DNA of 64,000 nt from Chiloscyllium plagiosum (taxonomy: Eukaryota). The stretch is from NCBI RefSeq assembly GCF_004010195.1, contig NC_057758.1, forward strand, positions 83,872 through 147,871. The letters are read 5' to 3'. The notes below the pieces were generated by a model. That model saw nothing but the letters and a program-made list of their open reading frames with translations, was not told where the DNA came from and did no database searches. Numbering within the stretch: position 1 is the first letter of the stretch; each line of letters starts with the position of its first letter. Positions 1 through 64,000 of this stretch are shown one piece after another. The position numbers and the translations under genes are program-made.

Positions 1-1440
1 GTGGGAGTGAGTTACAGACTGGAATCTATATTAGATTAGATTAGATTAGATTAGATTAGATTAGATTAGATTACTTACAGTGGGGTTCAGGGTGGTTTAT
101 ATACAGATACCCAGGAGTGAGGTACAGACTGGATTCTAATTGAGGGGTTGGACCTGGTTTATATACAGACTGCCAGATACCTCGGAGTGAGTTACAGACT
201 GAAGTTTAATTGAGGCGTTCAGGGTTGTTTAGATATAGAATATCATATACCCGGGAGCGAGTTACTGACAGGAATGTAATCGAGGGGGCTCGGGTGTTTT
301 GTACGTCAAATAAGACATATCTGCAAGTGTTATGCAGGATGGAATCTAACCGAGGGGTTTGGTAAAAGTTCAAACATGCAATAACAGATAGCTGGGAATG
401 ATTTACAGGCTGGAATCTAATCCAGGGATTTGCGAAGATTTAATTATAGAATTAAAGATACCTGGGATTGAGTTACAGACTTGAATTTAATAAAGAGTTT
501 CAGTCTTGTTTATACGTAGAGTAACAGATCCACACTATTCAGTTACAGCTTGAAATTTAATCGACCCGTTCAACGTAGTTTAAAATAACACAGACTTAGA
601 AGTAAGTTACAGACTGGATTCTAACTAAAATATTCAATATGCTATATCGAATAACAAATGTCCAGGAGTGAGTTACAGACTGGAATCCGATCGGTGTGTT
701 TGAGGTGGTTTATATGTATAATAACAGATACCCGGGAGTGAGTTACAGACTGGAATCCGATCGGTGGGTTTGGGGTGGTTTATATGTATAATAACAGATA
801 CTGGGAGCGAGTTGCAGACTGGAATTTAGTAGATACGTTCAGGATGGTTTAAAATGAGATAACAGATGCCTGGGTACATCTTTCTTTTACTGGTAGGAAC
901 CTAATGCTGCGATTTATGACGATTTAAATATCGAATAACAGATACCTGGGAGTGAGTTACAAACTGGAATATAACCAAGGGTCTTTTCGATGCAGAATAA
1001 TAGGTCTTTGGGAGTGGGTTGCAAACTGGAATCTCATCGAGGTGATCAAGTTGCCTTTTTATATCGAATAACTGACTCCTGAGACTGAGTTACAGACTGA
1101 ATTGCTTTCAAGGGGTTCATGGCGGTTTACGTACAGAATAACAGCTCCCTGGCAGTGATGTACAGACTGGAATCCAATGGAGGAATTTGGCATGGTTTAT
1201 ATACAGAGAAACAGGTAACCTGGTGTGATGTACAGACTGGGCTCTAATTGAGGGATTCGGCAACGTTTATATATAGACTAACAGGTACCCGAGAGTGATG
1301 CCCAAACTGAAATCTGTGGAAGAAGACATAACTGCAACTGCGTTACAGACTGAATTGTAATCGAGGTGCTTAGATTGGTTTATATATAGACAGAAGACTC
1401 CCAGGAGTGAGTTCCAGATAGGAATCTAATCGAGGGGTTC
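1..1440. repeat. Diverged minisatellite, about 70-bp unit (GGGAGTGAGTTACAGACTGGAATCTAATCGAGGGGTT...TATATAGAATAACAGATACCC), about 20 copies
   Basis: GAGTGAGTTACAGACTGGAAT recurs throughout. The units at about 667 and 737 are nearly identical, 70 bp apart. A (TTAGA)n SINE-tail fragment interrupts the array at about 31-81. Confidence 0.9.
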
Positions 1441-1629
1441 AAATCATATTGAACGAATGGTCCATCTACACGAAATTAAAGTTATCATTCTGTCCATTAT
1501 AGTATCTAAATCTGTGAGATTTAGCAAACAGGTCTTCAATTGACACTTAAAATGTCATACAGCTTTGAACAGCTCATAAATCTATCAAAGTAAGCAAACT
1601 GGCTTTAAACATCCAGTGTGACTCATGGA

Positions 1630-2060
1630 GTCATAAACATCGACAGCGCAGAAACAAACCTATAGTCCAACTTTCCCAGTCTGACCAGATATCCCAAATA
1701 ATCTAGTCCAATTTGCCAATAATTGGCCAATATGCATCCAAACCCTTCCATTTCAATAGCCATCCAGATGCATTTTAAATATTAAACTTATCCCATACTC
1801 CACCACTTTCACATTCCAGTCATACACCCACCGTCTGTGTGAAACATTTGTGCCTCAGGCCCCCTTTAAATCGTCCCCTCTCACCTTAAACTTATGAATC
1901 TCCAATTCTGGACCCCCTCACTTCAGGGAAAATACCTTGTCTATTGATCCTATCCATGCCCCTCATGAATTTATCAAACTCTTTCAGGTCACCTTTCAGA
2001 CATCTCCATGAAAAATAGTCTGAGTCTGTTCAGCCTCTCCCAACAGTTTAAGCACTACAC
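1630..2060 (-). mobile_element. CR1-like LINE 3' fragment
   Basis: The reverse complement resembles the 3' end of the LINE at 57200-57647. Boundaries are approximate. Confidence 0.7.
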
Positions 2061-2139
2061 TCCTCTTAAAAGCTCATAAAACTATTATGGTTAGCACAAA
2101 CACCATCAACACTCACTCACCTTAGGGCAATGCTCTGAA

Positions 2140-2360
2140 CAGAGTCGACAGTATGGTGCTGGAAAAGAACAGCAGGTCAGGCAGCATCCGAGGAGCAGGA
2201 GAATCGACGATTCAGGCATAAGCCCTCCATCATTTCTTATGAAGGATTTATGCCGAAAACGTGGATTTCCCTGCTCCTCCGATGCTGCCTGACCTGCTGT
2301 GCTTTTCCAGCACCACACTCTCGACTCTGATCTCCAGCATCTGCTGTCCTCACTTTCTTG
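2140..2360. mobile_element. Palindromic short repeat, probably derived from a Penelope-like element, with decayed hammerhead-like centres
   Basis: Inverted arms GCTGGAAAAG-CAGCAGGTCAGGCAGCATC and GATGCTGCCTGACCTGCTG-CTTTTCCAGC. The same family occurs at about 14660-14785, 21909-22029, 22993-23076, 31640-31712, 51369-51741 and 53836-53965. Confidence 0.7.
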
Positions 2361-3627
2361 TAGTGCTTTTAACAGTTGATCAATGTGTCATATTAAGCAA
2401 ACAGATCTTCTCCATGAAGTTAAAATGCCACACTGCTCTTAGCAGCTCATAAATCTGTCAAACTGAGCAAACAGACATCGAACATCCACTCTGGAGGTGT
2501 TCAATAATTGCTGGCCAGCCAGTGCTGCTGGCATCCCATGAGTGAATTAAATAATGCTGGATAGTTTTTTTGGTAAAAGCTTATAAACTTTTCAGATCTA
2601 GTGAGCAGATCTTAATAACATAATGAAAAGCTCATAAATCTGTCAAATTAAGCAAATTAAATTCTCACTTCATAAGCACAGTAGCATTCGCCATGGTTAG
2701 CACACCCATATATTCAATCCCCATTCAGCATCGGAGAATGCACTTTTACATCTCATAAAAATGTCATAATAAGCAAACAGAGTATTACGAGTCACCTAAA
2801 ATAGCACAGATTGAGCAAAAAAGCCTTTCACTCACACAGACAATGCCGTAATGCCACTATTGGCTCATACATGTGCCATATTAAGTGAACAGACGGTGTA
2901 TGTTTATTTAACATAGAATTCTGCTCTAAACAGCTCAGAAGGCTGCCAGATGTTCAAAACAGATATTCTACACCGAATTAAAATAGGATAATGCACATAG
3001 CAGCTTATAAATCTGTCAAATTAAGGAGACAGATGCCCATCACCCACTGAAGAGTGCAAACGTCTTGAACAGTTCATAAATCTGTCACGTTGAGCAAAAG
3101 GAACCTTTAAATTCCCATTCTGGCCGTAACAATTTACCCACGAGTCAGATTTAGCAAAAAAAAAGGACTCACGCACTTAAAATGCTATAATTCTTTAACA
3201 GCTCATGCATATGTCAAATTAAGCAAAATAAACATTAAAATCTACCTAAGAATCATGCAATTATTCACAGCTCACGCATCTGGCATGTTTAGCACGCATC
3301 TAGCTCAAACGTCGTTGAAGATAGGATAATGCACTTAACAGGTCAGCAATGTTGCAGACATAGCATTCAGACAATCATCATACATTTAAGAGAAAAAAAA
3401 CTCTGAATTGCATATAAGGATGACAAATTAAGCATTCAGAACTTCAAAATCCACACAAAGTCTCTCAATACACTCATAAATATGTCAAAAGAAGAAAACA
3501 GATTTTCAAAACCGACACGCAATAGCATGCTGCAACACTTATTAGCTCATAAATGTGTCACGTCAGCAAAGAGATCTTCAACAACCATTGAAGAAGTCAT
3601 GCCACTCATAAATCTGTCAAATTAAGA
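2360..3627. repeat. AT-rich diverged tandem repeat, about 60-bp period, core GCTCATAAATCTGTCAAATTAAGCAAACAG
   Basis: Core visible at about 2446, 2631, 3004, 3074, 3201, 3545 and 3605, and also at about 1570. Confidence 0.8.
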
Positions 3628-3678
3628 TGTTCACTTTTTATCTTGCAGATCCGCAGTTGGACCCACCAGCGGAGCAAA

Positions 3679-5387
3679 ATGCCACCTGGGTATTCAAAAC
3701 TGGGCACTCTTCTCTTTCTCTGCCTGCTCTTCCGGGGTGGCCTCAGCGCCTGCACCACAAGCACCATCAATGACTGCCACAATGCTGACTTTGTGCCGGG
3801 GGCGCGGCTGGCGGGGCAGGGCTACGATGTGGTGACGCTGCAGCCCAAGGGGGCCTTTGTCATCGATGTGAACACCTGGCGCCCGGCCAATGGGAGCTGC
3901 ACCCTCTGTGAAAATGAGCTGCTGAATGGCGTGCGCCAACGGATGCCCGTCTCACTGGTGGACTGGCGCACCCTGAGCTCCTGCCGGCGCTCAGTCTCCA
4001 GTCAGCTTTACCGATCGCTGGCCAAGCTGGCAGAGTCCGCCAACTCCACCATCACCAACAACTGGTGGGAGGACCTGTCCGTGCAAACACCCAAAGCTGC
4101 TGTCAAGGTGGTGCTGGCTGGATCCCATTCCAAGGTGGTGGAGTTTGGCACCACCCACTCCCAGAGCGATCGCTACAGTTTCACCAGTCAACAGTTCCAA
4201 TGCCTCTACTACCAGAATCGGGTGAAGGGCAAGCCCCTCTTGGCTCCTGATTTTCAACGCTCCCTCCTAGTCTCCCAGCCAGCAACGTTGGCAATGACAC
4301 ATACCCCTACCAGAAGCTGGTGGCCACCTACCTCACGGCGGTGCAGCTGGACGGGCGTTATAAGGACGTGACGGCTATTCGGACGTGCAAGGCGGTGTAT
4401 GAGGGCTACACTGCCGAGGAGGTTAAGAACTGCCTTACGGTGGAGGCTGGTGTCACGGTCGGCTTCACCACCAAATTCTCGGAGGGCTACAAGCGATGCC
4501 AGGAGAAGGCGTGCTCCATGAAGCACAGCAACTTCCACCAGGCCTTCAGCGACCGGGAGAAGTGGGTGACGGGGGGCCGGACCCGACAGGGGGTGGATCT
4601 CTTCTTCTCCAGGGACGGCTCGGCCTTTGCACGCTGGACGGAGAGCCGGCTCACCGGCCGGGCCTTGTGCGCTACGCCCTGGAGCCGCTCCACCACCTGC
4701 TGCCCTCTGGCGACCCCAGGAAGAAGATCCTGCAGCGCTACATCAGCAACTACATCACGGGCAACGCCATCTCCCAGAACTGCGGTGAGGGCCCTCGGTG
4801 CCCTCACGGGTCCTACCCCGACCCGCGCCAACCCTGCTCCTGCCTGTGCCGTGCGGACAGTTGTGTTGACCGGAACTGCTGCTCCAAGGGGAAGGGGCTG
4901 GGTCGCCTGATGGTCACCATCAAGCTGGGCCGGGACCTCTGGGGGGGACGTCTTCTCGGGCACCGACGGCTACTTGGTGGGCATGTACGGCCAGGCACAG
5001 TCCAGGACCTCCGTGATCTCAGGCAACAACAACCCCAAGTGGAACGCCAAGCTGGACCTTGGCCAGGTCAAGGCCGATAGCGGGAACAATCTGAGCATCG
5101 GGGTCTGGGATGAGGATGTCAGAACAAGCAATGACCTCCTGGGCAAGTGCCAGGTCAGACTGATCTCCGGCACCCATGGCAAGGTCTGCTATTTCAGCTA
5201 TGGCAAGGTGACCTACGACTACAACTTCACCTGCGGCCCCCACCTAGGTGGCGCCACCTGCCAAAATTACATGCCCGGCCCTGGCAGTGTTCCCTTCACC
5301 ACTGCCGTGGATGCAACCGTCCACACCCTCCTTCTCAACCCACACTTGCCCAATACCAGTTCCAAATCGCCATTCCCCATGATCTAA
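3679..5387 (+). pseudogene. PRF1: Perforin-1-like pseudogene (signal peptide, MACPF, EGF-like, C2), coding region uninterrupted by introns
   Basis: Four overlapping ORFs join into a perforin. Signal peptide MPPGYSKLGTLLFLCLLFRGGLSA; then FVPGARLAGQGYDVVTLQPKGAFVIDVNTW, CTLCEN, TAIRTC, PGLVRYALEPLH, a Cys-rich EGF-like segment, and a C2 domain LWGDVFSGTDGY...NNNPKW...VWDED...DLLGKC...CGPHLGGATC. Frameshifts at about 4268, about 4648 and 4941-4947 (G7 where G6 keeps frame). Acceptor TTTTTATCTTGCAG ends at 3648; ATG at 3679; TAA at 5385-5387. Confidence 0.93.
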
Positions 5388-7282
5388 TTCCCCTGACCTT
5401 TACCTCCGACAGTGTCTTTCCCGGACTGTATCCTCGCTATCATGATTGTAGCATTGTAAGCCCTGTACAACGTGGGAAGCTCTATGCCATTACATCAAAA
5501 CGCTTTGAAGGCTTTTTCAACCGCGCAAGCAGCTCAATGCAGGAAAAGGTGGATTTGTATAATCTTTCACTTTCTCAATAAATCTAACTGTGCATTTAGC
5601 CTGTTCCATGTGATCTGTCTTCACGGGCACACTCGGTCAGCGAGCTTGTAGAGTGCTGTGGGGCTGTAAATGACGGGCATGGTAGGTAAAGGAAAGAAAA
5701 GTGTCCTCTTGCAATTACGCTTAAAAGTATAGGCGACTTTAAGAAATTGGTGACAACGGGGGAATCTGAGTACAGGACAAATTATGTTGTGATACATTGG
5801 TTCAACAGCTGGTCAGAGATCAGCTTAATTTCCCCAGGAACATAATAATATCCACGAAAAAGATAGATTGAGGAAAATGGGTAGGGGCGTGTATAGAGAA
5901 AGTGTTTGGGTTCATTCTTATTATGCAGAATGGGAATGGATTGGAAGGGCTTTGAGTCTTTTGGGATTATGAAGAGTGGGACTGAACGGGAATGTGTTTT
6001 GGTCGATGGGAACGTGCAGAGTGGAAGTGAATAGCAAGGAGTTTTGGGATTGGGTCGAGTGATTGTTAAAGGGAATGGGGTTGCATCACGTGACATTGTA
6101 AATAGTGGGAGGGATACCGAAGATGTTTGGTTCCAGTGGGATTGTGTGGAACGGGTCCAAATTGGAAGGGGTGTGAGTTCATTCGGATTGTGTAGAGTAG
6201 GAGGAAACAAACTTGTGTTAGGGCCCGTTGAGATTGTGTAGAGTGGGATTTCGCTCTGTTGGGATTAGAGTCAGAGAGAACCCTGGCAGGGTTCCCTTCA
6301 CCACTGCCCTGGATGCAACCGTCCACACCCTCCTTCTCAACCCACACTTGCCCAACACCCGCTCCAAATCGCCATTCCCCATGATCTAATTCCCCTGACC
6401 TTTACCTCCGATTGTGTCTTTCCCGGACTGTATCCTCGCTATCATGATTGTAGCATTGTAAGCCCTGTACAACGTGGGAAGCTCTATGCCATTACATCAA
6501 AACGCTTTGAAGGTTTTTTCAACCGCTCAAACAGCTCAATGCAGGAAAAGGTGGATTTGTATAATCTTTCACTTTCTCAATAAATCTAACTGTGCATTTA
6601 GCTTGTTCCATGTGATCTGTCTGCACGGGCACACTCAGTCAGCGAGCTTGTAGAGTGCTGTGGGGCTGTAAATGACGGGCATGGTAGGTAAAGGAAAGAA
6701 AAGTGTCCTGGTGCAATTACGCTTAAAAGTATAGGCGACTTTAAGAAATTGGTGACAACGGGGGAATCTGAGTACAGGACAAATTATGTTGTGATACATT
6801 GGTGCAACAGCTGGTCAGAGATCAGCTTAATTTCCCCAGGAACATAATAATATCCACGAAAAAGATAGATTGAGGAAAATTGGTAGGGGCGTGTATAGAG
6901 AAGGTGTTTGGGTTCATTCTTATTATGCAGAATGGGAATGGATTGGAAGGGCTTTGAGTCTTTTGGGATTATGAAGAGTGGGACTGAACGGGAATGTGTT
7001 TTGGTCGTTGGGAACGTGAAGAGTGGAAGTGAACAGCAAGGAGTTTTAGGATTGGGTCGAGTGATTGTTAAAGGGAATGGGTTTGCATCACGTGACATTG
7101 TAAATAGTGGGAGGGATACCGAAGATGTTTGGTTCCAGTGGGATTGTGTGGAACGGGTGCAAATTGGAAGGAGTGTGAGTTCATTCGGATTGTGTAGAGT
7201 AGGAGGAAACAAACTTGTGTTAGGGCCCGTTGAGATTGTGTAGAGTGGGATTTCGCTCTGTTGGGATTCGAGTCAGAGAGAA
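5279..7282. repeat. Near-identical 1002-bp tandem duplication (5279-6280 and 6281-7282) containing the perforin C-terminal tail, 3'UTR and start of the satellite
   Basis: CCCTGGCAG-GTTCCCTTCACCACTGCC occurs at 5279 and 6281. The paired ORFs 5782..6210 and 6784..7212 are nearly identical. Confidence 0.93.
5577..5582 (+). promoter_or_regulatory. Putative polyadenylation signal AATAAA of the perforin-like gene
   Basis: AATAAA lies 190 nt after the stop codon. A duplicate copy is at about 6579. Confidence 0.55.
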
Positions 7283-8425
7283 TGGCAACGGGTTTGTGGT
7301 CCATTTGGATCATGTAGAGTGGGAGTGAATGGAAAGGGGTTATGTCCATTGGGATTTTGCAGAGTTTGACTGAACGAGAGGACGTTTGGTTTCTTTTGTA
7401 TGGTAGAGAGTGGGAGTGAATGGGAAAGTGTTTGTGTCCATTGGGATTGACTAGAGTGAGGATGAATGAGAATGGGGTTGAGTTATTTGGGACTGTGTAG
7501 AATGGGAGTGAATGGGAAGAGGTGGTGAGCCATTAGCATTTTGTAGAGTGGGAGTGAACAGGAATGGGTTTTGGCCCAATGGGATTGTATCAACTGTGAA
7601 TGATCGGAAATTGGTTTTTAGTCCAATGGGATTGTGTCATGTGGGAGTGAATTGGAAAGGGTTATCGCCGGATGGGATTGTGTAGAGTGGGAGTGAATGG
7701 GAATAGGTCATAGCCCAATGGGATTGTGTGGAGTTGCAGAACATCGTGATAGATTTGTGTCCATTGGGATCGTGTAGCTTTGTGGTGAATGGATCGTTGT
7801 TTCACTCCAATTGGATTGCTTGGAGCAGAAGGGAATGTGAAGTGGATTAGTCCACTGAGATAGTTCCAACTAGGGTGGAACTTGATGTAGTTTGTTTCCA
7901 TTTGGATTGTGTAGAGTGGAAGTGAACGGAAGGGCTTTGAGTCTATTGGGACTTTGAAGACTGAAACTGAATTGAAAGGGGTTTGTGTTTATTCGGATTA
8001 TGTGGAGGGGGAGTGCACTGGAAGGGGATTGGCTGCATTGGGATTGTGCAGAATGGGAGCGAATGGAAAGTGACTTGGGTCCATTGGGATTGCATTAAGT
8101 GGGATTGAACGGAAATGAGTTTTAGTCCAATGGCACCACATGGAATTGGCGTGAATGGGACGTTATTCCTGTCCATTGGGTTGGAGTGGGAGTAGGCAGG
8201 AAGGAGTTTGGGTCCACTGGAAATGTGTAGAATGGAGGTGAATGGGGATGTGTCTCGGATCATGTGGATTATGTAGAATGGGGTTCGTATCATTTGGATT
8301 GTTTAGAGTGGGAATGCATTGGAAGATGTTTGAGCCATTTGGGATCGTGTGGAGTGACACTGAAAGGGAATGCATTTTAGTCCGAATGGTATTGTGTGTG
8401 TGGGAGTGAACTGGGAGGGGTCCGG
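5860..8425. repeat. G-rich satellite, about 45-bp unit (GGGAGTGAATGGGAAGGGGTTTGGGTCCATTGGGATTGTGTAGAGT-like), interrupted by the duplicated perforin tail
   Basis: Recurrent GGGAGTGAATGG and CCATTGGGATTGTGTAGA motifs. A paralogous block lies at 46784-47430. Confidence 0.85.
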
Positions 8426-8724
8426 CTACATTTTCATCAAAACTGATGTTGACACCCCTCTGAGAACATGAACCGAAACAGCCAAAGAGGGAAACATCAC
8501 TCTATAATCTGTCAAAGGAGAGTGAACGGTGTTGTAGCCTGTTTGTCAGCAACTTCTAGTGTTTGAACAAAATAAATCCCTCACACTCACTTTGAAATCA
8601 GCAAGTAGAAATTCAGTTATCTATTTCACAGTGAGTAAATGAAGTATACTATTCACAAAACCGAATAAGTACCTTCTAACTACTAACTATTTTCGAATAA
8701 CACAAGATTCTAATAGTATGATGT

Positions 8725-10330
8725 GCCACCAGAACTGTATATAATTCTCCAAGTACGGCTGCACGAGAGATTTATGCAGTTGCAACATGATTTCCTGTCT
8801 TCGAAACTCAATCCCTCTGCTAATAAAACCTGACACACCGAACGCCTTCCTAACAACCCTATCAACCTGGCTGGCCACTTTCAGCACATGGACACTGAGA
8901 TCTTTCTGCTCATCCACACGACCAAGCATCTTACCATTTGCCCAGTAAACCTTATTCCTGTTACTTCTTCCAAATTGAACCACCTCACACTTTTCCACAT
9001 TAAACTCCATTTGCTACCATTCAGCCCAGCTCTGCAGCTTATCGATGTCACTGTGCAACCTGCAACATCCCTCCACACTGCCACAACTCCACCGACCTTC
9101 GTGTCATCCGTAAATTTACTAACCAATCCTTCTACGCCCTCATCCATGTCATTATGCAAATGACAAACAACAGTAGTGCTAAAACAGATCCTTGCAGTAC
9201 ACCATTTGTAACTTAACTCCAGGATGAACATTTCCCACCAACGACCACCCTCTGCCTTCTTACAGCTGGCCAAATTCTGATCCAAACCGCTAAAGCACCC
9301 TCAATTCCATGTCTCTGTATTTTCTGCAGGAGCCTCCTGTGGGAAACCTTATCAAACGCTTTACTGAGATCCATTTACACCGTATCAACTGCTTTACCCT
9401 CATCCACTTGTTCGGTAACCTTCTCAATGAACTCAATAAAGTTTGTGAGGCACGGTCTTCCCTTCACAAGCTTATGTTGACTATCTCTAATTAAATGATT
9501 CCTTTCTAGCTTATTAGAAATCCTATCTCTGACAACCCTTTCCAAAACTTTACCCACAACTGAAGTAAGGCTCACTGTTCAATAATTAACAGATTTACAT
9601 CTACTCCCCTTCTTGAACAAAGTGACAGCATTTGCGATCCTCCAATCTTCTGGCAGTATTTGTGTAGATTATTATGACACAAGGATCTGCAAAGCCAAAG
9701 GATCTGCATTCTCCTCCCTAGCTTTCCAGAGAATCCTAGGATACATGACATCTGGCACAAGGTATCTCTTTTCTATTTTCACACATTCCAAATTGCTTAA
9801 CCACCTGTTTATCAATCTCAGTCCCATCAACTCCAATAGCACGTATCTCAGTATTGTCCGTGACAACATTGTGCTTTTCCAGTGTGAATACTGACAAACG
9901 ATATTCATTTAGCGCCTTTCCTATCTCTTTGGACTCTAAGCACAACTTCTCGCTATTATCCTTGACTGGGTCTAATCTTACTCCAGTCATTATTTTATTT
10001 CTGACGTATCTACACAAAGCTTGCAGGTTTTCCTTGATCCTTCATGCTAATGATTTCTTATGTCCCCTCCTGGCTCTTCTTAGCGCTCTCTTTCCGTCCT
10101 TCCTGCCCACCTTGTATCTCTCAAGCGCCCGAGCTGAACCTTCACGCCTCATCTCACCGTAAGCCTACTTCTTCTTCTTGACAAGGGATTCAACGTCATC
10201 AGTAAACCACGGTTCCCTCGCTCAACCACTTGCTCCCTGTCTGACAGGTGCATACCTATCAAATCCATGAACATGTTCCACGTTTTAATTGAACCAGACC
10301 TCTGCAGTTTCCTTTCCCTTCTTCTGCATC
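8725..10330 (-). mobile_element. Degenerate CR1-like LINE ORF2 (reverse transcriptase) fragment
   Basis: Minus-strand ORFs contain SLTSVVGKVLERVVRD, CLTNFIEFIEKVT...DEGKAVD, SKFTDDTKVGGV and MEFNVEKCEV. Confidence 0.9.
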
Positions 10331-11342
10331 ATACATAGGATCATATTTAGTCACGGACTTGACTTTCTGATAATCAGCTCAGAGTCTCCCAACTTCCCAA
10401 CTTCTATATTCAATGCCCTGACTCCTGACAGATGTCCTCTTAAATCTCTCTCTGCATGCGGTATATCTCAGGACAATCACAAACTGCTCTCTGAAACTCG
10501 CCTGAGTCACAGCATAAATCCCAGTGGTAGTGCAGCAGCTCAATAGCTGCAGTAGGAAGTTTAATTCCATCAGAAAAAAATGTGTAGATATAGTGTTTGG
10601 CAACCCAACCAGTACATGCGGAACCATATAGTATAGAACATTAGTAAAGACCACAACATCATGAAATTGTCCGAGATAGCTATGAGTAGGACGATGGATT
10701 TCCTTCGATTCTCCAACTCTGGATCTCTGGCACTCTCCCAAATGCTGTGTGCCCGGAGTCTCCTGTGGGCTCTGCTGTTCCCTCGCTCAACCACTTGCTC
10801 CCTGTCTGACAGGTGCATACCTATCAAATCCATGAACATGTTACACGTTTTAATTGAACCAGACCTCTGCAGTTTCCTTTCCCTTCTTCTGCATCCTACA
10901 TAGGATCATATTTAGTCACGGACTTGACTTTCTGATAATCAGCTCAGAGTCTCCCAACTTCCCAACTTCTATATTCAATACCCTGACTCCTGACAGATGT
11001 TCTCTTAAAACTCTCTCTGCATGCGGTATATCTCAGGACAATCATAAGCTGCTCTCTGAAACTCGCCTGAGTCACAGCATAAATCCCAGTGGTAGTGCAG
11101 CAACTCAATAGCTGCAGTATGAAGTTTAATTCCAGCAGAAAAAAAATGTGTAGATATCGTGTTTGGCAACCCAACCAGTACATGCGGAACCATATAGTAT
11201 AGAACATTAGGAAAGACACAACATCATTACATTGGCCGAGATAGCCATGAGTCGGACGATGGATTTCCTTCGATTCTCCAACTCTGGATCTCTGGCACTC
11301 TCCCAAATGCTGTGTGCCCGGAATCTCCTGTGGGCTCTGCTG
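10212..11342. repeat. 565-bp near-identical tandem duplication covering the 3' end of GPCR copy 1
   Basis: GTTCCCTCGCTCAACCACTTGCTCCC occurs at 10212 and 10777. ORFs 10289..10546 and 10854..11111 are paired. Confidence 0.92.
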
Positions 11343-12636
11343 ATCACGAGGATGTGTCTGACAATAAAAGCATTGCACAACAGGATCAGGAGAAATGGGA
11401 AGGCTGGGGTGGGAATCGTGTAGACGAACGTGGTTGCTACCCAGAATGGTGAAACGTCAGCATACAATCTAGATTAGATTATCTACAGTATGGAAACAGA
11501 CCCTTCGGCCCAACAAGTCCACACCGATCCTCCGAAGAGTAACTCATGTAAATCTATTCTCCTACATTGACCCCTGACTAATGTACCAAACAATATGGGC
11601 AATTTAGCATGGCCAATTAAGCTAACCTGCACATCCGGATTGTAGGAGGAAACCAGAGCACCCCGCAGACACGGGGAGAATGTGCAAGCTCCACACAGTC
11701 ACACAAGGTGGGAATTGAACCTGGGACCCTGGCGCTGTGAGGCAGCAGTGCTAACCACTGAGCCACCGTACCGCCCAGACAAAACCGGGTTTGGTTCACC
11801 AGCACATGCCACTCTGTCAACTTTAAATACCAGAAAATGGTCTTTGAACAGCACAGCACAGTTACTGTACACAGATCCACAGCCACTGTTCCCGCATTTC
11901 AATATGTACTTTTCAGGTTCTGGCAACAGATGGCGACAAATCAGTCAAAGGTGAAAGCGACGGTGAACCAGACTGATCAGTCAGTTGCTGCATGGAGTAT
12001 AACAGTGTGGATGTTACACAGAGGAATGGGCTTCAGGAAATGCAAATTTTCTTTAAAAGTAATTGGAATGTGCCTCAAAGTCAGATCCAGAAGATGACCA
12101 GCATGTCAATTACTGCCATGGCGACCAGGTAATGGGTGATGCACGTCGAGAGACCGCAATTTCCTAAACACAGGATCACTATCGTCACTGGATTAGCTGT
12201 GTGGAAGGAAAACACGCAGGGACATCAGAAATCCCGTCAGACACAAAATAATAGTTTAACTCAGCACCAATTGACAGTATTAAATGTGCCTTCTTGCTTA
12301 GGTTATTATATTCAAATGGTCACACCCAGTACTGATCATGCACTTGGAGACAGCAATGGTCCTGGCAAACATCTATTGAGCATCAGGAAGTTGTAGAAAT
12401 GGGTTTTTGCACTGAACAACCAACTCAGATTTCGAAAAATAAAACATACCAGGGACACCAACAATATCGAGAATTGAATACAAATAAATTTGGGCAACTT
12501 CATGTAGAAATTGAACAGTAATGCAAGTTGGTAACTGATATCCAGAAAAATTGTTAAACAAGAATGGATGTATTTCTGTTGTTGTGACATTCCAATGAAT
12601 TGGCCTTGCATTCCATTTGCTCCCCTCCCTCGGCAT
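10995..12636 (-). pseudogene. GPR139-like GPCR pseudogene, copy 1 (proximal exon 1 at 12636-12450; exon 2 from 12196)
   Basis: Exon 2 starts ANPVTIVILCLGNCGLSTCITHYLVAMA after the acceptor TTCCTTCCACACAG, frameshifts near 12090, and is split by a SINE at 11470-11776. It retains RDPELENRRKSIV and LQLLSCCTTTGIYAVTQ. The upstream exon ends YSILDIVGVP-G|GTATGT. Confidence 0.88.
11470..11776 (-). mobile_element. tRNA-derived SINE (HE1/V-SINE type) inserted in GPCR copy 1 exon 2
   Basis: Minus-strand head GGCGGTACGGTGGCTCAGTGGTTAGCACTGCTGCCTCACAGCGCCAGG...GGTTCAATTCCC (A and B boxes) and a TCTAA tail. Confidence 0.9.
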
Positions 12637-13189
12637 CCATAGCTGACATCACGGCTCGTGGCGGAGGTGATATCCTCACTCATATCCTTACAACTCAGGG
12701 AAAACTCCACTCTCCGCTAATTTAAACCAGCAACAAGGAAATGATTCACTCCCGTGTGGTAATCTCTGTAAGTTCGAGAGGCCATGAACAATTTAAGGTA
12801 AAGACTAACAACTTTATTTCTGAAATTATAACAGAGAATGACTCACTAACAACGATTTACAACTCCTTCCTCGATCCCATCTTTTACTTACCCTTCTACA
12901 TTACAAGTCTGATAAAACCCCCGAGTAAGACTGACCATAAATTCAGATTTCAAAACCAGGCAGCTGTTGAATCTTCCCTTTGTATCTTCGTCTGTAGTTT
13001 ATATTGGATCTTGTTCAGAACACTTAATGCTGTCAGGTAGTTCTGACAGCTTTTAACTTTCCTCAAGGTACAGTATACTTCTATACCTTCATAACGATAT
13101 GCAGAGATAACACTTTGAGGGAAGCTTCCGATAACACAATCAGGGTCGGTGTTGACCTAAGGTCATTGACCATCACGTAGAGTCAACGA

Positions 13190-13950
13190 GACATAGAGAC
13201 ATACAGCACAGAAACAGACCGACAGTCCAACTCAACTATGTCGACCAGACATCCTAACCTAATCTAGTCCTATTTGCCACTCTGCCTCTGAATCCATCCT
13301 ATTCATGTCCCCATCCAGAATGCTGTATTGTGCCTGGCAGCTCATTCTATACAGGCACAGATCTCTGACTGAAAAAAGTTGTCCCTCAGATACCTTTTAA
13401 ATTTTCCCCACTTACTCTCGTCCTATGCCTTCTAGTTCTGGACTCCTAGACGCAAGGGCAAAGACATTGTCAATTTACGCTACCCATGCCGTTATTGACT
13501 GTATTGACCTCATAACGTCACCCCTTAGCCTCTGATGCTCCAGGGAAAACAGCCCCAGCTTATTCAGCTTCTCCCTACAGCTCACTCTAACCTTGGCAAC
13601 AAAACATTGTCAATCTTTTCTGAATACCTTCAAGTTCACAACGTCCTTCCTGTCTCACAGAGACCAGTATTGCACGCAAAATTCCAAAAGTGTCCTAACC
13701 AATTTTCTATAGAGTCGCAACATGACTTGCCAAATCCTATACACAATGCATTGACCAATGAAGGAATGCATAGCATTCACTTTCTTCACTATTCTGTGTA
13801 CCTGCGAATCCTCTTTGAAGGAACTATGAAGCTGCAGTTCAATGTTTCTTTGTTCAGTAATACTCCACAGAACCTTATTAGCACCTCAGATTGACCTGAA
13901 TTAAACTCTGTCTGACACTCCTCAGCCGACTGCACCATCGCAGCCCTAAT
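13190..13950 (-). mobile_element. Degenerate CR1-like LINE 3' fragment
   Basis: Similar to the reverse complement of 56850-57647. Confidence 0.7.
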
Positions 13951-14184
13951 TAAATCCTCTCTCCCTCTCCAACACATCTCCTACGTCAATGTAGTCAAAA
14001 ACAGAGCCAGTGTCGAGTGGTTTAGAGATTTACTGAGTGAAGGGGTAGAATGAATTGTCTAAGGGCCCCATGCAACTGTCCTGCTCTGGTCTCTGAATGA
14101 GGTCGGCTATTTGAAAGCAACGTTTAAGAAAAGAGGGTGGGCTGAGGGGAGAGCATGTTCTGGTGATATTATCATAGCCTCCCA

Positions 14185-14490
14185 ACGGTGTGGAAACAGG
14201 CCATTTAGCCCAACAAATCTACACTAATGAAGAGTAAACTATTTATACATATCCCCCTACGTTTACCCTTGACAATGCTCCAAACATGACAGGCAATTTA
14301 GCATGGCCAATTCACCTAAGCTGCACAGCTTTGAATTGTGGGAGGAAGCTGGAGCACTCGGAGGAAACCCACGCAGTCACAGGCAGAACATGCAACCTCC
14401 ACACAGACAGTCGCCCAGAGGCTGGAATTTTACCCGGCACCCTGGCGCTGTGATGCAGCCGTGATAACCACTGAGCCACCGTGCCGCCCA
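14185..14490 (-). mobile_element. HE1/V-SINE-type SINE
   Basis: Same head and body as 11470-11776. Shared with paralogous positions 30290-30531 and 53350-53660. Confidence 0.85.
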
Positions 14491-14789
14491 CAATTGTCGT
14501 TACATTGTTCAGTCAGAAAGAGAGGCAATGCTCCCAGAACCTGTGTTCGCACCTCTCCATGGCAGATTACGGAGTTTTCATTCAATCAATAAATGACTCC
14601 GGCGATGCCCAGGAAATTGTTGCCAAATGTCACGAATGAATGGTTCCGTCGAAGCCTGGGAGAAAGTGAGGTCTGTAGATGCTGGCAATCAGAGTCGATC
14701 GCGTGGTGCTGGAGAAGCGCAGCAGGTCAGGCAGCATCCGAGGAGCAGGAGAATCGACGTTTCGAGCATAAGCCCTTCATTAGGAAACT

Positions 14790-15675
14790 TTTTGGGCCAC
14801 TGCTGTTTGTCACTTTTAGAAATAACTGCGACATAAGAACAGGTGGATGGGTTAGTAAGTTTGCAGATAAGACGAAAGTCGGTGGACAGTGTGAAAGACT
14901 GTTGCAGGTTGCAGGGAGTCTTGGACCGAATGCAGAATTGGGCTGAGAGGTGGCAAATGGAGTTCAATGTGAGGTGATTCACTTTGGGAAGAATGGAAAG
15001 ATTCTCGGTAGTGTGGATGTGGACAGGGATCTTGGAGTCCATGTACGTAGATCCCTGGAAGTTGCCACCCAGGTTGATAGTGCTGTTAAGAAGGCATACA
15101 GTGTGTTAGGTTTCATTGGTAGAGGGATTGAGTACTGGAGCCGTAACGTCATGCAGCAAATGTACAAACCACTGGTGCGGCCGCACATGGAATATTGTGT
15201 GCAATTCTGTTCGCCCCATTACAGGAAGCATATGGAAACAGTGGAAAAGGTGCAAGGGAGATTTACCAGGATGTTGCCTGGTCTGGAGGGAAGGTCTCAT
15301 GAGGAAAGGCTGAGAGAATTGAGTCTGTTCTCATTGGAAAGAAGCAGGCTAAGAGGGGATTTGATAGAGGCATACAAGATGATCAGAGGATTAGATAGGG
15401 TGGACAGTGAAAGTCTTGTTCCCAGGATGATGATATTAGCCTGTACGAGGGTTCAGAGCTACAAATTGAGGGGTGATAGAGGGGTCAACGGCAGGTTCTT
15501 TACTCAGAGAGAGGTAAGGGCGTGGAATGCCCTGACTGCCAATGTAGATAATACAGTGACACTAGGGAGTATTAAACATGGCTGAGGATGGAATAGTGTA
15601 CGGGGATGGGCGTAGATTCGTTCACATCGAAAGCTGAAGGACCAGTTCGGTGCTGCATTTTTCTATGTTCTATGT
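14790..15675 (+). mobile_element. CR1-like LINE ORF2 C-terminal fragment
   Basis: SKFADKTKVGG, and ORF 14950..15585 with RDLGVHV...YKPLVRPHMEYCVQF...LFSLERSRLRGDLIEAYK. Confidence 0.9.
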
Positions 15676-16317
15676 CTAAGCCTGGTATGACACCACTCAG
15701 TGAAGATCCCAAATGGTGACAATTCTGGTCCACCAGCTCCCTTGCCGTTTTTGAGCAAAGACGGTTGTGACTTATTGGCAGGTTCTGAATCATTCAGTCT
15801 ATGGTTCCAAATTTGGAACCGGAGGGAATTATTTCAGAATAAGGGGTCGCCCATTGCAGACAGTGATGAGGAGGAATTTCTTCTCTCTGAGAGGAGTGAA
15901 TCTATGGGATTCTTGACCGCAAAGGGGTGCTGTGGCTGGGTTATTCAGTATGTTCAAGGCTGAGAGAGAGAGAGAGAGAGATCATTTTATTTCTAATCTG
16001 GCTTGAAAATCAGAGATAGTGTAAGAAAGTGGAGTTGAGAACGATTGGATGAGAAATGAACTCATTGAACGGCAGAAGAGTTTCAATTGGCAGAATGGTT
16101 TCCTCCTGCTGCTCCGTCTAACTGAGTTGTGATTGAACACGCTGCCGGGAGTTGACAGGTAGAGTTGGGGCATGTGTGGATCCCGCTTCGCCATGGCACG
16201 ACAGTCTTGCTGGACTCCGTTATGTTCAGTCCATTGCCATTGTCACACAGCAGACATGTCAATAGCGCAGAGCTCTGTGCAGTCAGACACAGCTAATGGT
16301 ACTTAAAACTTACTCAC

Positions 16318-16399
16318 CAGGTACAGCGAAGAGCAGGTAGTAGATCTGCCCGATCCTGAGGAGGACACGATACATCTCCAATTCAACACTTATTCCCAC
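16318..16399 (-). pseudogene. Distal first exon of GPCR copy 1, decayed (ATG to GTG, in-frame deletions)
   Basis: Translates (V)GISVELEMYRVLLRIGQIYYLLFAVP-G|GTGAGT and is paralogous to the intact exon at 31244-31148. Confidence 0.75.
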
Positions 16400-18538
16400 T
16401 TTCACGCTGCACCTTAAGATTTTATGTTCTCAGATTCCAATTCCTCCTCTCTGCCCTCTCTCTCTACCTCTTTCTCTGTCTTTCTGTCTGTCAGTCTGAC
16501 TTTCTCCTCACCTCTCTTTCTGTCCCTTCATCTCTCTCACTCTGTCTCTCTCCCTCTGTCTCACGTTCTCTGTCTATCTCCCTCTCCCTGTGTCTCTCTC
16601 TCTATTACAGTACATGATGCTGGGACTGACAGACTGTGCCGTGTTAAGCTCATATCAGAACACTTCAACACATGTTTTACATTTCTCCGTGGATATGTTG
16701 GTGAGTTGTCACTGTCACTTACAAATGGAACACATTGGTATTACGTAGCAGCCTCCTGTGCGTCACCATGTCAAAGACCTTATGGAAATCTGAATACATC
16801 ACGTCAACTGGCTCACATTTGTCTAACTCTCAAGAATCTCAACACTGTCCAGGACAAAGCAGCTCCCTCTATCGACATGCTCACGTGTCCCTTCATCTCT
16901 CAATCCAAAACATCACCATTTATCAGTGTTTACCATCTGTGAGGTGCAATGCAGAAATTCACAAAGGGTCTTGAGACAGCACCTTCTAAACTGATGAGAT
17001 GACCACCTTTAATGGCAATTCGAGCAGATATATGGGAACACCAGCCTCTACAAATTACCTTCCAATTCACTTGCTATCATGACTTGGAAATAGCTCGATT
17101 ATGCCTTCACTGTCACTTGGTCAAAATCATGGAGCTCCCTTCCTAACGGCACTGAGTGGCTCACCCCTCCATTCAGAAGGCACTGCAGTGGTTGGAGAAA
17201 GCAGATCACTACCACTGTTCTTGGAGGGTGAATGCTCAGGGTGCTCCGCATAGTCAGAGTGTACGCACTGAGGGGGCTTGGCACTGTCGGAGGGTCAGTG
17301 CTGAGGGAGCTCTGTAGTGTTTGAGAGTCAGTGCTGAGGGAGCTCTGCACTGTCAAACCAGGATTGTTGAGGACGCCCCACAGTGCGTGGACTCCGCACC
17401 ATCAGAATGCTAATACTGAGGGAGAACGCCGCAATTTTGGAGGGTTAGTGCTGAGGAAGGGAGAGAGGAACGGAGAGAATGGAGAGAAGCAACAGAGAGA
17501 CAGATAGAGCGGGAGCGAGATAGGACAGAGGAAGAGAGAGAAAGGGAGACAGAGAGACTGAAGCGGAGAAAAAGAGAGATTTCGGGAGAAATAAAGAGAA
17601 GTAAAAAGAGGGAGGGAGTGTCAGAGAGAGAGAGAAGTGGAGAGACAGAGACGTAGATGAAGAGACACAGAAATTGAGCGTGTCAGAGACAAGTAGTGAC
17701 AGAAGGAGGCCATCTGGGTTGTGCGTTTTTTGAACTGGTCCTCCTGGGAGCAGATGCGGCGGAGTCGAAGGAATTGGCAGAAAGCAGTGACAGAAATAGG
17801 ACTGGGTCCTTTGGTCCATTATATTTTTTGAGTTTAAAAACAATTTAGTGCCCTGTAAATCCCGCCTGAGAGTATCTGTGGTCTCCCAGCACCAAATGGA
17901 CTGTCACGATACAGGCAGTCAGCTCGCCATCACATTATCAGGGAATGGTCTGACCAGAAACACAAACATCCCATCAAGGATTAAATAACGGTAATCACGC
18001 GTTTCCAGTTTCCAATCACAAAGCATCCCTAAAATTACAGATGAAGGAACTTGAACATGAAATTTCAGACCGATGGGATCAGTCGTGATTTCTGTCGTGA
18101 TTGTCTGTAGTCAGCAATGAGGAAACATCTCCCTGAAGCTTTGTCGAGGTCACTTTTCGCGTCTACACAAATCACTCTGCCCCCTTCTTCAATGTCAACA
18201 TTTCTCTAGTTATTTGTCCGACTTCATGTTTCCCCTTTCTGTGTTTTTGCTCATTTCCCCAGTTTCAGATGCTAACAATATTCCAGTGCAGGGAACTCCA
18301 AAGCATTCATCAGGAGAGTCTCCTGGAATCCACGTTCTTCCCTTCCTCTGAATAGGATGCAATCAGTAAATAGCCCTTTTCATCGGTGCCACCTCTTGGC
18401 CTTCATAGCCCTATCATCTTCTAAAAGAGGTTTCACGGTTCTCACTCTGTGGTGGTCTTTTCACAAGAAATTTCACCATCCAATCTTCATCACGATCGTT
18501 AGATTCACACACGCAGAGCTTTGGTCCGTTCATTTCTA

Positions 18539-19066
18539 TTAGATTAGATTACTTACAGTGTGGAAACAGGCCCTTCGGCCCAACAAGTCCACACAGACCC
18601 GCCGAAGCATAACCCACCCATTCCTGGGCATTTGCACCTTTACCTAACACTACGGGCAATTTAGCATGGCCAATTCACCTGACCTGCACATCTTTGGACA
18701 GTGGGAGGAAACCGGAGCACCCGGAAGAAACCCACGCAGACACGGGGAGAATGTGCAAACTCCACATAGTCAGTCTGAGTCGGGAATTGAACCCGGGTCT
18801 CTGGCGCTGTGAGGTAGCAGTGCTAACCACTGTGCCACCGTGCCGCCCACTCACCTAACATTACGGGCTATCCAGCATGGCCAACTCACCTAACCTGCAC
18901 ATTTTTTTGGATTGTGGGAGGAAACCTGAGCACCCAGAAGAAACCCATGCAGACATGGGGAGAATGTGCAGACTCCACAGAGACAGTTGCCCGAGGCGGG
19001 AACTGAACCCCTGTCTCTGGCGCTGTGAGGCTGCAGTGCTAATCACTGTGCCGCCGTGCCGCCCAC
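18539..19066 (-). mobile_element. Two adjacent HE1/V-SINE-type SINEs (18539-18849 full length; about 18852-19066 partial)
   Basis: Two tRNA-like heads end at about 18849 and 19066, with a TCTAA tail at 18539-18550. Both are absent from the paralogous site near 60390. Confidence 0.9.
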
Positions 19067-19949
19067 ACACCTGCTAACTAACACCTGCTTCTCCAATTCT
19101 TTCTCTCGAGGAGAGTACGGTTTCAACCTGTTGACACGACGCACTCGATACCATTGTGAGCCAAAATCCTGTTCTCATTCGAAAACGAATGATTGAACCC
19201 TGCCCCTCCCAGACGTCTCGTTTGAAGTTGTCCCTCCACCACCTGCCCAGGTCAACTCAATCCACGCCCCAACTAACTATTTGCATAGCCATAGATATTC
19301 TCTGTCTTTCTGTTTCTTGCACCTCTCATTTTCTCCCCTTGTGTCTCGACCGAACAAGTAGCTTTTTTTTCCAGGCCTTACCTTTCCAATCGTCCCTGTC
19401 AGGAAAAATGAGGGCAATCGATGGGCGAGACGGGAATAATCCTTTCCCTTCCTCGGTTTGATTTGATTTGTTATGGTCACGTGTACCGAGATACAGTGAA
19501 AAGTATTGCTATCCAGGAATTGAATTGAATTGAACTTATTGTCACGTGTCCTGAGCCACAGTGAAAAGCTTTGTCTTGTGAGTAATACAGTCGGATCACA
19601 TTGTTAAGTAGCATAAATAAGAAAGTAATAGGGAAACAGCGGCAAAAACAAAAGAAAACTGCACAGGTACAGGCGAATATTAAGATTTTGTGAATCCATT
19701 CAGTATTCTAACAACAGCAGGGTAGAAACTGTTAGGAAACCGTACCATACATAAGCACACCAGGGTAATTGAAGAGGATGAAGAATACAGTTTCTCACCA
19801 GTTCCAGATTCCCATTACCTTCTCGGTGACAATGCTGCACCTCACATCCTGCTGTAAAGCACCTGCTCCTATCCTTAAGTCTACAATCCCTTCCCGAATC
19901 ATTTACATTTTGTTCCAGCTACAGAAAAGTGGCAGAGAAAGATCGACTT

Positions 19950-20335
19950 CCATATTTGAGGAGTCCGTTTGTAAGTCTGATAACAGCGGGGAAGAAGCTG
20001 CACTTGAATCTGTCCGAACTTATATCTGTTTGTACCTTCTTCCTGATGGAAGAGGGTGGAAGGCAGAATAACCGAGGTTGGAGGGGACTTGATGATACTG
20101 GCCACCTTCCTGAAGCAACCAGCTGTGCAGATGGAGTCAACGGATGGAAGTTTGGTTTTCACGATGGACTGGGCTGTTGTATAAAACCTTTCAGAATGTC
20201 TTGCAGTTGCTGAGATGCATCCTAATGGGATGTTTTCTGCAATACATCAACAAAAACATGTCAGTGGAATTGTTATCGTGGTGAACTTCCTTAGCCTCCT
20301 GATGAAGCAGAGACAGGTAGGGTTAGGGGCTTCCC
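19950..20335 (-). mobile_element. Rex1/Babar-like LINE C-terminal fragment (further copies at about 20776-21140, 37590-37980, 61190-61580)
   Basis: Minus-strand translations LCFIRRLRKF...CTAESIPSGCI and KLPSVDSI...RKAASIIK resemble the recalled Rex1/Babar ORF C-terminus (RLYFLRRLRKF...CTIESILSGCI). Confidence 0.6.
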
Positions 20336-21908
20336 TGATCAATGACCCGAGGGAAGTGGGTATATATTTAAGACAAAGGGGCAGGAGGTTTAGAGGGGGA
20401 TGTGAGGAAGAGCGTTTCCTCCCAGACGGTTGGGGGCAGTGGGGGGAGGGAATCACGAACAGGTTGCCTGTAAGTTTGGCAGAGTGCAGAAACCCTCATC
20501 ACACTTTTGCGTCACCAGAGTAGACATGCTGTTGGAACAATTGCTGTGGGATGTGCAGGGTGACCTCTTGATGGGCTGAAGGGTCTTTCGCTGTGCATAG
20601 ATCTCTGTGCCTACCCATCCGTGCGTTCTCGGCTCAATCCGATAGTGTGATGATAGAATGTGTGCACAACACCCCAGCAGGGGTATATCCAGTCTGGTAG
20701 CGAGATTTGGCGCGCACGTTTGGCGCGTTCGCTCTATCACCTCCCTGCACCCTTTCCCTATGGGTAAGGAGATTCCATATTTGAGGAGTCCGTTTGTAAG
20801 TCTGATAACAGCGGCGAAGAACCTGCACTTGAATCTGTCCGAACTATCTGTTTGCACCTTCTGCCTGATGGAAGGCAGAATAACCGAGGTTGGAGGGGAC
20901 TTGATGATACTGGCCGCCTTTCTGAAGCAACCAGTTGTGCAGATGGATGGAAGTTTGGTTTTCACGATGGAATTGGCTGTTGAATAAAACCTTTCAGAAT
21001 GTCTTGCAGTTGCTGGGATGCATCCTAATGGGATGTTTTCTGCAATACATCAACAAAAACAGGCCAGTGGAATTGTTATCGTGGTGAATCTCCTTAGCGT
21101 CCTGATGAAGCAGAGACAGGTAGGGTTAGGGGCTTCCCTGATGGATGGATCAATGACCCAGAGGAGGTGGGTGTATATTTAAGACACAGGGCAGGAGGTT
21201 TAGAGAGGGATGTGAGCAAAGTCGTGTTCACCCAGACAGTGGGGGAAATCAGGAACCGCTAACCTGTAAGGTTGGCAGAGTGCGGAAACCATCATCACAC
21301 TGAAGGGCTGGTGATAATCTTGCAACACCAAAGTAGATATGCTATTGGGTTAATTGCTGGGAATTGCTGTGGTGTATGCAAGGGCGAACGTTTGATGGGC
21401 TGAAGGGTCTTTTGCTATGTATAGATCTCTGTGCCTAGCCATTCGTGCGCTGTCTCCACTGTGCTCGAATCCATCCGATGGTTTGATGATGGGAATTGTG
21501 CACAGTACCGCAGCCGGGTCACATCCAGTCTGGTAGCTTCTTGTGCTTTCACTCCATCATCCTCCTGCTCCCTTTCCCTGTGGGTGAGAAGATTCGATTC
21601 CCATCTCCAAATAAAGAAGACGGGAGGATGATTGAGGCCATTTTATCCCCACAATCCAGTTCTGCCATTGAATAGGATCATGGTTCAACTCATTCCCCGT
21701 TCCTTGTTTTCTCCCCTGTGCCCTTTAGACCCAAGAATGATGCATTTCCCCCTCTAGAAAATATTTAATGTTTTCACCTCGACAGCTTTCAGTGGCACAG
21801 AGTTCCACATGGTTGCCCAGTCTCTGAGTCAAGACCATTCGCCTCATCTCAGTTCTCCCCCATTGCTTTCTGTCTATGAACGTCTGATTCTGGACTATCC
21901 ACCTGAAT

Positions 21909-22029
21909 AGGAGAAAGTGAGGATTGCAGATGCATTCCTGAAGAAGGGCGTATGCCCGAAACGTCGATTCTCCTGTTCCTTTGATGCTGCCTGACCTGCT
22001 GCGCTTTTCCAGCAACACATTTTTCAGCT
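21909..22029 (+). mobile_element. 121-bp Penelope-type insertion flanked by the 14-bp direct repeat CTATCCACCTGAAT
   Basis: Direct repeats at 21895-21908 and 22030-22043. The insert is absent at the paralogous sites near 38745 and 62580. Confidence 0.8.
21934..21969 (+). ncRNA. Minimal type-I hammerhead ribozyme motif
   Basis: ATTC-CTGAAGA-A-GGGC-GTAT-GCCC-GAAA-CG-TC-GATT: CUGANGA and GAAA core, a 4-bp stem II, palindromic ACGU at stem III, and a predicted cut after C21965. Stem I is short and imperfect. Confidence 0.6.
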
Positions 22030-23076
22030 CTATCCACCTGAATCCCCTGCATTTACCACTGTTAGAATTGCTTCGATTTCTGCCGGATCCCCCCTTCTAA
22101 TTCGTCAACATTCCCAGGGAATATTATCTTCTCTGATTCAGTCCCTCTTCAGATGTCAGTCCAGATATCAGTCTGGGAAACTTTCGCTGCTCTGCCTCTT
22201 TTTCCAGAACTATCTTCCTCAGATGAGGAAACTCCAAAACCGCACACACGATACCAGAGGGGTGCTTTCACCCTGTAAAATTGCAGGAAGACCTCCTTGC
22301 TCCAAAACTACAGTCCTCTCAGGAGTAAAGTCCAAATCCCATTTACTTTCCTCACATCTCACTGGATCAGGGAATGTTGCGTAAGGGCACTCCTGGATTA
22401 TTTCAATGTCCCCACTCCCCCAGTGTATCATGATTCAGTAAGTGACAATCTCAATTCAGGTTAATATCCATTTTCAAGATCACCATCATTGACACGAGTT
22501 CCCAGCTTCACAGCTTATCAATAGGACTTCAATTCTCCGAGATGTGGGGATAAGAATTCCAAACCACGGCACCAAAGCATTAGCCTCTTTCTCCGGTATT
22601 ACACTGAAGTGTTGTTACCCCTCAGGTCCTGTCTCCCGAGCTATGTTTCAAAGAGAAGGGATGCCAGGAGGTAGTGACGGCTTTAGACCGAGCGCGCCAT
22701 CAAGGAGCCCGAGCAAAACTGGAATCAATGTGCATCCGGGGCCAAATTCTCCGGTGGCTGGAGTCACTCCTTGCACAGAGGAACATGCACATTTGCTAGA
22801 AATGACACATTTGCTAGAAATGTGTCATTTCAGCTCCTGCACATCTCTGCAGGAGTTCTTCAAGGTAATGTCCTGGGGCTAACCATATTTTCCTGCTTCA
22901 TCGATGAACTTCCCTCATTAAAAAAAGTCACAAGTGGAGATGTTCGCTGACGATTGTACAGTGCTCATCACCATTCATTACACCTTAGATACTGAGCTGA
23001 AAATGTGTTGCTGGAAAAGCGCAGCAGGTCAGGCAGCATCCAGGGAACAGGAGAATCGACGTTTCGGGCATAAGCC

Positions 23077-23147
23077 NNNNNNNNNNNNNNNNNNNNNNNN
23101 NNNNNNNNNNNNNNNNNNNNNNNNNNNNNNNNNNNNNNNNNNNNNNN
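23077..23147. other. Assembly gap (N)
   Basis: Run of N. Confidence 1.
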
Positions 23148-23605
23148 CCTAACCAATGTCCTGTACAGCCGCAACATGACCTCCCCACTCCTGTACTCAA
23201 TACTCTGACCAATAAAGGAAAGCATACCAAACGCTTCTTCACTATCCTATCTACCTGTGACTCCACTTTCAAGGAGCTATGAACCTGCATTCCAAGGTCT
23301 CTTTGTTCAGTAACCCTTAAGGACCTTACCATTAAGTGCGTAAGTCCTGCTAAGATTTGCTTCCCAAAATGCAGCATCTCGCATTGATCGGAATTAAACT
23401 CCATCTGCTACTTCTCAGCACATTGGCCCATCTGGTCCAGATCCTGTTGTAATCTGATGTAACCCTCTTCGCTCTCCACTACACCTCCAATTTTGATGTC
23501 ATCTGCGAACTTACTAACTGTACCTCTTATGCTCGCATCCAAATCATTTATGTAACTGACAAAACATAGAGGACCCAGCACCGATCCTTGTGGCACTCCA
23601 CTGGT
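23148..23605 (-). mobile_element. CR1-like LINE RT fragment
   Basis: [23 protein letters not shown]...SKFADDIKIGG and MEFNSDQCEMLHFGK. Confidence 0.9.
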
Positions 23606-25047
23606 GAGTTTTACCAAGTCAGAATGGTCTTTTTGAGGAATGGAGTGGGAATGGTACTTGGAGAGGAACTTGCAGGGGGTTCGTCTGCTTCCACTCGTCC
23701 TTCTAGAGTGTAAGAGGAGTCGCGGTTCGAAGCTGCTCACATTTGAAGGAGACTTGGTGTTTTGCATAGATGGTACACATGCTGCCACTGTGCATCTGGT
23801 GGTTGTTCAGAGTGAGTGTTGAAGGTTGGTGTCAGCGCATCAAGCGAGTGGAGGGAGATGGAGCCTGTGTTGTTCTGGTAGTGGAGATATTCTCAAATGT
23901 GTGCGAGATGTTCAAAGAAATGATCGGAACATTTCTCCTTCATATTCAGTGGTGAAACCCATATTGTTTTCCCGCTCTATCTATATCTGGGGGGTCTCAT
24001 TGACAGGGATACTAGCCATCACCCGATTGACGTTTAGTGGTGTTTCCACACTGAATTCCCACCAGCAAGCCAACCTCCCCTCCTTCCCACAAAACCCACA
24101 AAATCAACATTCTGAGGGTTACCATTGGGAGAGAATCCAAACATCACCACTTAATGTTGAATGGTAAATGTTTAGGTTGTGAGGGGAAAGATTTAAATAG
24201 GATGAAAGGGACAACTTTATCATGGACAGCGTGGTGCCTGTATGGAATGAACTGCCAGAGAAGTGGTGGAGGCTGGTACATGACATCTGTTGGATATATG
24301 AATAGGAGGGGTTAGAGGGATATGGACTTAGGGCAGGCAAGTGGGATCCATTCACACAAAAGATAAACAAGTAAACAAACACATTTAATGAAGTTGAACT
24401 ATGTTGACATCTCACTCTTCAGAAAGTAAATTTATTGAGTTTGTGGAAGAGCAGAACTTTTGGAGCTGATACATTATTCAATGAGGCAAAATAGTCATTA
24501 CAACCTCGTCTTTAGGAATTTCTACCAAGTCTGGAATCGTTCTGTATAATGGAGAGGAGAATGAGGTTGACGCACTGTCAGAGCATCAGTCTCAGTTTCT
24601 GTGCCTCACGTTGTCTCTCTCTGTCTCCATCTCTATTTGATTTTTTCTCTTTCCTTTCTTTGCGATCTTCCCATCACTCCTTTTCTCTCTCTCGCTCACT
24701 CTGCCTCAATAGCACTGTCTTGCTTCTCTCCCTCACTCTCTCTCTCTGTCTGCCACTCTCATTCTGCTTTTCTATCTCTGTCTCTCTCCATGACTCTATT
24801 TCCGTCTCTCTTCCAATCTGCCTGGTTCTCTCCCATTCTTTCTTCCGGTTTCTGTCTTCCTCTAAACCCTTGCTCTCTCTTCCGCTCTCTATATCTATCT
24901 CCCATATCACCCTCTGTTTGTCTTTCTCTGCATGCCTCTCTGTCTCTCTTTGATCGAGGAACTGACCATAATGAGTGTCGATTATTAATCCGGGAAATGT
25001 CTATTGACTGTTCAGAATTATACGGAAAAATTGCCTTCTGATTTTTT

Positions 25048-25967
25048 TTAAATCTTCAGGTTTATTAATCGATAAATGATTTCACGGAGCATACATATGG
25101 GATATCTCAAGGCAATGATAAACTGTTTTCTGAACCTAGTCTGAGTCCCAGCATAAATGCCAGTGTTCGTGCAGCAACTCATCAACTGCAGTATGAAGCT
25201 TAATTCTATCACAAAACTGTGTAGGTACAACGTCTGGTAGCCCAACCAGTACATGCGGATCCATATAGAATAGAACATTAATAATGACCACAATAGCATG
25301 AAATTGGCTGAGATAAACAGCAATAAAATGATGGATTTTTTTCGGCTCTCCATCTCTGGGTCTCTGGGACTCTCCCCACTGCTGGGTACCTGGAGTCTCG
25401 CGCGGCCTCTGCTGGTCACGATAATATGCCTGACGGTGAGAACATTGCACAACAGGATTAGGATAAATGGTACACCGGGGGTGAAAATGTTGTAGACGAA
25501 CTCCATTGCTACCCAGATTGGTGAATTGATAGCGTAACGTCTAATCAGACAAAACCAGGGTTGGTTCACCAACACATACCACTCCGTCAACATGAAATAC
25601 CAGAACACGTTCTTCAAACAGCTCAGCACAGTCACTGTCCCGAGAACCATAGCTGCCGTTCTCTCATTGCAGTATTTAGTTTTCAGCTTCTGGCAACAAA
25701 TGGCCACAAATCGGTCAAAGGTGAAAGTGACTGTGAACCAGACTGAACAGTCAGTGGCTCCATAGAGCAGGACAGCATGTATATTACACAAGGGGATGGA
25801 CTCCAAGAAACGAAAGTGTTTAGTAAATGTAATTGGAATGTGCCTCAATATGAGATCGAGAATAGTAACCAGTAGGTCACTAACTGCCATGGCGACCAGG
25901 TAGCGGGTGGTGCATTTCGAGAGACCACAATTGCCCTGACACAGGATCACTATCGTCACAAGGTTAG
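25048..25967 (-). CDS. GPR139/GPR142-like orphan class A GPCR, copy 2, exon 2 (end of TM1 to C-terminus), reading frame intact
   Basis: Open 920-nt exon after the acceptor TTCCTTCCATGCAG: ANLVTIVIL...YLVAMAVSDLLV (TM2), TFDRFVAIC (DRY-like), TPGVPFILILLCN (TM5), KKSIILLLFISANF (TM6), SCCTNTGIY (TM7). Stop codon at 25050-25048. Confidence 0.9.
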
Positions 25968-26330
25968 CTGCATGGAAGGAAAACACAGAGGTACATCAGA
26001 AGTCCATTTGGACACGAGGCACTATTTAACTCACCATCAATTCACGGTCTTAAATGTACCAATTTGCCAATGTTATTATATTCAAATAATCGCACACATG
26101 AGTAATTATGCACTGGAGATTGGAATGGTCTCGACGCATCAACAGAAGACCAAAAAATCGGCAAATGTGTGACAGTTCAAAATGAGCATAGAATTCCAGT
26201 AAAAGTAAGGTGACAATAACAATATAGAAAATTGAATACCAACTAATTTCAGCAATTTCATGTTGAAAATGAATGGTAAGAAAAGCTGGCAACTGATAGG
26301 TCGATAGATTATTAAACAAGTGTGGATATA

Positions 26331-29020
26331 GAACAAAAACAAAGAAAATTTACTGCCCAGGAACAGACCCTTCGACCCTCCAAGCCTGAGCCGATCTAAA
26401 CCAGTCGCCCAATTCCTAAGCATCTGCATCCCTTTGCTTCTCACCTACCCATGCATCTGTCCAGACGCATCTTAAATGAATCTACTGTGCCTGCTTCTAC
26501 TACCTGTGCTGGCCAGGTGTTTCAGGCGCGTTCCACCCTCTGTTTGAAATACTTGCCGCGTGAATGCCCCTTAAACTTTTCACCTCTCACCTTGAAAGTG
26601 TGATCTGTTGTTATTGAATCCTTCACCCTGAGAGGAAAATCTTATCTCTATCTACCCTGTCCATGACCTTCATGATTATGTAGACCTCAATCAGTTCCCC
26701 CCTCAATCTCCTTTTTTTCCAGTGAAAACAAATCTAACCTACTCAACCTCACTTCATAGCTAGCACCTTCCATAGAGCAAAACATCCTCGTGAACCTTCT
26801 CTGCACCCTTTTCAAAGGATCCAAATCCTTTTGGTATGGTGGCATTCTAAATGTGGCCAAAACAATGTCTTGTACAATTTTAAAATGACCTGCCCGCTAT
26901 TATACTTAATCACCCGTCCGATGAAGGCAAGAATACCATATATCTTCTTGACCACTGTATCCACCTGTGCAGCAACCTTCAAGGGTACAATGGACCAGAA
27001 ATCCCAGATCTCTCTGCTCATCAACTTTTCCCAAGGCTCTTCCATTACTGTGCAATTCGCTCCAGAATTAGACTTCCCAAAACGCATCACCTCACATTTG
27101 CCTGGATTCAACTCCATCTGCCACTTCTCCACCCAACTTTCCAACCTATCTATATTCTCCTGTATTCTTTGACTGTTCCCTATGCTTTCTGCTACTCCAC
27201 CAATCTCCGCGTCATCTGCAATCTTGCTGATCATACCAACAGTGCCCTCTTCCAGATCATTTATGCATATCACAAACAAGATCACTGTGGCACACCATTG
27301 GCCAACTTTCTCCATTTCGACAAGCTCCCTTCAACTACTACTCTCTTTCCTGTTGCTCAATCTGTTCATTATCTACCGAGCTAGGACACTCTGTATACCA
27401 CCTGACTTCACTTTCTCCATTACTTTGCCATAGAGAACTTCATCAAACGCCTTACTAAAGTCCATGTATGTGACATCCACAGCCCTTCCTTCGTTTGTCA
27501 ATATAATCATTTCCTCAAATAACTCTATTATGTTGGTAATGCATGACCTCCCCCGCACAAAACCATGTTACCTATCACTGATAAGCCCATTCCTTTCCGA
27601 ATATATCTAGGTTTTATCCATCAGTGCCTTCTCAAGCAAACTTTCCCAACACTGTTATCAAGCTCACTGGTCTGTCATTAGCCGGAATATCCCTACTATG
27701 CATCTTGTACAGGTGGAAAGCACAGCAACCCTCCAATAGGCTGGCACCTCGCCTGTGCTTCAGGATGCTACCAAGATATCTGTCAGGGTCCCAGCTTTTT
27801 TTTCTCTCCAATCCTCAGCAACCTGGGATAGATCCCATCTGTTCCTGCGTAATTGTACTCATAAGTAACTTCTAACCTATCCAACACATATTCCATACGA
27901 ATGTCAACATGATCCAGAGTAACAAACTTCTGTCTCTAATGTCAACATTCATCATGACCCTCTTCTCGGTGAACATTGATGCAAAGTAACCAATCAGAAT
28001 CTCAGCAATTCTCTCAGGTTCAACATACAGCCTTCCTTCATTATCCTTTAGTGGACCAACCCTTTCTCTAGTTACCCACTTCCTTCTTATATAAGAATGA
28101 AATGCTTTGGGATTCTCCTTAATTCTGCTCGATAAAGCTATTTTGTGACCCCTTTTAGCCCGCTTGATTCCTCGTTTAAGACTGGCCCTACTCTCCCGAT
28201 ATTCCTCCAGGGCCCATTTTGTTCTTAGCTGCCTGGACTTTATGTACGCATCCCTTTCCCTCTTGGCTAGGGGAACGATTTCTCCTGTCATCCACGGTTC
28301 TTGAATCTTGCCATTCCTAACTTTTGCTTTCTACGGGACGTGCCTAACCTGCACTATCTTTAACCTATCTTTGAAAGCCTCCTACAAATGAAATGTGGAC
28401 TTCCCTTCAAATACCTGTGTCTAATCCACATTTCCCAACTCCTGCCTAATTTTGATATAATTGGCCTTCACCCAATTTAGTATTCTTCCATCGGGGCCAC
28501 TCTCATCTTTGTCTATGAGTATTCTAAAACTGACAGAATTGTGCTCACCATTCCCAAAGAAATCGCCCACTGCAACTTCTCCCACCTGGCCTGGCTCATT
28601 CATTAAACACCAGGTCCAATATGGTCACTTCCCTCATCAGACGATTGACATATTGCCCCAGAAAACTCGCCTGGACACTTCTTACAAATTCTGCACCAAA
28701 ACTCTGACACTATGCGTATCCCAGTCAATGCTATGAGCATTGAAATCTCCCATCACCACCACCCTGTTGCCTGTACATCTTTCCATAATCTGTTTACCTA
28801 TTTGTTCTTCTCCCTCATGCTCACTGTTGGGAGGCCTGTAATGCAGACCCAACAATGTAACTGTTCCCTTCTTTTTTCTCAGCTTCACCCATAGTGCCTC
28901 ACTACTCAAGCAGTCCATAATGTTCGCCTTTAGCACAGTCATGATATCATCCCTGACCAGCAATGAAACACCTCCCTCGTTTTACTTCCCTCCCTGTCCT
29001 TTCTGTAGCGTCTCAATCCT
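26331..29020 (-). mobile_element. About 2.7-kb 5'-truncated CR1-like LINE (endonuclease and RT remnants) inserted in the proximal first exon of GPCR copy 2
   Basis: APE motifs LGLHYRPPNS...[47 protein letters not shown]. The flanks rejoin into the exon seen uninterrupted at 46010-46198. Confidence 0.9.
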
Positions 29021-29224
29021 GGAAAATATCTGTTGTTGTGAGATTCCAATAAACTGGTCTTACGTTCCATCCGCTCCGCTGCCTACGCATCCGTAGCTTA
29101 CTTCCTCACTATTGTCAGAGGTGGCGTTCTCACGCACACTCAGAGATGACACTTTCAGAGAAGCTCCCCATAACATAATCAGGATCGATGGAGATCTACC
29201 ATCATTGACGATCACTTAGAATTA

Positions 29225-30050
29225 TGGAGTAATAGAACTCTACAACAGAAGCAGAACTTTCATTGCAATTGTCCATGCCGGGCATGTGTTCTAAATTAAT
29301 CTAGTCTCATTTGCCAGCATTTGGCCGAAATTCCCCTGAAACCTTCTTATTCTTGTCCCCATCCAGATGCCTTTTAAATGTTATACTATGGTCCATCACA
29401 TCCTCTGGCAGCAGATTCCTTTCACACACAACCTTCTGCGGGTAAAGGTTACCGACTCAGGTTCCTTTTAAACAATTCCCCTCATCCTAAATCTGCACCC
29501 TTTAGTTCTGCATTCCCCTAACCCAGTAAAATTACTTTGTCCTTTTACGCTGTCCATGCCCCTCAGAGTTTTACAATCCGCCATAAGATTACCCCTCTGC
29601 CTCCGACAATCCAGAGTAAACAGCTTCAGACTATTTAGCCTCTCCCGATAAGCCAAACCCTCCATTCCTGGCTACAACCTTGTAAATCTTTTCTGAACGC
29701 TTTCAAGTTTGACAACGTCATTCCTGCAGTGGGGAGAACAGAATTGCACACAATATTCCAAAAGTGCTCTAACCAATGTCCTGTACAGCCACAACATGAC
29801 CTCACAAATCCGATACTCGATGCTCTGACCAATAAACACAAGCATACCAAACCGTCTTCTTCAGTATCCAATCTACCTGCGGCTTTACTTTGAAGGAACT
29901 ATGAATCTGCACTTCAAGGTCTCTTTGATCGGTAACACTCCCCTGGACATCACCATTGAGTGTATAAATCCTGCCCTGATTTACATTTTCGAAATGCAAC
30001 ACCTCTAAATTAAACTGCATCCACCACTCCTCGGCCCATTAGACCATTAC
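29225..30050 (-). mobile_element. CR1-like LINE 3' fragment
   Basis: EGLAYRERLNSLKLFTLDCRRQRG and QRDLEVQIHSS. Confidence 0.85.
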
Positions 30051-30289
30051 AGCTCTGGTTAACTTCGCTGTCTCTCTCTCTCTCTCTCCAAAATATCATG
30101 CCCCTCAATTTAGTTGAAAACAGAGCCAGTCTCGACGGTTGTGGGAGAGGCACTGTGAGAACGGACAGAGAGAATTGTCTAAGAGCACCAGGCAACTATT
30201 CTGCTCGAGGTTGGTAGTTTGCAAACAGTGTTTTAAAGAATAGGATGGGTTTAGGGGACAGCATGTTCTGGTGACATTATCATGGAATC

Positions 30290-30531
30290 CCTACAGTGTG
30301 GAAACAGGCCATTTTGGCCCAACAAGTTCACACCAACACACCAATGAGTCTCCCAACCAGACCCAATCCCTTCCTTATTATTTTACATTCGTTCTGACAA
30401 ATGCACGTAAACTACACCGTCCTGAATACAATGGACAATTTATCATGACGAATTCACCTAACCTGAACATCTTTGGATTGTGGGACAAAACCGGAAAAGC
30501 TGGAGCAAACCCACGCGGACACGGAGAGAAT
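30290..30531 (-). mobile_element. HE1/V-SINE-type SINE, cut by a gap
   Basis: SINE body and tail sequence run into the N gap. Confidence 0.75.
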
Positions 30532-30712
30532 NNNNNNNNNNNNNNNNNNNNNNNNNNNNNNNNNNNNNNNNNNNNNNNNNNNNNNNNNNNNNNNNNNNNN
30601 NNNNNNNNNNNNNNNNNNNNNNNNNNNNNNNNNNNNNNNNNNNNNNNNNNNNNNNNNNNNNNNNNNNNNNNNNNNNNNNNNNNNNNNNNNNNNNNNNNNN
30701 NNNNNNNNNNNN
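30532..30712. other. Assembly gap (N) inside the predicted GPCR intron
   Basis: Run of N. Confidence 1.
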
Positions 30713-31147
30713 AGGAATTTCTCCTCTCCACGAGCAGTGAATTTATGGGCTTCTTCGCCACAGAGAGATGTTGTGGTTGGGTCATTCAGTATATTCAAGG
30801 CTGAGGAAGAGAGATTTATTAATCAGGCTGGAATTGGAGATATAGTCTCTGAAAGTGGAGTTGGGAATGATTGGATTAGCGGAAATCTCAGTGAACGCCA
30901 GAAGGGTTTCATTGGGTCGAATGGCTTCCTCCTGCTCCTCCGCATGAATTTATGAATGAACACACTCGCTGGGCAGTGGCAGGTATGGAGTTGTGCAGAT
31001 TCTGCTCGGCGATCAGAAAGACTGGGCTGCTGGACTCACTCATGTTCAGTCGATCGTTTGGATTATGCAGCAGAAATCACAACAGCACAGAGCTCTGTGG
31101 AGTCTGACACAGGGAAAGGTGTGTACAACACCAGCGCAGTTACTTAC

Positions 31148-31244
31148 CAGGCACAGCAACAGCAGCGAGGAGCGGGTAGTAAATCTGCTCGATACTGATG
31201 AGGAAATCATACACCTGATTCTCAGTTTCGACGCTTATTCCCAT
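31148..31244 (-). CDS. GPR139-like GPCR copy 2, exon 1 (N-terminus and first half of TM1), intact
   Basis: Manual translation: aaaATGG context, MGISVETENQVYDFLISIEQIYYPLLAAVAVP-G, followed by a perfect GTAAGT donor. The exon is 97 nt (phase 1) and joins in frame to exon 2 (G|CT = Ala), giving 1017 nt, or 338 aa plus stop. Confidence 0.85.
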
Positions 31245-32299
31245 TTTCTCTCCACAGTAGAAGCTACAATGTTCTCAGGTTCCAACCTCTCCTTGCTCTG
31301 CTCCCTGGACATTCCTTGTACCTGATGTACTATTCCCCTCGCAGTGCAGGATCCCACCACGAATGGTGCGCTTATTTGTCAGAGAAGGCGCCCCTTCAGG
31401 GACGAAATCAGTGCCCTCAGAGACCGGGATTAGTTCACTGAGAACAAACAGCTTAGGTTAACCCCTTCTCCTCCCAAAAGCCTCGCCATTGTTCTACGTT
31501 TCCGAAAGGAATATGGTTCTGTCTGCGGTCGGGAAAGGAGGACGGAAGAAAGGGAAAAAAAAGTGGATCGACTCTGTCTTATAAACACTGGGGATGTTAG
31601 TAAAGTTAGCAAAGCGCATTCATAGGCAAAATTGGGTACTGCAAACGTCCATTTTCCTGCTTCTTGGATACTGCCTGACCTGCTGTGCTTTTCCAGCACC
31701 ACTCTAATCTTGAAAGTGCATTTATAACTGAGCAGGAGCATGTTGCCTTAAAATGATTGATAGTTTCTTACTGAGTGGTACCACGTGTCCATAATCTGTA
31801 TAGAGGCTGCTTGATAATAGCCATCTGATTGGTTGCACTTCTGTTTTAGGTGGTATGTGTTCGGGAGAGGTAGGGAAGATGCTACCGAAAGAGTTTTGGC
31901 GAATCTTTGCAGTGTGTCTTATAGATGGCGCATATTTGTGCCACTGAGCTTGCGTGGTGTAAGGTGTGGGTGTTTGGGGATGTCATGCCAATAGAGTGGG
32001 CCTACTTTTTCCTGGATGGTGTCACATTTTTGGGGAGGGTCAAGGACAGACGATCCGAATCATGATTTTTGCCTTTCTGTTCGTAACGCAGCGAAGTACA
32101 ATCCCCCCCCACCGATCCTCAAAACTGACCCAACTATTTCCCGGCAAGGCTTTTGTGTTAGCAATCCCAGGAACCAATTTTCAATACCAGTTTTGGCGTT
32201 GCAGCAAAAGACTCAGAAATGCGTGAGCAATGCAATAACATTGGGGGAGGCGTCAACGAAATGTCTGAGGCAGTGTTTTTCATGCAAAGGGTGGTGAGT

Positions 32300-33281
32300 G
32301 CCTGGAACCCGATGCCAGAGGAATCCATGGAAGCAGGCGCAACGGCAGCGTTCAAGAAATAGCTGGATGAATACGTTAAAGGGAAGGGAAGAGAAGGAGA
32401 TGGTTCCTGCAAGTAAAACCAGTTTTAGTTTGGAATGGCAAAATGAGTCCACGCAGGCTTGATGGGCCGTAGGGTCTGCTCCTGTGCTGTAATCTTCTTC
32501 AGTCTTGGTCCTATTTGTCGAACAGAATGACACAACAAAGTAATCGATTGATGTCGATGATTTAAACCCAAGAACCTTTGTGTCCAGCACCATTCACCAA
32601 AAAGACGGGCAGACAAACACAGGTCAACCCCTCCCAGACTCTCACAATTACCAAATTAGTGTTGTTATATATTTTGGGGGTGGGGGCGCGCCCAGAGTTA
32701 GACGATTTCGGACTTGCCCCCATTTGGGGAGAGTTTACTGAGTTTGTGGAAAAGCAGAGGTTTTGGTGAATGGTAAGATTTCAATGAGGCGCCTGGAACC
32801 CGCTGCCAGAGGAATCCATGGAAGCAGGCGCAACGGCAGCGTTCAAGAAATAGCTGGATGAATACGTTAAAGGGAAGGGAAGAGAAGGAGATGGTTCCTG
32901 CAAGTAAAACCAGTTTTAGTTTGGAAGGGCAAAATGAGTCCACGCAGGCTTGGTGGGCCGTAGGGTCTGTTCCTGTGTGGAACTCTTCTTCATTCTTGGT
33001 CCGATTTGTTGAACAGAATGACACAACAAAGTAATCGATTGATGTCGATGATTTAAACCCAAGAACCTTTGTGTCCAGCACCATTCACCAAAAAGACGGG
33101 CAGACAAACACAGGTCAACCCCTCCCAGACTCTCACAATTACCAAATTAGTGTTGTTATTTATTTTGGGGGTGGGGGCGTGCCCAGAGTTAGATGATTTC
33201 GGACTTGCCCCCATTTAGGGAGAGTTTACTGAGTTTGTGGAAAAGCAGAGGTTTTGGTGAATGGTAAGATTTCAATGAGGC
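32300..33281. repeat. 491-bp near-identical tandem duplication
   Basis: GCCTGGAACCCG occurs at 32300 and 32791. ORFs 32213..32593 and 32698..33084 are paired. Confidence 0.92.
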
Positions 33282-33759
33282 AAGAGCAATATCAATCCTC
33301 TCCCAAACCCAGAATTGTTCCGTCCAATGGAGAGGGGAAATCAGGTAGGTTCACTGTCAGAGTCTCTGTCTCTATCTTTGTGCCCGACACCCAGCCCTCT
33401 CTCATTCTCTCTGTCTCGCCACAACCTGATTATCACTTGCACTCTTATTCTCTGTCTCTCGCTTCCTCCATCTCTGTCTGAGTCTCTCTCTCTCTCTCTT
33501 TTGGTCTCTCTCTCTCTCTTTGTATCTATCTATCTCGGCGCGTCCCCCATTCGGAATCTCTTGTTCTGTCATTTTGCATCTTCGTGCATATTCTTCTATC
33601 TCTCACTCTAACCCCCTCATATTGCCTCTCTTCCACTTTCTCTCTCTCTCTCGGTCTCTGTCTGTCTCTCGCCGTCTCTCTGTACCTCTCCCTACGTGTT
33701 TCTGTGTGTCAGTCTGACTTTCTCCCAGTCTCTCTTTTCGTCCCTTTATAATACCTGAT

Positions 33760-34880
33760 CATTGGACTAACCAGCTGTGCTGGGCTTAGCTCCTGCCTAA
33801 ACCGTTTCAGCCATGTTTACGTTTCCTTCTGGATATTTTAGGTGAGGTGCCCCTGTTAGTTTCAAATGCACCGTGTCAGTATTACTCAGCAGCCTCCTGT
33901 GGGGAACCTTGTCAATGTCCTTCTAGAAATCTGATGAGATCAGATCAACTGGCTCTCCCTTGTCAAAATTGCTCGTTAATTCCTCAAAGAAATCTAACAG
34001 AATTGTTAGGCATGATCTCCACTTGATGAAGCCGTGCAGACTTCACCCAATTTTACTGTGAACTTCCAAGTATTCTCTAACCTCATCTTGAAGGATGGAC
34101 TCTGAAATCTTTTCAATGGACATGGTCAGGGCAAGAAACCAATAAATTCATGTCTTTTGCGTCCTCCCAACTTCTTAAGCTCGGATTTGGTATTTGCCAT
34201 TTTCCTGTCACTCCCTGACTCCAGGGATTCCTGAACAATCATCACCAATTACTCAACAATCTCTCAGCTATCTCCTTCAGAACTCCGAGATGCAGTCCAT
34301 CTGATCAATGACATATGGCCACCTTCAGCCCTTTCAGCTTACCCGAGCACCTTCTCCTTCGAGAAACACCACAATCACCTCAGTCCCCGTTTCTCTGGAA
34401 ATTCTGCTAAGTTGCTACCCCTCTGAAGATTGGTGCAGAGTACTAAATCACATCCACCTGTATGTCCTTGTTCCCTATTACTATTTCTTCAGCCTCTCTT
34501 TGCAGCGTTCCAAATGTGAGTTTTTACTGTGTAGCGAAACACTCATGTAATCTTCTTTGATACTACTAGCTAGCTTTCTCTCATATTTCATCTTCTCTAC
34601 CTTATTTCATTTTTTATAGTAATACTGTGCTGATATTTAAAGGATTCCCTATCCCTTGGCCTCCCCCTAGTCTTCAACACACTGTATGCATTTTTTTCGT
34701 TTGTTTCTATGCTCTTCCAGATTTCCCTCGCCAACTACGGCTGCTTCACCCTTCCCTTTGTATGTTTCGTCTTCCGTGTGACGGTATTTTCTTGTCCCTC
34801 CCGAAATACCCCTAGAATTTCCTGCCATTGCTGCTTCACCATCTTCCAAATACCATTAGCCAGTACCTCCATCATGTTTT
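33760..34880 (-). mobile_element. Old, highly degenerate CR1-like LINE fragment
   Basis: Contains TGTGGGGAACCTTGTCAA (reverse complement of the DKVPH motif region) and general similarity to other RT fragments. No long ORF. Confidence 0.55.
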
Positions 34881-35614
34881 TGTAGTGAATGCCGGGTGAT
34901 TGAGAGTCTCAAAAAATCAGTGCAAATGGCCTGAGTGGAGAATGGACGGGCTGAGTAACAAGAGTCTGCAGATGACCAAGCGTGTCAGTGCGAGTCAATT
35001 GTCCACAGCTAAATAGTGAAGGGCCGACCTATCACCTTCAGGTCAGCGTCCTCCAAGGCGACCTTCGAGACGCGTGACAATGCAGACTCGCTGAGCAGGA
35101 ACGGATCGCCAAGCTCTGTCCCCATGAGGACGGCCTCAACCATGGTCTTGGGTTCATCTCGCTCTAAATATAAGTCCACTGCACTGTTCTGTGTAACACC
35201 TTCCTTCTCGTCCTGTTTTTGACGCCATGACATCGATAACTTGCTATTATCTCTCTTCCTTAATTAATGTGTGCTGTTCTTGATTGCTTGTTACTTTGTT
35301 CAGACTCTCAGCATGCGACTCTGATAGCTCCTCGTTATTGCAGACATTTGGTATGCCTCCAGCACCATTTTAATTAAAATAATTCTCTCTCCGCCTTAAT
35401 TAATTGAATCCTAGGTTCATAGATCATACTATTCGCACTTATATTTTGACACTATTAATTTGCTGAAATTATCTTGCCATGATCGATCTGTCCACTTGTA
35501 AGTTCCCTTACTATGCACTTCCTTCCACTTCAACTGACGAAGATGCAGCTCTCCAAAGGCTTGTAATTTCAAATAAGCCAGTTGGACTATAACTGGGTGT
35601 GGAGTGATTTCTGA

Positions 35615-36115
35615 CTTTAAACAGCTCAGCGCAGTCACTGTCCCCAGAACCACAGCTGCCAGTGCCTCAGTGCAATATTTCGTTTTCAGCTTCAGTCAAC
35701 AAATCAGTCTAAATTGTAAGAGACGGTGAATCAGACGGAGCGGTCAGGAGCACAATAGAGCAGGTCTTTCCCCTGGGATTGGAGAATAGGGTGAGCATGA
35801 CAGGGTAAAGGATTTAAAGGGACCTGAGGGACAATTGTTGCACGGATGGAATGAGATGCCAGAGGAATTGGTGGAGACTGGTACAGTTACAACATTTAAA
35901 AGACATCTGAATGGGGCATGAATAAGAAGGGTTGAGAGGAGCATATGCCAATTATTTTGTAAATGGGACTAGGTTATGTTGGTATGTCTGGTTGGCAAGA
36001 CCGAGTTATACCGAAGGGTCTGTTTCCATGCTGTACATCTCTATGGCTCTGTGACAGTGTGGACATTTCAAATGGGGATGGATACAGGAAGCGAAATGTC
36101 CTGAGCATTACCAAT
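35615..36115 (-). pseudogene. GPCR exon 2 relic (TM3-TM4 region), split by a LINE 3' fragment at about 35760-36050
   Basis: AAVVLGTVTALSCLKS and KLKTKYC-like sequence at 35617-35752. A weaker match to the ESIPLCNIH region lies at about 36052-36110. Confidence 0.7.
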
Positions 36116-39007
36116 GAGAGACAGCCTGACCATTCAATCTCGACAAACAATTGTGTTACCATCACTGAGTTTTGACCCATTCTTATTACAACATTCTGGA
36201 GGTTGCCTTTCTGCAGTAACTGAACTGGAGACATCTATATAAATCCAGTGGCGGCAAGAACAGGTCAGAGGTTGGAAATCCTGCAGCGATTAACTCACTT
36301 CCTGACATCCCCAGCAGATCCTGTCCCACCATCTACACGGCACAAATCAGCAGTGTGATGGAATACCCCTCACTTGCCTGGATGGGGGTGGGGGGAACTC
36401 CAACAAACATTCGACAAGTTCAACACTGTCTGACAAAGCACCCAGCCCCTCCCCACTCCATCCACATGTTCCCCTTTCTGCGTTTTTGCTCATTTCCCCA
36501 TTTGCAGATGCCAACGCCTTTCCAGCGCAGGGAACTCCAAAGTATCCATCAGCAGAGTCTCTTGGAACCCGAGTTCGTCCCCTCCACTAAATGAGATGCA
36601 ATCGGTAAATAGCCCTTTTCAGTTGTCCTCCCCGTAGGGCTTCCTGGTCCTATTGTCATATGAATGAGCTTTCAAGGTTGTCACCCTGCATTGGTCCTTC
36701 TGCAAGACATTTAGTCATCCCGTCTTCGTCCCGATCATTGGATTCACGAAAATACATGTTGGATTTTGTCCATTCAATTTTATTACGAGCATAGATCCCA
36801 TTCCAATTTGTACACAAACGATGATCCCTGTCCCCTCCGGATGCCTCGCTTAAATTTGCCCCACTACGATCCCAGGTGATCTCTTTCCCACGATCCTATC
36901 AACTCTTAGTGAGAGAATGGATATATTCTCTCTGTGTGTCTTGTGTGTCCCTCATTTCCTTCCCTCGTGTAAATGCTGCATGCGGCATTTCGCATTTTGT
37001 ACAGATGTTACCTTTACAGTCGTCCCTCTCGGGTAAATGATGAGGGGCATAGATGGACTAGACGAGAACAATCGTTTCCTTTCCTCGATTTGATTTGATT
37101 TGTTATTGTCACATGTACCGAGATAGAGTGAAACGTGTTGTTCCACGTGCTATCCAGAAATTGAATTGAATTGAATTAAACTTATTGTCACATGTACCGA
37201 GGCACAGTGAAAAGCTTTGTTTTTCAAGCAATACAGGCGGATTACATAGTTGAGGAGCAACGATACGCAAAAAATAGGTAAACAGCAGCAAAACCAAAAA
37301 CACAGGTCCAGGCGAATGTTAAGACTTTGTGAGTTGATTCAGTAAACTAACAACAATAGGGTAGAAACTGTTTCAAAATCGTACCAGATTTTAACACATC
37401 AGGTTAATTGAAGAGGTGAAGAATACGGTGTCTCACCAGTTCCAGATTCCTATCACCTTCTGGGTGACAATACTATTCCTCATTTATTGCAGTAAAGCAA
37501 CTGCTCCTTCCCTTAAGTCTATAATCCCTTCCTGAATCATTTACGTCGTGTTCCAGCTACAGAAAAGGTGCAGAGAAAGATAAGCTTTCATATTTGAGGA
37601 GTCTCTTTGTTAGTCTGATAACAACAGGAGAGAAGCTGCACACGAATCGTAGGGATGTTTTGTTCAAAGTTCTGCATCTTCTGCCGATGGAAGAGGGTGG
37701 AAGAGAGAATAACTGAGGTCGGAGGGGACTTGATCATACTGGTAACCTTCCCGAAGCAACTGGATCTGCAGATGGAGTCAACGGATGTAAGTTTGTTTTT
37801 CACGGTGGACTGTGCTGTTGTTTAAAACCCTTCAGAATTTCTTACAGTTGCTGGGATGCATCCAGATGGGATGCTTTCTGCAGTACACCCACAAAAACAT
37901 GTTAGTGGAATTTTTGTCGTGCTGAACGTCCTTAGCCTCCTGATGAAACAGAGACAGGTAGGGGTAGGGGCTTCCCTGACGGAATGATAAATGACCCGGG
38001 GGAGGTGGGTGTCTGTATAAGACACGGGCCAGGAGGTTTAGAGGGGGATGTAACGAAGAGCGTTTTCACCCAGACGGTGGGGGTATCAGGAACCGGTTAC
38101 CTGTAAGGTTGCCATAGTGCTGAAAACCACATCACACTGAAGGAGGAGTGATAATCTTGCAATGCCAAAGTAGATACGCTATTGGGTCAATTACTGGGAA
38201 TTGCTGTAATGTATGCAGGGCGAACGCTTGATGATCTGAAGGGCCTTTCGCTGTGTCTGGATCTCTGTGCCTAGCCATTCGTGCGCTGTCTCCACTGTGC
38301 TCGAATCCATCCGATGGTTTGATGACGGGAATTGTGCACAGCACCGCAGCGGGTCGCATCATGTCTGGGAGAGAGGTTTGGCACACCTTTTTGTGCTTTA
38401 CTCTCACATCCCTCGACACCCTTTACCTGTGGGTAAGGACATTCGACTCCCTTCTCCAAATAAAGAAGACGGGAGGACGATTGAGGCCATTCATCCCTAC
38501 AATCCAGTTCTGCCATTGAATTTGATCATGGCTGATTATTCAGCTCATTCCCCGTTCCCTGCTTTCTCCCCTGTACCTTTTAGACCCAAGAATGATACTT
38601 ATCTCCCTCTCGAAAAAACTCAATGTTTTCCCCCGACTGCTTTCAGTGGCAGAGAGTTCCACAGCGTTGCCCAGTCTCTGTGTGAAGACCATTCTCCTCA
38701 TCTCAGTTCTCCCCCGTTTCTTTCTGTCTCTGAACCTCTGATTCTGGTCCCCGGGAACATCCTTCCTGTGTTTACCGCTGTTCGGATTGCATAGGTTTCT
38801 GTGGGATCCCCACTCCTAATTCCTCTACATTCCCAGGGAATATTATCTTCTCCGATTCAGTCTCTGTTCAGACGTCATCCTAGCCCCCCGGATATCAGTC
38901 TGGGAAACTTTCGCTGCTCTGCCTGTTTTGCCAGAACATTCTTCCTCAGATGAGGAGACTCCAAAATTGCTCACACGATACTGCAGGGTTGGCTTTACCC
39001 TATACAA

Positions 39008-39286
39008 TTAGATTAGATTACTTACAGTGTGGAAACAGTCCCTTCGGCCTAACAAGTCCACACCAACCTGCCACCCATTCCCTTACATTTACCCCTTTAC
39101 CTAACACTATGGGCAATTTAGCATGGCCAATTCACCTAACCATCTTTGGACTGTGGGAGGAAACCCACGCAGACACGGGGAGAATGTGCAAACTCCACAC
39201 AGTCAGTCGCCTGAGTCGGGAATTGAACCCGGGTCTCTGGCGCTGTGAGGCAGCAGTGCTAACCACTGTGCCACCGTGCCGCCCAC
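39008..39286 (-). mobile_element. HE1/V-SINE-type SINE
   Basis: tRNA-like head and TCTAA tail. Absent from the paralogous sites near 22280 and 62855. Confidence 0.9.
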
Positions 39287-40747
39287 AATGTGTAGCAAGG
39301 CCAACCTGCTCCCAATCTCCAGTCCTCTCAGGATTAAAGTCCAAATCTCATTGACTTTCCTCACGTCTCACTGGATCAGTGAATGTGGCGTAAGGGGACA
39401 CCAGGATTATTTCACTGCCCCCGCTTCCCCGTGTATCACCATTCAGTAATTGACAATCTCAATTCAGATTAATTTGTATTTTCAACATCACGATCATCGA
39501 TACTAGTTCCCAGCTTCATAGCTTATCAGCAGGACTTCAATTCTCCGAGATACAGGGATGAGAATTGCGACCCGTATCTCCAAAGCATGAGCCCATTTCT
39601 CCTGCGTTCCGCTGGAGTGGTGTTACCAGTCAGGTCCTGTCTCCAGAGCTACGTTTCAGAGAGAAGGGGTGCCAGGCGATAGTGACTGCTTTCGATATCA
39701 AGTTTGTATTCGAACGAGTGTGCCATCAAAGGGGCCTCAGCAAAACTGTAATCAAAGTGTGTCTCGGGCCAATCTCTCCGGTGTTTGTACTCATATCTGG
39801 CACAGAGAAAGATGGCCATAGTTTTTGGAACTGAATCATCTCAGCTCCAGGAAATCTATGCATTTGCTCCTCAAGGTATTGTCCTGCATCTAATCATCTT
39901 GTGCTGTTTCACCAATGTACTTCCCGTTGATTAAAAGAAAAGATAATTGGAGATGTTCGCCGATCATTGCACAATGCTCATCACCATACAAGACTCACCA
40001 GATACTGAAGCAGACCAGGGTCAGCGCAACAAGTTCTAGACAATATCCGGGCTTGGAGATTTAATACCTTACCTTTTCGTTAGAGAGAAGGAGGTTGAGG
40101 GATGATTTAATTGAAGCATAAAAGATAATGAGAGGGTTAGATAGGGTGGACAGTGAGAGCTGTTTTCTTCAGATGGCTCGTACGAGAGGATGCCATTTAA
40201 ATTGAAGGGTGATAGGTATAGGGCAAATGTCAGTGGTAATTTATTTACTCAAAGAGTAGTCGGTGCGAATGCCCTGCCTGGAACAGTAGTAGACTCGCCA
40301 ATATTAAGGGCATTTAGTGGTCATTGGATAGCCGTATCGGTGAAAATGGAATTGTGCAGGTTAGATGGGCTTCAGATAGGTTCCACAGATCGGCGCAACA
40401 TTTTACACTGTAATGATCTATGTTCTATGTCCTATCTTTCATGTGAAAGCCCGTGCAGTGCTCTTTGGGGCGAGTTCCAGGACATTGACCCCGGAAGGCC
40501 TGTAGGATTGTATGATGTCGTACCAAGTCAGAATAGTCCTGTTGTGGAATGGGATAGGGGTGTTACTCGGAGGGGAACTTGCAGGGGGTGCTGCTCCCCC
40601 TCGCTCGTCTGCTTCCCCTCACCCTTCTATGGTGTAAGAGGGGTTGCGTTTTGAAGGTGCTGACATTTGAAGTAGCCTTGGTGTGATGTATAGATGGTAC
40701 ACACTGTGGCCACTGTGCATTTGATGGTGGACAGAGTGAGGGTTGAA

Positions 40748-41087
40748 AGTGGGGGTCAGCGCATCAATTGAATGGAGGGGTGGAGCCTGCTTTGTTCTGG
40801 TGGCGCAGAGATTCTCAAATGTGTCGGAGCAGATCGAAGAGATGACCGAAATATCTCTCCTTCATATTCAGTGGTGACACCCTTATTGTTTTCCCCACAC
40901 TATCACCATCCGGGGGGAGTGGGGGTCAGCGCATCAATTGAATGGAGGGGGTGGAGCCTGCTTTGTTCTGGTGGCGCAGAGATTCTCAAATGTGTAGGAG
41001 CAGATCGAAGAGATGACCGAAATATCTCTCCTTCATATCCAGTGGTGACACCCTTATTGTTTTCCCCACACTATCACCATCCGGGGG
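40748..41087. repeat. 170-bp near-identical tandem duplication
   Basis: AGTGGGGGTCAGCGCATCAATTG occurs at 40748 and 40918. Confidence 0.92.
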
Positions 41088-41707
41088 GTTCACATTGAGA
41101 GAGACACTAACCATAACCCGCTTGACATTTAGCGGTGTTTACAACACTGAAGTCACAGCACCTGGCCCCGCCCAACAAAATCAACATTCAGGGGGTTATC
41201 ACTGGGAGAGAATCCAAACATCACCACTTAGTGTTGAATGGTATCACCATCTCTGAATCACATGACTGTCATAATCGCGACCATTCATGGCTCCATAGGT
41301 ACTGTTATAGTGTGAATCCAAAAGTAGCTTGACCTGGACACAATATACATGCTTTGGGTCACAATTAGCAAAGGTTCTGTGGATTTTGGTCGCACAAAGA
41401 GACCTCGGGATGTTGATTAATCGTTCCTTAACATCGCAAGGACAGGACAGTGATGAACGTGATTAACTTTATTGATCAGCGCACTGAGTGTAAGAGTTGG
41501 GAGGTCATGCTGTGGCTATACAGAACATTGGCTAGGCCACTTTTAGAATATTGAACGCAGTTATAATTTCCCTCCTACAGGAAGGATGTTGTGAAACTTG
41601 AAAAGGTTCAGAAACGTTTTCAGAGAATGTTGCCAGGATTGCAGTTGTTGAGCTATATGGGGAGGATGAATAACCTGGAGTTGTTTTGCCTGCAGCGCCG
41701 TTGGCTG

Positions 41708-43065
41708 AGGGGTGACCTTAGAGATGTGTATAAAAATCATGACGCGAGTGCATAAGATAAGGTAACTCAAGGTCTGATCACTGGGGTGGGGTAGACCAGG
41801 ACTAGAGGGCAAATGTTTAAGTTGAGGGGGGAAAGATTTAAATGGAATGAAAGGGGCAACTTGATCATGGAAAGCGTAGTGCCTGTATGCAACGAACTGC
41901 CAGAGGAAGTGATGGAGGCTGGTACAGGGCAGTTGTTTGCGTATATGAATAGGAAGATTTAGATGGATATGGGCCATGTGCTGGAAAGTGGGATTCATTC
42001 ACACAAAACAAAACAAATAAACAAGCACATTTGATGAATGTGAATTGTGTTGACATCTCACTCTTTGGAAAGTAAATTTATTGAGCTTGTGGAAGAACAG
42101 AACCTTTGGAGATGATACAATATTCAATGAGGCAAAGAAGACATTACAACACGTCGTTAGGAATTCTCTATCAAGTTGGAATCATTCTGTAGAATGGAGA
42201 GGAAAATGAGGTTGGCACACTGTCAGAGCCAATGTCTCAGTTTCCGTGTCTCACTCTGTCTCCCTCAGTCTCCATAACTCTTTAATTTTTCTCTTTCCTT
42301 TCCTCTTGATCTTCCCATCTCTCTTTTTCTCTCTCTGGCTCTCTCTGACTCAATGACACTGTCTCGCTTCTGTCTCTCTCTCTCTCTCAGGGGTGACCTT
42401 AGAGATGTGTATAAAAATCATGACGGGAGTGCATAAGATAAGGTAACTCAAGGTCTGATCACTGGAGTGGGGTAGACCAGGACTAGAGGGCAAATGTTTA
42501 GGTTGAGAGGGGAAAGATTTAAATGGAATGAAAGGGGCAACTTGATCATGGAAAGCGTAGTGCCTGTATGGAACGAACTGCCAGAGGAAGTGATGGAGGC
42601 TGGTACAGGGCAGTTGTTTGCGTATATGAATAGGAAGATTTAGATGGATATGGGCCATGTGCTGGAAAGTGGGATTCATTCACACAAAACAAATCAAATA
42701 AACAAGCACATTTGATGAATGTGAATTGTGTTGACATCTCACTCTTTGGAAAGTAAATTTATTGAGCTTGTGGAAGAGCAGAACCTTTGGAAATGATACA
42801 GTATTCAATGAGGCAAAAACGACATTACACCACGTCGTTAGGAATTCTCTATCAAGTTGGAATCATTCTGTAGAATGGAGAGGAAAATGAGGTTGGCACA
42901 CTGTCAGAGCCTCTGTCTCAGTTTCCGTGTCTCACTCTGTCTCCCTCAGTCTCCATCACTCTTTAATTTTTCTCTTTCCTTTCCTCTTGATCTTCCCATC
43001 TCTCTTTTTCTCTCTCTGGCTCTCTCTGACTCAATAACACTGTCTCGCTTCTGTCTCTCTCTCTC
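41708..43065. repeat. About 681-bp near-identical tandem duplication (LINE 3' end, unique sequence and CT tract)
   Basis: AGGGGTGACCTTAGAGATGTG occurs at 41708 and 42389. ORFs 41561..41998 and 42350..42679 are paired. Confidence 0.92.
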
Positions 43066-43439
43066 CCACCCCCCACCCCCCACCCCTCTCTCTCGCTCTC
43101 TCTGTCTGCGACTCTTATTCTGCTTTTCTATCTCTGATCTCTCCATGTATCTCTTTCTGTCTCTTTCCCACCTGCCCGGTTCTCTCTCATTCCTTCTTCC
43201 TGCTTCTGTCTCCTTCTAAACCCTTTCTCTCTCTTCCGCTTTCTGTATCTCTCTCCCCATATCACCCTCTGTCTGTTTTTTTCTGCTTGCTTAACTGACT
43301 CTCTTTGCCTCTCTCGCGCTCTCCCTGTCACAATCTCAGATCCCACCATGCTCCTTCTTTTGGCTCTCTCGCTTGCTGACGATCTGTCTGTCTTCCTCAC
43401 TGTACCTGTCATTCTGTGTACTTCTCGTTCTCTGCAGCC

Positions 43440-44760
43440 TATGGATTGCAGGGAAATAGATGGTGACATCTCGCAAAATGTCCAGATTACAGAGGAGGAA
43501 GTTCTGGATGCCTTGAAACTGTTAAAGCTGGATAAATCCCCAGGACATGATGAGGTGTATCCGAGAACTCTGTGGGAAGGTAGAAAAGTGATTGCTGGGC
43601 CACTTGCTGAGATGTTTGTACCATCGATAGTCACAGGTGTGGTGCCAGAAGACTGGAGGTTGGCAAACGTGGTGCCACTGTTTAAGAAGGGCCGTAAAGA
43701 CAAGTCAGAGAACTATAGACCAGTGAGCCTGACCTCAGTGGTGGGCAAGTTGTTGGTGAGCGACAGGATGTACATGTATTTGGAAAGGCAAGGACGGATT
43801 AGGGATAGTCAACATGTCTTTGTGCGTGGGAAATCATTTCTCGCAAATTGGTTGAGTTTTTTGAAGAAGTAACAAAGAAGATTGATGAGGGTAGAGCAGT
43901 AGATGTGATCTATATGGACTTCAGTAAGGCTTTCGACAAGGTTTCCCATGGGAAGCTGATTAGCAAAGTTAGATATCATGGAATACAGGGAGAACTAGCC
44001 AGTTGGATACAGAACTGGCTCAAAGATAGAAGACAGAGGGTGATGGTGGAGTGTTGTTTTTCAGACTGGAGACCTGTGACCAGTGGAGTGCCACAAGGAT
44101 CGATGCTGGGCCCTCTAGATTTTGTCATTGACATAAATGATTTGGATGCGTGTATAATAGGTACAGTTAGTAAGTTTGCAGATGACACCAAAATTGGAGG
44201 TGTAGTGGACAGCGAAAACCAAAATTGGAGGTGTAGTGGACAGCGAAAAGGGTTACCTCAGATTACAACAGGACCTGGACTAGATGGGACAATGGGCTGA
44301 GAAGTGGCAGATGGAGTTTAACTCAGATAAATGCGAGGTGCTGCATTTTGGTAAAGCAAATCATAGCAAGACTTAATGGTAACTACCTAGGGAGTGTTGA
44401 TGAACAAAGAGACCTTGAAGTGCAGGTTCATAGCTCCTTGAAAGTGGAGGCGCAGGTAGGTAGGATAGTTGACAAGGCGTTTGGTATGCTTTCCTTTATT
44501 GGTCAGAGTATTGAGTACAGGAATTGGGAGGTTATGTTGCGGCTGTAAATGACATTGGTTTAGGCCACTTCCAGCACCACTGATCCAGAATCTGGTTTCC
44601 AGCATCTGCAGTCATTGTTTTTACCTATATGATTAGGGATGGTTTGGAGGAATTGTGCTGGCAGATGGGATTAGATTGGGCTGGGATATCTAAACGGCAT
44701 TGACATGTTGGACCAAAAGGTTTATTTCCATTCTGTACATCTCTATGACTATATGACTCT
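43440..44760 (+). mobile_element. CR1-like LINE RT fragment with an internal 31-bp tandem duplication (44187-44248)
   Basis: [55 protein letters not shown]. Absent from the paralogous CT tract near 24950. Confidence 0.93.
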
Positions 44761-44830
44761 GTCTGACCATAGTGAGTGTCGATCGTTAATCTCGCGAATG
44801 CCTATTGACTGGTCAGAATTATAGAGAATG

Positions 44831-46198
44831 TTAGACTTCTGATTCTTTTTTAATCATCAGTTGTATTAATCGAGAAATTATTTCACGGAGCATTCCTATG
44901 GGATATCTCAAGGCAATTATAAACTGTTTTCTGAACCTAGTCTGAGTCACAGCATAAATCCCAGTATTAGTGCAGCAACTCAGCAACTGCAGTATGAAGT
45001 TTAATTTCATAACAAAAATGTGTAGTTACATCGTTTGCAGGTACAACCAGTGCATGCGGATCCATACGGAATAGAACATTAATAATGACCACAACAGAAC
45101 GAAATTGGCCGAGACAAACAGCAATAAAAGGATGGAATTTCTTCGGCTCACCATGTGTGGGTCTGTGGGACTCGCCCCACTGCTGAGTGCCCGGAGTCTC
45201 TTGCAGCCTCTGCTGGTCACGATAATGTGCCTGACAGTGAGAATATTGCACAACAGGATTAGGACGAATGGTATGCCAGGGGTAAGAATGCTGTAGACGA
45301 ACTCCATTCCTACCCAGAATGGCGAATTAATCGCATAGCGTCTAATCAGACAAAACCAGGGTTGGTTCACCAACACATACCACTCCGTCAACATGAAGTA
45401 CCAGAAAATGTTCTTTAAACAGCTCAGCACATTCACTGTCCCCAGAACCACAGCCGCCGTTCTCTCACTGCAGTATTTACTTTTCAGCTTCTGGCAACAA
45501 ATGGCAACAAATCGGTCAAAGGTGAAAGTGACAGTGAACCAGACTGAACAGTCAGTAGCTGCATAGAGCAGGACAGCATGGATATTACACAAGGGGATGG
45601 ACTCCAAGAAATGAATGCGATCTTTAAAAGTAATTGGAATGTGCCTCAATATTAGATCGGGAACACTAACCAGTAGGTCACTAAATGACATGGCGACCAT
45701 GTAGCTGGTGATGCATTTAGAGAGACCACAATTTCCCTTACACAGGATCACTATCGTCACTAGGTTAGCTGTGTGGAAGGAAAACATAGAGGGATATCAG
45801 AAGTCCGTTTGGACACAAGGTAATAATTTAACTCATCATCAATTCACAGTCTTAAATGTGCCGTTTTGCAACTATTATATTTGAATGATAGCACCCATGA
45901 CTGATTATGCACTGGAGATCAGAATGGTCAGAAATTAAACATCAAAAAAGGATTTTAAAAAGCAGTAGAAGTGTTGTAGTGGAAATTGAGCATAGATTTC
46001 TAGTAAACGTAAAAGGGACACTAACAATATCAAAAATTGGAGTCCAATTGATTTGGACAAGTTCATACAGAAATTGAATGGTTAGCTAAGCTGGCAACTA
46101 TAGTTTGAAAGATGATTAAGCAAATGTGGAAATATGTCTGCTATTGTGACACTCCAATAAATTTGTCTTACATTCCATTCCCTCCTCTGTCTATGCAT
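44831..46198 (-). pseudogene. GPR139-like GPCR pseudogene, copy 4 (exon 2 at 45768-44831 with a single premature stop; decayed proximal exon at 46198 to about 46012)
   Basis: ORF 45026..45787 is closely similar to copy 2. TAC to TAA at 45028-45026, after which the frame continues LHIFVMKLNFILQLLSCCTNTGIYAVTQTRFRKQ to a TAA at 44833-44831. Confidence 0.88.
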
Positions 46199-46283
46199 CC
46201 ATAGCTTAGATTCTCGCTATTGTTGGAGGTGAAGTTCTCACACGCACTCAGAGTTGACACTTTGAGAGAAGCTCCCCATAACA

Positions 46284-46783
46284 NNNNNNNNNNNNNNNNN
46301 NNNNNNNNNNNNNNNNNNNNNNNNNNNNNNNNNNNNNNNNNNNNNNNNNNNNNNNNNNNNNNNNNNNNNNNNNNNNNNNNNNNNNNNNNNNNNNNNNNNN
46401 NNNNNNNNNNNNNNNNNNNNNNNNNNNNNNNNNNNNNNNNNNNNNNNNNNNNNNNNNNNNNNNNNNNNNNNNNNNNNNNNNNNNNNNNNNNNNNNNNNNN
46501 NNNNNNNNNNNNNNNNNNNNNNNNNNNNNNNNNNNNNNNNNNNNNNNNNNNNNNNNNNNNNNNNNNNNNNNNNNNNNNNNNNNNNNNNNNNNNNNNNNNN
46601 NNNNNNNNNNNNNNNNNNNNNNNNNNNNNNNNNNNNNNNNNNNNNNNNNNNNNNNNNNNNNNNNNNNNNNNNNNNNNNNNNNNNNNNNNNNNNNNNNNNN
46701 NNNNNNNNNNNNNNNNNNNNNNNNNNNNNNNNNNNNNNNNNNNNNNNNNNNNNNNNNNNNNNNNNNNNNNNNNNNNNNNNNNN
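46284..46783. other. Assembly gap (500 N)
   Basis: Run of N. Confidence 1.
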
Positions 46784-47430
46784 TGTGGTTTGTTTCCACT
46801 TGGATTGTGTGGAGTGGAAGTGAATGGGAGGGGCTTTGAGTCTATTGGGACTTTGGAGGTAGAGACTGAATTGAAAAGGGGTTTGTGTTCATTCAGATTA
46901 CGTGGAGTTTGGAGTGAACAGGAAAGGGGACTGGTTGCATTGGGATTGTGCAGAATGGGAGTGAATGGGAAGTGACTTGGGTCCATGGGGATTGCATTAA
47001 ATGGGATTGAACGGAAGTGGGTTTTAGTCCGATGGAATTGGTGTGAATGGGATGTGATTTCTGTCCATTGCGTTGGCATAGAGTGGGAGTGAGCGGGAAG
47101 GGGTTTGGGTCCATTAGAAATGTGCAGAATGGGAGTGAATGGGGATAGGTCTCGGATCATTTGGATTATATAGAATGGGAGTGAATGAGAAGGGGCTTCG
47201 GATCATTTCGATTATGTGGAATGGGAGTGATTGATAAGGGGTTTCGGATATTTGCATTATGTAGAATAAGAGTGAATGGGAAGGGGTTTCGGATCATTTG
47301 GTTTGTGTTGAGTGGGAATGGATTGGAAGGGTTTTGAGCCCTTTTGGATTGTGTGGAGCGGGACTGAACGGGAATGAGTTTTTGTCCGAATGGTATTGTG
47401 TAGCTTGCGAGTGAACTGGGAGGGGTCCGG
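46784..47430. repeat. G-rich satellite, about 45-bp unit, paralogous to 7885-8425
   Basis: Colinear match starting TTTGTTTCCA-TTGGATTGTGT. Confidence 0.85.
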
Positions 47431-47689
47431 CGACATTTTCATCAAAACTGATGTTGACACCCCTCTGAGAGCATGAACCGAAACAGTCAAAGAGGAAAAT
47501 ATCACTCTATAATCTGTCAAAGGAGAGTGAAGGGTTTTGCAGCCTGTTTTTCAGCAACCGCTGGTGGTTGAGTAAAATAAATCCCTCACACTGACTATAA
47601 AATCAGCAAGTAGAAACTCATTTGTCTATCTCAGTGAGCAAATGAAATAAACTATTAACAAAACCGAATAAGTCCCTTCTGGCTACTAA

Positions 47690-49110
47690 CTACCAGGACT
47701 GTACATAATTCTCCAAGTGCGGCTGCACCAGAGTTTTGTGCAGCTGTAATATGATCTCCTGGCGCCGAAACTCAATCCCTCTGCTAATAAAAAAATAACA
47801 AATCGGATGCCTTCTGAACAAACCTACCAACCTGGCTAGCAACTTTCAGGGAACTATGCACATGGCATCGAGATCTTTCTGTTCATCCACGTGATCAAGT
47901 ATCCGACCAATCGTCCAGTAAATTTTATTCATGTTACTCCTTCCAAAGGGAATCAACTCCCACCTTTTTGCGTTAAACTCCATTTGATACCCCTCAGCCC
48001 AGCTCTGCAGCTTAAGGATGACCCTCTGCAACTTCCAAATCCCTCTGCACTATGCACAACTCCACTGATCTTAGTGTCATCCACACATTTACTAACCTAT
48101 CCTTCTACACCCTGATCCAGATCATTATACAAATGACAAAGAGCAGCGGTGCCAAAACAGATCCTTGCGGGACACCACTTGTAACCGAACTCCAGGATGA
48201 AAATTTCCCATCAACCACCACCATCTGTCTTCTTACGGCTAGGCAATTTCTGATCCGAACCACTTAAAGCACCCTCAATTCCATATCTCTGTGTTTTCTG
48301 CAATAGCCTACTGTGGGAAACCCTATCAAACGCTTTACTGAAATCCAAGTACACCATATCAACTGCTTTACCCTCATCCACCTGTTTGGTCACCTTCACA
48401 AAGAACTCAATAAGGTTTGTGACCTACCCTTCACAAACCTATGTTGAGTATCCCTAATTAAAATATCCCTTTCTAGATGATTAGAAATCCGATCTCTGAT
48501 AATCCTTTCCCAAACGTTACCCATTACTGATGTCAAGCTCACTGTTCTGTAATTGCCAGGTTTATCTCTACAGCCCTTCTCGAACAAGGAGACGACATTT
48601 GATATCCTCAAGCCTTCTGGCACTATTAATGTAGACAATGACGACAAACATTCTCTTCCCTAGCTTCCAAGAGAATCCTCGGGTACATCACATCCGGCCC
48701 AAGGGACTTAGCTATTTTCATACATTCCAAATTATTAACATCTCCTGTTTATGAATCTCAATCCCACCAAGTCCAGTAGCATGTATTTCAGTATTGTCCT
48801 TGACAACACTGTGTTTTTCCAGTGTGAAAATTGACAAAAGATATTCAGTTAACATCTCTCCTAACTCTTTGGACTCGATGCACAACTTCTCACTATTGTC
48901 CCTGACTGGGCCTCATTTACTTCAGTCATTCTTTTAATCCTGACATATCTGCGGAAAGTTTTCGGGTTTAACCATGGTTCCCTCCCTCGACACTGCCTCC
49001 CTGCCTGACAGGTGCGTACTTACATGCAGTAGCAGTCCCATGAACAATTTTCCACATTTGAATTGTGCCAATTCCCTGCAGTTTCCTTCCCCTTCCTATG
49101 CATCCTAAAT
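47690..49110 (-). mobile_element. Degenerate CR1-like LINE RT fragment, paralogous to 8725-10330
   Basis: DKPGNYRTVSLTSVMG and VDEGKAVDMVYLDFSKAFDRV. Confidence 0.88.
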
Positions 49111-49229
49111 CGGATGAGATTTAGTCACGGCGTTCACTTTCCAAAAACAATGCAGACTTTCCCAACTTCCCAAATTCTATATTCAATGCCCTGACTCCTG
49201 AAAGACGTTCTCTTAAGTCTCTTATTGGA

Positions 49230-50209
49230 TGCTGATCCCTGCTGCCTTAAAGCTTCTATGTTTGTATTTACCTGTTTGCCAAGGGATGTGTTCATGGGAT
49301 GCTACTGTATTGGAGCAGTTAATTAGTAATAGTTAGTGCATTGGGTCAGTTAGGTTTTCCGATAGTTCTCCAACACATTCCACATTGCACTTACATTTTA
49401 ATTATTTTTAACGGTTATTTTCTTTTGCATTTTATTAAACAATACACAGCTTACAAAACAATTAACACTAGCAGCTGTATACAGAGAAACAGCCCTTTTA
49501 CAAGCAGCAAAGCCAGGCTCCAAACCCCATGTTCAACCAGCTTTCAGGAAATGAGGACAGATCTCAGATCGCACTTTCAATTACCACAAAGCAGTAACAA
49601 ATACATGCAAGACAGTCCAATTACATAAAAAAAAACATTGCATAAAATGCAGACCGGCCTTCAACATTCCAGCCACTCTAAGGCAGCCCACCCCTACGCC
49701 TCTTCGAACTCTCAGTCTGCCCCATGCCCTTTCCGGTTCTCAGTCCGCCCTGAGACACCTGCCGGCCACCTCTACGACAGCCCGTCCTGCTTCCCCAACG
49801 TCCTCCCCACCCAGGATGACAGTGGTCAGGACGGCCTACTCACATTCTGGCTTCCCTAATCGCACTCCACACCTTCTGGCCACTTCTAGGACAGCCTGTC
49901 CCGGTATCTGCACGGGGTGACAGTGCTGAGGACAGCCTACCCACATTCTGGCTCTCAGTCTGCCCCTACCTACCATATGGCTCTCGCCCACCCTAATGTG
50001 CCAACCGGCCTTTGGACTGCCCTGCACTTTCATTTTATCGTGTTTCGACTGTAGTGTTTAAATAAATTTTGTTTTGCTTACAGCCGAATGGTTTGACCAG
50101 CTGCAACACTCCTGGAACACCCACTTTACCTGCCTTTAAAATAAGCAAACGTTAGGGAGGAGGCTACTATCTTAAAATATTTTCAGGGGATCTGGTCTGG
50201 TCCATAACA
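49230..50209 (+). mobile_element. Probable LTR-type repeat fragment with a nested insertion at about 49366-50030
   Basis: Block absent from the paralogous site near 10450. It contains AATAAA at about 50061 and ends ...GGTCCATAACA, an LTR-like 3' terminus. The class assignment is inferred. Confidence 0.4.
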
Positions 50210-50299
50210 ACCTAGGAAGCATCTGTACTGATTTTGCGTCATTGGTAGAGAGGATTTCAGCTAACTGGATGGCCTGATGAGGATCATTTAATTCTGCTG

Positions 50300-52010
50300 T
50301 CATTTATGCTTCAGTCCTGCTAACGTGCGGAGGGTTTCCTGGAGGAGACTTACGGGATATCTCAGGACAATCGTACGCTGCTCCCTGAACGGCGCCTTAG
50401 TCACAGCATAAACCCCAGTGTTAGTACAGCAACTCAGAAGCTGCAGTATGAAGCTTAATTCCATCAGAAAAAAAAATGTATAGATACAGCATTTGGTAAC
50501 CAAAGCAGTACACGCGGATCCATATAGTGTACAACCTTACAACATCATTAAATTGGCCGAGATAGCCATTTGTAATATGATGGATTTCCTTTGGCTCTCC
50601 ATCTCTGAGTCTCTGGGACTCTCCCAAATTTCTGAGTGTCCTCCGGGCTCTGCTGATCATGGGGATGTTTCTCACCATCAAAGCATTGCACAACAGGATC
50701 AGGAGAAATGGGGCACCTGGGGTGCTGTAGATGAACTCGGTTGCAACCCAGAATGGTAAAATGCTCAGCGTGCAATCTAATCAGACAAAACTGGGGTTGG
50801 TTCACCAACACTTAGCACTCCGTCAATATGAAATGCTAGAGCATGTTCTTTGAGCTGCTCAGCACAGTTACTGTGCACAGAACCACAGCGGCCATTTCCT
50901 CTTTGCAATATGTACTTTTCAGCTCCTGGCAATAGATGGCGACAAATCGGTCAAGGGTGAAAGCGATGGCGAACCAGACTGAACAGTCAGTTGCTGCACA
51001 GAGTAGGACAGTGTGAATATTACACAGAGGAATGGAGTCCAGGAAATGAAAGTGCTCTGTAAAAGTAATTGAAATGTGCCTCAATATCAGATCGAAAAGA
51101 GTAACCAGTATGTCAGTTACTGCCGAAGCGACAAGGTAGTGGGTGATGCTCTTAGAGAGACTGCGATTTCCCTTGCACATGATCACAATCGTCACTCGGT
51201 TAGCTGTGTGGAAGGAAAACATACAGGGACATTAGAAATCCCGTCGGACACAGAATAATATTTTAACTCAGCACCAATTGACAGTTTTACATGTGTCTTC
51301 TTGCATTGGTTGTTATATTCAAATGATCACACCCAGTTCTGATCATGCACTTGGAGATGACAATGGTCTTGAAAAGCACAGCAGGTCAGGCAGCATCCCA
51401 GAAGCAGGAAAATCGACATCTCAGGCAAAAGCCTGCTCCTGCTCCTCGGATGCTGCCTGACCTGCTGTGCTTTTCAAGACCATTGCCATCTCCAAGTGCA
51501 TGATCAGAACTGGGTGTGACTGCAAGGACTGCAGGACTGCAGATGCTGGAAACAAGAGTCTAGATTAGAGTGGTGCTGGAAAAGCGCAGCAGGTCAGGCA
51601 GCATCCCAGAAGCAAGAAAATCGACATCTCAGGCAAAAGCCTGCTCCTGCTCCTCGGATGCTGCCTGACCTGCTGCGCTTTTCCAGCACCACTCTAATCT
51701 AGACTCTTGTTTCCAGCATCTGCAGTCCTTGTTTTTACCACGACAATGATCCTGGCAAAAATTTGTAGAGAATCAGAAAGCTGTAGAAATGGGTTAGTTG
51801 CATAGAACAATCAGCTCTGATTTTGAAAAGAAAACACGTACCAGGGACACCAGCAACATCGAGAATTAGAAACAAATTAATTTGGACAAGTTGATGTAGA
51901 AATTGAACGGTAATACACGTTGGTAACCAATAGCTAGCAAGATGGTTAAACAAGAATGGATTGTGACATTCTGATAAATTGGCCTTACATTCCATTTGCT
52001 CCTCTCCCTC
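50300..52010 (-). pseudogene. GPR139-like GPCR pseudogene, copy 5 (exon 2 at 51203-50300; proximal exon ends at 51842)
   Basis: ANRVTIVIMCKGNRSLSKSITHYLVASAVTDILV...TLDRFVAIYC, followed by in-frame stops and frameshifts, then LQLLSCCTNTGVYAVTK. The upstream exon ends LILDVAGVP-G|GTACGT. Confidence 0.88.
51327..51729. repeat. Two consecutive long hairpins (72-nt and 74-nt arms) formed by a Penelope-type insertion
   Basis: 51327-51398 pairs with 51448-51519 (1 mismatch). 51533-51606 pairs with 51656-51729 (no mismatch seen). Confidence 0.9.
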
Positions 52011-52963
52011 TGCACCTGATTGTGTCATTGGTTTTTAATGTTTTCAATATACTAAATTCAAGTTTGATTGGAGTTTGGTGTTTTGGGTATAATTTAAACT
52101 GATTGGCCTAATTCAAGTTTGTTTTTGTCTCCAAGCAACCAGCTACTCTAGCTGCTGGACCAAACGGTTACATTGCATCTTGTTCAGAACACTTGGTGCT
52201 GTCAGGTAGTACTGCCAGCTTTTAACGTTCCTAAAGGTACAGTAGACTTCTACACCTTCACAACAATACTCAGAGATAACACTTTGAGGGAAGCTTTTGA
52301 TAACACAAGCAGGGTCGGAGGTGACCTAAGGGAATTGATCATCACGAAGAGTCAATGAGACATAGAGATCTACAGCACAGAAACAGAGCCTTCAGACATC
52401 CTAATCTAATTCAATCCTATTTGCCACCATTTGGCCCATCTCCCTCTGATTCCTTGTCGCTCAGATCCCTTTTAAATTCCCACTCCCCCCCACCTTACTC
52501 TCATCCTATGCCTTCTAGTTCTGTACTCCATGGCCTAAGTGGCCTAACCAATGACCTTCACAGTCACAAAATGACCTGCCAACTCCTGTACGCAATAAAG
52601 GAAAGCATAGGTCCTATGTACCTGCGACTTTACCTTGCAGGATCTATGAACCTGCAGTTCAAGATCTCTTTGTTCAGTAATTCAGTGTTTAAGTCCTGCC
52701 CTGATATGCCTTTCCAAAACTCAGCACCTCAGATTGATCTAAATTAATCTCTTTCTGACACTTCTCGGCCCACGACATCATCACAGCTCTAGTTCAATCC
52801 TCTCTCCCTCTCCAACACATCTCCTACCTCAATATAGTCGAAAACAGAGCCGGTTTAGAGTGGTTTAGGGAGTTACCGATCGAAAGGGTAGAGTGAGTTG
52901 TCTAAGGACCCCAGGCAACTATCCTGGTCTCTGAGTGAGGTCAGAGTATATTGTATATTCAAT

Positions 52964-53276
52964 ATTTAGTATATTGAAAACATTAAAAACCAATGACACA
53001 ATCAGATGCAGAGGGAGAGGAGCAAATGGAATGTAAGGCCAATTTATCAGAATGTCACAATCCATTCTTGTTTAACCATCTTGCTAGCTATTGGTTCCCA
53101 ATGTGTATTACTGTTCAATTTCAATGTCAACTTGTCCAAATTAATTTGTATCTAATTCTCGATGTTGCTGGTGTCCCTGGTACGTGTTTTTTTTTCGAAA
53201 TCAGAGCTGATTGTTCTATGCAACTAACCCATTTCTACAGCTTTCTGATTCTCTACAAATTTTTGCCAGGACCATT
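52964..53276 (+). repeat. Inverted duplicate of 51745-52057 (proximal GPCR exon 1 of copy 5)
   Basis: ORF 52993..53439 (+) repeats ORF 51735..52028 (-) almost residue for residue. Confidence 0.92.
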
Positions 53277-53349
53277 TGCAAGCAAACGTTTAAGAAAAGA
53301 GGGTGGGCTGAGGGGAGAGCATGTTCTGGTGATATTATCACCGAATCCC

Positions 53350-53660
53350 TACAGTGTGGAAACAGATCAATTGACCCAACAGATCCACACTGATACGTCC
53401 AAGAGTAAATTACCTGGACCTATTCCCCCCTTCATTTAACCCTGACGAATGATCCAAACATGATGAGCAATTTAGCATGGCCGTTTCACCTAAGCTGCAC
53501 AAGTTTGGATTGTGGGAGGAAGCTGGAGCACTCGGAGGAAACCCGCGCAGTCACAGGCCGAACATGCAACCTCCACACAGCCGCCCAGAGGCTGGAATTG
53601 TACCCGGGACCCTGGCGCTGTGATGCAGCCGTGCTAACCACTGAGCCACCGTGCCACCCA
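53350..53660 (-). mobile_element. HE1/V-SINE-type SINE
   Basis: Paralog of 14185-14490. Confidence 0.85.
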
Positions 53661-53964
53661 CAATTATCGTTAAATTGTTCATTCAGAAACAGCGGCAATG
53701 CTCCCAGAACCTGTGTTCGCGCCTCTCGATGGCAGGTTATGGAGTTTTCATTCAATCAATAAATGACTCCAGTGATGCTGGGGAAACATTTCCCAATTGT
53801 CTCGAATGAAACTTGTCTGGTTCTGCCTACGCCTGGGAGGAAGTGAGGACTGAAGATGTTGGAGATCAGAGTCGAGCGTGTGGAGCTGGATAGGGGCAGC
53901 AGGTCAGGCAGCATCCGAGGAGCAGGAGAATCGCTGTATCGGGCATAAGCCCTACATCAAGAAA

Positions 53965-54880
53965 CCTTTTGGACCACTGCTGTTGGCCACTTTTAAAAAT
54001 AACTCAGACCCAGGCATAGGTGGATGGGTTAGTACGTTTGCAGATGACACTAAAGTCAGTGGACAGTGTGGAAGGACATGGAAGGTTGCAGGGAGACTTG
54101 GATAAACTGCAGAATTGGGCTGAGAGGTGGAAAATGGAGTTCAATGCAGATAAATGTGAGGTGATTGACTGAGGGAGGAATAACAGGAAGGCAGAGTACT
54201 GGGTCAATGGAAAGAGTCTTGGTAGTGTGGATGTGTGTAGGGATATTGGAGTCCATGTACGTAGATCCCTGAAAGATGCCACCCAGGTGGATAGTGCTGT
54301 TAAGGAGGCATACGGTGTGTTAGGTTTTGTTGGAAGAGGGATTGAGTTCTGGAGCCATTATGTCATGCAGAAACTGTTGCGCCAGCACTTGGAGTACTGT
54401 GTGTAATTCTCGTCGGCCCCTTACAGGAAGGACGTGGGAGCATTGGAAAAGGTGCAAAGGAGATTTACCAGGATGTTGCCTGGTCTTATGAGGAAAGGCT
54501 GAGAGACTTGGGTCTGTTCTCATTGGAAAGAAGAAGGCTAAGGGGGGGATTTGTTTGAGACATACAAGATGATCAGAGGATTAGATAGGGTAGGCAGTGC
54601 AAGTCTTCTTCCTAGGATGATGACGTCAGCGTGTACGGCGGGACATAGCTACAAATTAAGGGGTTTTCGATTTAAGACAGATGTCAAAGGCAGGTTCTTT
54701 TTTCAGAGAGTGGTAATGCCCTGCCTGCCAATGTGGTTAACTCAGTCACACGAGGGAGTTTTAAACATGGATGAGGATGGGATAATGTAGGGGGGACGGG
54801 CTTAGATTAGTTCTCAATTCGGTGCAACATCGGAAGCCGAAGGGCCTGTTCTGCGCTGTATTGCTCTATGTTCTATGTTC
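53965..54880 (+). mobile_element. CR1-like LINE 3' fragment, paralog of 14790-15675
   Basis: STFADDTKVSG, ETYKMIRGLDRV and GRFFFQRVV. Confidence 0.88.
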
Positions 54881-55498
54881 TAAGCCTGGTACGACACCCC
54901 TCAGTGAGGATCCCCACCAGCTCCCATCTCGTTTTTGAGCAAAGATGGTTGTCACCTATTGGCAGGTTCTGAATCAACCTGTCTATGGTTCCAAATTTGG
55001 AAACGGAGGGAACCCTTTCAGAAGAAGGGGTGGCCCACTGCAGACAGGGAGGAGGAAGAATTCCTTCTTTCCGAGAGGAAAGAATCTATGGAATTCTTGA
55101 TTGCCAAGGGGTGCTGTGGCTGGGTCATTCAGTATATTTAAGGCCGAGAGAGAGAGATCATTTTATTTCTAATCTGGCTGGAAAATCAGAGATAGTGTAG
55201 GACAGTAGAGTTGAGAACGATTGGATTAGGCATTAATTCATTGAACGGCCAAAGAGTTTCAATTGGTCAAATGGTATCCTCCTGCTGGACCGTCTAACCG
55301 ATTTATGATTGAAAACACTGCCCGGGGGTTGGCAGGTAGAGCTGGGGCGTGTGCAGATCCTGCTTAGCCAAGACAAAAGCAGTGTTGCTGGGCTCCCTTA
55401 AGTTCGGTCCATCGCTCAAGTTAGACGGCAAACATGGCAACAGCGCAGAGCGGTCAGACACTGGGAAAGGTCTGTAATGCACCAGCGCAGTTACTCAC

Positions 55499-55578
55499 TG
55501 GGTACAGCAACAGCAGCAAGGAGCGGGTAGTAGATCGGCTCGATCCTGAGGAGGGCACGATACACCTCCACTTCAACA
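55499..55578 (-). pseudogene. Distal first exon of GPCR copy 5, disrupted by a LINE insertion
   Basis: VEVEVYRALLRIEPIYYPLLAAVAVP-A|GTGAGT. The 5' remainder resumes at about 57648-57662, beyond the LINE. Confidence 0.78.
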
Positions 55579-55579
55579 A

Positions 55580-57647
55580 ACATCCAGAGAAAGTATATAC
55601 CTGTCAGGGTGAAAGGGAAGGCTGGTAGGTATAGGGAACGCTGGATGACTGAAGAAATTGAGGGTTCGGTTAAGAAAAAGAAGGAAGTATATGTCAGGTA
55701 TAGACAGGATAGATCGAGTGAATCCTTAGAAGAGTATAAAGAAAGTAGGAGTATACTTAAGAGGGAAAACTGGAGGGTAAAAAGGGGACATGAGACAGCT
55801 TTGGCAAATAGAATTGAGGAGAATCCAAAGGGTTTTTACAAATATATTAAGGACAAAAGGGTAACTAGGGAAAGAATAGGGCCCCTCAAAGATCAGCAAG
55901 GTGGCCTTTGTGTGTAGCCACAGAAAATGGAGGAGATACTCACTGAATATTTTGCATCAGAATTTACTGTGGAAAAGAATATGGAATATATAGACCGTAG
56001 GGAAATAGATGGTGACATCTTGCAAAATGTCCAGATTACAGAGGAGGAAGTGCTGGATGTCTTGAAATGGCTAAAGGTGGATAAATCTCCAGGACCTGAT
56101 CAGGTGTACCCGAGAACTCTGTGGGAAGCTAGAGAAGTGATTGCTGGGCCTCTTGCTGAGATATTTGTATCATCGATAGTCACAGGTGAGGTGCCGGAAG
56201 ACTGGAGGGTTGCAAACGTGGTGTCACTGTTTAAGAAGGGTGGTAAAGACAAACCAGGGAACTATAGACCGGTGAGCCTGACCTCGGTGGTGGGCAAATT
56301 GTTGGAGGGAATCCTGATGGACAGGATGGACATGTATTTGGAAAGGCAAGGACTTATTAGGGATAGTCAACATGGCTTTGTGCGTGGGGAATCATGTCTC
56401 ACAAACTTGATTGAGTTTTTTGAAGAAGTATCAAAGAAGATTGATGAGGGCAGAGCAGTAGATGTGATCCATATGGACTTCAGTAAGGCGTTCGACAAGG
56501 TTCCCCATGGGAGACTGATTAGCAAGGTTAGATCTCATGGAATATAGGGAGAAGTAGTCATTTGGATACAGAACTGGCTCAAAGGTAGAAGACAGAGGGT
56601 GGTGGTGGAGGGTTGTTTTTCAGACTGGAGGCCTGAGACCAGTGGAGTGCCACAAGGATCGGTGCTGGGCCCTCTACTTTTTGTCATTTACATAAATGAT
56701 TTGGATGCGAGCATAAGAGGTAGAGTTAGTAAGCTTGCAGATGGCACCAAAATTGGAGGTGTAGTGGACACCGAAGAGGGTTACCTCAGATTACAACAGG
56801 ATCAGGACCAGATGGGCCAATGGGCTGAGAAGTGGCAGATGGAGTTTAATTCAGATAAATGCGAGGTGCTGCATTTTGGGAAAGCAAATCTTAGAAGGAC
56901 TTATACACTTAATGGTAAAGTCCTGGGGAGTGTTGCTCAACAAAGAGACCTTGGAGTGCAGGTTCATAGCTCCTTGAAAGAGGAGTCACAGATAGATAGG
57001 ATAGTGAAGGCAGCGTTTGGTATGCTTTCCTTTCTTTGATAGAGTACCGAGTACAGGAGTTGGGAGGTCATGTTGCGGCTGTACAGGACATTGGTTAGGC
57101 CACTGTTGGGATATTGTGTGCAATTCAGGTCTCCTTCCTATTGGAAAGATGTTGTGAAACTTGAAAGGATTCAGAAAAGATTTACAAGGATGTTGCCAGG
57201 GTTGGAGGGTTTAAACTATAGGGAGAGGCTGAACAGGCTGGGGCTGTTTTCTCTGGAGCGTCGAAGGCTGAGGGGTGACCTTATAGAGGATTACAGAATT
57301 ATGACGGGCATGGATATGATAAATATACACAGTCTTTTACCTGGGATCAGCGAGTCCAGAACTAGAGGGACATAGGTTGAGGGTGAGAGGGGCAAGATAT
57401 AAAAGAGACCTAAGGGGCAACTTTTTCACGCAGAGGGTGGTACGTGTATGGAATGAGCTGCCAGAGGATGTGGTGGAGGCTGGTACAATTGCAACATTTA
57501 AGAGGCATTTGGATGGGTATATGAATAGGAAGGGTTTGGAGGGATATGGGCCGGGTGCTGGCAGGTGGGACGAGATTGGGTTGGGATATCTGGTCGGCAT
57601 GGACAGGTTGGTCGGAAGTGTCTGCTTCCATGCTGTACATCTCTATA
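55580..57647 (+). mobile_element. Relatively young 5'-truncated CR1-like LINE (RT domain and 3' UTR), about 2.07 kb
   Basis: Four consecutive same-frame ORFs separated only by stop codons: [57 protein letters not shown]. Absent from the paralogous site near 16388. Confidence 0.95.
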
Positions 57648-58519
57648 ACTTATTCCCCAATTTCACGCTGCATCGTAAGAGTCAGTGTTCTCAGATTCCA
57701 ATTTCTCCTCTCTGTACCTCTCGCTCTGTCTTTCGGTCTTTCTGTCTGACTTTCCCCTCACCTCTCTTTCTGTACCTTCACCTCTCTCACTCTGTCTCTC
57801 TCCTTCTGTCTCACGTTTTTTCTGTCTATCTCCCTGTCCCTGTGTGTCTGTCTCTGTTACCGTACATGACGTTGGGACTGACAGACTGCGCTGTGTGAAG
57901 CTCATATCTGAACACCTGAGGACGTGTTTCACATTTCTCCGTGGATATGTTGGTGAGTCGTCACTGTCACTTACGAATGGCACACATCAGCATTTCGTAG
58001 CAGCCTCCTGTGCAGCACCATGTCAAAGACCTTCTGGAAATCCGAATAGATCACGTCAACTGGCTCACCGTTGTCTAACTCTCAACAATCGCAACACAGT
58101 CCAGGACAAAGCAGCCCCCTCCATCGACATGCTCACACGTCCCTTCATCACTCACTCCAAAACCATCACCGTTGAGCAGTGTTTACCATCTATGCAGAAA
58201 TTCACTGAGGGTCTTGAGACAGCACCTTCTAAACTGATGGGGTGTCAACCTTTAAATGCAAGGACAGCAGATACATGGGAACACCAGCCTCTGCAAATTA
58301 CCTTCCAATTCACTTGCTATCATGACTTGGAAATAGCTCGGTTATGAGTTCAGTGTCACTTGGTCAAAATCATGGAGCTCCCTTCCTCACGGCACTGAGT
58401 GGCTCACCCCTCCATTCATAGGGCACTGCAGTGGTTGGAGAATGCAGGTCACTACCACTGTCCTTGGAGGGTTAATGCTTCGGCCGCTCTGCATCGTCAG
58501 AGTATCTGCACTGATTGGC

Positions 58520-59322
58520 TCAGCACTGTCGGAGGGTCAATGCTGAGGGAGCTCTGTACTGTTAGAGGGCCAGTGCTGAGGGAGCTCTGCACTGTCGGAG
58601 GGTCAGTGCTGAGGGAGCCCCGCACTGTGGGAGGGTCAGCGCTGAGGGAGCTCTGTACTGTTAGAGGGTCAGTGCTGAGGGAGCCCCACACTGTGGGAGG
58701 GTCAGCGCTGAGGGAGCTCGGTACTGTTTGAGAGTCAGCGCTGAGGGAGCCCCGCACTGTCAGAGGGTCAGCGCTGAGCAAGCTCTGCACTGTCGGAGGG
58801 TCAATGCTGAGGGAGCTCTGTACTGTTAGAGGGTCAGTGCTGAGGGAGCTCTGTACTGTCAGAGGGTCAGTGCTGAGGGAGCCCCACACTGTGGGAGGGT
58901 CAGCGCTGAGGGAGCTCTGTACTGTTTGAGAGTCAGCGCTGAGGGAGCCCCGCACTGTCGGAGGGTCAGCGCTGAGCGAGCTCTGCACTGTCAGAGGGTC
59001 AATGCTGAGGGAGCTCTGTACTGTTAGAGGGTCAGTGCTGAGGGAGCTCTGCACTGTCGGAGGGTCAGTGCTGAGGGAGCTCTGTACTGTTTGAGAGTCA
59101 GCGCTGAGGGAGCCCCGCACTGTCGGAGGGTCAATGCTGAGGGAGCTCTGTACTGTTTGAGAGTCAGCGCTGAGGGAACCCCGCACTGTCGGAGGGTCAA
59201 TGCTGAGGGAGCTCTGTACTGTTAGAGGGTCAGTGCTGACGGAGCTCTGCACTGTCGGAGGGTCAGTGCTGAGGGAGATCTGTCCTGTTTGAGAGTCAGC
59301 CCTGAGGGAGCTCTGCACTGTC
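58520..59322. repeat. 33-bp minisatellite (CACTGTCGGAGGGTCAGTGCTGAGGGAGCTCTG), about 24 copies
   Basis: Direct inspection. It produces the 11-aa periodicity in ORF 58497..59636. Confidence 0.95.
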
Positions 59323-62280
59323 AAACGAGGATTTTTGAGAACGCTCTGCAGTATGGGAGGTTTAGGGATGAGGGGTATCCGGACTAGCGCCGAGCTGATA
59401 GTGAGGGAGCGCCAAAGTTTTGGAGGATCAGTTCTGAGGAAGGGAGAGAGGGATGGAGAGAATGGAGGGGAGCGATAGAGAGACAGATAGAGAAGGAGCG
59501 AGAGTAGCGCAGAGAAAGAGGGAGAGGGAGACAGAGAGACAGAAAGGGAGAAAAAGAGAGATTGCAGAAAAAAATAGACAGAGAACGGAGGGAGGGTCAG
59601 AGAGAGAGAGAGACAGAGGGATAGACAAACAGACACACAAATTGAGAGTGGGAGAGACAGTCAGTGACCGAAACAGAAATGGGTGCACTGTCCCTTTATA
59701 TTTTCTTATGAGTTTGCCCTGGAAATCCCACTTGAGAGTATCTGTGGTCTCCCTGCACCAAATGGATTGTCACGAAACAGACAGTCAGCTCACCATCACA
59801 TTCTCGAGGAATGGCCTGACCAGAAACAGACGCATCCCATCAAGGATTAAATCACGCGTTTCCAGCTTACAATCACAAAGCTTCCCGGGAAAATTGCAGG
59901 TAAAGGAACTTTAACGTGAAAGTTCAGACCGACGGGATCGGTCGTGATTACTTGTCGCAGTTGTCTGTTGTCAGCAATGAGGAAAACATCTCCCTGAAGC
60001 AGTGGCGAGGTCACCTTTCACATCTACATAAGACCACTCCGCCCCCTTCTCCAATGTCAACATTTCTCTATTGATTTGTCCGACCTCCTTTCTGTGTTTT
60101 TTTTTGCTCATTTCCCCAGCTGCAGATGCCAACATCATTCCCGTGCAAGGAACTCCGAAGCTTTCGTCAGGAGAGTCTCCTGAAACCTGAAGAGGATGCA
60201 GTCAGGAAATAGCCCTTTTCATCGGTGCCACCTCTTGGCCTCCATGGGCCCTATCATCTTCTAAAGAAGGTTTCAGGGTTCTCACTCTGCGATGGTCTTT
60301 TTTGGGAAGACATTTCACCATCCAATGTTCATTCGGATTGCTAGATTCACACACACACACAATCAGCTTTGGTCCGTTCAATTCCATTGTGAGGTAAAAT
60401 CCTGTTCGATTGACCCCTGTCCCTCCCGGATGCCTGGCTTGAAGTTGCCCCTCCATCTCCTGCCCAGCTCAAATCAATTCACGCCCCTACAAACCATTTG
60501 CATAGCCATGGATATTCTCTCTCTCTCTCTCTCTCTGTCTCTTGGGCCTCTCATTCCCTCCCCTTGTGTCAGTGCTCGATGGAACAAGTGTTTTTTTTCC
60601 AGGCGTTACCTTTACAGTCGTCCCTATCAGGTAAAATGATGAGAGGAATCGCTGGGCGAGACGGGAATCATCATTTTCCTTCCTCGGTTTGATTTGATTT
60701 GTTATGGTCACGTGTACCGAGACACAGTGAAAAGTATTGCTCTGCGTGTTCTCCAGGAATTGAATTGAATTGAACTTCTTGTCAGGTGTCCTGAGGCACA
60801 GTGTAAAGCTTTGTCTTGTGAGTAATACAGTCGGATCACATTGCTAAGTAGCATAAATAAGAAAGTAATAGGGAAACAGCGGCAAAAACAAAAAAAAAAA
60901 TACACAGGTACAGGCGAATATTAAGATTTAGTGAATCCATTCAGTATTCTAACAACAGTAGAGTAGAAACTGTTAGGAAACCGTACCATACATAAGCACA
61001 TCAGGGTAATTGAAGAGGATGAAGAATACAGTTTCTCACCAGTTCCAGATTCCCATTACCTTCTCGGTGACAATGCTGTCCCTCACATCCTGCTGTAAAG
61101 CACCTGCTCCTTTCCTTAAGTCTACAATCCCTTCCCGAATAATTTACATTTTGTTCCAGCTACAGAAAAGTGGCAGAGAAAGATCGACTTCCATATTTGA
61201 GGAGTCCGTTTGTAAGTCTGATAACAGCGGGGAAGAAGCTGCACTTGAATCTGTCCGAACTTATATCTGTTTGTACCTTCTGCCTGATGGAAGAGGGTGG
61301 AAGGCAGAATAACCGAGGTTGGAGGGGACTTGATGATACTGGCCGCCTTCCTGAAGCAACCAGCTGTGCAGATGGAGTCAACGGATGGAAGTTTGGTTTT
61401 CACGATGGACTGGGCTGTTGAATAAAACCTTTCAGAATGTCTTGCAGTTGCTGGGATGCACCCTAATGGGATGCTTTCTGCAATACATCAACAAAAACAT
61501 GTCAGTGGAATTGTTATCGTGGTGAATTTCCTTAGCCTCCTGATGAAGCAGAGACAGGTAGGGTTAGGGGCTTCCCTGATGGATGCATCAATGACCCGAG
61601 GGAAGTGGGTGTATATTTAAGACAAGGGGCAGGAGGTTTAGAGGGGGATGTGAGGAAGTGCGTTTCCTCCCAGACGGTTGGGGGCAGTGGGGGGGGAATC
61701 ACGAACAGGTTGCCTGTAAGTTTGGCAGAGTGCAGAAACCCTCATCACACTTTTGTGTCACCAAAGTAGACATGCTTTTGGAACAATTGCTGGGAATTGC
61801 TGTGGGATGTACAGGGTGACCTCTTGATGGGCTGAAGGGTCTTTCGCTGTGCATAGATCTCTGTGCCTACCCATCCGTGCGTTCTCGGCTCAATCCGATA
61901 GTGTGATGATAGCATGTGTGCACAACACCCCAGCAGGGGTATATCCAGTCCGGTAGCGAGATTTGGCGCGCACGTTTGGCGCGTTCGCTCTATCACCTCC
62001 CTGCACCCTTTCCCTATGGGTAAGGAGATTCAAATCGCTTCTCCAAATAAAGACGATGGTGGGGGGGAGGATTGAGGTCACTCAGCACCCACAATCCAGT
62101 TCTGCCATTGAATGGGATCATGGCAGATTATTCAACTCATTCCCTGTTCCCTGTAGTATCCTTTCGACGCAAGAACGATATCTATCTCCCTCTCGAAAAT
62201 ATTCCATGTATTTTTGCCTCGACTGCTTTCTGTGGCAGAGAGCTCCACAGGGTTCCCACTCTCTGAGTCAAGACCATTCT

Positions 62281-62523
62281 CGGCACGGTGGCACAGTGGT
62301 TAGCACTGCTGCCTCGTTCTCCCCGTGTCTGCGTGGGTTTGCTCCGGGTGCTCCGGTTTCCTCCCACAGTCCAAAGATGTGCAGGTCAGGTGAATTGGCC
62401 ATGCCCGTAGTGTTAGGTAAGGGGTAAATGTAGGGGTATGGGTGGGTTTCGCTTCGACGGGTCGGTGCGGACTTGTTGGGCCGAAGGGCCTGTTTCCACA
62501 CTGTAATCTAATCTAATCTAATC
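62281..62523 (+). mobile_element. HE1/V-SINE-type SINE with an internal deletion
   Basis: CGGCACGGTGGCACAGTGGTTAGCACTGCTGCCTC head and (TCTAA)n tail. Absent at paralogous sites near 21840 and 38695. Confidence 0.9.
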
Positions 62524-63629
62524 CTCACCTCAGTTCCCCCCGCCCCGTTATTTTCTGTCCATGAACCTCTGATTTGGGATTCTCCACCCGGGTCACCAGG
62601 AACATCCTTCCTGCCTTTACCACTGTTAGAATTGCTTAGGTTTCCGTGGGATCCCCCACTCCTACTTCCTTCACATTGCCAGGCAATATTGTCTTCACCA
62701 ATCCAGTCTCTCTTCAAACGCCAGCCCTGCCATGCCAGCAATTGATCCGCAAAACTCTTTGCTGCTCTACCTCCGTTGCCAGAACTTTCCTCCTCAGATG
62801 AATAGACTCTAAAACCGCTCACATAATACTTCAGGGGAGCCTTCACCCTGTACAATTTCAGCAAGACCTCCTTGCCCTCAACCCCCCCTCCCAGGTCCCT
62901 CGGGGATTAAAGTGCAAATCCCATTTACTTTCCTCTCCTCCCACAGGATTTCTGATCAGCTTCGGGTGCATAACGGGCACTCCGTGACCATTACCCTGCC
63001 CCCTGCTTCCCCAGTGTATCGCCATTCAGCGAGTGACAGTCTCAATTCGGATTAATTTGCGCTTTCAAGATCACCGTCACCGACTCGAGTTCCCAGCTTC
63101 ATAGCTTATCAATAGGAATTCGATTGTCTGGGATGTAGGGATGAGAATTGCAATCCACGGCTCCAAAGCATTAGTCGACTTCTCCTGTGTTAAACTGAAA
63201 TGTTGCTAACAGTCAGACCCTGTCTCCAGAGCTGGGTTTCGAAGAGAAGGGATGCCAGTCACTTGTGATGGTTGTCGATATTGGGGCTGCGTTCGAACGA
63301 GTGTGTCATTAAGGAGCCTGAGCAAAACTGGAATCAAAGGGTATCGGGGGCGAACCTCTCCAGTGTTTTGACTCATACCTGGCACAGAGGAAGATGGCCA
63401 TTGTTGTTAGAACTGAATCATCTCATCTCTAGGCAGGAGCTCCTCAAGGTCAAGTCCTGGGTCGGGCCATCTTCTGCTGCTTCAACAATGAACTTCCGTC
63501 GATTTAAATTAAAAAGTCAGAATTGGAGATGTTCGCCGATGATTGCACAATGCTCAGCGCCATTCAAGACTCCCCAGATGCTGTCCAGGGTCAAACGCTG
63601 CAAGTTCTGGACAATATCCGGGATTGAGA

Positions 63630-64000
63630 TTTGTTATCTTGTATTTTCGACACCGAGATGGAGGTTGAGAGATGGTTTGATTGAGACATAAGAGATAATC
63701 AGAGTATTACATAGAGTGGACAGTGAGAGGCCTTTTACTCAGATGGTGATGGCTAGCGTGAGGGGACAGAGCTCTCAATTGAGGGGTGACAGGTAGAGGA
63801 CAGATGTCAGAGGTAGTTTCTTTACTCAGAGAGTAGTCGGGACGTAGAATGCCCTGCCTGCAACAGTAGTCGACTCGCCAACGTTAAGATCATTTAATGG
63901 TCATCGGATAGTCTTATGGACGAAAATGGACGTGTGTGGGTTAGATGGGCTTCAGATTGGTTCCATCGGTCAGAGCAACTTGGAGGGTCCAAAGGCGTGC
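63630..64000 (+). mobile_element. CR1-like LINE 3' fragment, paralog of about 40060-40430
   Basis: RWRLRDGLIET and TTCTTTACTCAGAGAGTAGT. Confidence 0.75.

Follow-up and report, generated by a model that had tools for sequence, protein, structure and literature searches.

Receptor units and their first exons

The window, a 64,000-nucleotide stretch of the Chiloscyllium plagiosum genome (NC_057758.1, positions 83,872 to 147,871), contains four minus-strand units of the shark 'GPR139-like' class A receptor family. Each unit comprises an exon 2 and a proximal long-type exon 1, and three of the four (copies 1, 2 and 4) additionally carry a distal short-type exon 1, such that two same-phase first exons precede one exon 2. 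Both exon 1 types end in phase 1 ahead of one common acceptor per unit; all five intact donors are in phase 1, and the acceptor reads CAG/CTAA in all four units. Similarity between corresponding pieces was well over chance by nhmmer (E 1e-10 to 1e-35 for the proximal exons and about 1e-13 to 1e-18 for the distal coding sequence). The features, in window coordinates, were as follows:

10445..12196 (-): copy 1 exon 2, pseudogene with stops, a frameshift, a SINE insertion and a duplicated 3' end
12450..12636 (-): copy 1 proximal long-type exon 1, 62 open codons, WNVTT, donor GTATGT
16318..16399 (-): copy 1 distal short-type exon 1, donor GTGAGT
25048..25967 (-): exon 2 of copy 2 (no other is intact), matching Pfam 7tm_1 and running from the second half of TM1 to the stop
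26205..26330 (-): 3' part of the copy 2 proximal exon, which has lost its donor
26331..29026 (no strand): LINE insertion (reverse-transcriptase-like) dividing the copy 2 proximal exon
29027..29090 (-): 5' part of the copy 2 proximal exon, containing WNLTT
31148..31244 (-): distal short-type exon 1 of copy 2, intact, with an ATG and donor GTAAGT
35614..35766 (-): decayed piece of another family exon 2, from its TM3 region, lying upstream of the copy 2 distal exon
44852..45768 (-): exon 2 of copy 3, nearly intact but with one premature stop (about 45026)
46012..46198 (-): proximal exon of copy 3, with a 1-nt deletion, one stop and a lost donor
46284..46783 (no strand): assembly gap of 500 N, at the place of the copy 3 upstream region including any distal exon
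50309..51203 (-): copy 4 exon 2, pseudogene with stops and frameshifts
51842..52015 (-; 5' end approximate): copy 4 proximal exon, GTG start, 17-nt deletion, donor GTACGT
53003..53180 (+): inverted duplicate of the copy 4 proximal exon, 96% alike and sharing its deletion
55499..55582 (-): 3' part of the copy 4 distal exon, with an intact donor GTGAGT
about 57650..57715 (-): copy 4 distal exon, 5' piece past a LINE insertion, TTG at the ATG site of copy 2

All seven exon pieces named in the original prediction were found where it had placed them, and its proposal that two first-exon types lie in phase 1 to the same acceptor in three of the four units was borne out by coordinates, donors and acceptors, as was the intact state of the copy 2 distal exon (ATG, open frame and donor). 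Some details required correction: the spacing of about 250 bp between proximal exon and exon 2 fails for copy 4, where the distance is 638 nt, and the distal exon said to fall at the gap would belong to the third unit in window order rather than to copy 4. The WN(V/L)TT sequon expected in copies 1 and 2 is present as WNVTT and WNLTT, respectively, and in copy 4 a 17-nt frameshifting deletion has taken out the WNVTT motif. Two features had been overlooked, namely the fifth, inverted proximal copy and the exon 2 remnant at 35614–35766. The latter lies 4.4 kb upstream of the copy 2 distal exon, and the corresponding position in copies 1 and 4 yielded no counterpart.

Decay and constraint across the copies

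A complete frame was found only in copy 2, where it encodes 338 aa via the distal exon alone across a 5180-nt intron. This distal exon supplies an ATG, 32 codons plus 1 nt, and a YYP..GVP-type half of TM1 with the canonical IYYP motif, ending in phase 1. The ATG is absent from the distal exons of copies 1 and 4; copy 1 has GTG in its place and two in-frame deletions, one within TM1. Pfam 7tm_1 scores for exon 2 were 60.7, 49.6 and 35.8 bits in copies 2, 3 and 4, all above the cut-off of 30.5, and copy 1 exon 2 is interrupted by the SINE at about 11470–11776 and doubled at its 3' end (10212–10780 / 10777–11345).

The proximal donor is kept only in copies 1 and 4, both with a dead exon 2, and its loss elsewhere is a single lesion common to copies 2 and 3, ruling out two independent losses: the donor was lost once, in the ancestor of these two copies. 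The earlier statement that the two copies with the best exon 2 had lost the proximal donor thus holds in that both donors are gone, but copy 3 exon 2 carries a premature stop and both losses are one event. The first exons were described as differently retained between paralogues; the donors do differ by copy, but this comes down to a single loss of the donor on the live side and neutral decay on the dead one. Copies 2 and 3 are 91.5% alike over the 5' half of exon 2, 78.5% over the proximal exon and its upstream flank and 78.6% over the intron. In copies 1 and 4, exon 2 and intron drift alike, at 82–87% identity, and copy 1 would be stop-free by chance in 41% of cases, so that their intact donors are no sign of selection.

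Exon 2 was under purifying selection on the internal (oldest) branch (pN/pS 0.21, p=6e-5) and again on the branch to copy 2 after the proximal donor loss (0.25, p=5e-4). The proximal exon was neutral-like on the internal branch (0.85, p=0.76), gave values of 0.49 on the copy 2 branch and 0.66 on the copy 3 branch, neither significant, and displayed a significant deficit of non-synonymous change on 0 of 5 branches and in 0 of 10 pairs, with 62 codons offering little power. The distal exon, at 25–29 codons, gave no significant selection signal. The IYYP motif is gone from the proximal exon, and the YYP..GVP-type half of TM1 is degenerate in all proximal exons, including that of copy 1, which runs into a stop after 100 aa when joined to its exon 2. 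Family-conserved TM1 residues were already missing from the inferred ancestral proximal exon, at places where the distal exon retains the common family residue, and the Asp or Tyr that the proximal exon carries six residues from its end occurred in none of 165 family exons. Scored against a long-type profile, copy 1 and two inferred ancestral proximal exons reached 1.8–7.8 bits, compared with at least 30.8 (median 72.5) for 38 held-out long exons.

The original prediction envisaged an ancestral unit with true alternative first exons, in which two promoters gave one receptor body either a long, glycosylated N-terminus or a short one, with one or the other later retained in each paralogue. Part of this stands: both exon types precede one acceptor in three units and did so in the ancestor of the copies, each could be spliced in frame, and both are real family N-termini. 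For all its distance from the family profile, the inferred ancestral proximal exon keeps its frame open and includes both an ATG and a donor, and the four proximal copies hold 1 in-frame stop against 3.3 expected neutrally (P=0.13). The interval between the first exons likewise gave no sign of a deleted exon 2: in copies 1, 2 and 4 it is chiefly LINE/SINE sequence and yielded no exon 2 remnant, nothing of its acceptor intron and nothing of its unique 3' flank. Against these points, the proximal exon shows neither a significant selection signal nor the expected TM1 residues, a working long form has been kept by no copy, and none of the four units combines two intact first exons with an intact exon 2 (the copy 3 distal region falls in the gap). 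No present-day unit can make both forms, because the only copies that retain the two donors, 1 and 4, have a dead exon 2. The two-isoform reading is weakly supported, and we consider true alternative first exons unlikely.

A passing dual phase, in which capture of a neighbour's exon was followed by a period of weakly constrained splicing from both exons and the proximal frame stayed open while its sequence drifted until donor loss fixed the distal form, would account for a drifted yet open ancestral proximal exon and the later single donor loss. Neutral drift of 0.2–0.3 changes per site, however, leaves the ancestral proximal exon stop-free in 20–29% of cases, counting stops alone; since an open frame is thus not rare, nothing requires such a phase. 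The charged TM1 residue would also probably harm the product, and we regard this course of events as quite unlikely.

RNA data were mapped onto positions 24900–31400, covering copy 2 only, using two raw single-cell runs of one sample (of which about 2% and 6% were read) and two contig sets. X5 yielded 594 reads, 557 of them at 90–95% alike and chiefly on repeats and paralogue-like parts of exon 2. At these small read fractions, with low power, no X5 read fell on either first exon or across any joint, including 31148>25967, and X6 gave 0 reads. Owing to the small fraction read, and to copy 1 junctions lying outside the mapped stretch, this result is no evidence either way. An empty distal exon and its lack of a significant selection signal would be expected if neither visible exon served copy 2, the distal one being an unused orphan beside some unseen first exon, or copy 2 having only just died. 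Yet the distal exon is intact only where exon 2 is intact, its ATG is lost in both dead copies, and profile searches of the window turned up no further exon 1 of a family type, making this very unlikely.

Comparison with the shark receptor family

A search with exon 2 hit 2121 clusters, and the best 120 of these hits were 63–72% identical, except one at 48%. The matches include RefSeq and UniRef models named 'probable G-protein coupled receptor 139' from Heterodontus, Heptranchias, Pristiophorus, Scyliorhinus, Stegostoma, Rhincodon, Carcharodon, Mustelus and Chiloscyllium, and on this similarity, together with its tree position, the window exon 2 belongs to a shark GPR139-like expansion. In the shark models the sequence breaks after ..YYP..GVP, the position of the window exon junction, and both N-terminal types occur, as here; each model, however, has one family-type exon 1, whereas a window unit has two, the long one far from the family profile. 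Local duplication as the source of the two first exons was ruled out, as their flanks share no similarity and both types occur across shark orders. Human GPR139 (PDB 7vug, 9m42), a class A receptor like the window protein, was the best solved-structure match by sequence, yet it reached just 27 bits (E 2.5e-5), which makes the name a nearest-label annotation. Searching a large protein collection at E<=10 returned no match to the proximal or distal exon (one candidate each, weak evidence), and a metagenome scan for loci with flanks gave 27 pattern matches, 0 of them confirmed.

We constructed an exon 2 tree with FastTree from 112 rows, leaving out P0002, P0006, models without a family-type exon 1 and most of the distant or partial rows. 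The window exon 2 fell in a 61-row group with 58 long-type models and 1 short-type model (support 93), and across the tree short and long types were interleaved, with 9 changes for 13 short rows. Amongst 232 model pairs whose exon 2 sequences agree at 85% or more, Heptranchias P0281 (XP_067836187.1) was the only model involved in a clear mismatch of long and short type; mismatched pairs with P0093 and P0086 were disregarded, since the N-termini of these two do not correspond to clean family exons, and with both counted the mismatched models would number 3 of 91 rather than 1. P0281 resembles long-type P0102 in exon 1 (49/60) and short-type P0078 in exon 2 (296/299), both from equally long contigs, and has the pattern of a long/short chimera of two neighbouring gene types. 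Its exon 2 is also 100% alike over 289 residues to that of P0282 (XP_067836163.1), an excluded short, truncated model that has Asp at the same TM1 place as the proximal exon.

The interleaving and the exon 2 common to P0281 and P0282 favour true alternative first exons, and would be traces of a variable-first-exon design throughout the long/short clade of these shark receptors, in which a promoter chose between an N-glycosylated repeat ectodomain exon and a short exon, the window being a late, decaying example. P0281 and P0282 are, however, not named as isoforms, and among the homologues listed no single gene is given isoforms with a long and a short exon of the family types. Named isoforms make up 3 of the 66 cluster members listed (46 + 20), all of one catshark gene whose alternative N-terminus is a 15-residue piece unlike both family types. 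We judge a clade-wide design unlikely.

Origin of the paired first exons

The original prediction had named an orphan first exon of a neighbouring gene as the outcome that would refute it, and this fits better. We propose that first-exon replacement in a birth-and-death receptor cluster is the probable explanation, with a long-type gene capturing the short exon 1 of a neighbour, its own long exon decaying, and the resulting unit being duplicated afterwards. The window most likely records the swapping of exons within a large gene family, not a switch between two working receptor forms.

A normal family gene has two coding exons: an exon 1 encoding the N-terminus and half of TM1, of the long WNVTT or the short ~32-aa type, is joined in phase 1 to exon 2. 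Since any exon 1 of the family is in frame with any exon 2, an exon 1 orphaned by a deletion or unequal crossover that removed its own exon 2 could splice to that of the next gene. Loss of the neighbour's exon 2 is the likelier mechanism even with no remnant found, because a clean deletion leaves none. A short-type exon 1 would in this way have come to lie 2–4 kb upstream of a long-type gene and taken over, and the native long exon, whose decay is visible in every copy, would have degenerated afterwards. Tandem duplication of the chimeric unit then produced the copy 1/4 and copy 2/3 lineages seen here. Copies 1 and 4 died as wholes, the copy 2/3 ancestor lost the proximal donor, and the stop in copy 3 came later, such that today only copy 2 is predicted to be able to make a receptor, in one form.

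First-exon replacement is supported by the copy 2 frame, open through the distal exon only; by continued purifying selection on copy 2 exon 2 after the donor loss; by the neutral-like evolution, lost TM1 residues and low profile score of the proximal exon; by the place of the window exon 2 in a long-type tree group; and by the chimera-like P0281 and the decayed extra exon 2 upstream of copy 2. Weighing against it are the empty interval between the first exons, the open ancestral proximal frame, the few stops in the proximal copies, the pN/pS values of 0.49 and 0.66, the absence of a significant selection signal on the distal exon and the Asp of P0282. Interleaved types are also expected from a two-exon design, and gene models list a single exon 1 for a gene, also when it has two.

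The GPR139-like shark family itself may be more important than the finding of two first exons. Under GPR139 terms we found no paper on such a family in sharks, and cartilaginous fishes are described as relatively poor in GPCRs (PMC8455134). If first-exon replacement is correct, the window would be a snapshot of N-terminal exon swapping, in which one intron phase moves ectodomains between receptor bodies and the displaced exon can still be seen; the process itself is known and the interest modest. A variable-first-exon design that held family-wide would instead give sharks a protocadherin-like variation of the GPCR ectodomain, a surprise to specialists.

In known variable-first-exon clusters, such as UGT1A, the clustered protocadherins and plectin, several same-phase first exons precede a shared downstream exon. 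The alternative exons of those clusters are intact, conserved and expressed, whereas one of the two in the window has decayed, and here the whole unit was duplicated rather than the first exon alone. Chimeric genes arising by deletion or unequal crossover in tandem families are likewise a known concept of birth-and-death evolution. The window resembles such families in its tandem paralogues, many pseudogenes, a common intron phase permitting in-frame swaps and a chimeric Heptranchias model, and differs in that the displaced native exon stayed inside the new intron and was copied with the unit.

Layout of the receptor array and its surroundings

Four tandem class A receptor units, copies 1 to 4 in window order, were identified on the minus strand. 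Their exon 2 matched 2121 protein clusters; among the best 120 matches, 118 were shark proteins named 'probable G-protein coupled receptor 139', one carried another receptor name and one was unnamed. Human GPR139 matched the window receptor weakly (27 bits), and the GPR139 name is therefore merely a label. Cartilaginous fishes are described as having a relative paucity of GPCRs (PMC8455134), GPR139 does not occur in the main text of that paper or of PMC11979771, and an 'Orphan 139-like' group is entered as unclear in a table of PMC5207463. A search by title or abstract start, with subscription literature mostly outside its reach, found no published work on this shark receptor family.

All exon pieces of the original prediction were present, and all splice in phase 1 to acceptors of one kind. 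The proximal introns of copies 1, 2, 3 and 4 measure 253, 237, 243 and 638 nt, and the distal introns of copies 1, 2 and 4 measure 4121, 5180 and 4295 nt. Copies 1, 2 and 4 are homologous in the stretch that separates their two first exons; the two-exon layout therefore goes back to a single ancestral arrangement that was duplicated repeatedly, and does not represent three independent cases. Intron identity pairs the units as (1,4) at 86.6 % and (2,3) at 78.6 %, with 66-73 % between pairs. The flanks of the proximal and distal exons are unrelated. Repeats in the window are presumably HE1-type SINEs and CR1-like LINEs, which together with the homologues indicate a shark genome. Further features were as follows.

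Other features of the window
3592-5387 (+): perforin-like gene with MACPF and C2 matches, both above Pfam cut-offs
5279-7282, 10212-11345, 32300-33281, 40748-41088 and 41705-43065: five adjacent direct duplications of 170-1000 bases, 96-98 % identity
51745-52057 and 52964-53276: inverted duplication (96.5 %) holding the copy 4 proximal exon and donor
58456-59374: tandem array, period about 33/66 bases, with a minus-strand open frame of 387 codons encoding a repeated peptide
82-1440, 5885-8430 and 46784-47424: degenerate satellite-like arrays

The perforin-like gene, placed tail to tail with the array of receptors, is probably a pseudogene, as its coding sequence is scattered over several reading frames. 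The direct duplications are either recent or alleles set side by side by the assembler, and the arms of the inverted duplication could pair in RNA. A short piece related to the 58456-59374 array lies at 17221-17385, and the arrays at 5885-8430 and 46784-47424, which are homologous to each other, form the 3' flanks of copies 1 and 4. In exon 2, the TM3 segment (25551-25767), the same part that survives in the remnant at 35614-35766, reached summed depths of 132,838 and 192,146 in two sets of DNA contigs, compared with 48-103 for the neighbouring intron; this depth, similar to that of LINE bins and not a copy number, suggests a very large receptor family.

Integrity of the copies and degeneration of the proximal exon

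Copy 2 has the sole intact exon 2, which joined to the distal exon reads 338 aa up to the stop. Copy 3 has a premature stop in exon 2, and exon 2 of copies 1 and 4 carries several stops and frameshifts. The proximal donor is kept only in copies 1 and 4; the copy 4 proximal exon is frameshifted, and that of copy 1, spliced to exon 2, reads 100 aa before a stop. In copies 2 and 3 the donor region bears the same damage, indicating a single loss. Only copy 2 keeps an intact distal exon, which contigs from two other DNA samples cover with few differences; the copy 3 distal region falls in an assembly gap. With that region hidden, none of the four units can make both forms.

Ancestral sequences were reconstructed under a simple K80 model, with ((1,4),(2,3)) as the tree and exon 2 analysed over its first 140 codons. 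Exon 2 has been under selection both on the internal branch (pN/pS 0.21, p=6e-5) and on the branch to copy 2 (0.25, p=5e-4). For the proximal exon the internal branch gave 0.85 (4 synonymous and 13 non-synonymous changes, p=0.76), with a significant non-synonymous deficit on none of five branches and in none of ten pairs, its 62 codons affording little power. When copies 2 and 3 are compared, its identity (78.5 %) is no higher than that of the intron (78.6 %).

The proximal exon is also degenerate in sequence. Six residues before the exon junction, 165 family exon ends have Ala in 141 cases and Asp or Tyr in none; the proximal exons have Asp in copies 1, 3 and 4 and Tyr in copy 2, although Asp also occurs there in the shark model P0282, which fell below the length filter of that comparison. 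None of the four proximal exons retains an unbroken IYYP motif, whereas the copy 2 distal exon does. Against a profile of 75 long exons, containing few close relatives of the window's lineage, the copy 1 proximal exon scored 7.8 bits, two inferred ancestors scored 6.3 and 1.8, and the distal exon reached 33.2 bits. When 38 of the 75 were held out in turn, each together with its close kin, all scored at least 30.8 bits. Against decay stand the long branch of this lineage on the exon 2 tree, an inferred ancestral proximal exon with ATG, open frame and donor, and one in-frame stop across the four copies versus 3.3 expected (P=0.13). Such an ancestor would suit a passing dual phase of both exons, a reading that we regard as improbable.

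In 24900-31400 around copy 2, compared with about 2 % and 6 % of two single-cell RNA runs of one sample, reads of the first run were absent from both first exons and gave no joint, and none of the second were placed. This result speaks neither for nor against splicing of either exon. That the distal exon is unused is a reading that we regard as very improbable.

First exon types in other sharks and origin of the arrangement

Compared with 202 homologue N-termini, the proximal exon best matched long WNVTT types, and the distal exon 32-34-residue types from Pristiophorus and Heterodontus. As both types are found among shark homologues, both are old. Among the 316 homologues, N-termini of the long type contain a tandemly repeated unit of 13-14 residues with an N-glycosylation sequon (WNVTT), present once to about six times in each model.

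On a FastTree of 112 exon 2 rows, the window copies fell in a 61-row group with 58 long-type models and one short-type model (support 93), and 12 of 13 short-type rows fell in another (support 86), intermixed with 23 long. The short label requires nine changes, indicating, with modest support, that exon 1 types are not tied to exon 2 clades. A family-type exon 1 was present in 162 of 316 proteins, yielding 232 pairs (91 models) with exon 2 at least 85 % alike. One model gave a clear long/short mismatch (five pairs), namely P0281 (XP_067836187.1) of Heptranchias perlo; 12 further mismatched pairs involved P0093 and P0086, whose N-termini are doubtful. P0281 combines a long-type exon 1 (49/60 residues matching long-type P0102) with an exon 2 showing 97.6-100 % identity to short-type models (296/299 matching P0078), whereas P0102 and P0078 match at only 220/299 in exon 2. 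The three models are all assigned to a contig of 7,838,046 bases, and P0281 looks like a chimera formed from neighbouring gene types, which may be real or a product of the gene predictor.

On balance, exon replacement followed by duplication and decay is the probable origin of the arrangement. The long exon would be the native partner of exon 2, as suggested by its 250-nt intron and tree position, and the short exon would derive from a neighbouring gene that lost its exon 2. No remnant of that exon 2 was found in the interval separating the proximal and distal exons, although in copy 2 a degraded piece of an exon 2 is present 4.4 kb upstream of the distal exon. Judging from sequence, copy 2 may be expressed from the distal exon.

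The original prediction was careful in its two-exon layout, which was confirmed. Its interpretation, that the ancestral unit made two isoforms from true alternative first exons, is possible but less likely than replacement with later duplication and decay. The homologues are gene models, for most of which no RNA support is known, and a second exon would stay hidden in them. For 20 proteins, 66 cluster members were listed, of which 3 are named isoforms; all come from one catshark long-type gene, and the alternative N-terminus there is a 15-residue piece resembling neither family type. We consider it unlikely that these receptors follow a variable-first-exon design, for which UGT1A and the protocadherins are the models.

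What the first reader, a model, noticed from the sequence alone, without database searches (positions are those of the whole stretch)
25048..31244. Hidden intact two-exon orphan GPCR, a member of an expanded GPR139-like receptor repertoire
Seen: the ORF track shows only exon 2, with a false start in the intron pyrimidine tract. A 97-nt exon 5.2 kb upstream (MGISVETENQVYDFLISIEQIYYPLLAAVAVP, donor GTAAGT) completes TM1 in the correct phase and gives a 338-aa 7TM protein with DRF in TM3 and NTGIY replacing NPxxY. Established: mammalian GPR139 and GPR142 are single-copy receptors activated by aromatic amino acids, and sharks have very few classical olfactory receptors. Inference: tandem amplification, rapid pseudogenisation and short N-termini resemble chemosensory or immune-sensing receptor families, so this may be an uncharacterised sensing repertoire, here linked to perforin.
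Basis: partly seen in the sequence, partly recalled or inferred. Interest (0 to 1): 0.75.

Follow-up and report, generated by a model that had tools for sequence, protein, structure and literature searches.

The report
Intact member of giant shark receptor family
This is a real, unbroken two-exon gene for a cell-surface receptor from a very large, apparently unstudied receptor family of sharks, rays and chimaeras, whose closest relative in amphibians and sturgeon is a single gene, and which may be a missing set of chemical sensors in animals thought to have very few.

Summary
In detail: a 97-nt exon (31244-31148) joined in phase 1 to 25967-25048 gives a stop-free 338-aa class A GPCR. 98 of 120 relatives carry the same TM1 half, and the intron blocks flanking the N gap are colinear in two gap-free paralogues. 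Four other copies in the window are broken.

It is not a GPR139 or GPR142 orthologue. It scores 27 bits against human GPR139 and lacks the polar pair (basic 6.51, Asn 7.39) that binds Trp/Phe. It belongs to a family of sharks, skates, rays and a chimaera: 2,121 protein clusters matched, with at least 52 distinct members in one shark. Its sister branch is one conserved gene in amphibians, sturgeon and reedfish.

Across subfamilies the ligand pocket is the most variable part and the G-protein face is conserved; the single-copy relative shows the reverse in its pocket. That is the pattern of a sensing repertoire. Tissue, ligand and this gene's own transcript are not shown. Short N-termini and a perforin link are not supported.

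The parts
31148..31244 (-). Coding exon 1: start codon, 32-residue N-terminus and first half of TM1; phase-1 GT donor
   Evidence: relatives with an exon-1 peptide of similar length (P0071, P0094, P0045)
25968..31147 (-). 5,180-nt intron with a decayed LINE-like stretch (about 26.4-30.2 kb), SINE-like pieces and the 181-N gap
   Evidence: RVT_1 match below the curated cut-off
25048..25967 (-). Coding exon 2: rest of TM1 to TM7, helix 8 and stop codon
   Evidence: Pfam 7tm_1 E 3.4e-16; AlphaFold2 model pLDDT 91.8
26212..26327 (-). Dead relic of a second, proximal exon-1 copy inside the intron; no start codon or donor in this unit
30532..30712 (.). Assembly gap (181 N); flanks colinear with gap-free paralogues, where they lie about 1.5 kb apart
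33671..33967 (-). Upstream block shared with units B and C, with a TATA-like word near 33750; separated from exon 1 by about 2.36 kb that B and C lack
   Evidence: promoter function inferred only
44852..45769 (-). Paralogue D exon 2 (81% amino-acid identity), one premature stop at codon 280; exon 1 not found, 500-N gap upstream
50309..55595 (-). Paralogue B: frameshifted exon 2 (51204-50309) and exon 1 (about 55595-55500), cut from its 5' end at about 57.7 kb by a LINE-like insertion
10445..16408 (-). Paralogue C: exon 1 without ATG and with a short deletion; exon 2 frameshifted, interrupted by an insertion, 3' part duplicated
35612..35802 (-). Paralogue E: short decayed fragment of exon 2 (TM3-TM4)
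3592..5387 (+). Perforin-like gene in pieces (three separate open frames; MACPF and C2 matches); a neighbour, not part of the receptor gene

Best explanation
SHOWN: an intact two-exon class A GPCR gene, the only unbroken copy among five tandem same-strand units in the window. It belongs to a family that expanded before chimaeras split from sharks and rays, from a branch of the GPR139/GPR142-related receptors that survives as one conserved gene in amphibians, sturgeon and reedfish. Members share a conserved intracellular face and a TM3-ECL2 cysteine pair, while the ligand pocket differs between subfamilies and is conserved within this gene's subfamily. INFERRED: the family works as a repertoire of sensors for outside chemicals. 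Each subfamily binds a different small polar ligand (peptide, amino-acid derivative or similar metabolite) in the helix bundle, and all signal through a common G protein (Gq/11 or Gi/o by analogy with GPR139). Copies arise by segmental duplication and die by LINE/SINE insertion and point mutation. The most likely site is chemosensory cells (nose, taste, skin or gut); that is not shown.
For: Family size: 2,121 of 2,629 candidates at E<=0.001; 119 of the 120 listed are named, all from 10 shark species. 64 of the 120 are Heterodontus and fall into 59 groups at 95% and 52 at 90% core identity. Skates, rays and the chimaera Callorhinchus are among named representatives. Sister branch: one cluster per named species for 20 amphibian clusters, plus Acipenser and Erpetoichthys; it groups with the family at 99/95. 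Pocket test (27 positions against 42 other upper-helix positions): entropy 2.62 vs 1.99 bits in 67 diverse members (p 0.0015), 2.67 vs 1.96 in 37 non-redundant ones (p 0.0003), but 0.14 vs 0.66 in 22 bony-vertebrate rows (0 of 20,000 shuffles); G-protein face 0.95. Selection: dN/dS 0.45 (95% interval 0.29-0.69) against paralogue D; 2 departures at 116 near-invariant columns, equal to the family median. A paralogue is transcribed: 38 raw single-cell RNA reads continue in frame into a different TM6. Precedent: the nematode srw chemoreceptors derive from myosuppressin/FMRFamide-type receptors (PMC2576165), the group sister to GPR139/142 (PMC8557429).
Against: No tissue or ligand data. No read of this gene's own exon 1 and no 31148>25967 joint among the rows shown from about 2% of one single-cell run of unknown tissue (weak). 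About 2.36 kb of extra DNA with 29 ATGs separates exon 1 from the upstream block that adjoins it in B and C, and an out-of-frame ATG at 31312 overlaps the start, so this copy could be silenced. The protein has no N-glycosylation site and lacks P6.50 (only 11 of 187 family rows keep P6.50). Catshark olfactory neurons are reported as nearly all TRPC2/Go microvillous cells that fit V2R expression (PMC10116579). Fused gene models place some members beside integrin-alpha-X-like, Ig, TRIM and trypsin genes, which fits immune-type regions too. The pocket positions were chosen from recalled class A consensus and numbered by hand; the diverse set is also far more divergent overall (46% vs 75% identity).
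Confidence: 0.5

Rival explanations
1. An immune or barrier sensing repertoire: receptors on granulocytes, macrophages or mast-like cells that read microbial or damage-derived peptides, working like the expanded FPR or MRGPR families of rodents (analogy recalled).
For: Pocket diversity and birth-and-death fit equally well. A perforin-like gene lies in the window. Among 32 long family models scanned, fusions include integrin-alpha-X-like, Ig, TRIM/RING and trypsin domains.
Against: The perforin gene is in pieces and no perforin domain occurs in the 32 models. Other fusions are not immune (sodium channel, hemopexin, hexokinase, uromodulin-like). Fused automatic models show proximity only.
Confidence: 0.25
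2. Mostly passive amplification: a small core of functional receptors carried along in repeat-rich segmental duplications, most copies (perhaps this one) silent or redundant.
For: 4 of 5 window copies are broken and the duplication units include flanks and repeats. This copy's upstream block is displaced. No own reads were seen.
Against: dN/dS is below 1 even against a pseudogene. 116 columns are near-invariant across 120 clusters from 10 species. Deep subfamilies are shared between sharks and skates or rays. Variation is concentrated in the pocket, which drift alone would not give.
Confidence: 0.15
3. Receptors for endogenous signals (amidated aromatic neuropeptides, nutrients or osmolytes such as urea-cycle or methylamine compounds) in brain, gut or kidney, close to the ancestral GPR139 role.
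For: The wider clade binds aromatic-ended peptides or aromatic amino acids (PMC8557429). The single-copy bony-vertebrate sister keeps F3.33, W6.48, basic 6.51 and N7.39.
Against: 0 of 187 cartilaginous-fish rows keep basic 6.51 plus N7.39, against 22 of 22 bony rows. Hundreds of divergent pockets are hard to match to a small set of endogenous ligands; the same argument was made for srw (PMC2576165).
Confidence: 0.1

Closest known systems
Human GPR139 (PDB 7vug, 9m42) and GPR142
   Same: Best solved-structure match for this protein and for the family profile (109 bits vs 83.5 for neurotensin receptor 1). Shares W6.48, an aromatic 3.33, N5.58 and a proline-less TM7 motif. RefSeq names 118 of the 120 listed relatives 'GPR139'.
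   Different: Only 27 bits over exon 2. Pocket residues E108, F109, H187, W241, R244, N271 (PMC5430874, PMC8807744) map to L, Y, Y, W, L, F here. This protein has the TM3-ECL2 cysteines, which GPR139 lacks at 3.25, and has lost P6.50. GPR139 is described as a highly conserved brain receptor (PMC12208981 abstract); this is a large, fast-turnover family.
Unnamed single-copy 'probable GPR139' of amphibians, sturgeon and reedfish (e.g. XP_069092602.1, Pleurodeles)
   Same: Sister group at 99/95; shares the distal ICL3 motif and the TM7-entry motif with basal shark members; short N-terminus.
   Different: One cluster per named species, with an almost invariant pocket that keeps the GPR139-type polar pair. 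About 26-30% identical to this protein. It scores only 53 bits against human GPR139, so it is not GPR139 either. I found no paper on it.
GPR210A/GPR210B (Rinne et al. 2019, PMC6504862) and 'Orphan 139-like' (PMC5207463)
   Same: Non-mammalian GPR139-related orphans of coelacanth and ray-finned fish; P0240/P0246 and P0316 fit that description and lie just outside the family.
   Different: Those sets are named from fish and coelacanth only; the paper has no mention of sharks and lists no amphibian set here. Accession identity with my rows was not checked.
Nematode srw chemoreceptors and Aplysia srw-like chemosensory genes
   Same: A birth-and-death expansion from the same broad peptide-receptor lineage, proposed to sense environmental peptides (PMC2576165; PMC3963977). 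P0316 passes the Srw cut-off.
   Different: An independent, invertebrate expansion. The window protein has no Srw match.
Vertebrate OR, TAAR, V1R, V2R, T1R, T2R families
   Same: Clustered genes, many pseudogenes, variable pocket.
   Different: No Pfam match to any of them. Cartilaginous fishes average 43.8 (20-62) complete olfactory receptor genes (PMC10869828); one shark has at least 52 distinct members of this family among only 120 listed hits.

Membership tests
Class A (rhodopsin-like) GPCR | 7tm_1 domain and seven-helix class A fold | tested here: met
   Pfam 59.9 bits, cut-off 30.5; model pLDDT 91.8, pTM 0.88; Z about 24, rmsd about 3, about 260 aligned to class A receptors
Class A (rhodopsin-like) GPCR | N1.50, D2.50, D/E-R3.50, C3.25 with an ECL2 cysteine, W6.48, N7.49 and Y7.53 | tested here: met
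   N34, D63, D117-R118, C93, W259, N300, Y304; P6.50 and P7.50 absent
GPR139/GPR142 orthologue | High sequence similarity to human GPR139 | tested here: not met
   27.2 bits, E 2.5e-5; three bony-vertebrate relatives score 53-70 bits and are also distant
GPR139/GPR142 orthologue | Trp/Phe pocket: E3.32, F3.33, H5x43, W6.48, R6.51, N7x38 | tested here: not met
   2 of 6, counting Y for F; 0 of 187 family rows hold basic 6.51 plus Asn 7.39
GPR139/GPR142 orthologue | Groups with GPR139 or GPR142 in a tree | not tested
   No true GPR139 or GPR142 sequence came into the session; trees lack them
GPR139/GPR142 orthologue | Activation by L-Trp/L-Phe through Gq/11 | not testable with these tools
   needs a cell assay
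GPR139-related (GPR139-like/GPR210) clade | GPR139 is the nearest characterised receptor; nearest outgroups are coelacanth, teleost and amphioxus 'GPR139' proteins | tested here: met
   (84-row clade at 100/100 against three invertebrate rows)
Chondrichthyan GPR139-like expansion | Nested among shark members of the family | tested here: met
   inside a 23-row clade at 100/100, nearest row Carcharodon at 71%
Canonical vertebrate chemoreceptor families (OR, TAAR, V1R, V2R, T1R, T2R) | Family-specific profile match or closest-relative status | tested here: not met
   only 7tm_1 at E<=0.001; no such name among the 120 listed hits
Chemoreceptor-type repertoire (works like) | Tandem clusters with birth-and-death turnover | tested here: met
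   5 same-strand copies, 4 broken; at least 52 distinct members in one shark
Chemoreceptor-type repertoire (works like) | Hypervariable ligand pocket, conserved G-protein face | tested here: met
   holds between subfamilies, not within the 120 closest rows (0.67 vs 0.91, p 0.08 in the other direction)
Chemoreceptor-type repertoire (works like) | Short N-terminus throughout the family | tested here: not met
   8 of 83 scorable close rows have N1.50 at or before residue 40; median 68; 61 of 83 carry an N-glycosylation site (automatic gene models)
Chemoreceptor-type repertoire (works like) | Sparse expression in sensory cells; response to outside chemicals | not testable with these tools
   tissue labels are coded; the catshark tissue tables could not be read
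Immune-sensing GPCR expansion (FPR/MRGPR-like role) | Conserved linkage to immune genes such as perforin | tested here: inconclusive
   broken perforin here; 0 of 32 long models with a perforin domain, some with other immune-type domains; no genomic context for relatives

The most novel reading that the evidence does not exclude
Cartilaginous fishes have their own chemoreceptor family, additional to the six known vertebrate ones. It arose from a single GPR139-related gene more than 400 million years ago (date recalled), outnumbers their ORs, TAARs, V1Rs and V2Rs together, and is expressed sparsely in olfactory or other chemosensory cells. It would repeat in vertebrates the route by which nematodes made srw chemoreceptors, and it would answer how sharks smell well with about 44 known receptors.
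Probability: 0.3. Interest if true: 0.92.

Novelty: new variant of a known kind. Interest (0 to 1): 0.66.

Why it matters
Published surveys count about 44 olfactory receptor genes in cartilaginous fishes (PMC10869828) and speak of a relative paucity of GPCRs in them (PMC8455134). Yet automatic annotation hides a very large family under the label 'probable GPR139'. Whatever its tissue, this looks like a major unstudied GPCR family of sharks and rays. It comes with a ready control, the single-copy amphibian gene, which can be studied in Xenopus or axolotl. Existing catshark tissue RNA-seq could decide between smell, immunity and silence at once. The single gene is one ordinary member; the interest lies in the family.

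Tried and rejected
No whole genome is held, so members could not be counted genome-wide.

Expression: no RNA holder was listed for exon 2; this says nothing about expression. Laying 4 of the 17 listed runs showed no 31148>25967 joint among the rows shown (83 further joints not shown). The summed contig depth over TM3 in run X3 (about 86,500 against 19-37 for single pieces) is not a copy number and was not used as a count.

Structure: folding without an alignment failed (pLDDT 47). Foldseek and VIA-align gave generic class A matches, and GPR139 was not among the rows shown, which is inconclusive.

Phylogeny: three homologue searches and one representative search brought in no true GPR139 or GPR142; P0316, P0240 and P0245 were tested and are not orthologues. 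Monophyly of the cartilaginous-fish rows fell from SH-aLRT 92 to 80/55, so it is not claimed.

Gene anatomy: the proximal exon-1 relic was rejected as the true exon 1 (no start codon or donor). A conserved TATA box guessed near 16890 was not found. The sigma-70 promoter scan does not apply to a shark. dN/dS by loop between two copies rests on too few sites (for example ICL3, 1 synonymous change) and was not used.

Literature: searches found no paper on this expansion (one search was for pocket data). Subscription journals are not covered. The catshark supplement was too large to read. 14 of 24 listed whale-shark supplementary files were searched with no family information; its orthogroup and gene-family-size files were unreadable and may bear on the novelty claim. 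A link to electroreception was considered and dropped, since frogs keep the single-copy gene (loss of electroreception in frogs recalled).
Full report
1. The observation. On the minus strand, 31244-31148 is a 97-nt exon from ATG to a GTAAGT donor. Joined to the CAG acceptor at 25967 it gives 1,017 nt and 338 aa without a stop; the four neighbouring offsets do not. An in-frame stop lies just upstream of the ATG, and the intron is 5,180 nt. Exon 2 matches Pfam 7tm_1 and folds as a class A receptor (pLDDT 91.8 with an 89-row alignment). Exon 1 completes TM1: the best 19-residue hydropathy is 2.28 with it, and 0.99 for the start of exon 2 alone. 98 of the 120 closest relatives carry the same first half of TM1; the other 22 are automatic models that differ over that half but match the second, as expected if the exon boundary is shared. 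The gap does not break the link: sequence on both sides lies in the same order in two gap-free paralogues, about 1.5 kb apart. A coded public run that looks genomic has low-depth pieces over both exons at about 96-99% identity, with no coding-region gap among the rows shown.

2. The neighbourhood. Five same-strand copies of exon 2 start at 51204, 45769, 35802, 25967 and 12197. Four are broken: D by one stop at codon 280, B by frameshifts and a LINE-like insertion at the start of exon 1, C by loss of the ATG and an insertion, and E is a fragment. Four units also hold an older dead copy of exon 1 just upstream of exon 2. Against D, dN/dS is 0.45 (0.29-0.69). The protein departs at 2 of 116 near-invariant columns, the family median. 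One caveat: the upstream block that adjoins exon 1 in B and C is displaced by about 2.36 kb here, and an out-of-frame ATG overlaps the start, so transcription of this copy is open. The perforin-like gene at 3.6-5.4 kb is in three separate frames.

3. The family. 2,121 of 2,629 candidate clusters (90% identity) matched; I saw names only for the best 120, of which 119 are named and all are sharks. Heterodontus supplies 64 of them (counted by hand), forming 52-59 distinct groups. The 50%-cluster search gave 410 hits, 109 at E<=1e-30. Of 30 representatives looked up, 20 are cartilaginous fishes, including skates, rays and the chimaera Callorhinchus; 5 are other named animals and 5 have no species name. 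The nearest outsiders are three conserved bony-vertebrate genes also labelled GPR139 or unnamed. One, found as one cluster per named species in frogs, salamanders, a caecilian, sturgeon and reedfish, groups with the family at 99/95 in an 87-row tree. In that tree 31 of the 73 family rows were never named and were assigned by position, and monophyly of the cartilaginous-fish rows is weak (80/55). No amniote or teleost orthologue was listed, but these searches need shared words, so loss is not proven. All three bony genes score only 53-70 bits against human GPR139 and the window protein 27, yet GPR139 is the best solved match for the family profile. So this is a separate branch of the GPR139-related clade. 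True GPR139 and GPR142 were not available for the tree.

4. The pocket. GPR139 binds Trp and Phe with F109, H187, W241, N271, R244 and, indirectly, E108 (PMC5430874, passages; PMC8807744, first third of the text). I mapped these by counting from helix motifs in the alignment. The window protein keeps 2 of 6. None of 187 cartilaginous-fish rows keeps basic 6.51 plus Asn 7.39, whereas 22 of 22 bony sister rows do. Pocket entropy exceeds that of neighbouring upper-helix positions across subfamilies (2.67 vs 1.96 bits, p 0.0003, 37 non-redundant rows; positive in 20 of 20 subsamples of 22 rows). It is far lower in the single-copy sister (0.14 vs 0.66) and slightly lower within this gene's own subfamily (0.67 vs 0.91). 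The G-protein face stays conserved (0.95 bits against 1.79 overall in the diverse set). This gene's subfamily fixes a polar pocket (D2.57, R2.61, H3.28, D3.37, E5.39, R6.59, E7.36, Q7.42). The pocket list is my choice from recalled class A consensus and omits TM4 and ECL2.

5. Expression. In about 2% of one single-cell RNA run of unknown tissue, no read lay on exon 1 and no joint across the intron was among the rows shown. About 40 reads matched part of ICL3-TM6 and continued in frame as a different family member that is not in the window. So the family is transcribed somewhere; this gene is unproven.

6. How it most likely works. Shown: an intact receptor frame, purifying selection, tandem birth-and-death, subfamily-specific pockets and a shared intracellular face. 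Inferred: each subfamily detects a different small polar molecule or peptide and signals through a common G protein. I put sensing of outside chemicals at 0.5 (about 0.3 for a true olfactory or chemosensory-organ repertoire), immune sensing at 0.25, mostly passive amplification at 0.15 and endogenous signalling at 0.1. The precedent is the nematode srw family, derived from myosuppressin/FMRFamide-type receptors and proposed to read environmental peptides (PMC2576165, passages; PMC3963977, passages). That group is sister to GPR139/142 (PMC8557429, passages; PMC8514136, passages). Against smell: catshark olfactory neurons appear to be nearly all microvillous V2R-type cells (PMC10116579, passages), and the catshark sensory-organ paper does not mention GPR139 (PMC11979771, search counts and passages).

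7. What is known. RefSeq already labels these proteins 'probable GPR139'. Rinne et al. named fish and coelacanth relatives GPR210A/B without mentioning sharks (PMC6504862, passages). A review table lists an unclear 'Orphan 139-like' (PMC5207463, passages). A 2025 GPR139 review does not contain the word 'cartilaginous' (PMC12208981, passages). The whale shark paper notes a relative paucity of GPCRs in cartilaginous fishes (PMC8455134, passages and 14 supplementary files). The bamboo shark paper has no GPCR mention (PMC7677710, term search). PMC13113109 (passages) had nothing on this family. The vertebrate survey gives 43.8 (20-62) olfactory genes (PMC10869828, passages). Searches found no description of the expansion; closed journals and unread supplements may hold one. 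Two earlier notes of this scan report the same family in other genomes; they are leads, not support.

8. Verdict. Observation confirmed; interpretation partly supported and sharpened. The gene is one member of a real, ancient, very large and apparently undescribed receptor expansion with a single-copy bony-vertebrate sister. Novelty: new variant of a known kind. Interest 0.66; 0.92 if it proves to be a chemoreceptor family of its own.

Noticed in passing
window 26212-26327, 51843-51929, 53092-53178, 12451-12537, 46014-46079: Four units carry a second, decayed exon-1 copy about 250-350 nt upstream of exon 2. B and C keep a phase-1 GT donor but no in-frame start; B also has an inverted copy. An old exon duplication predates the unit duplications.
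   Followed up: partly
   Followed up: partly
window 31307-33670: About 2.36 kb present only in the intact unit, between the shared upstream block and exon 1. It holds a 491-bp tandem duplication, 29 ATGs (33760-31245), a strong acceptor-like site ending at 31523 and two short upstream frames.
   Followed up: partly
window 3592-5387: The perforin-like gene is in three separate open frames and shows no intron between the regions that are separate exons in mammals (recalled); it looks like a pseudogene.
   Followed up: partly
P0245, P0278-P0297, P0314: A conserved single-copy GPR139-related gene of amphibians, sturgeon and reedfish keeps the GPR139-type polar pocket but is not GPR139; no paper on it was found. 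A candidate aromatic amino-acid or peptide receptor in its own right.
   Followed up: partly
window 5279-7282, 10212-11345, 32300-33281, 40748-41088, 41705-43065: Several near-identical (96-98%) head-to-tail duplications of 170-1,000 bp; either recent tandem duplications or assembly artefacts from joined haplotypes.
   Followed up: no
P0128, P0136, P0186, P0318, P0188, P0197, P0221, P0252: Automatic gene models fuse family members to hemopexin, integrin-alpha-X-like, TRIM/RING, trypsin, sodium-channel, uromodulin-like and Ig domains, showing that copies are scattered among many neighbours and often mis-annotated.
   Followed up: no
P0119 and relatives: Many relatives have long N-termini rich in N-glycosylation sites, in at least one case built from a repeated short unit; the window protein has none.
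   Followed up: no
window 2137-2332, 51327-51729: Palindromic elements of about 195 bp (83-87% self-complementary), MITE-like, with partial copies elsewhere in the window.
   Followed up: no
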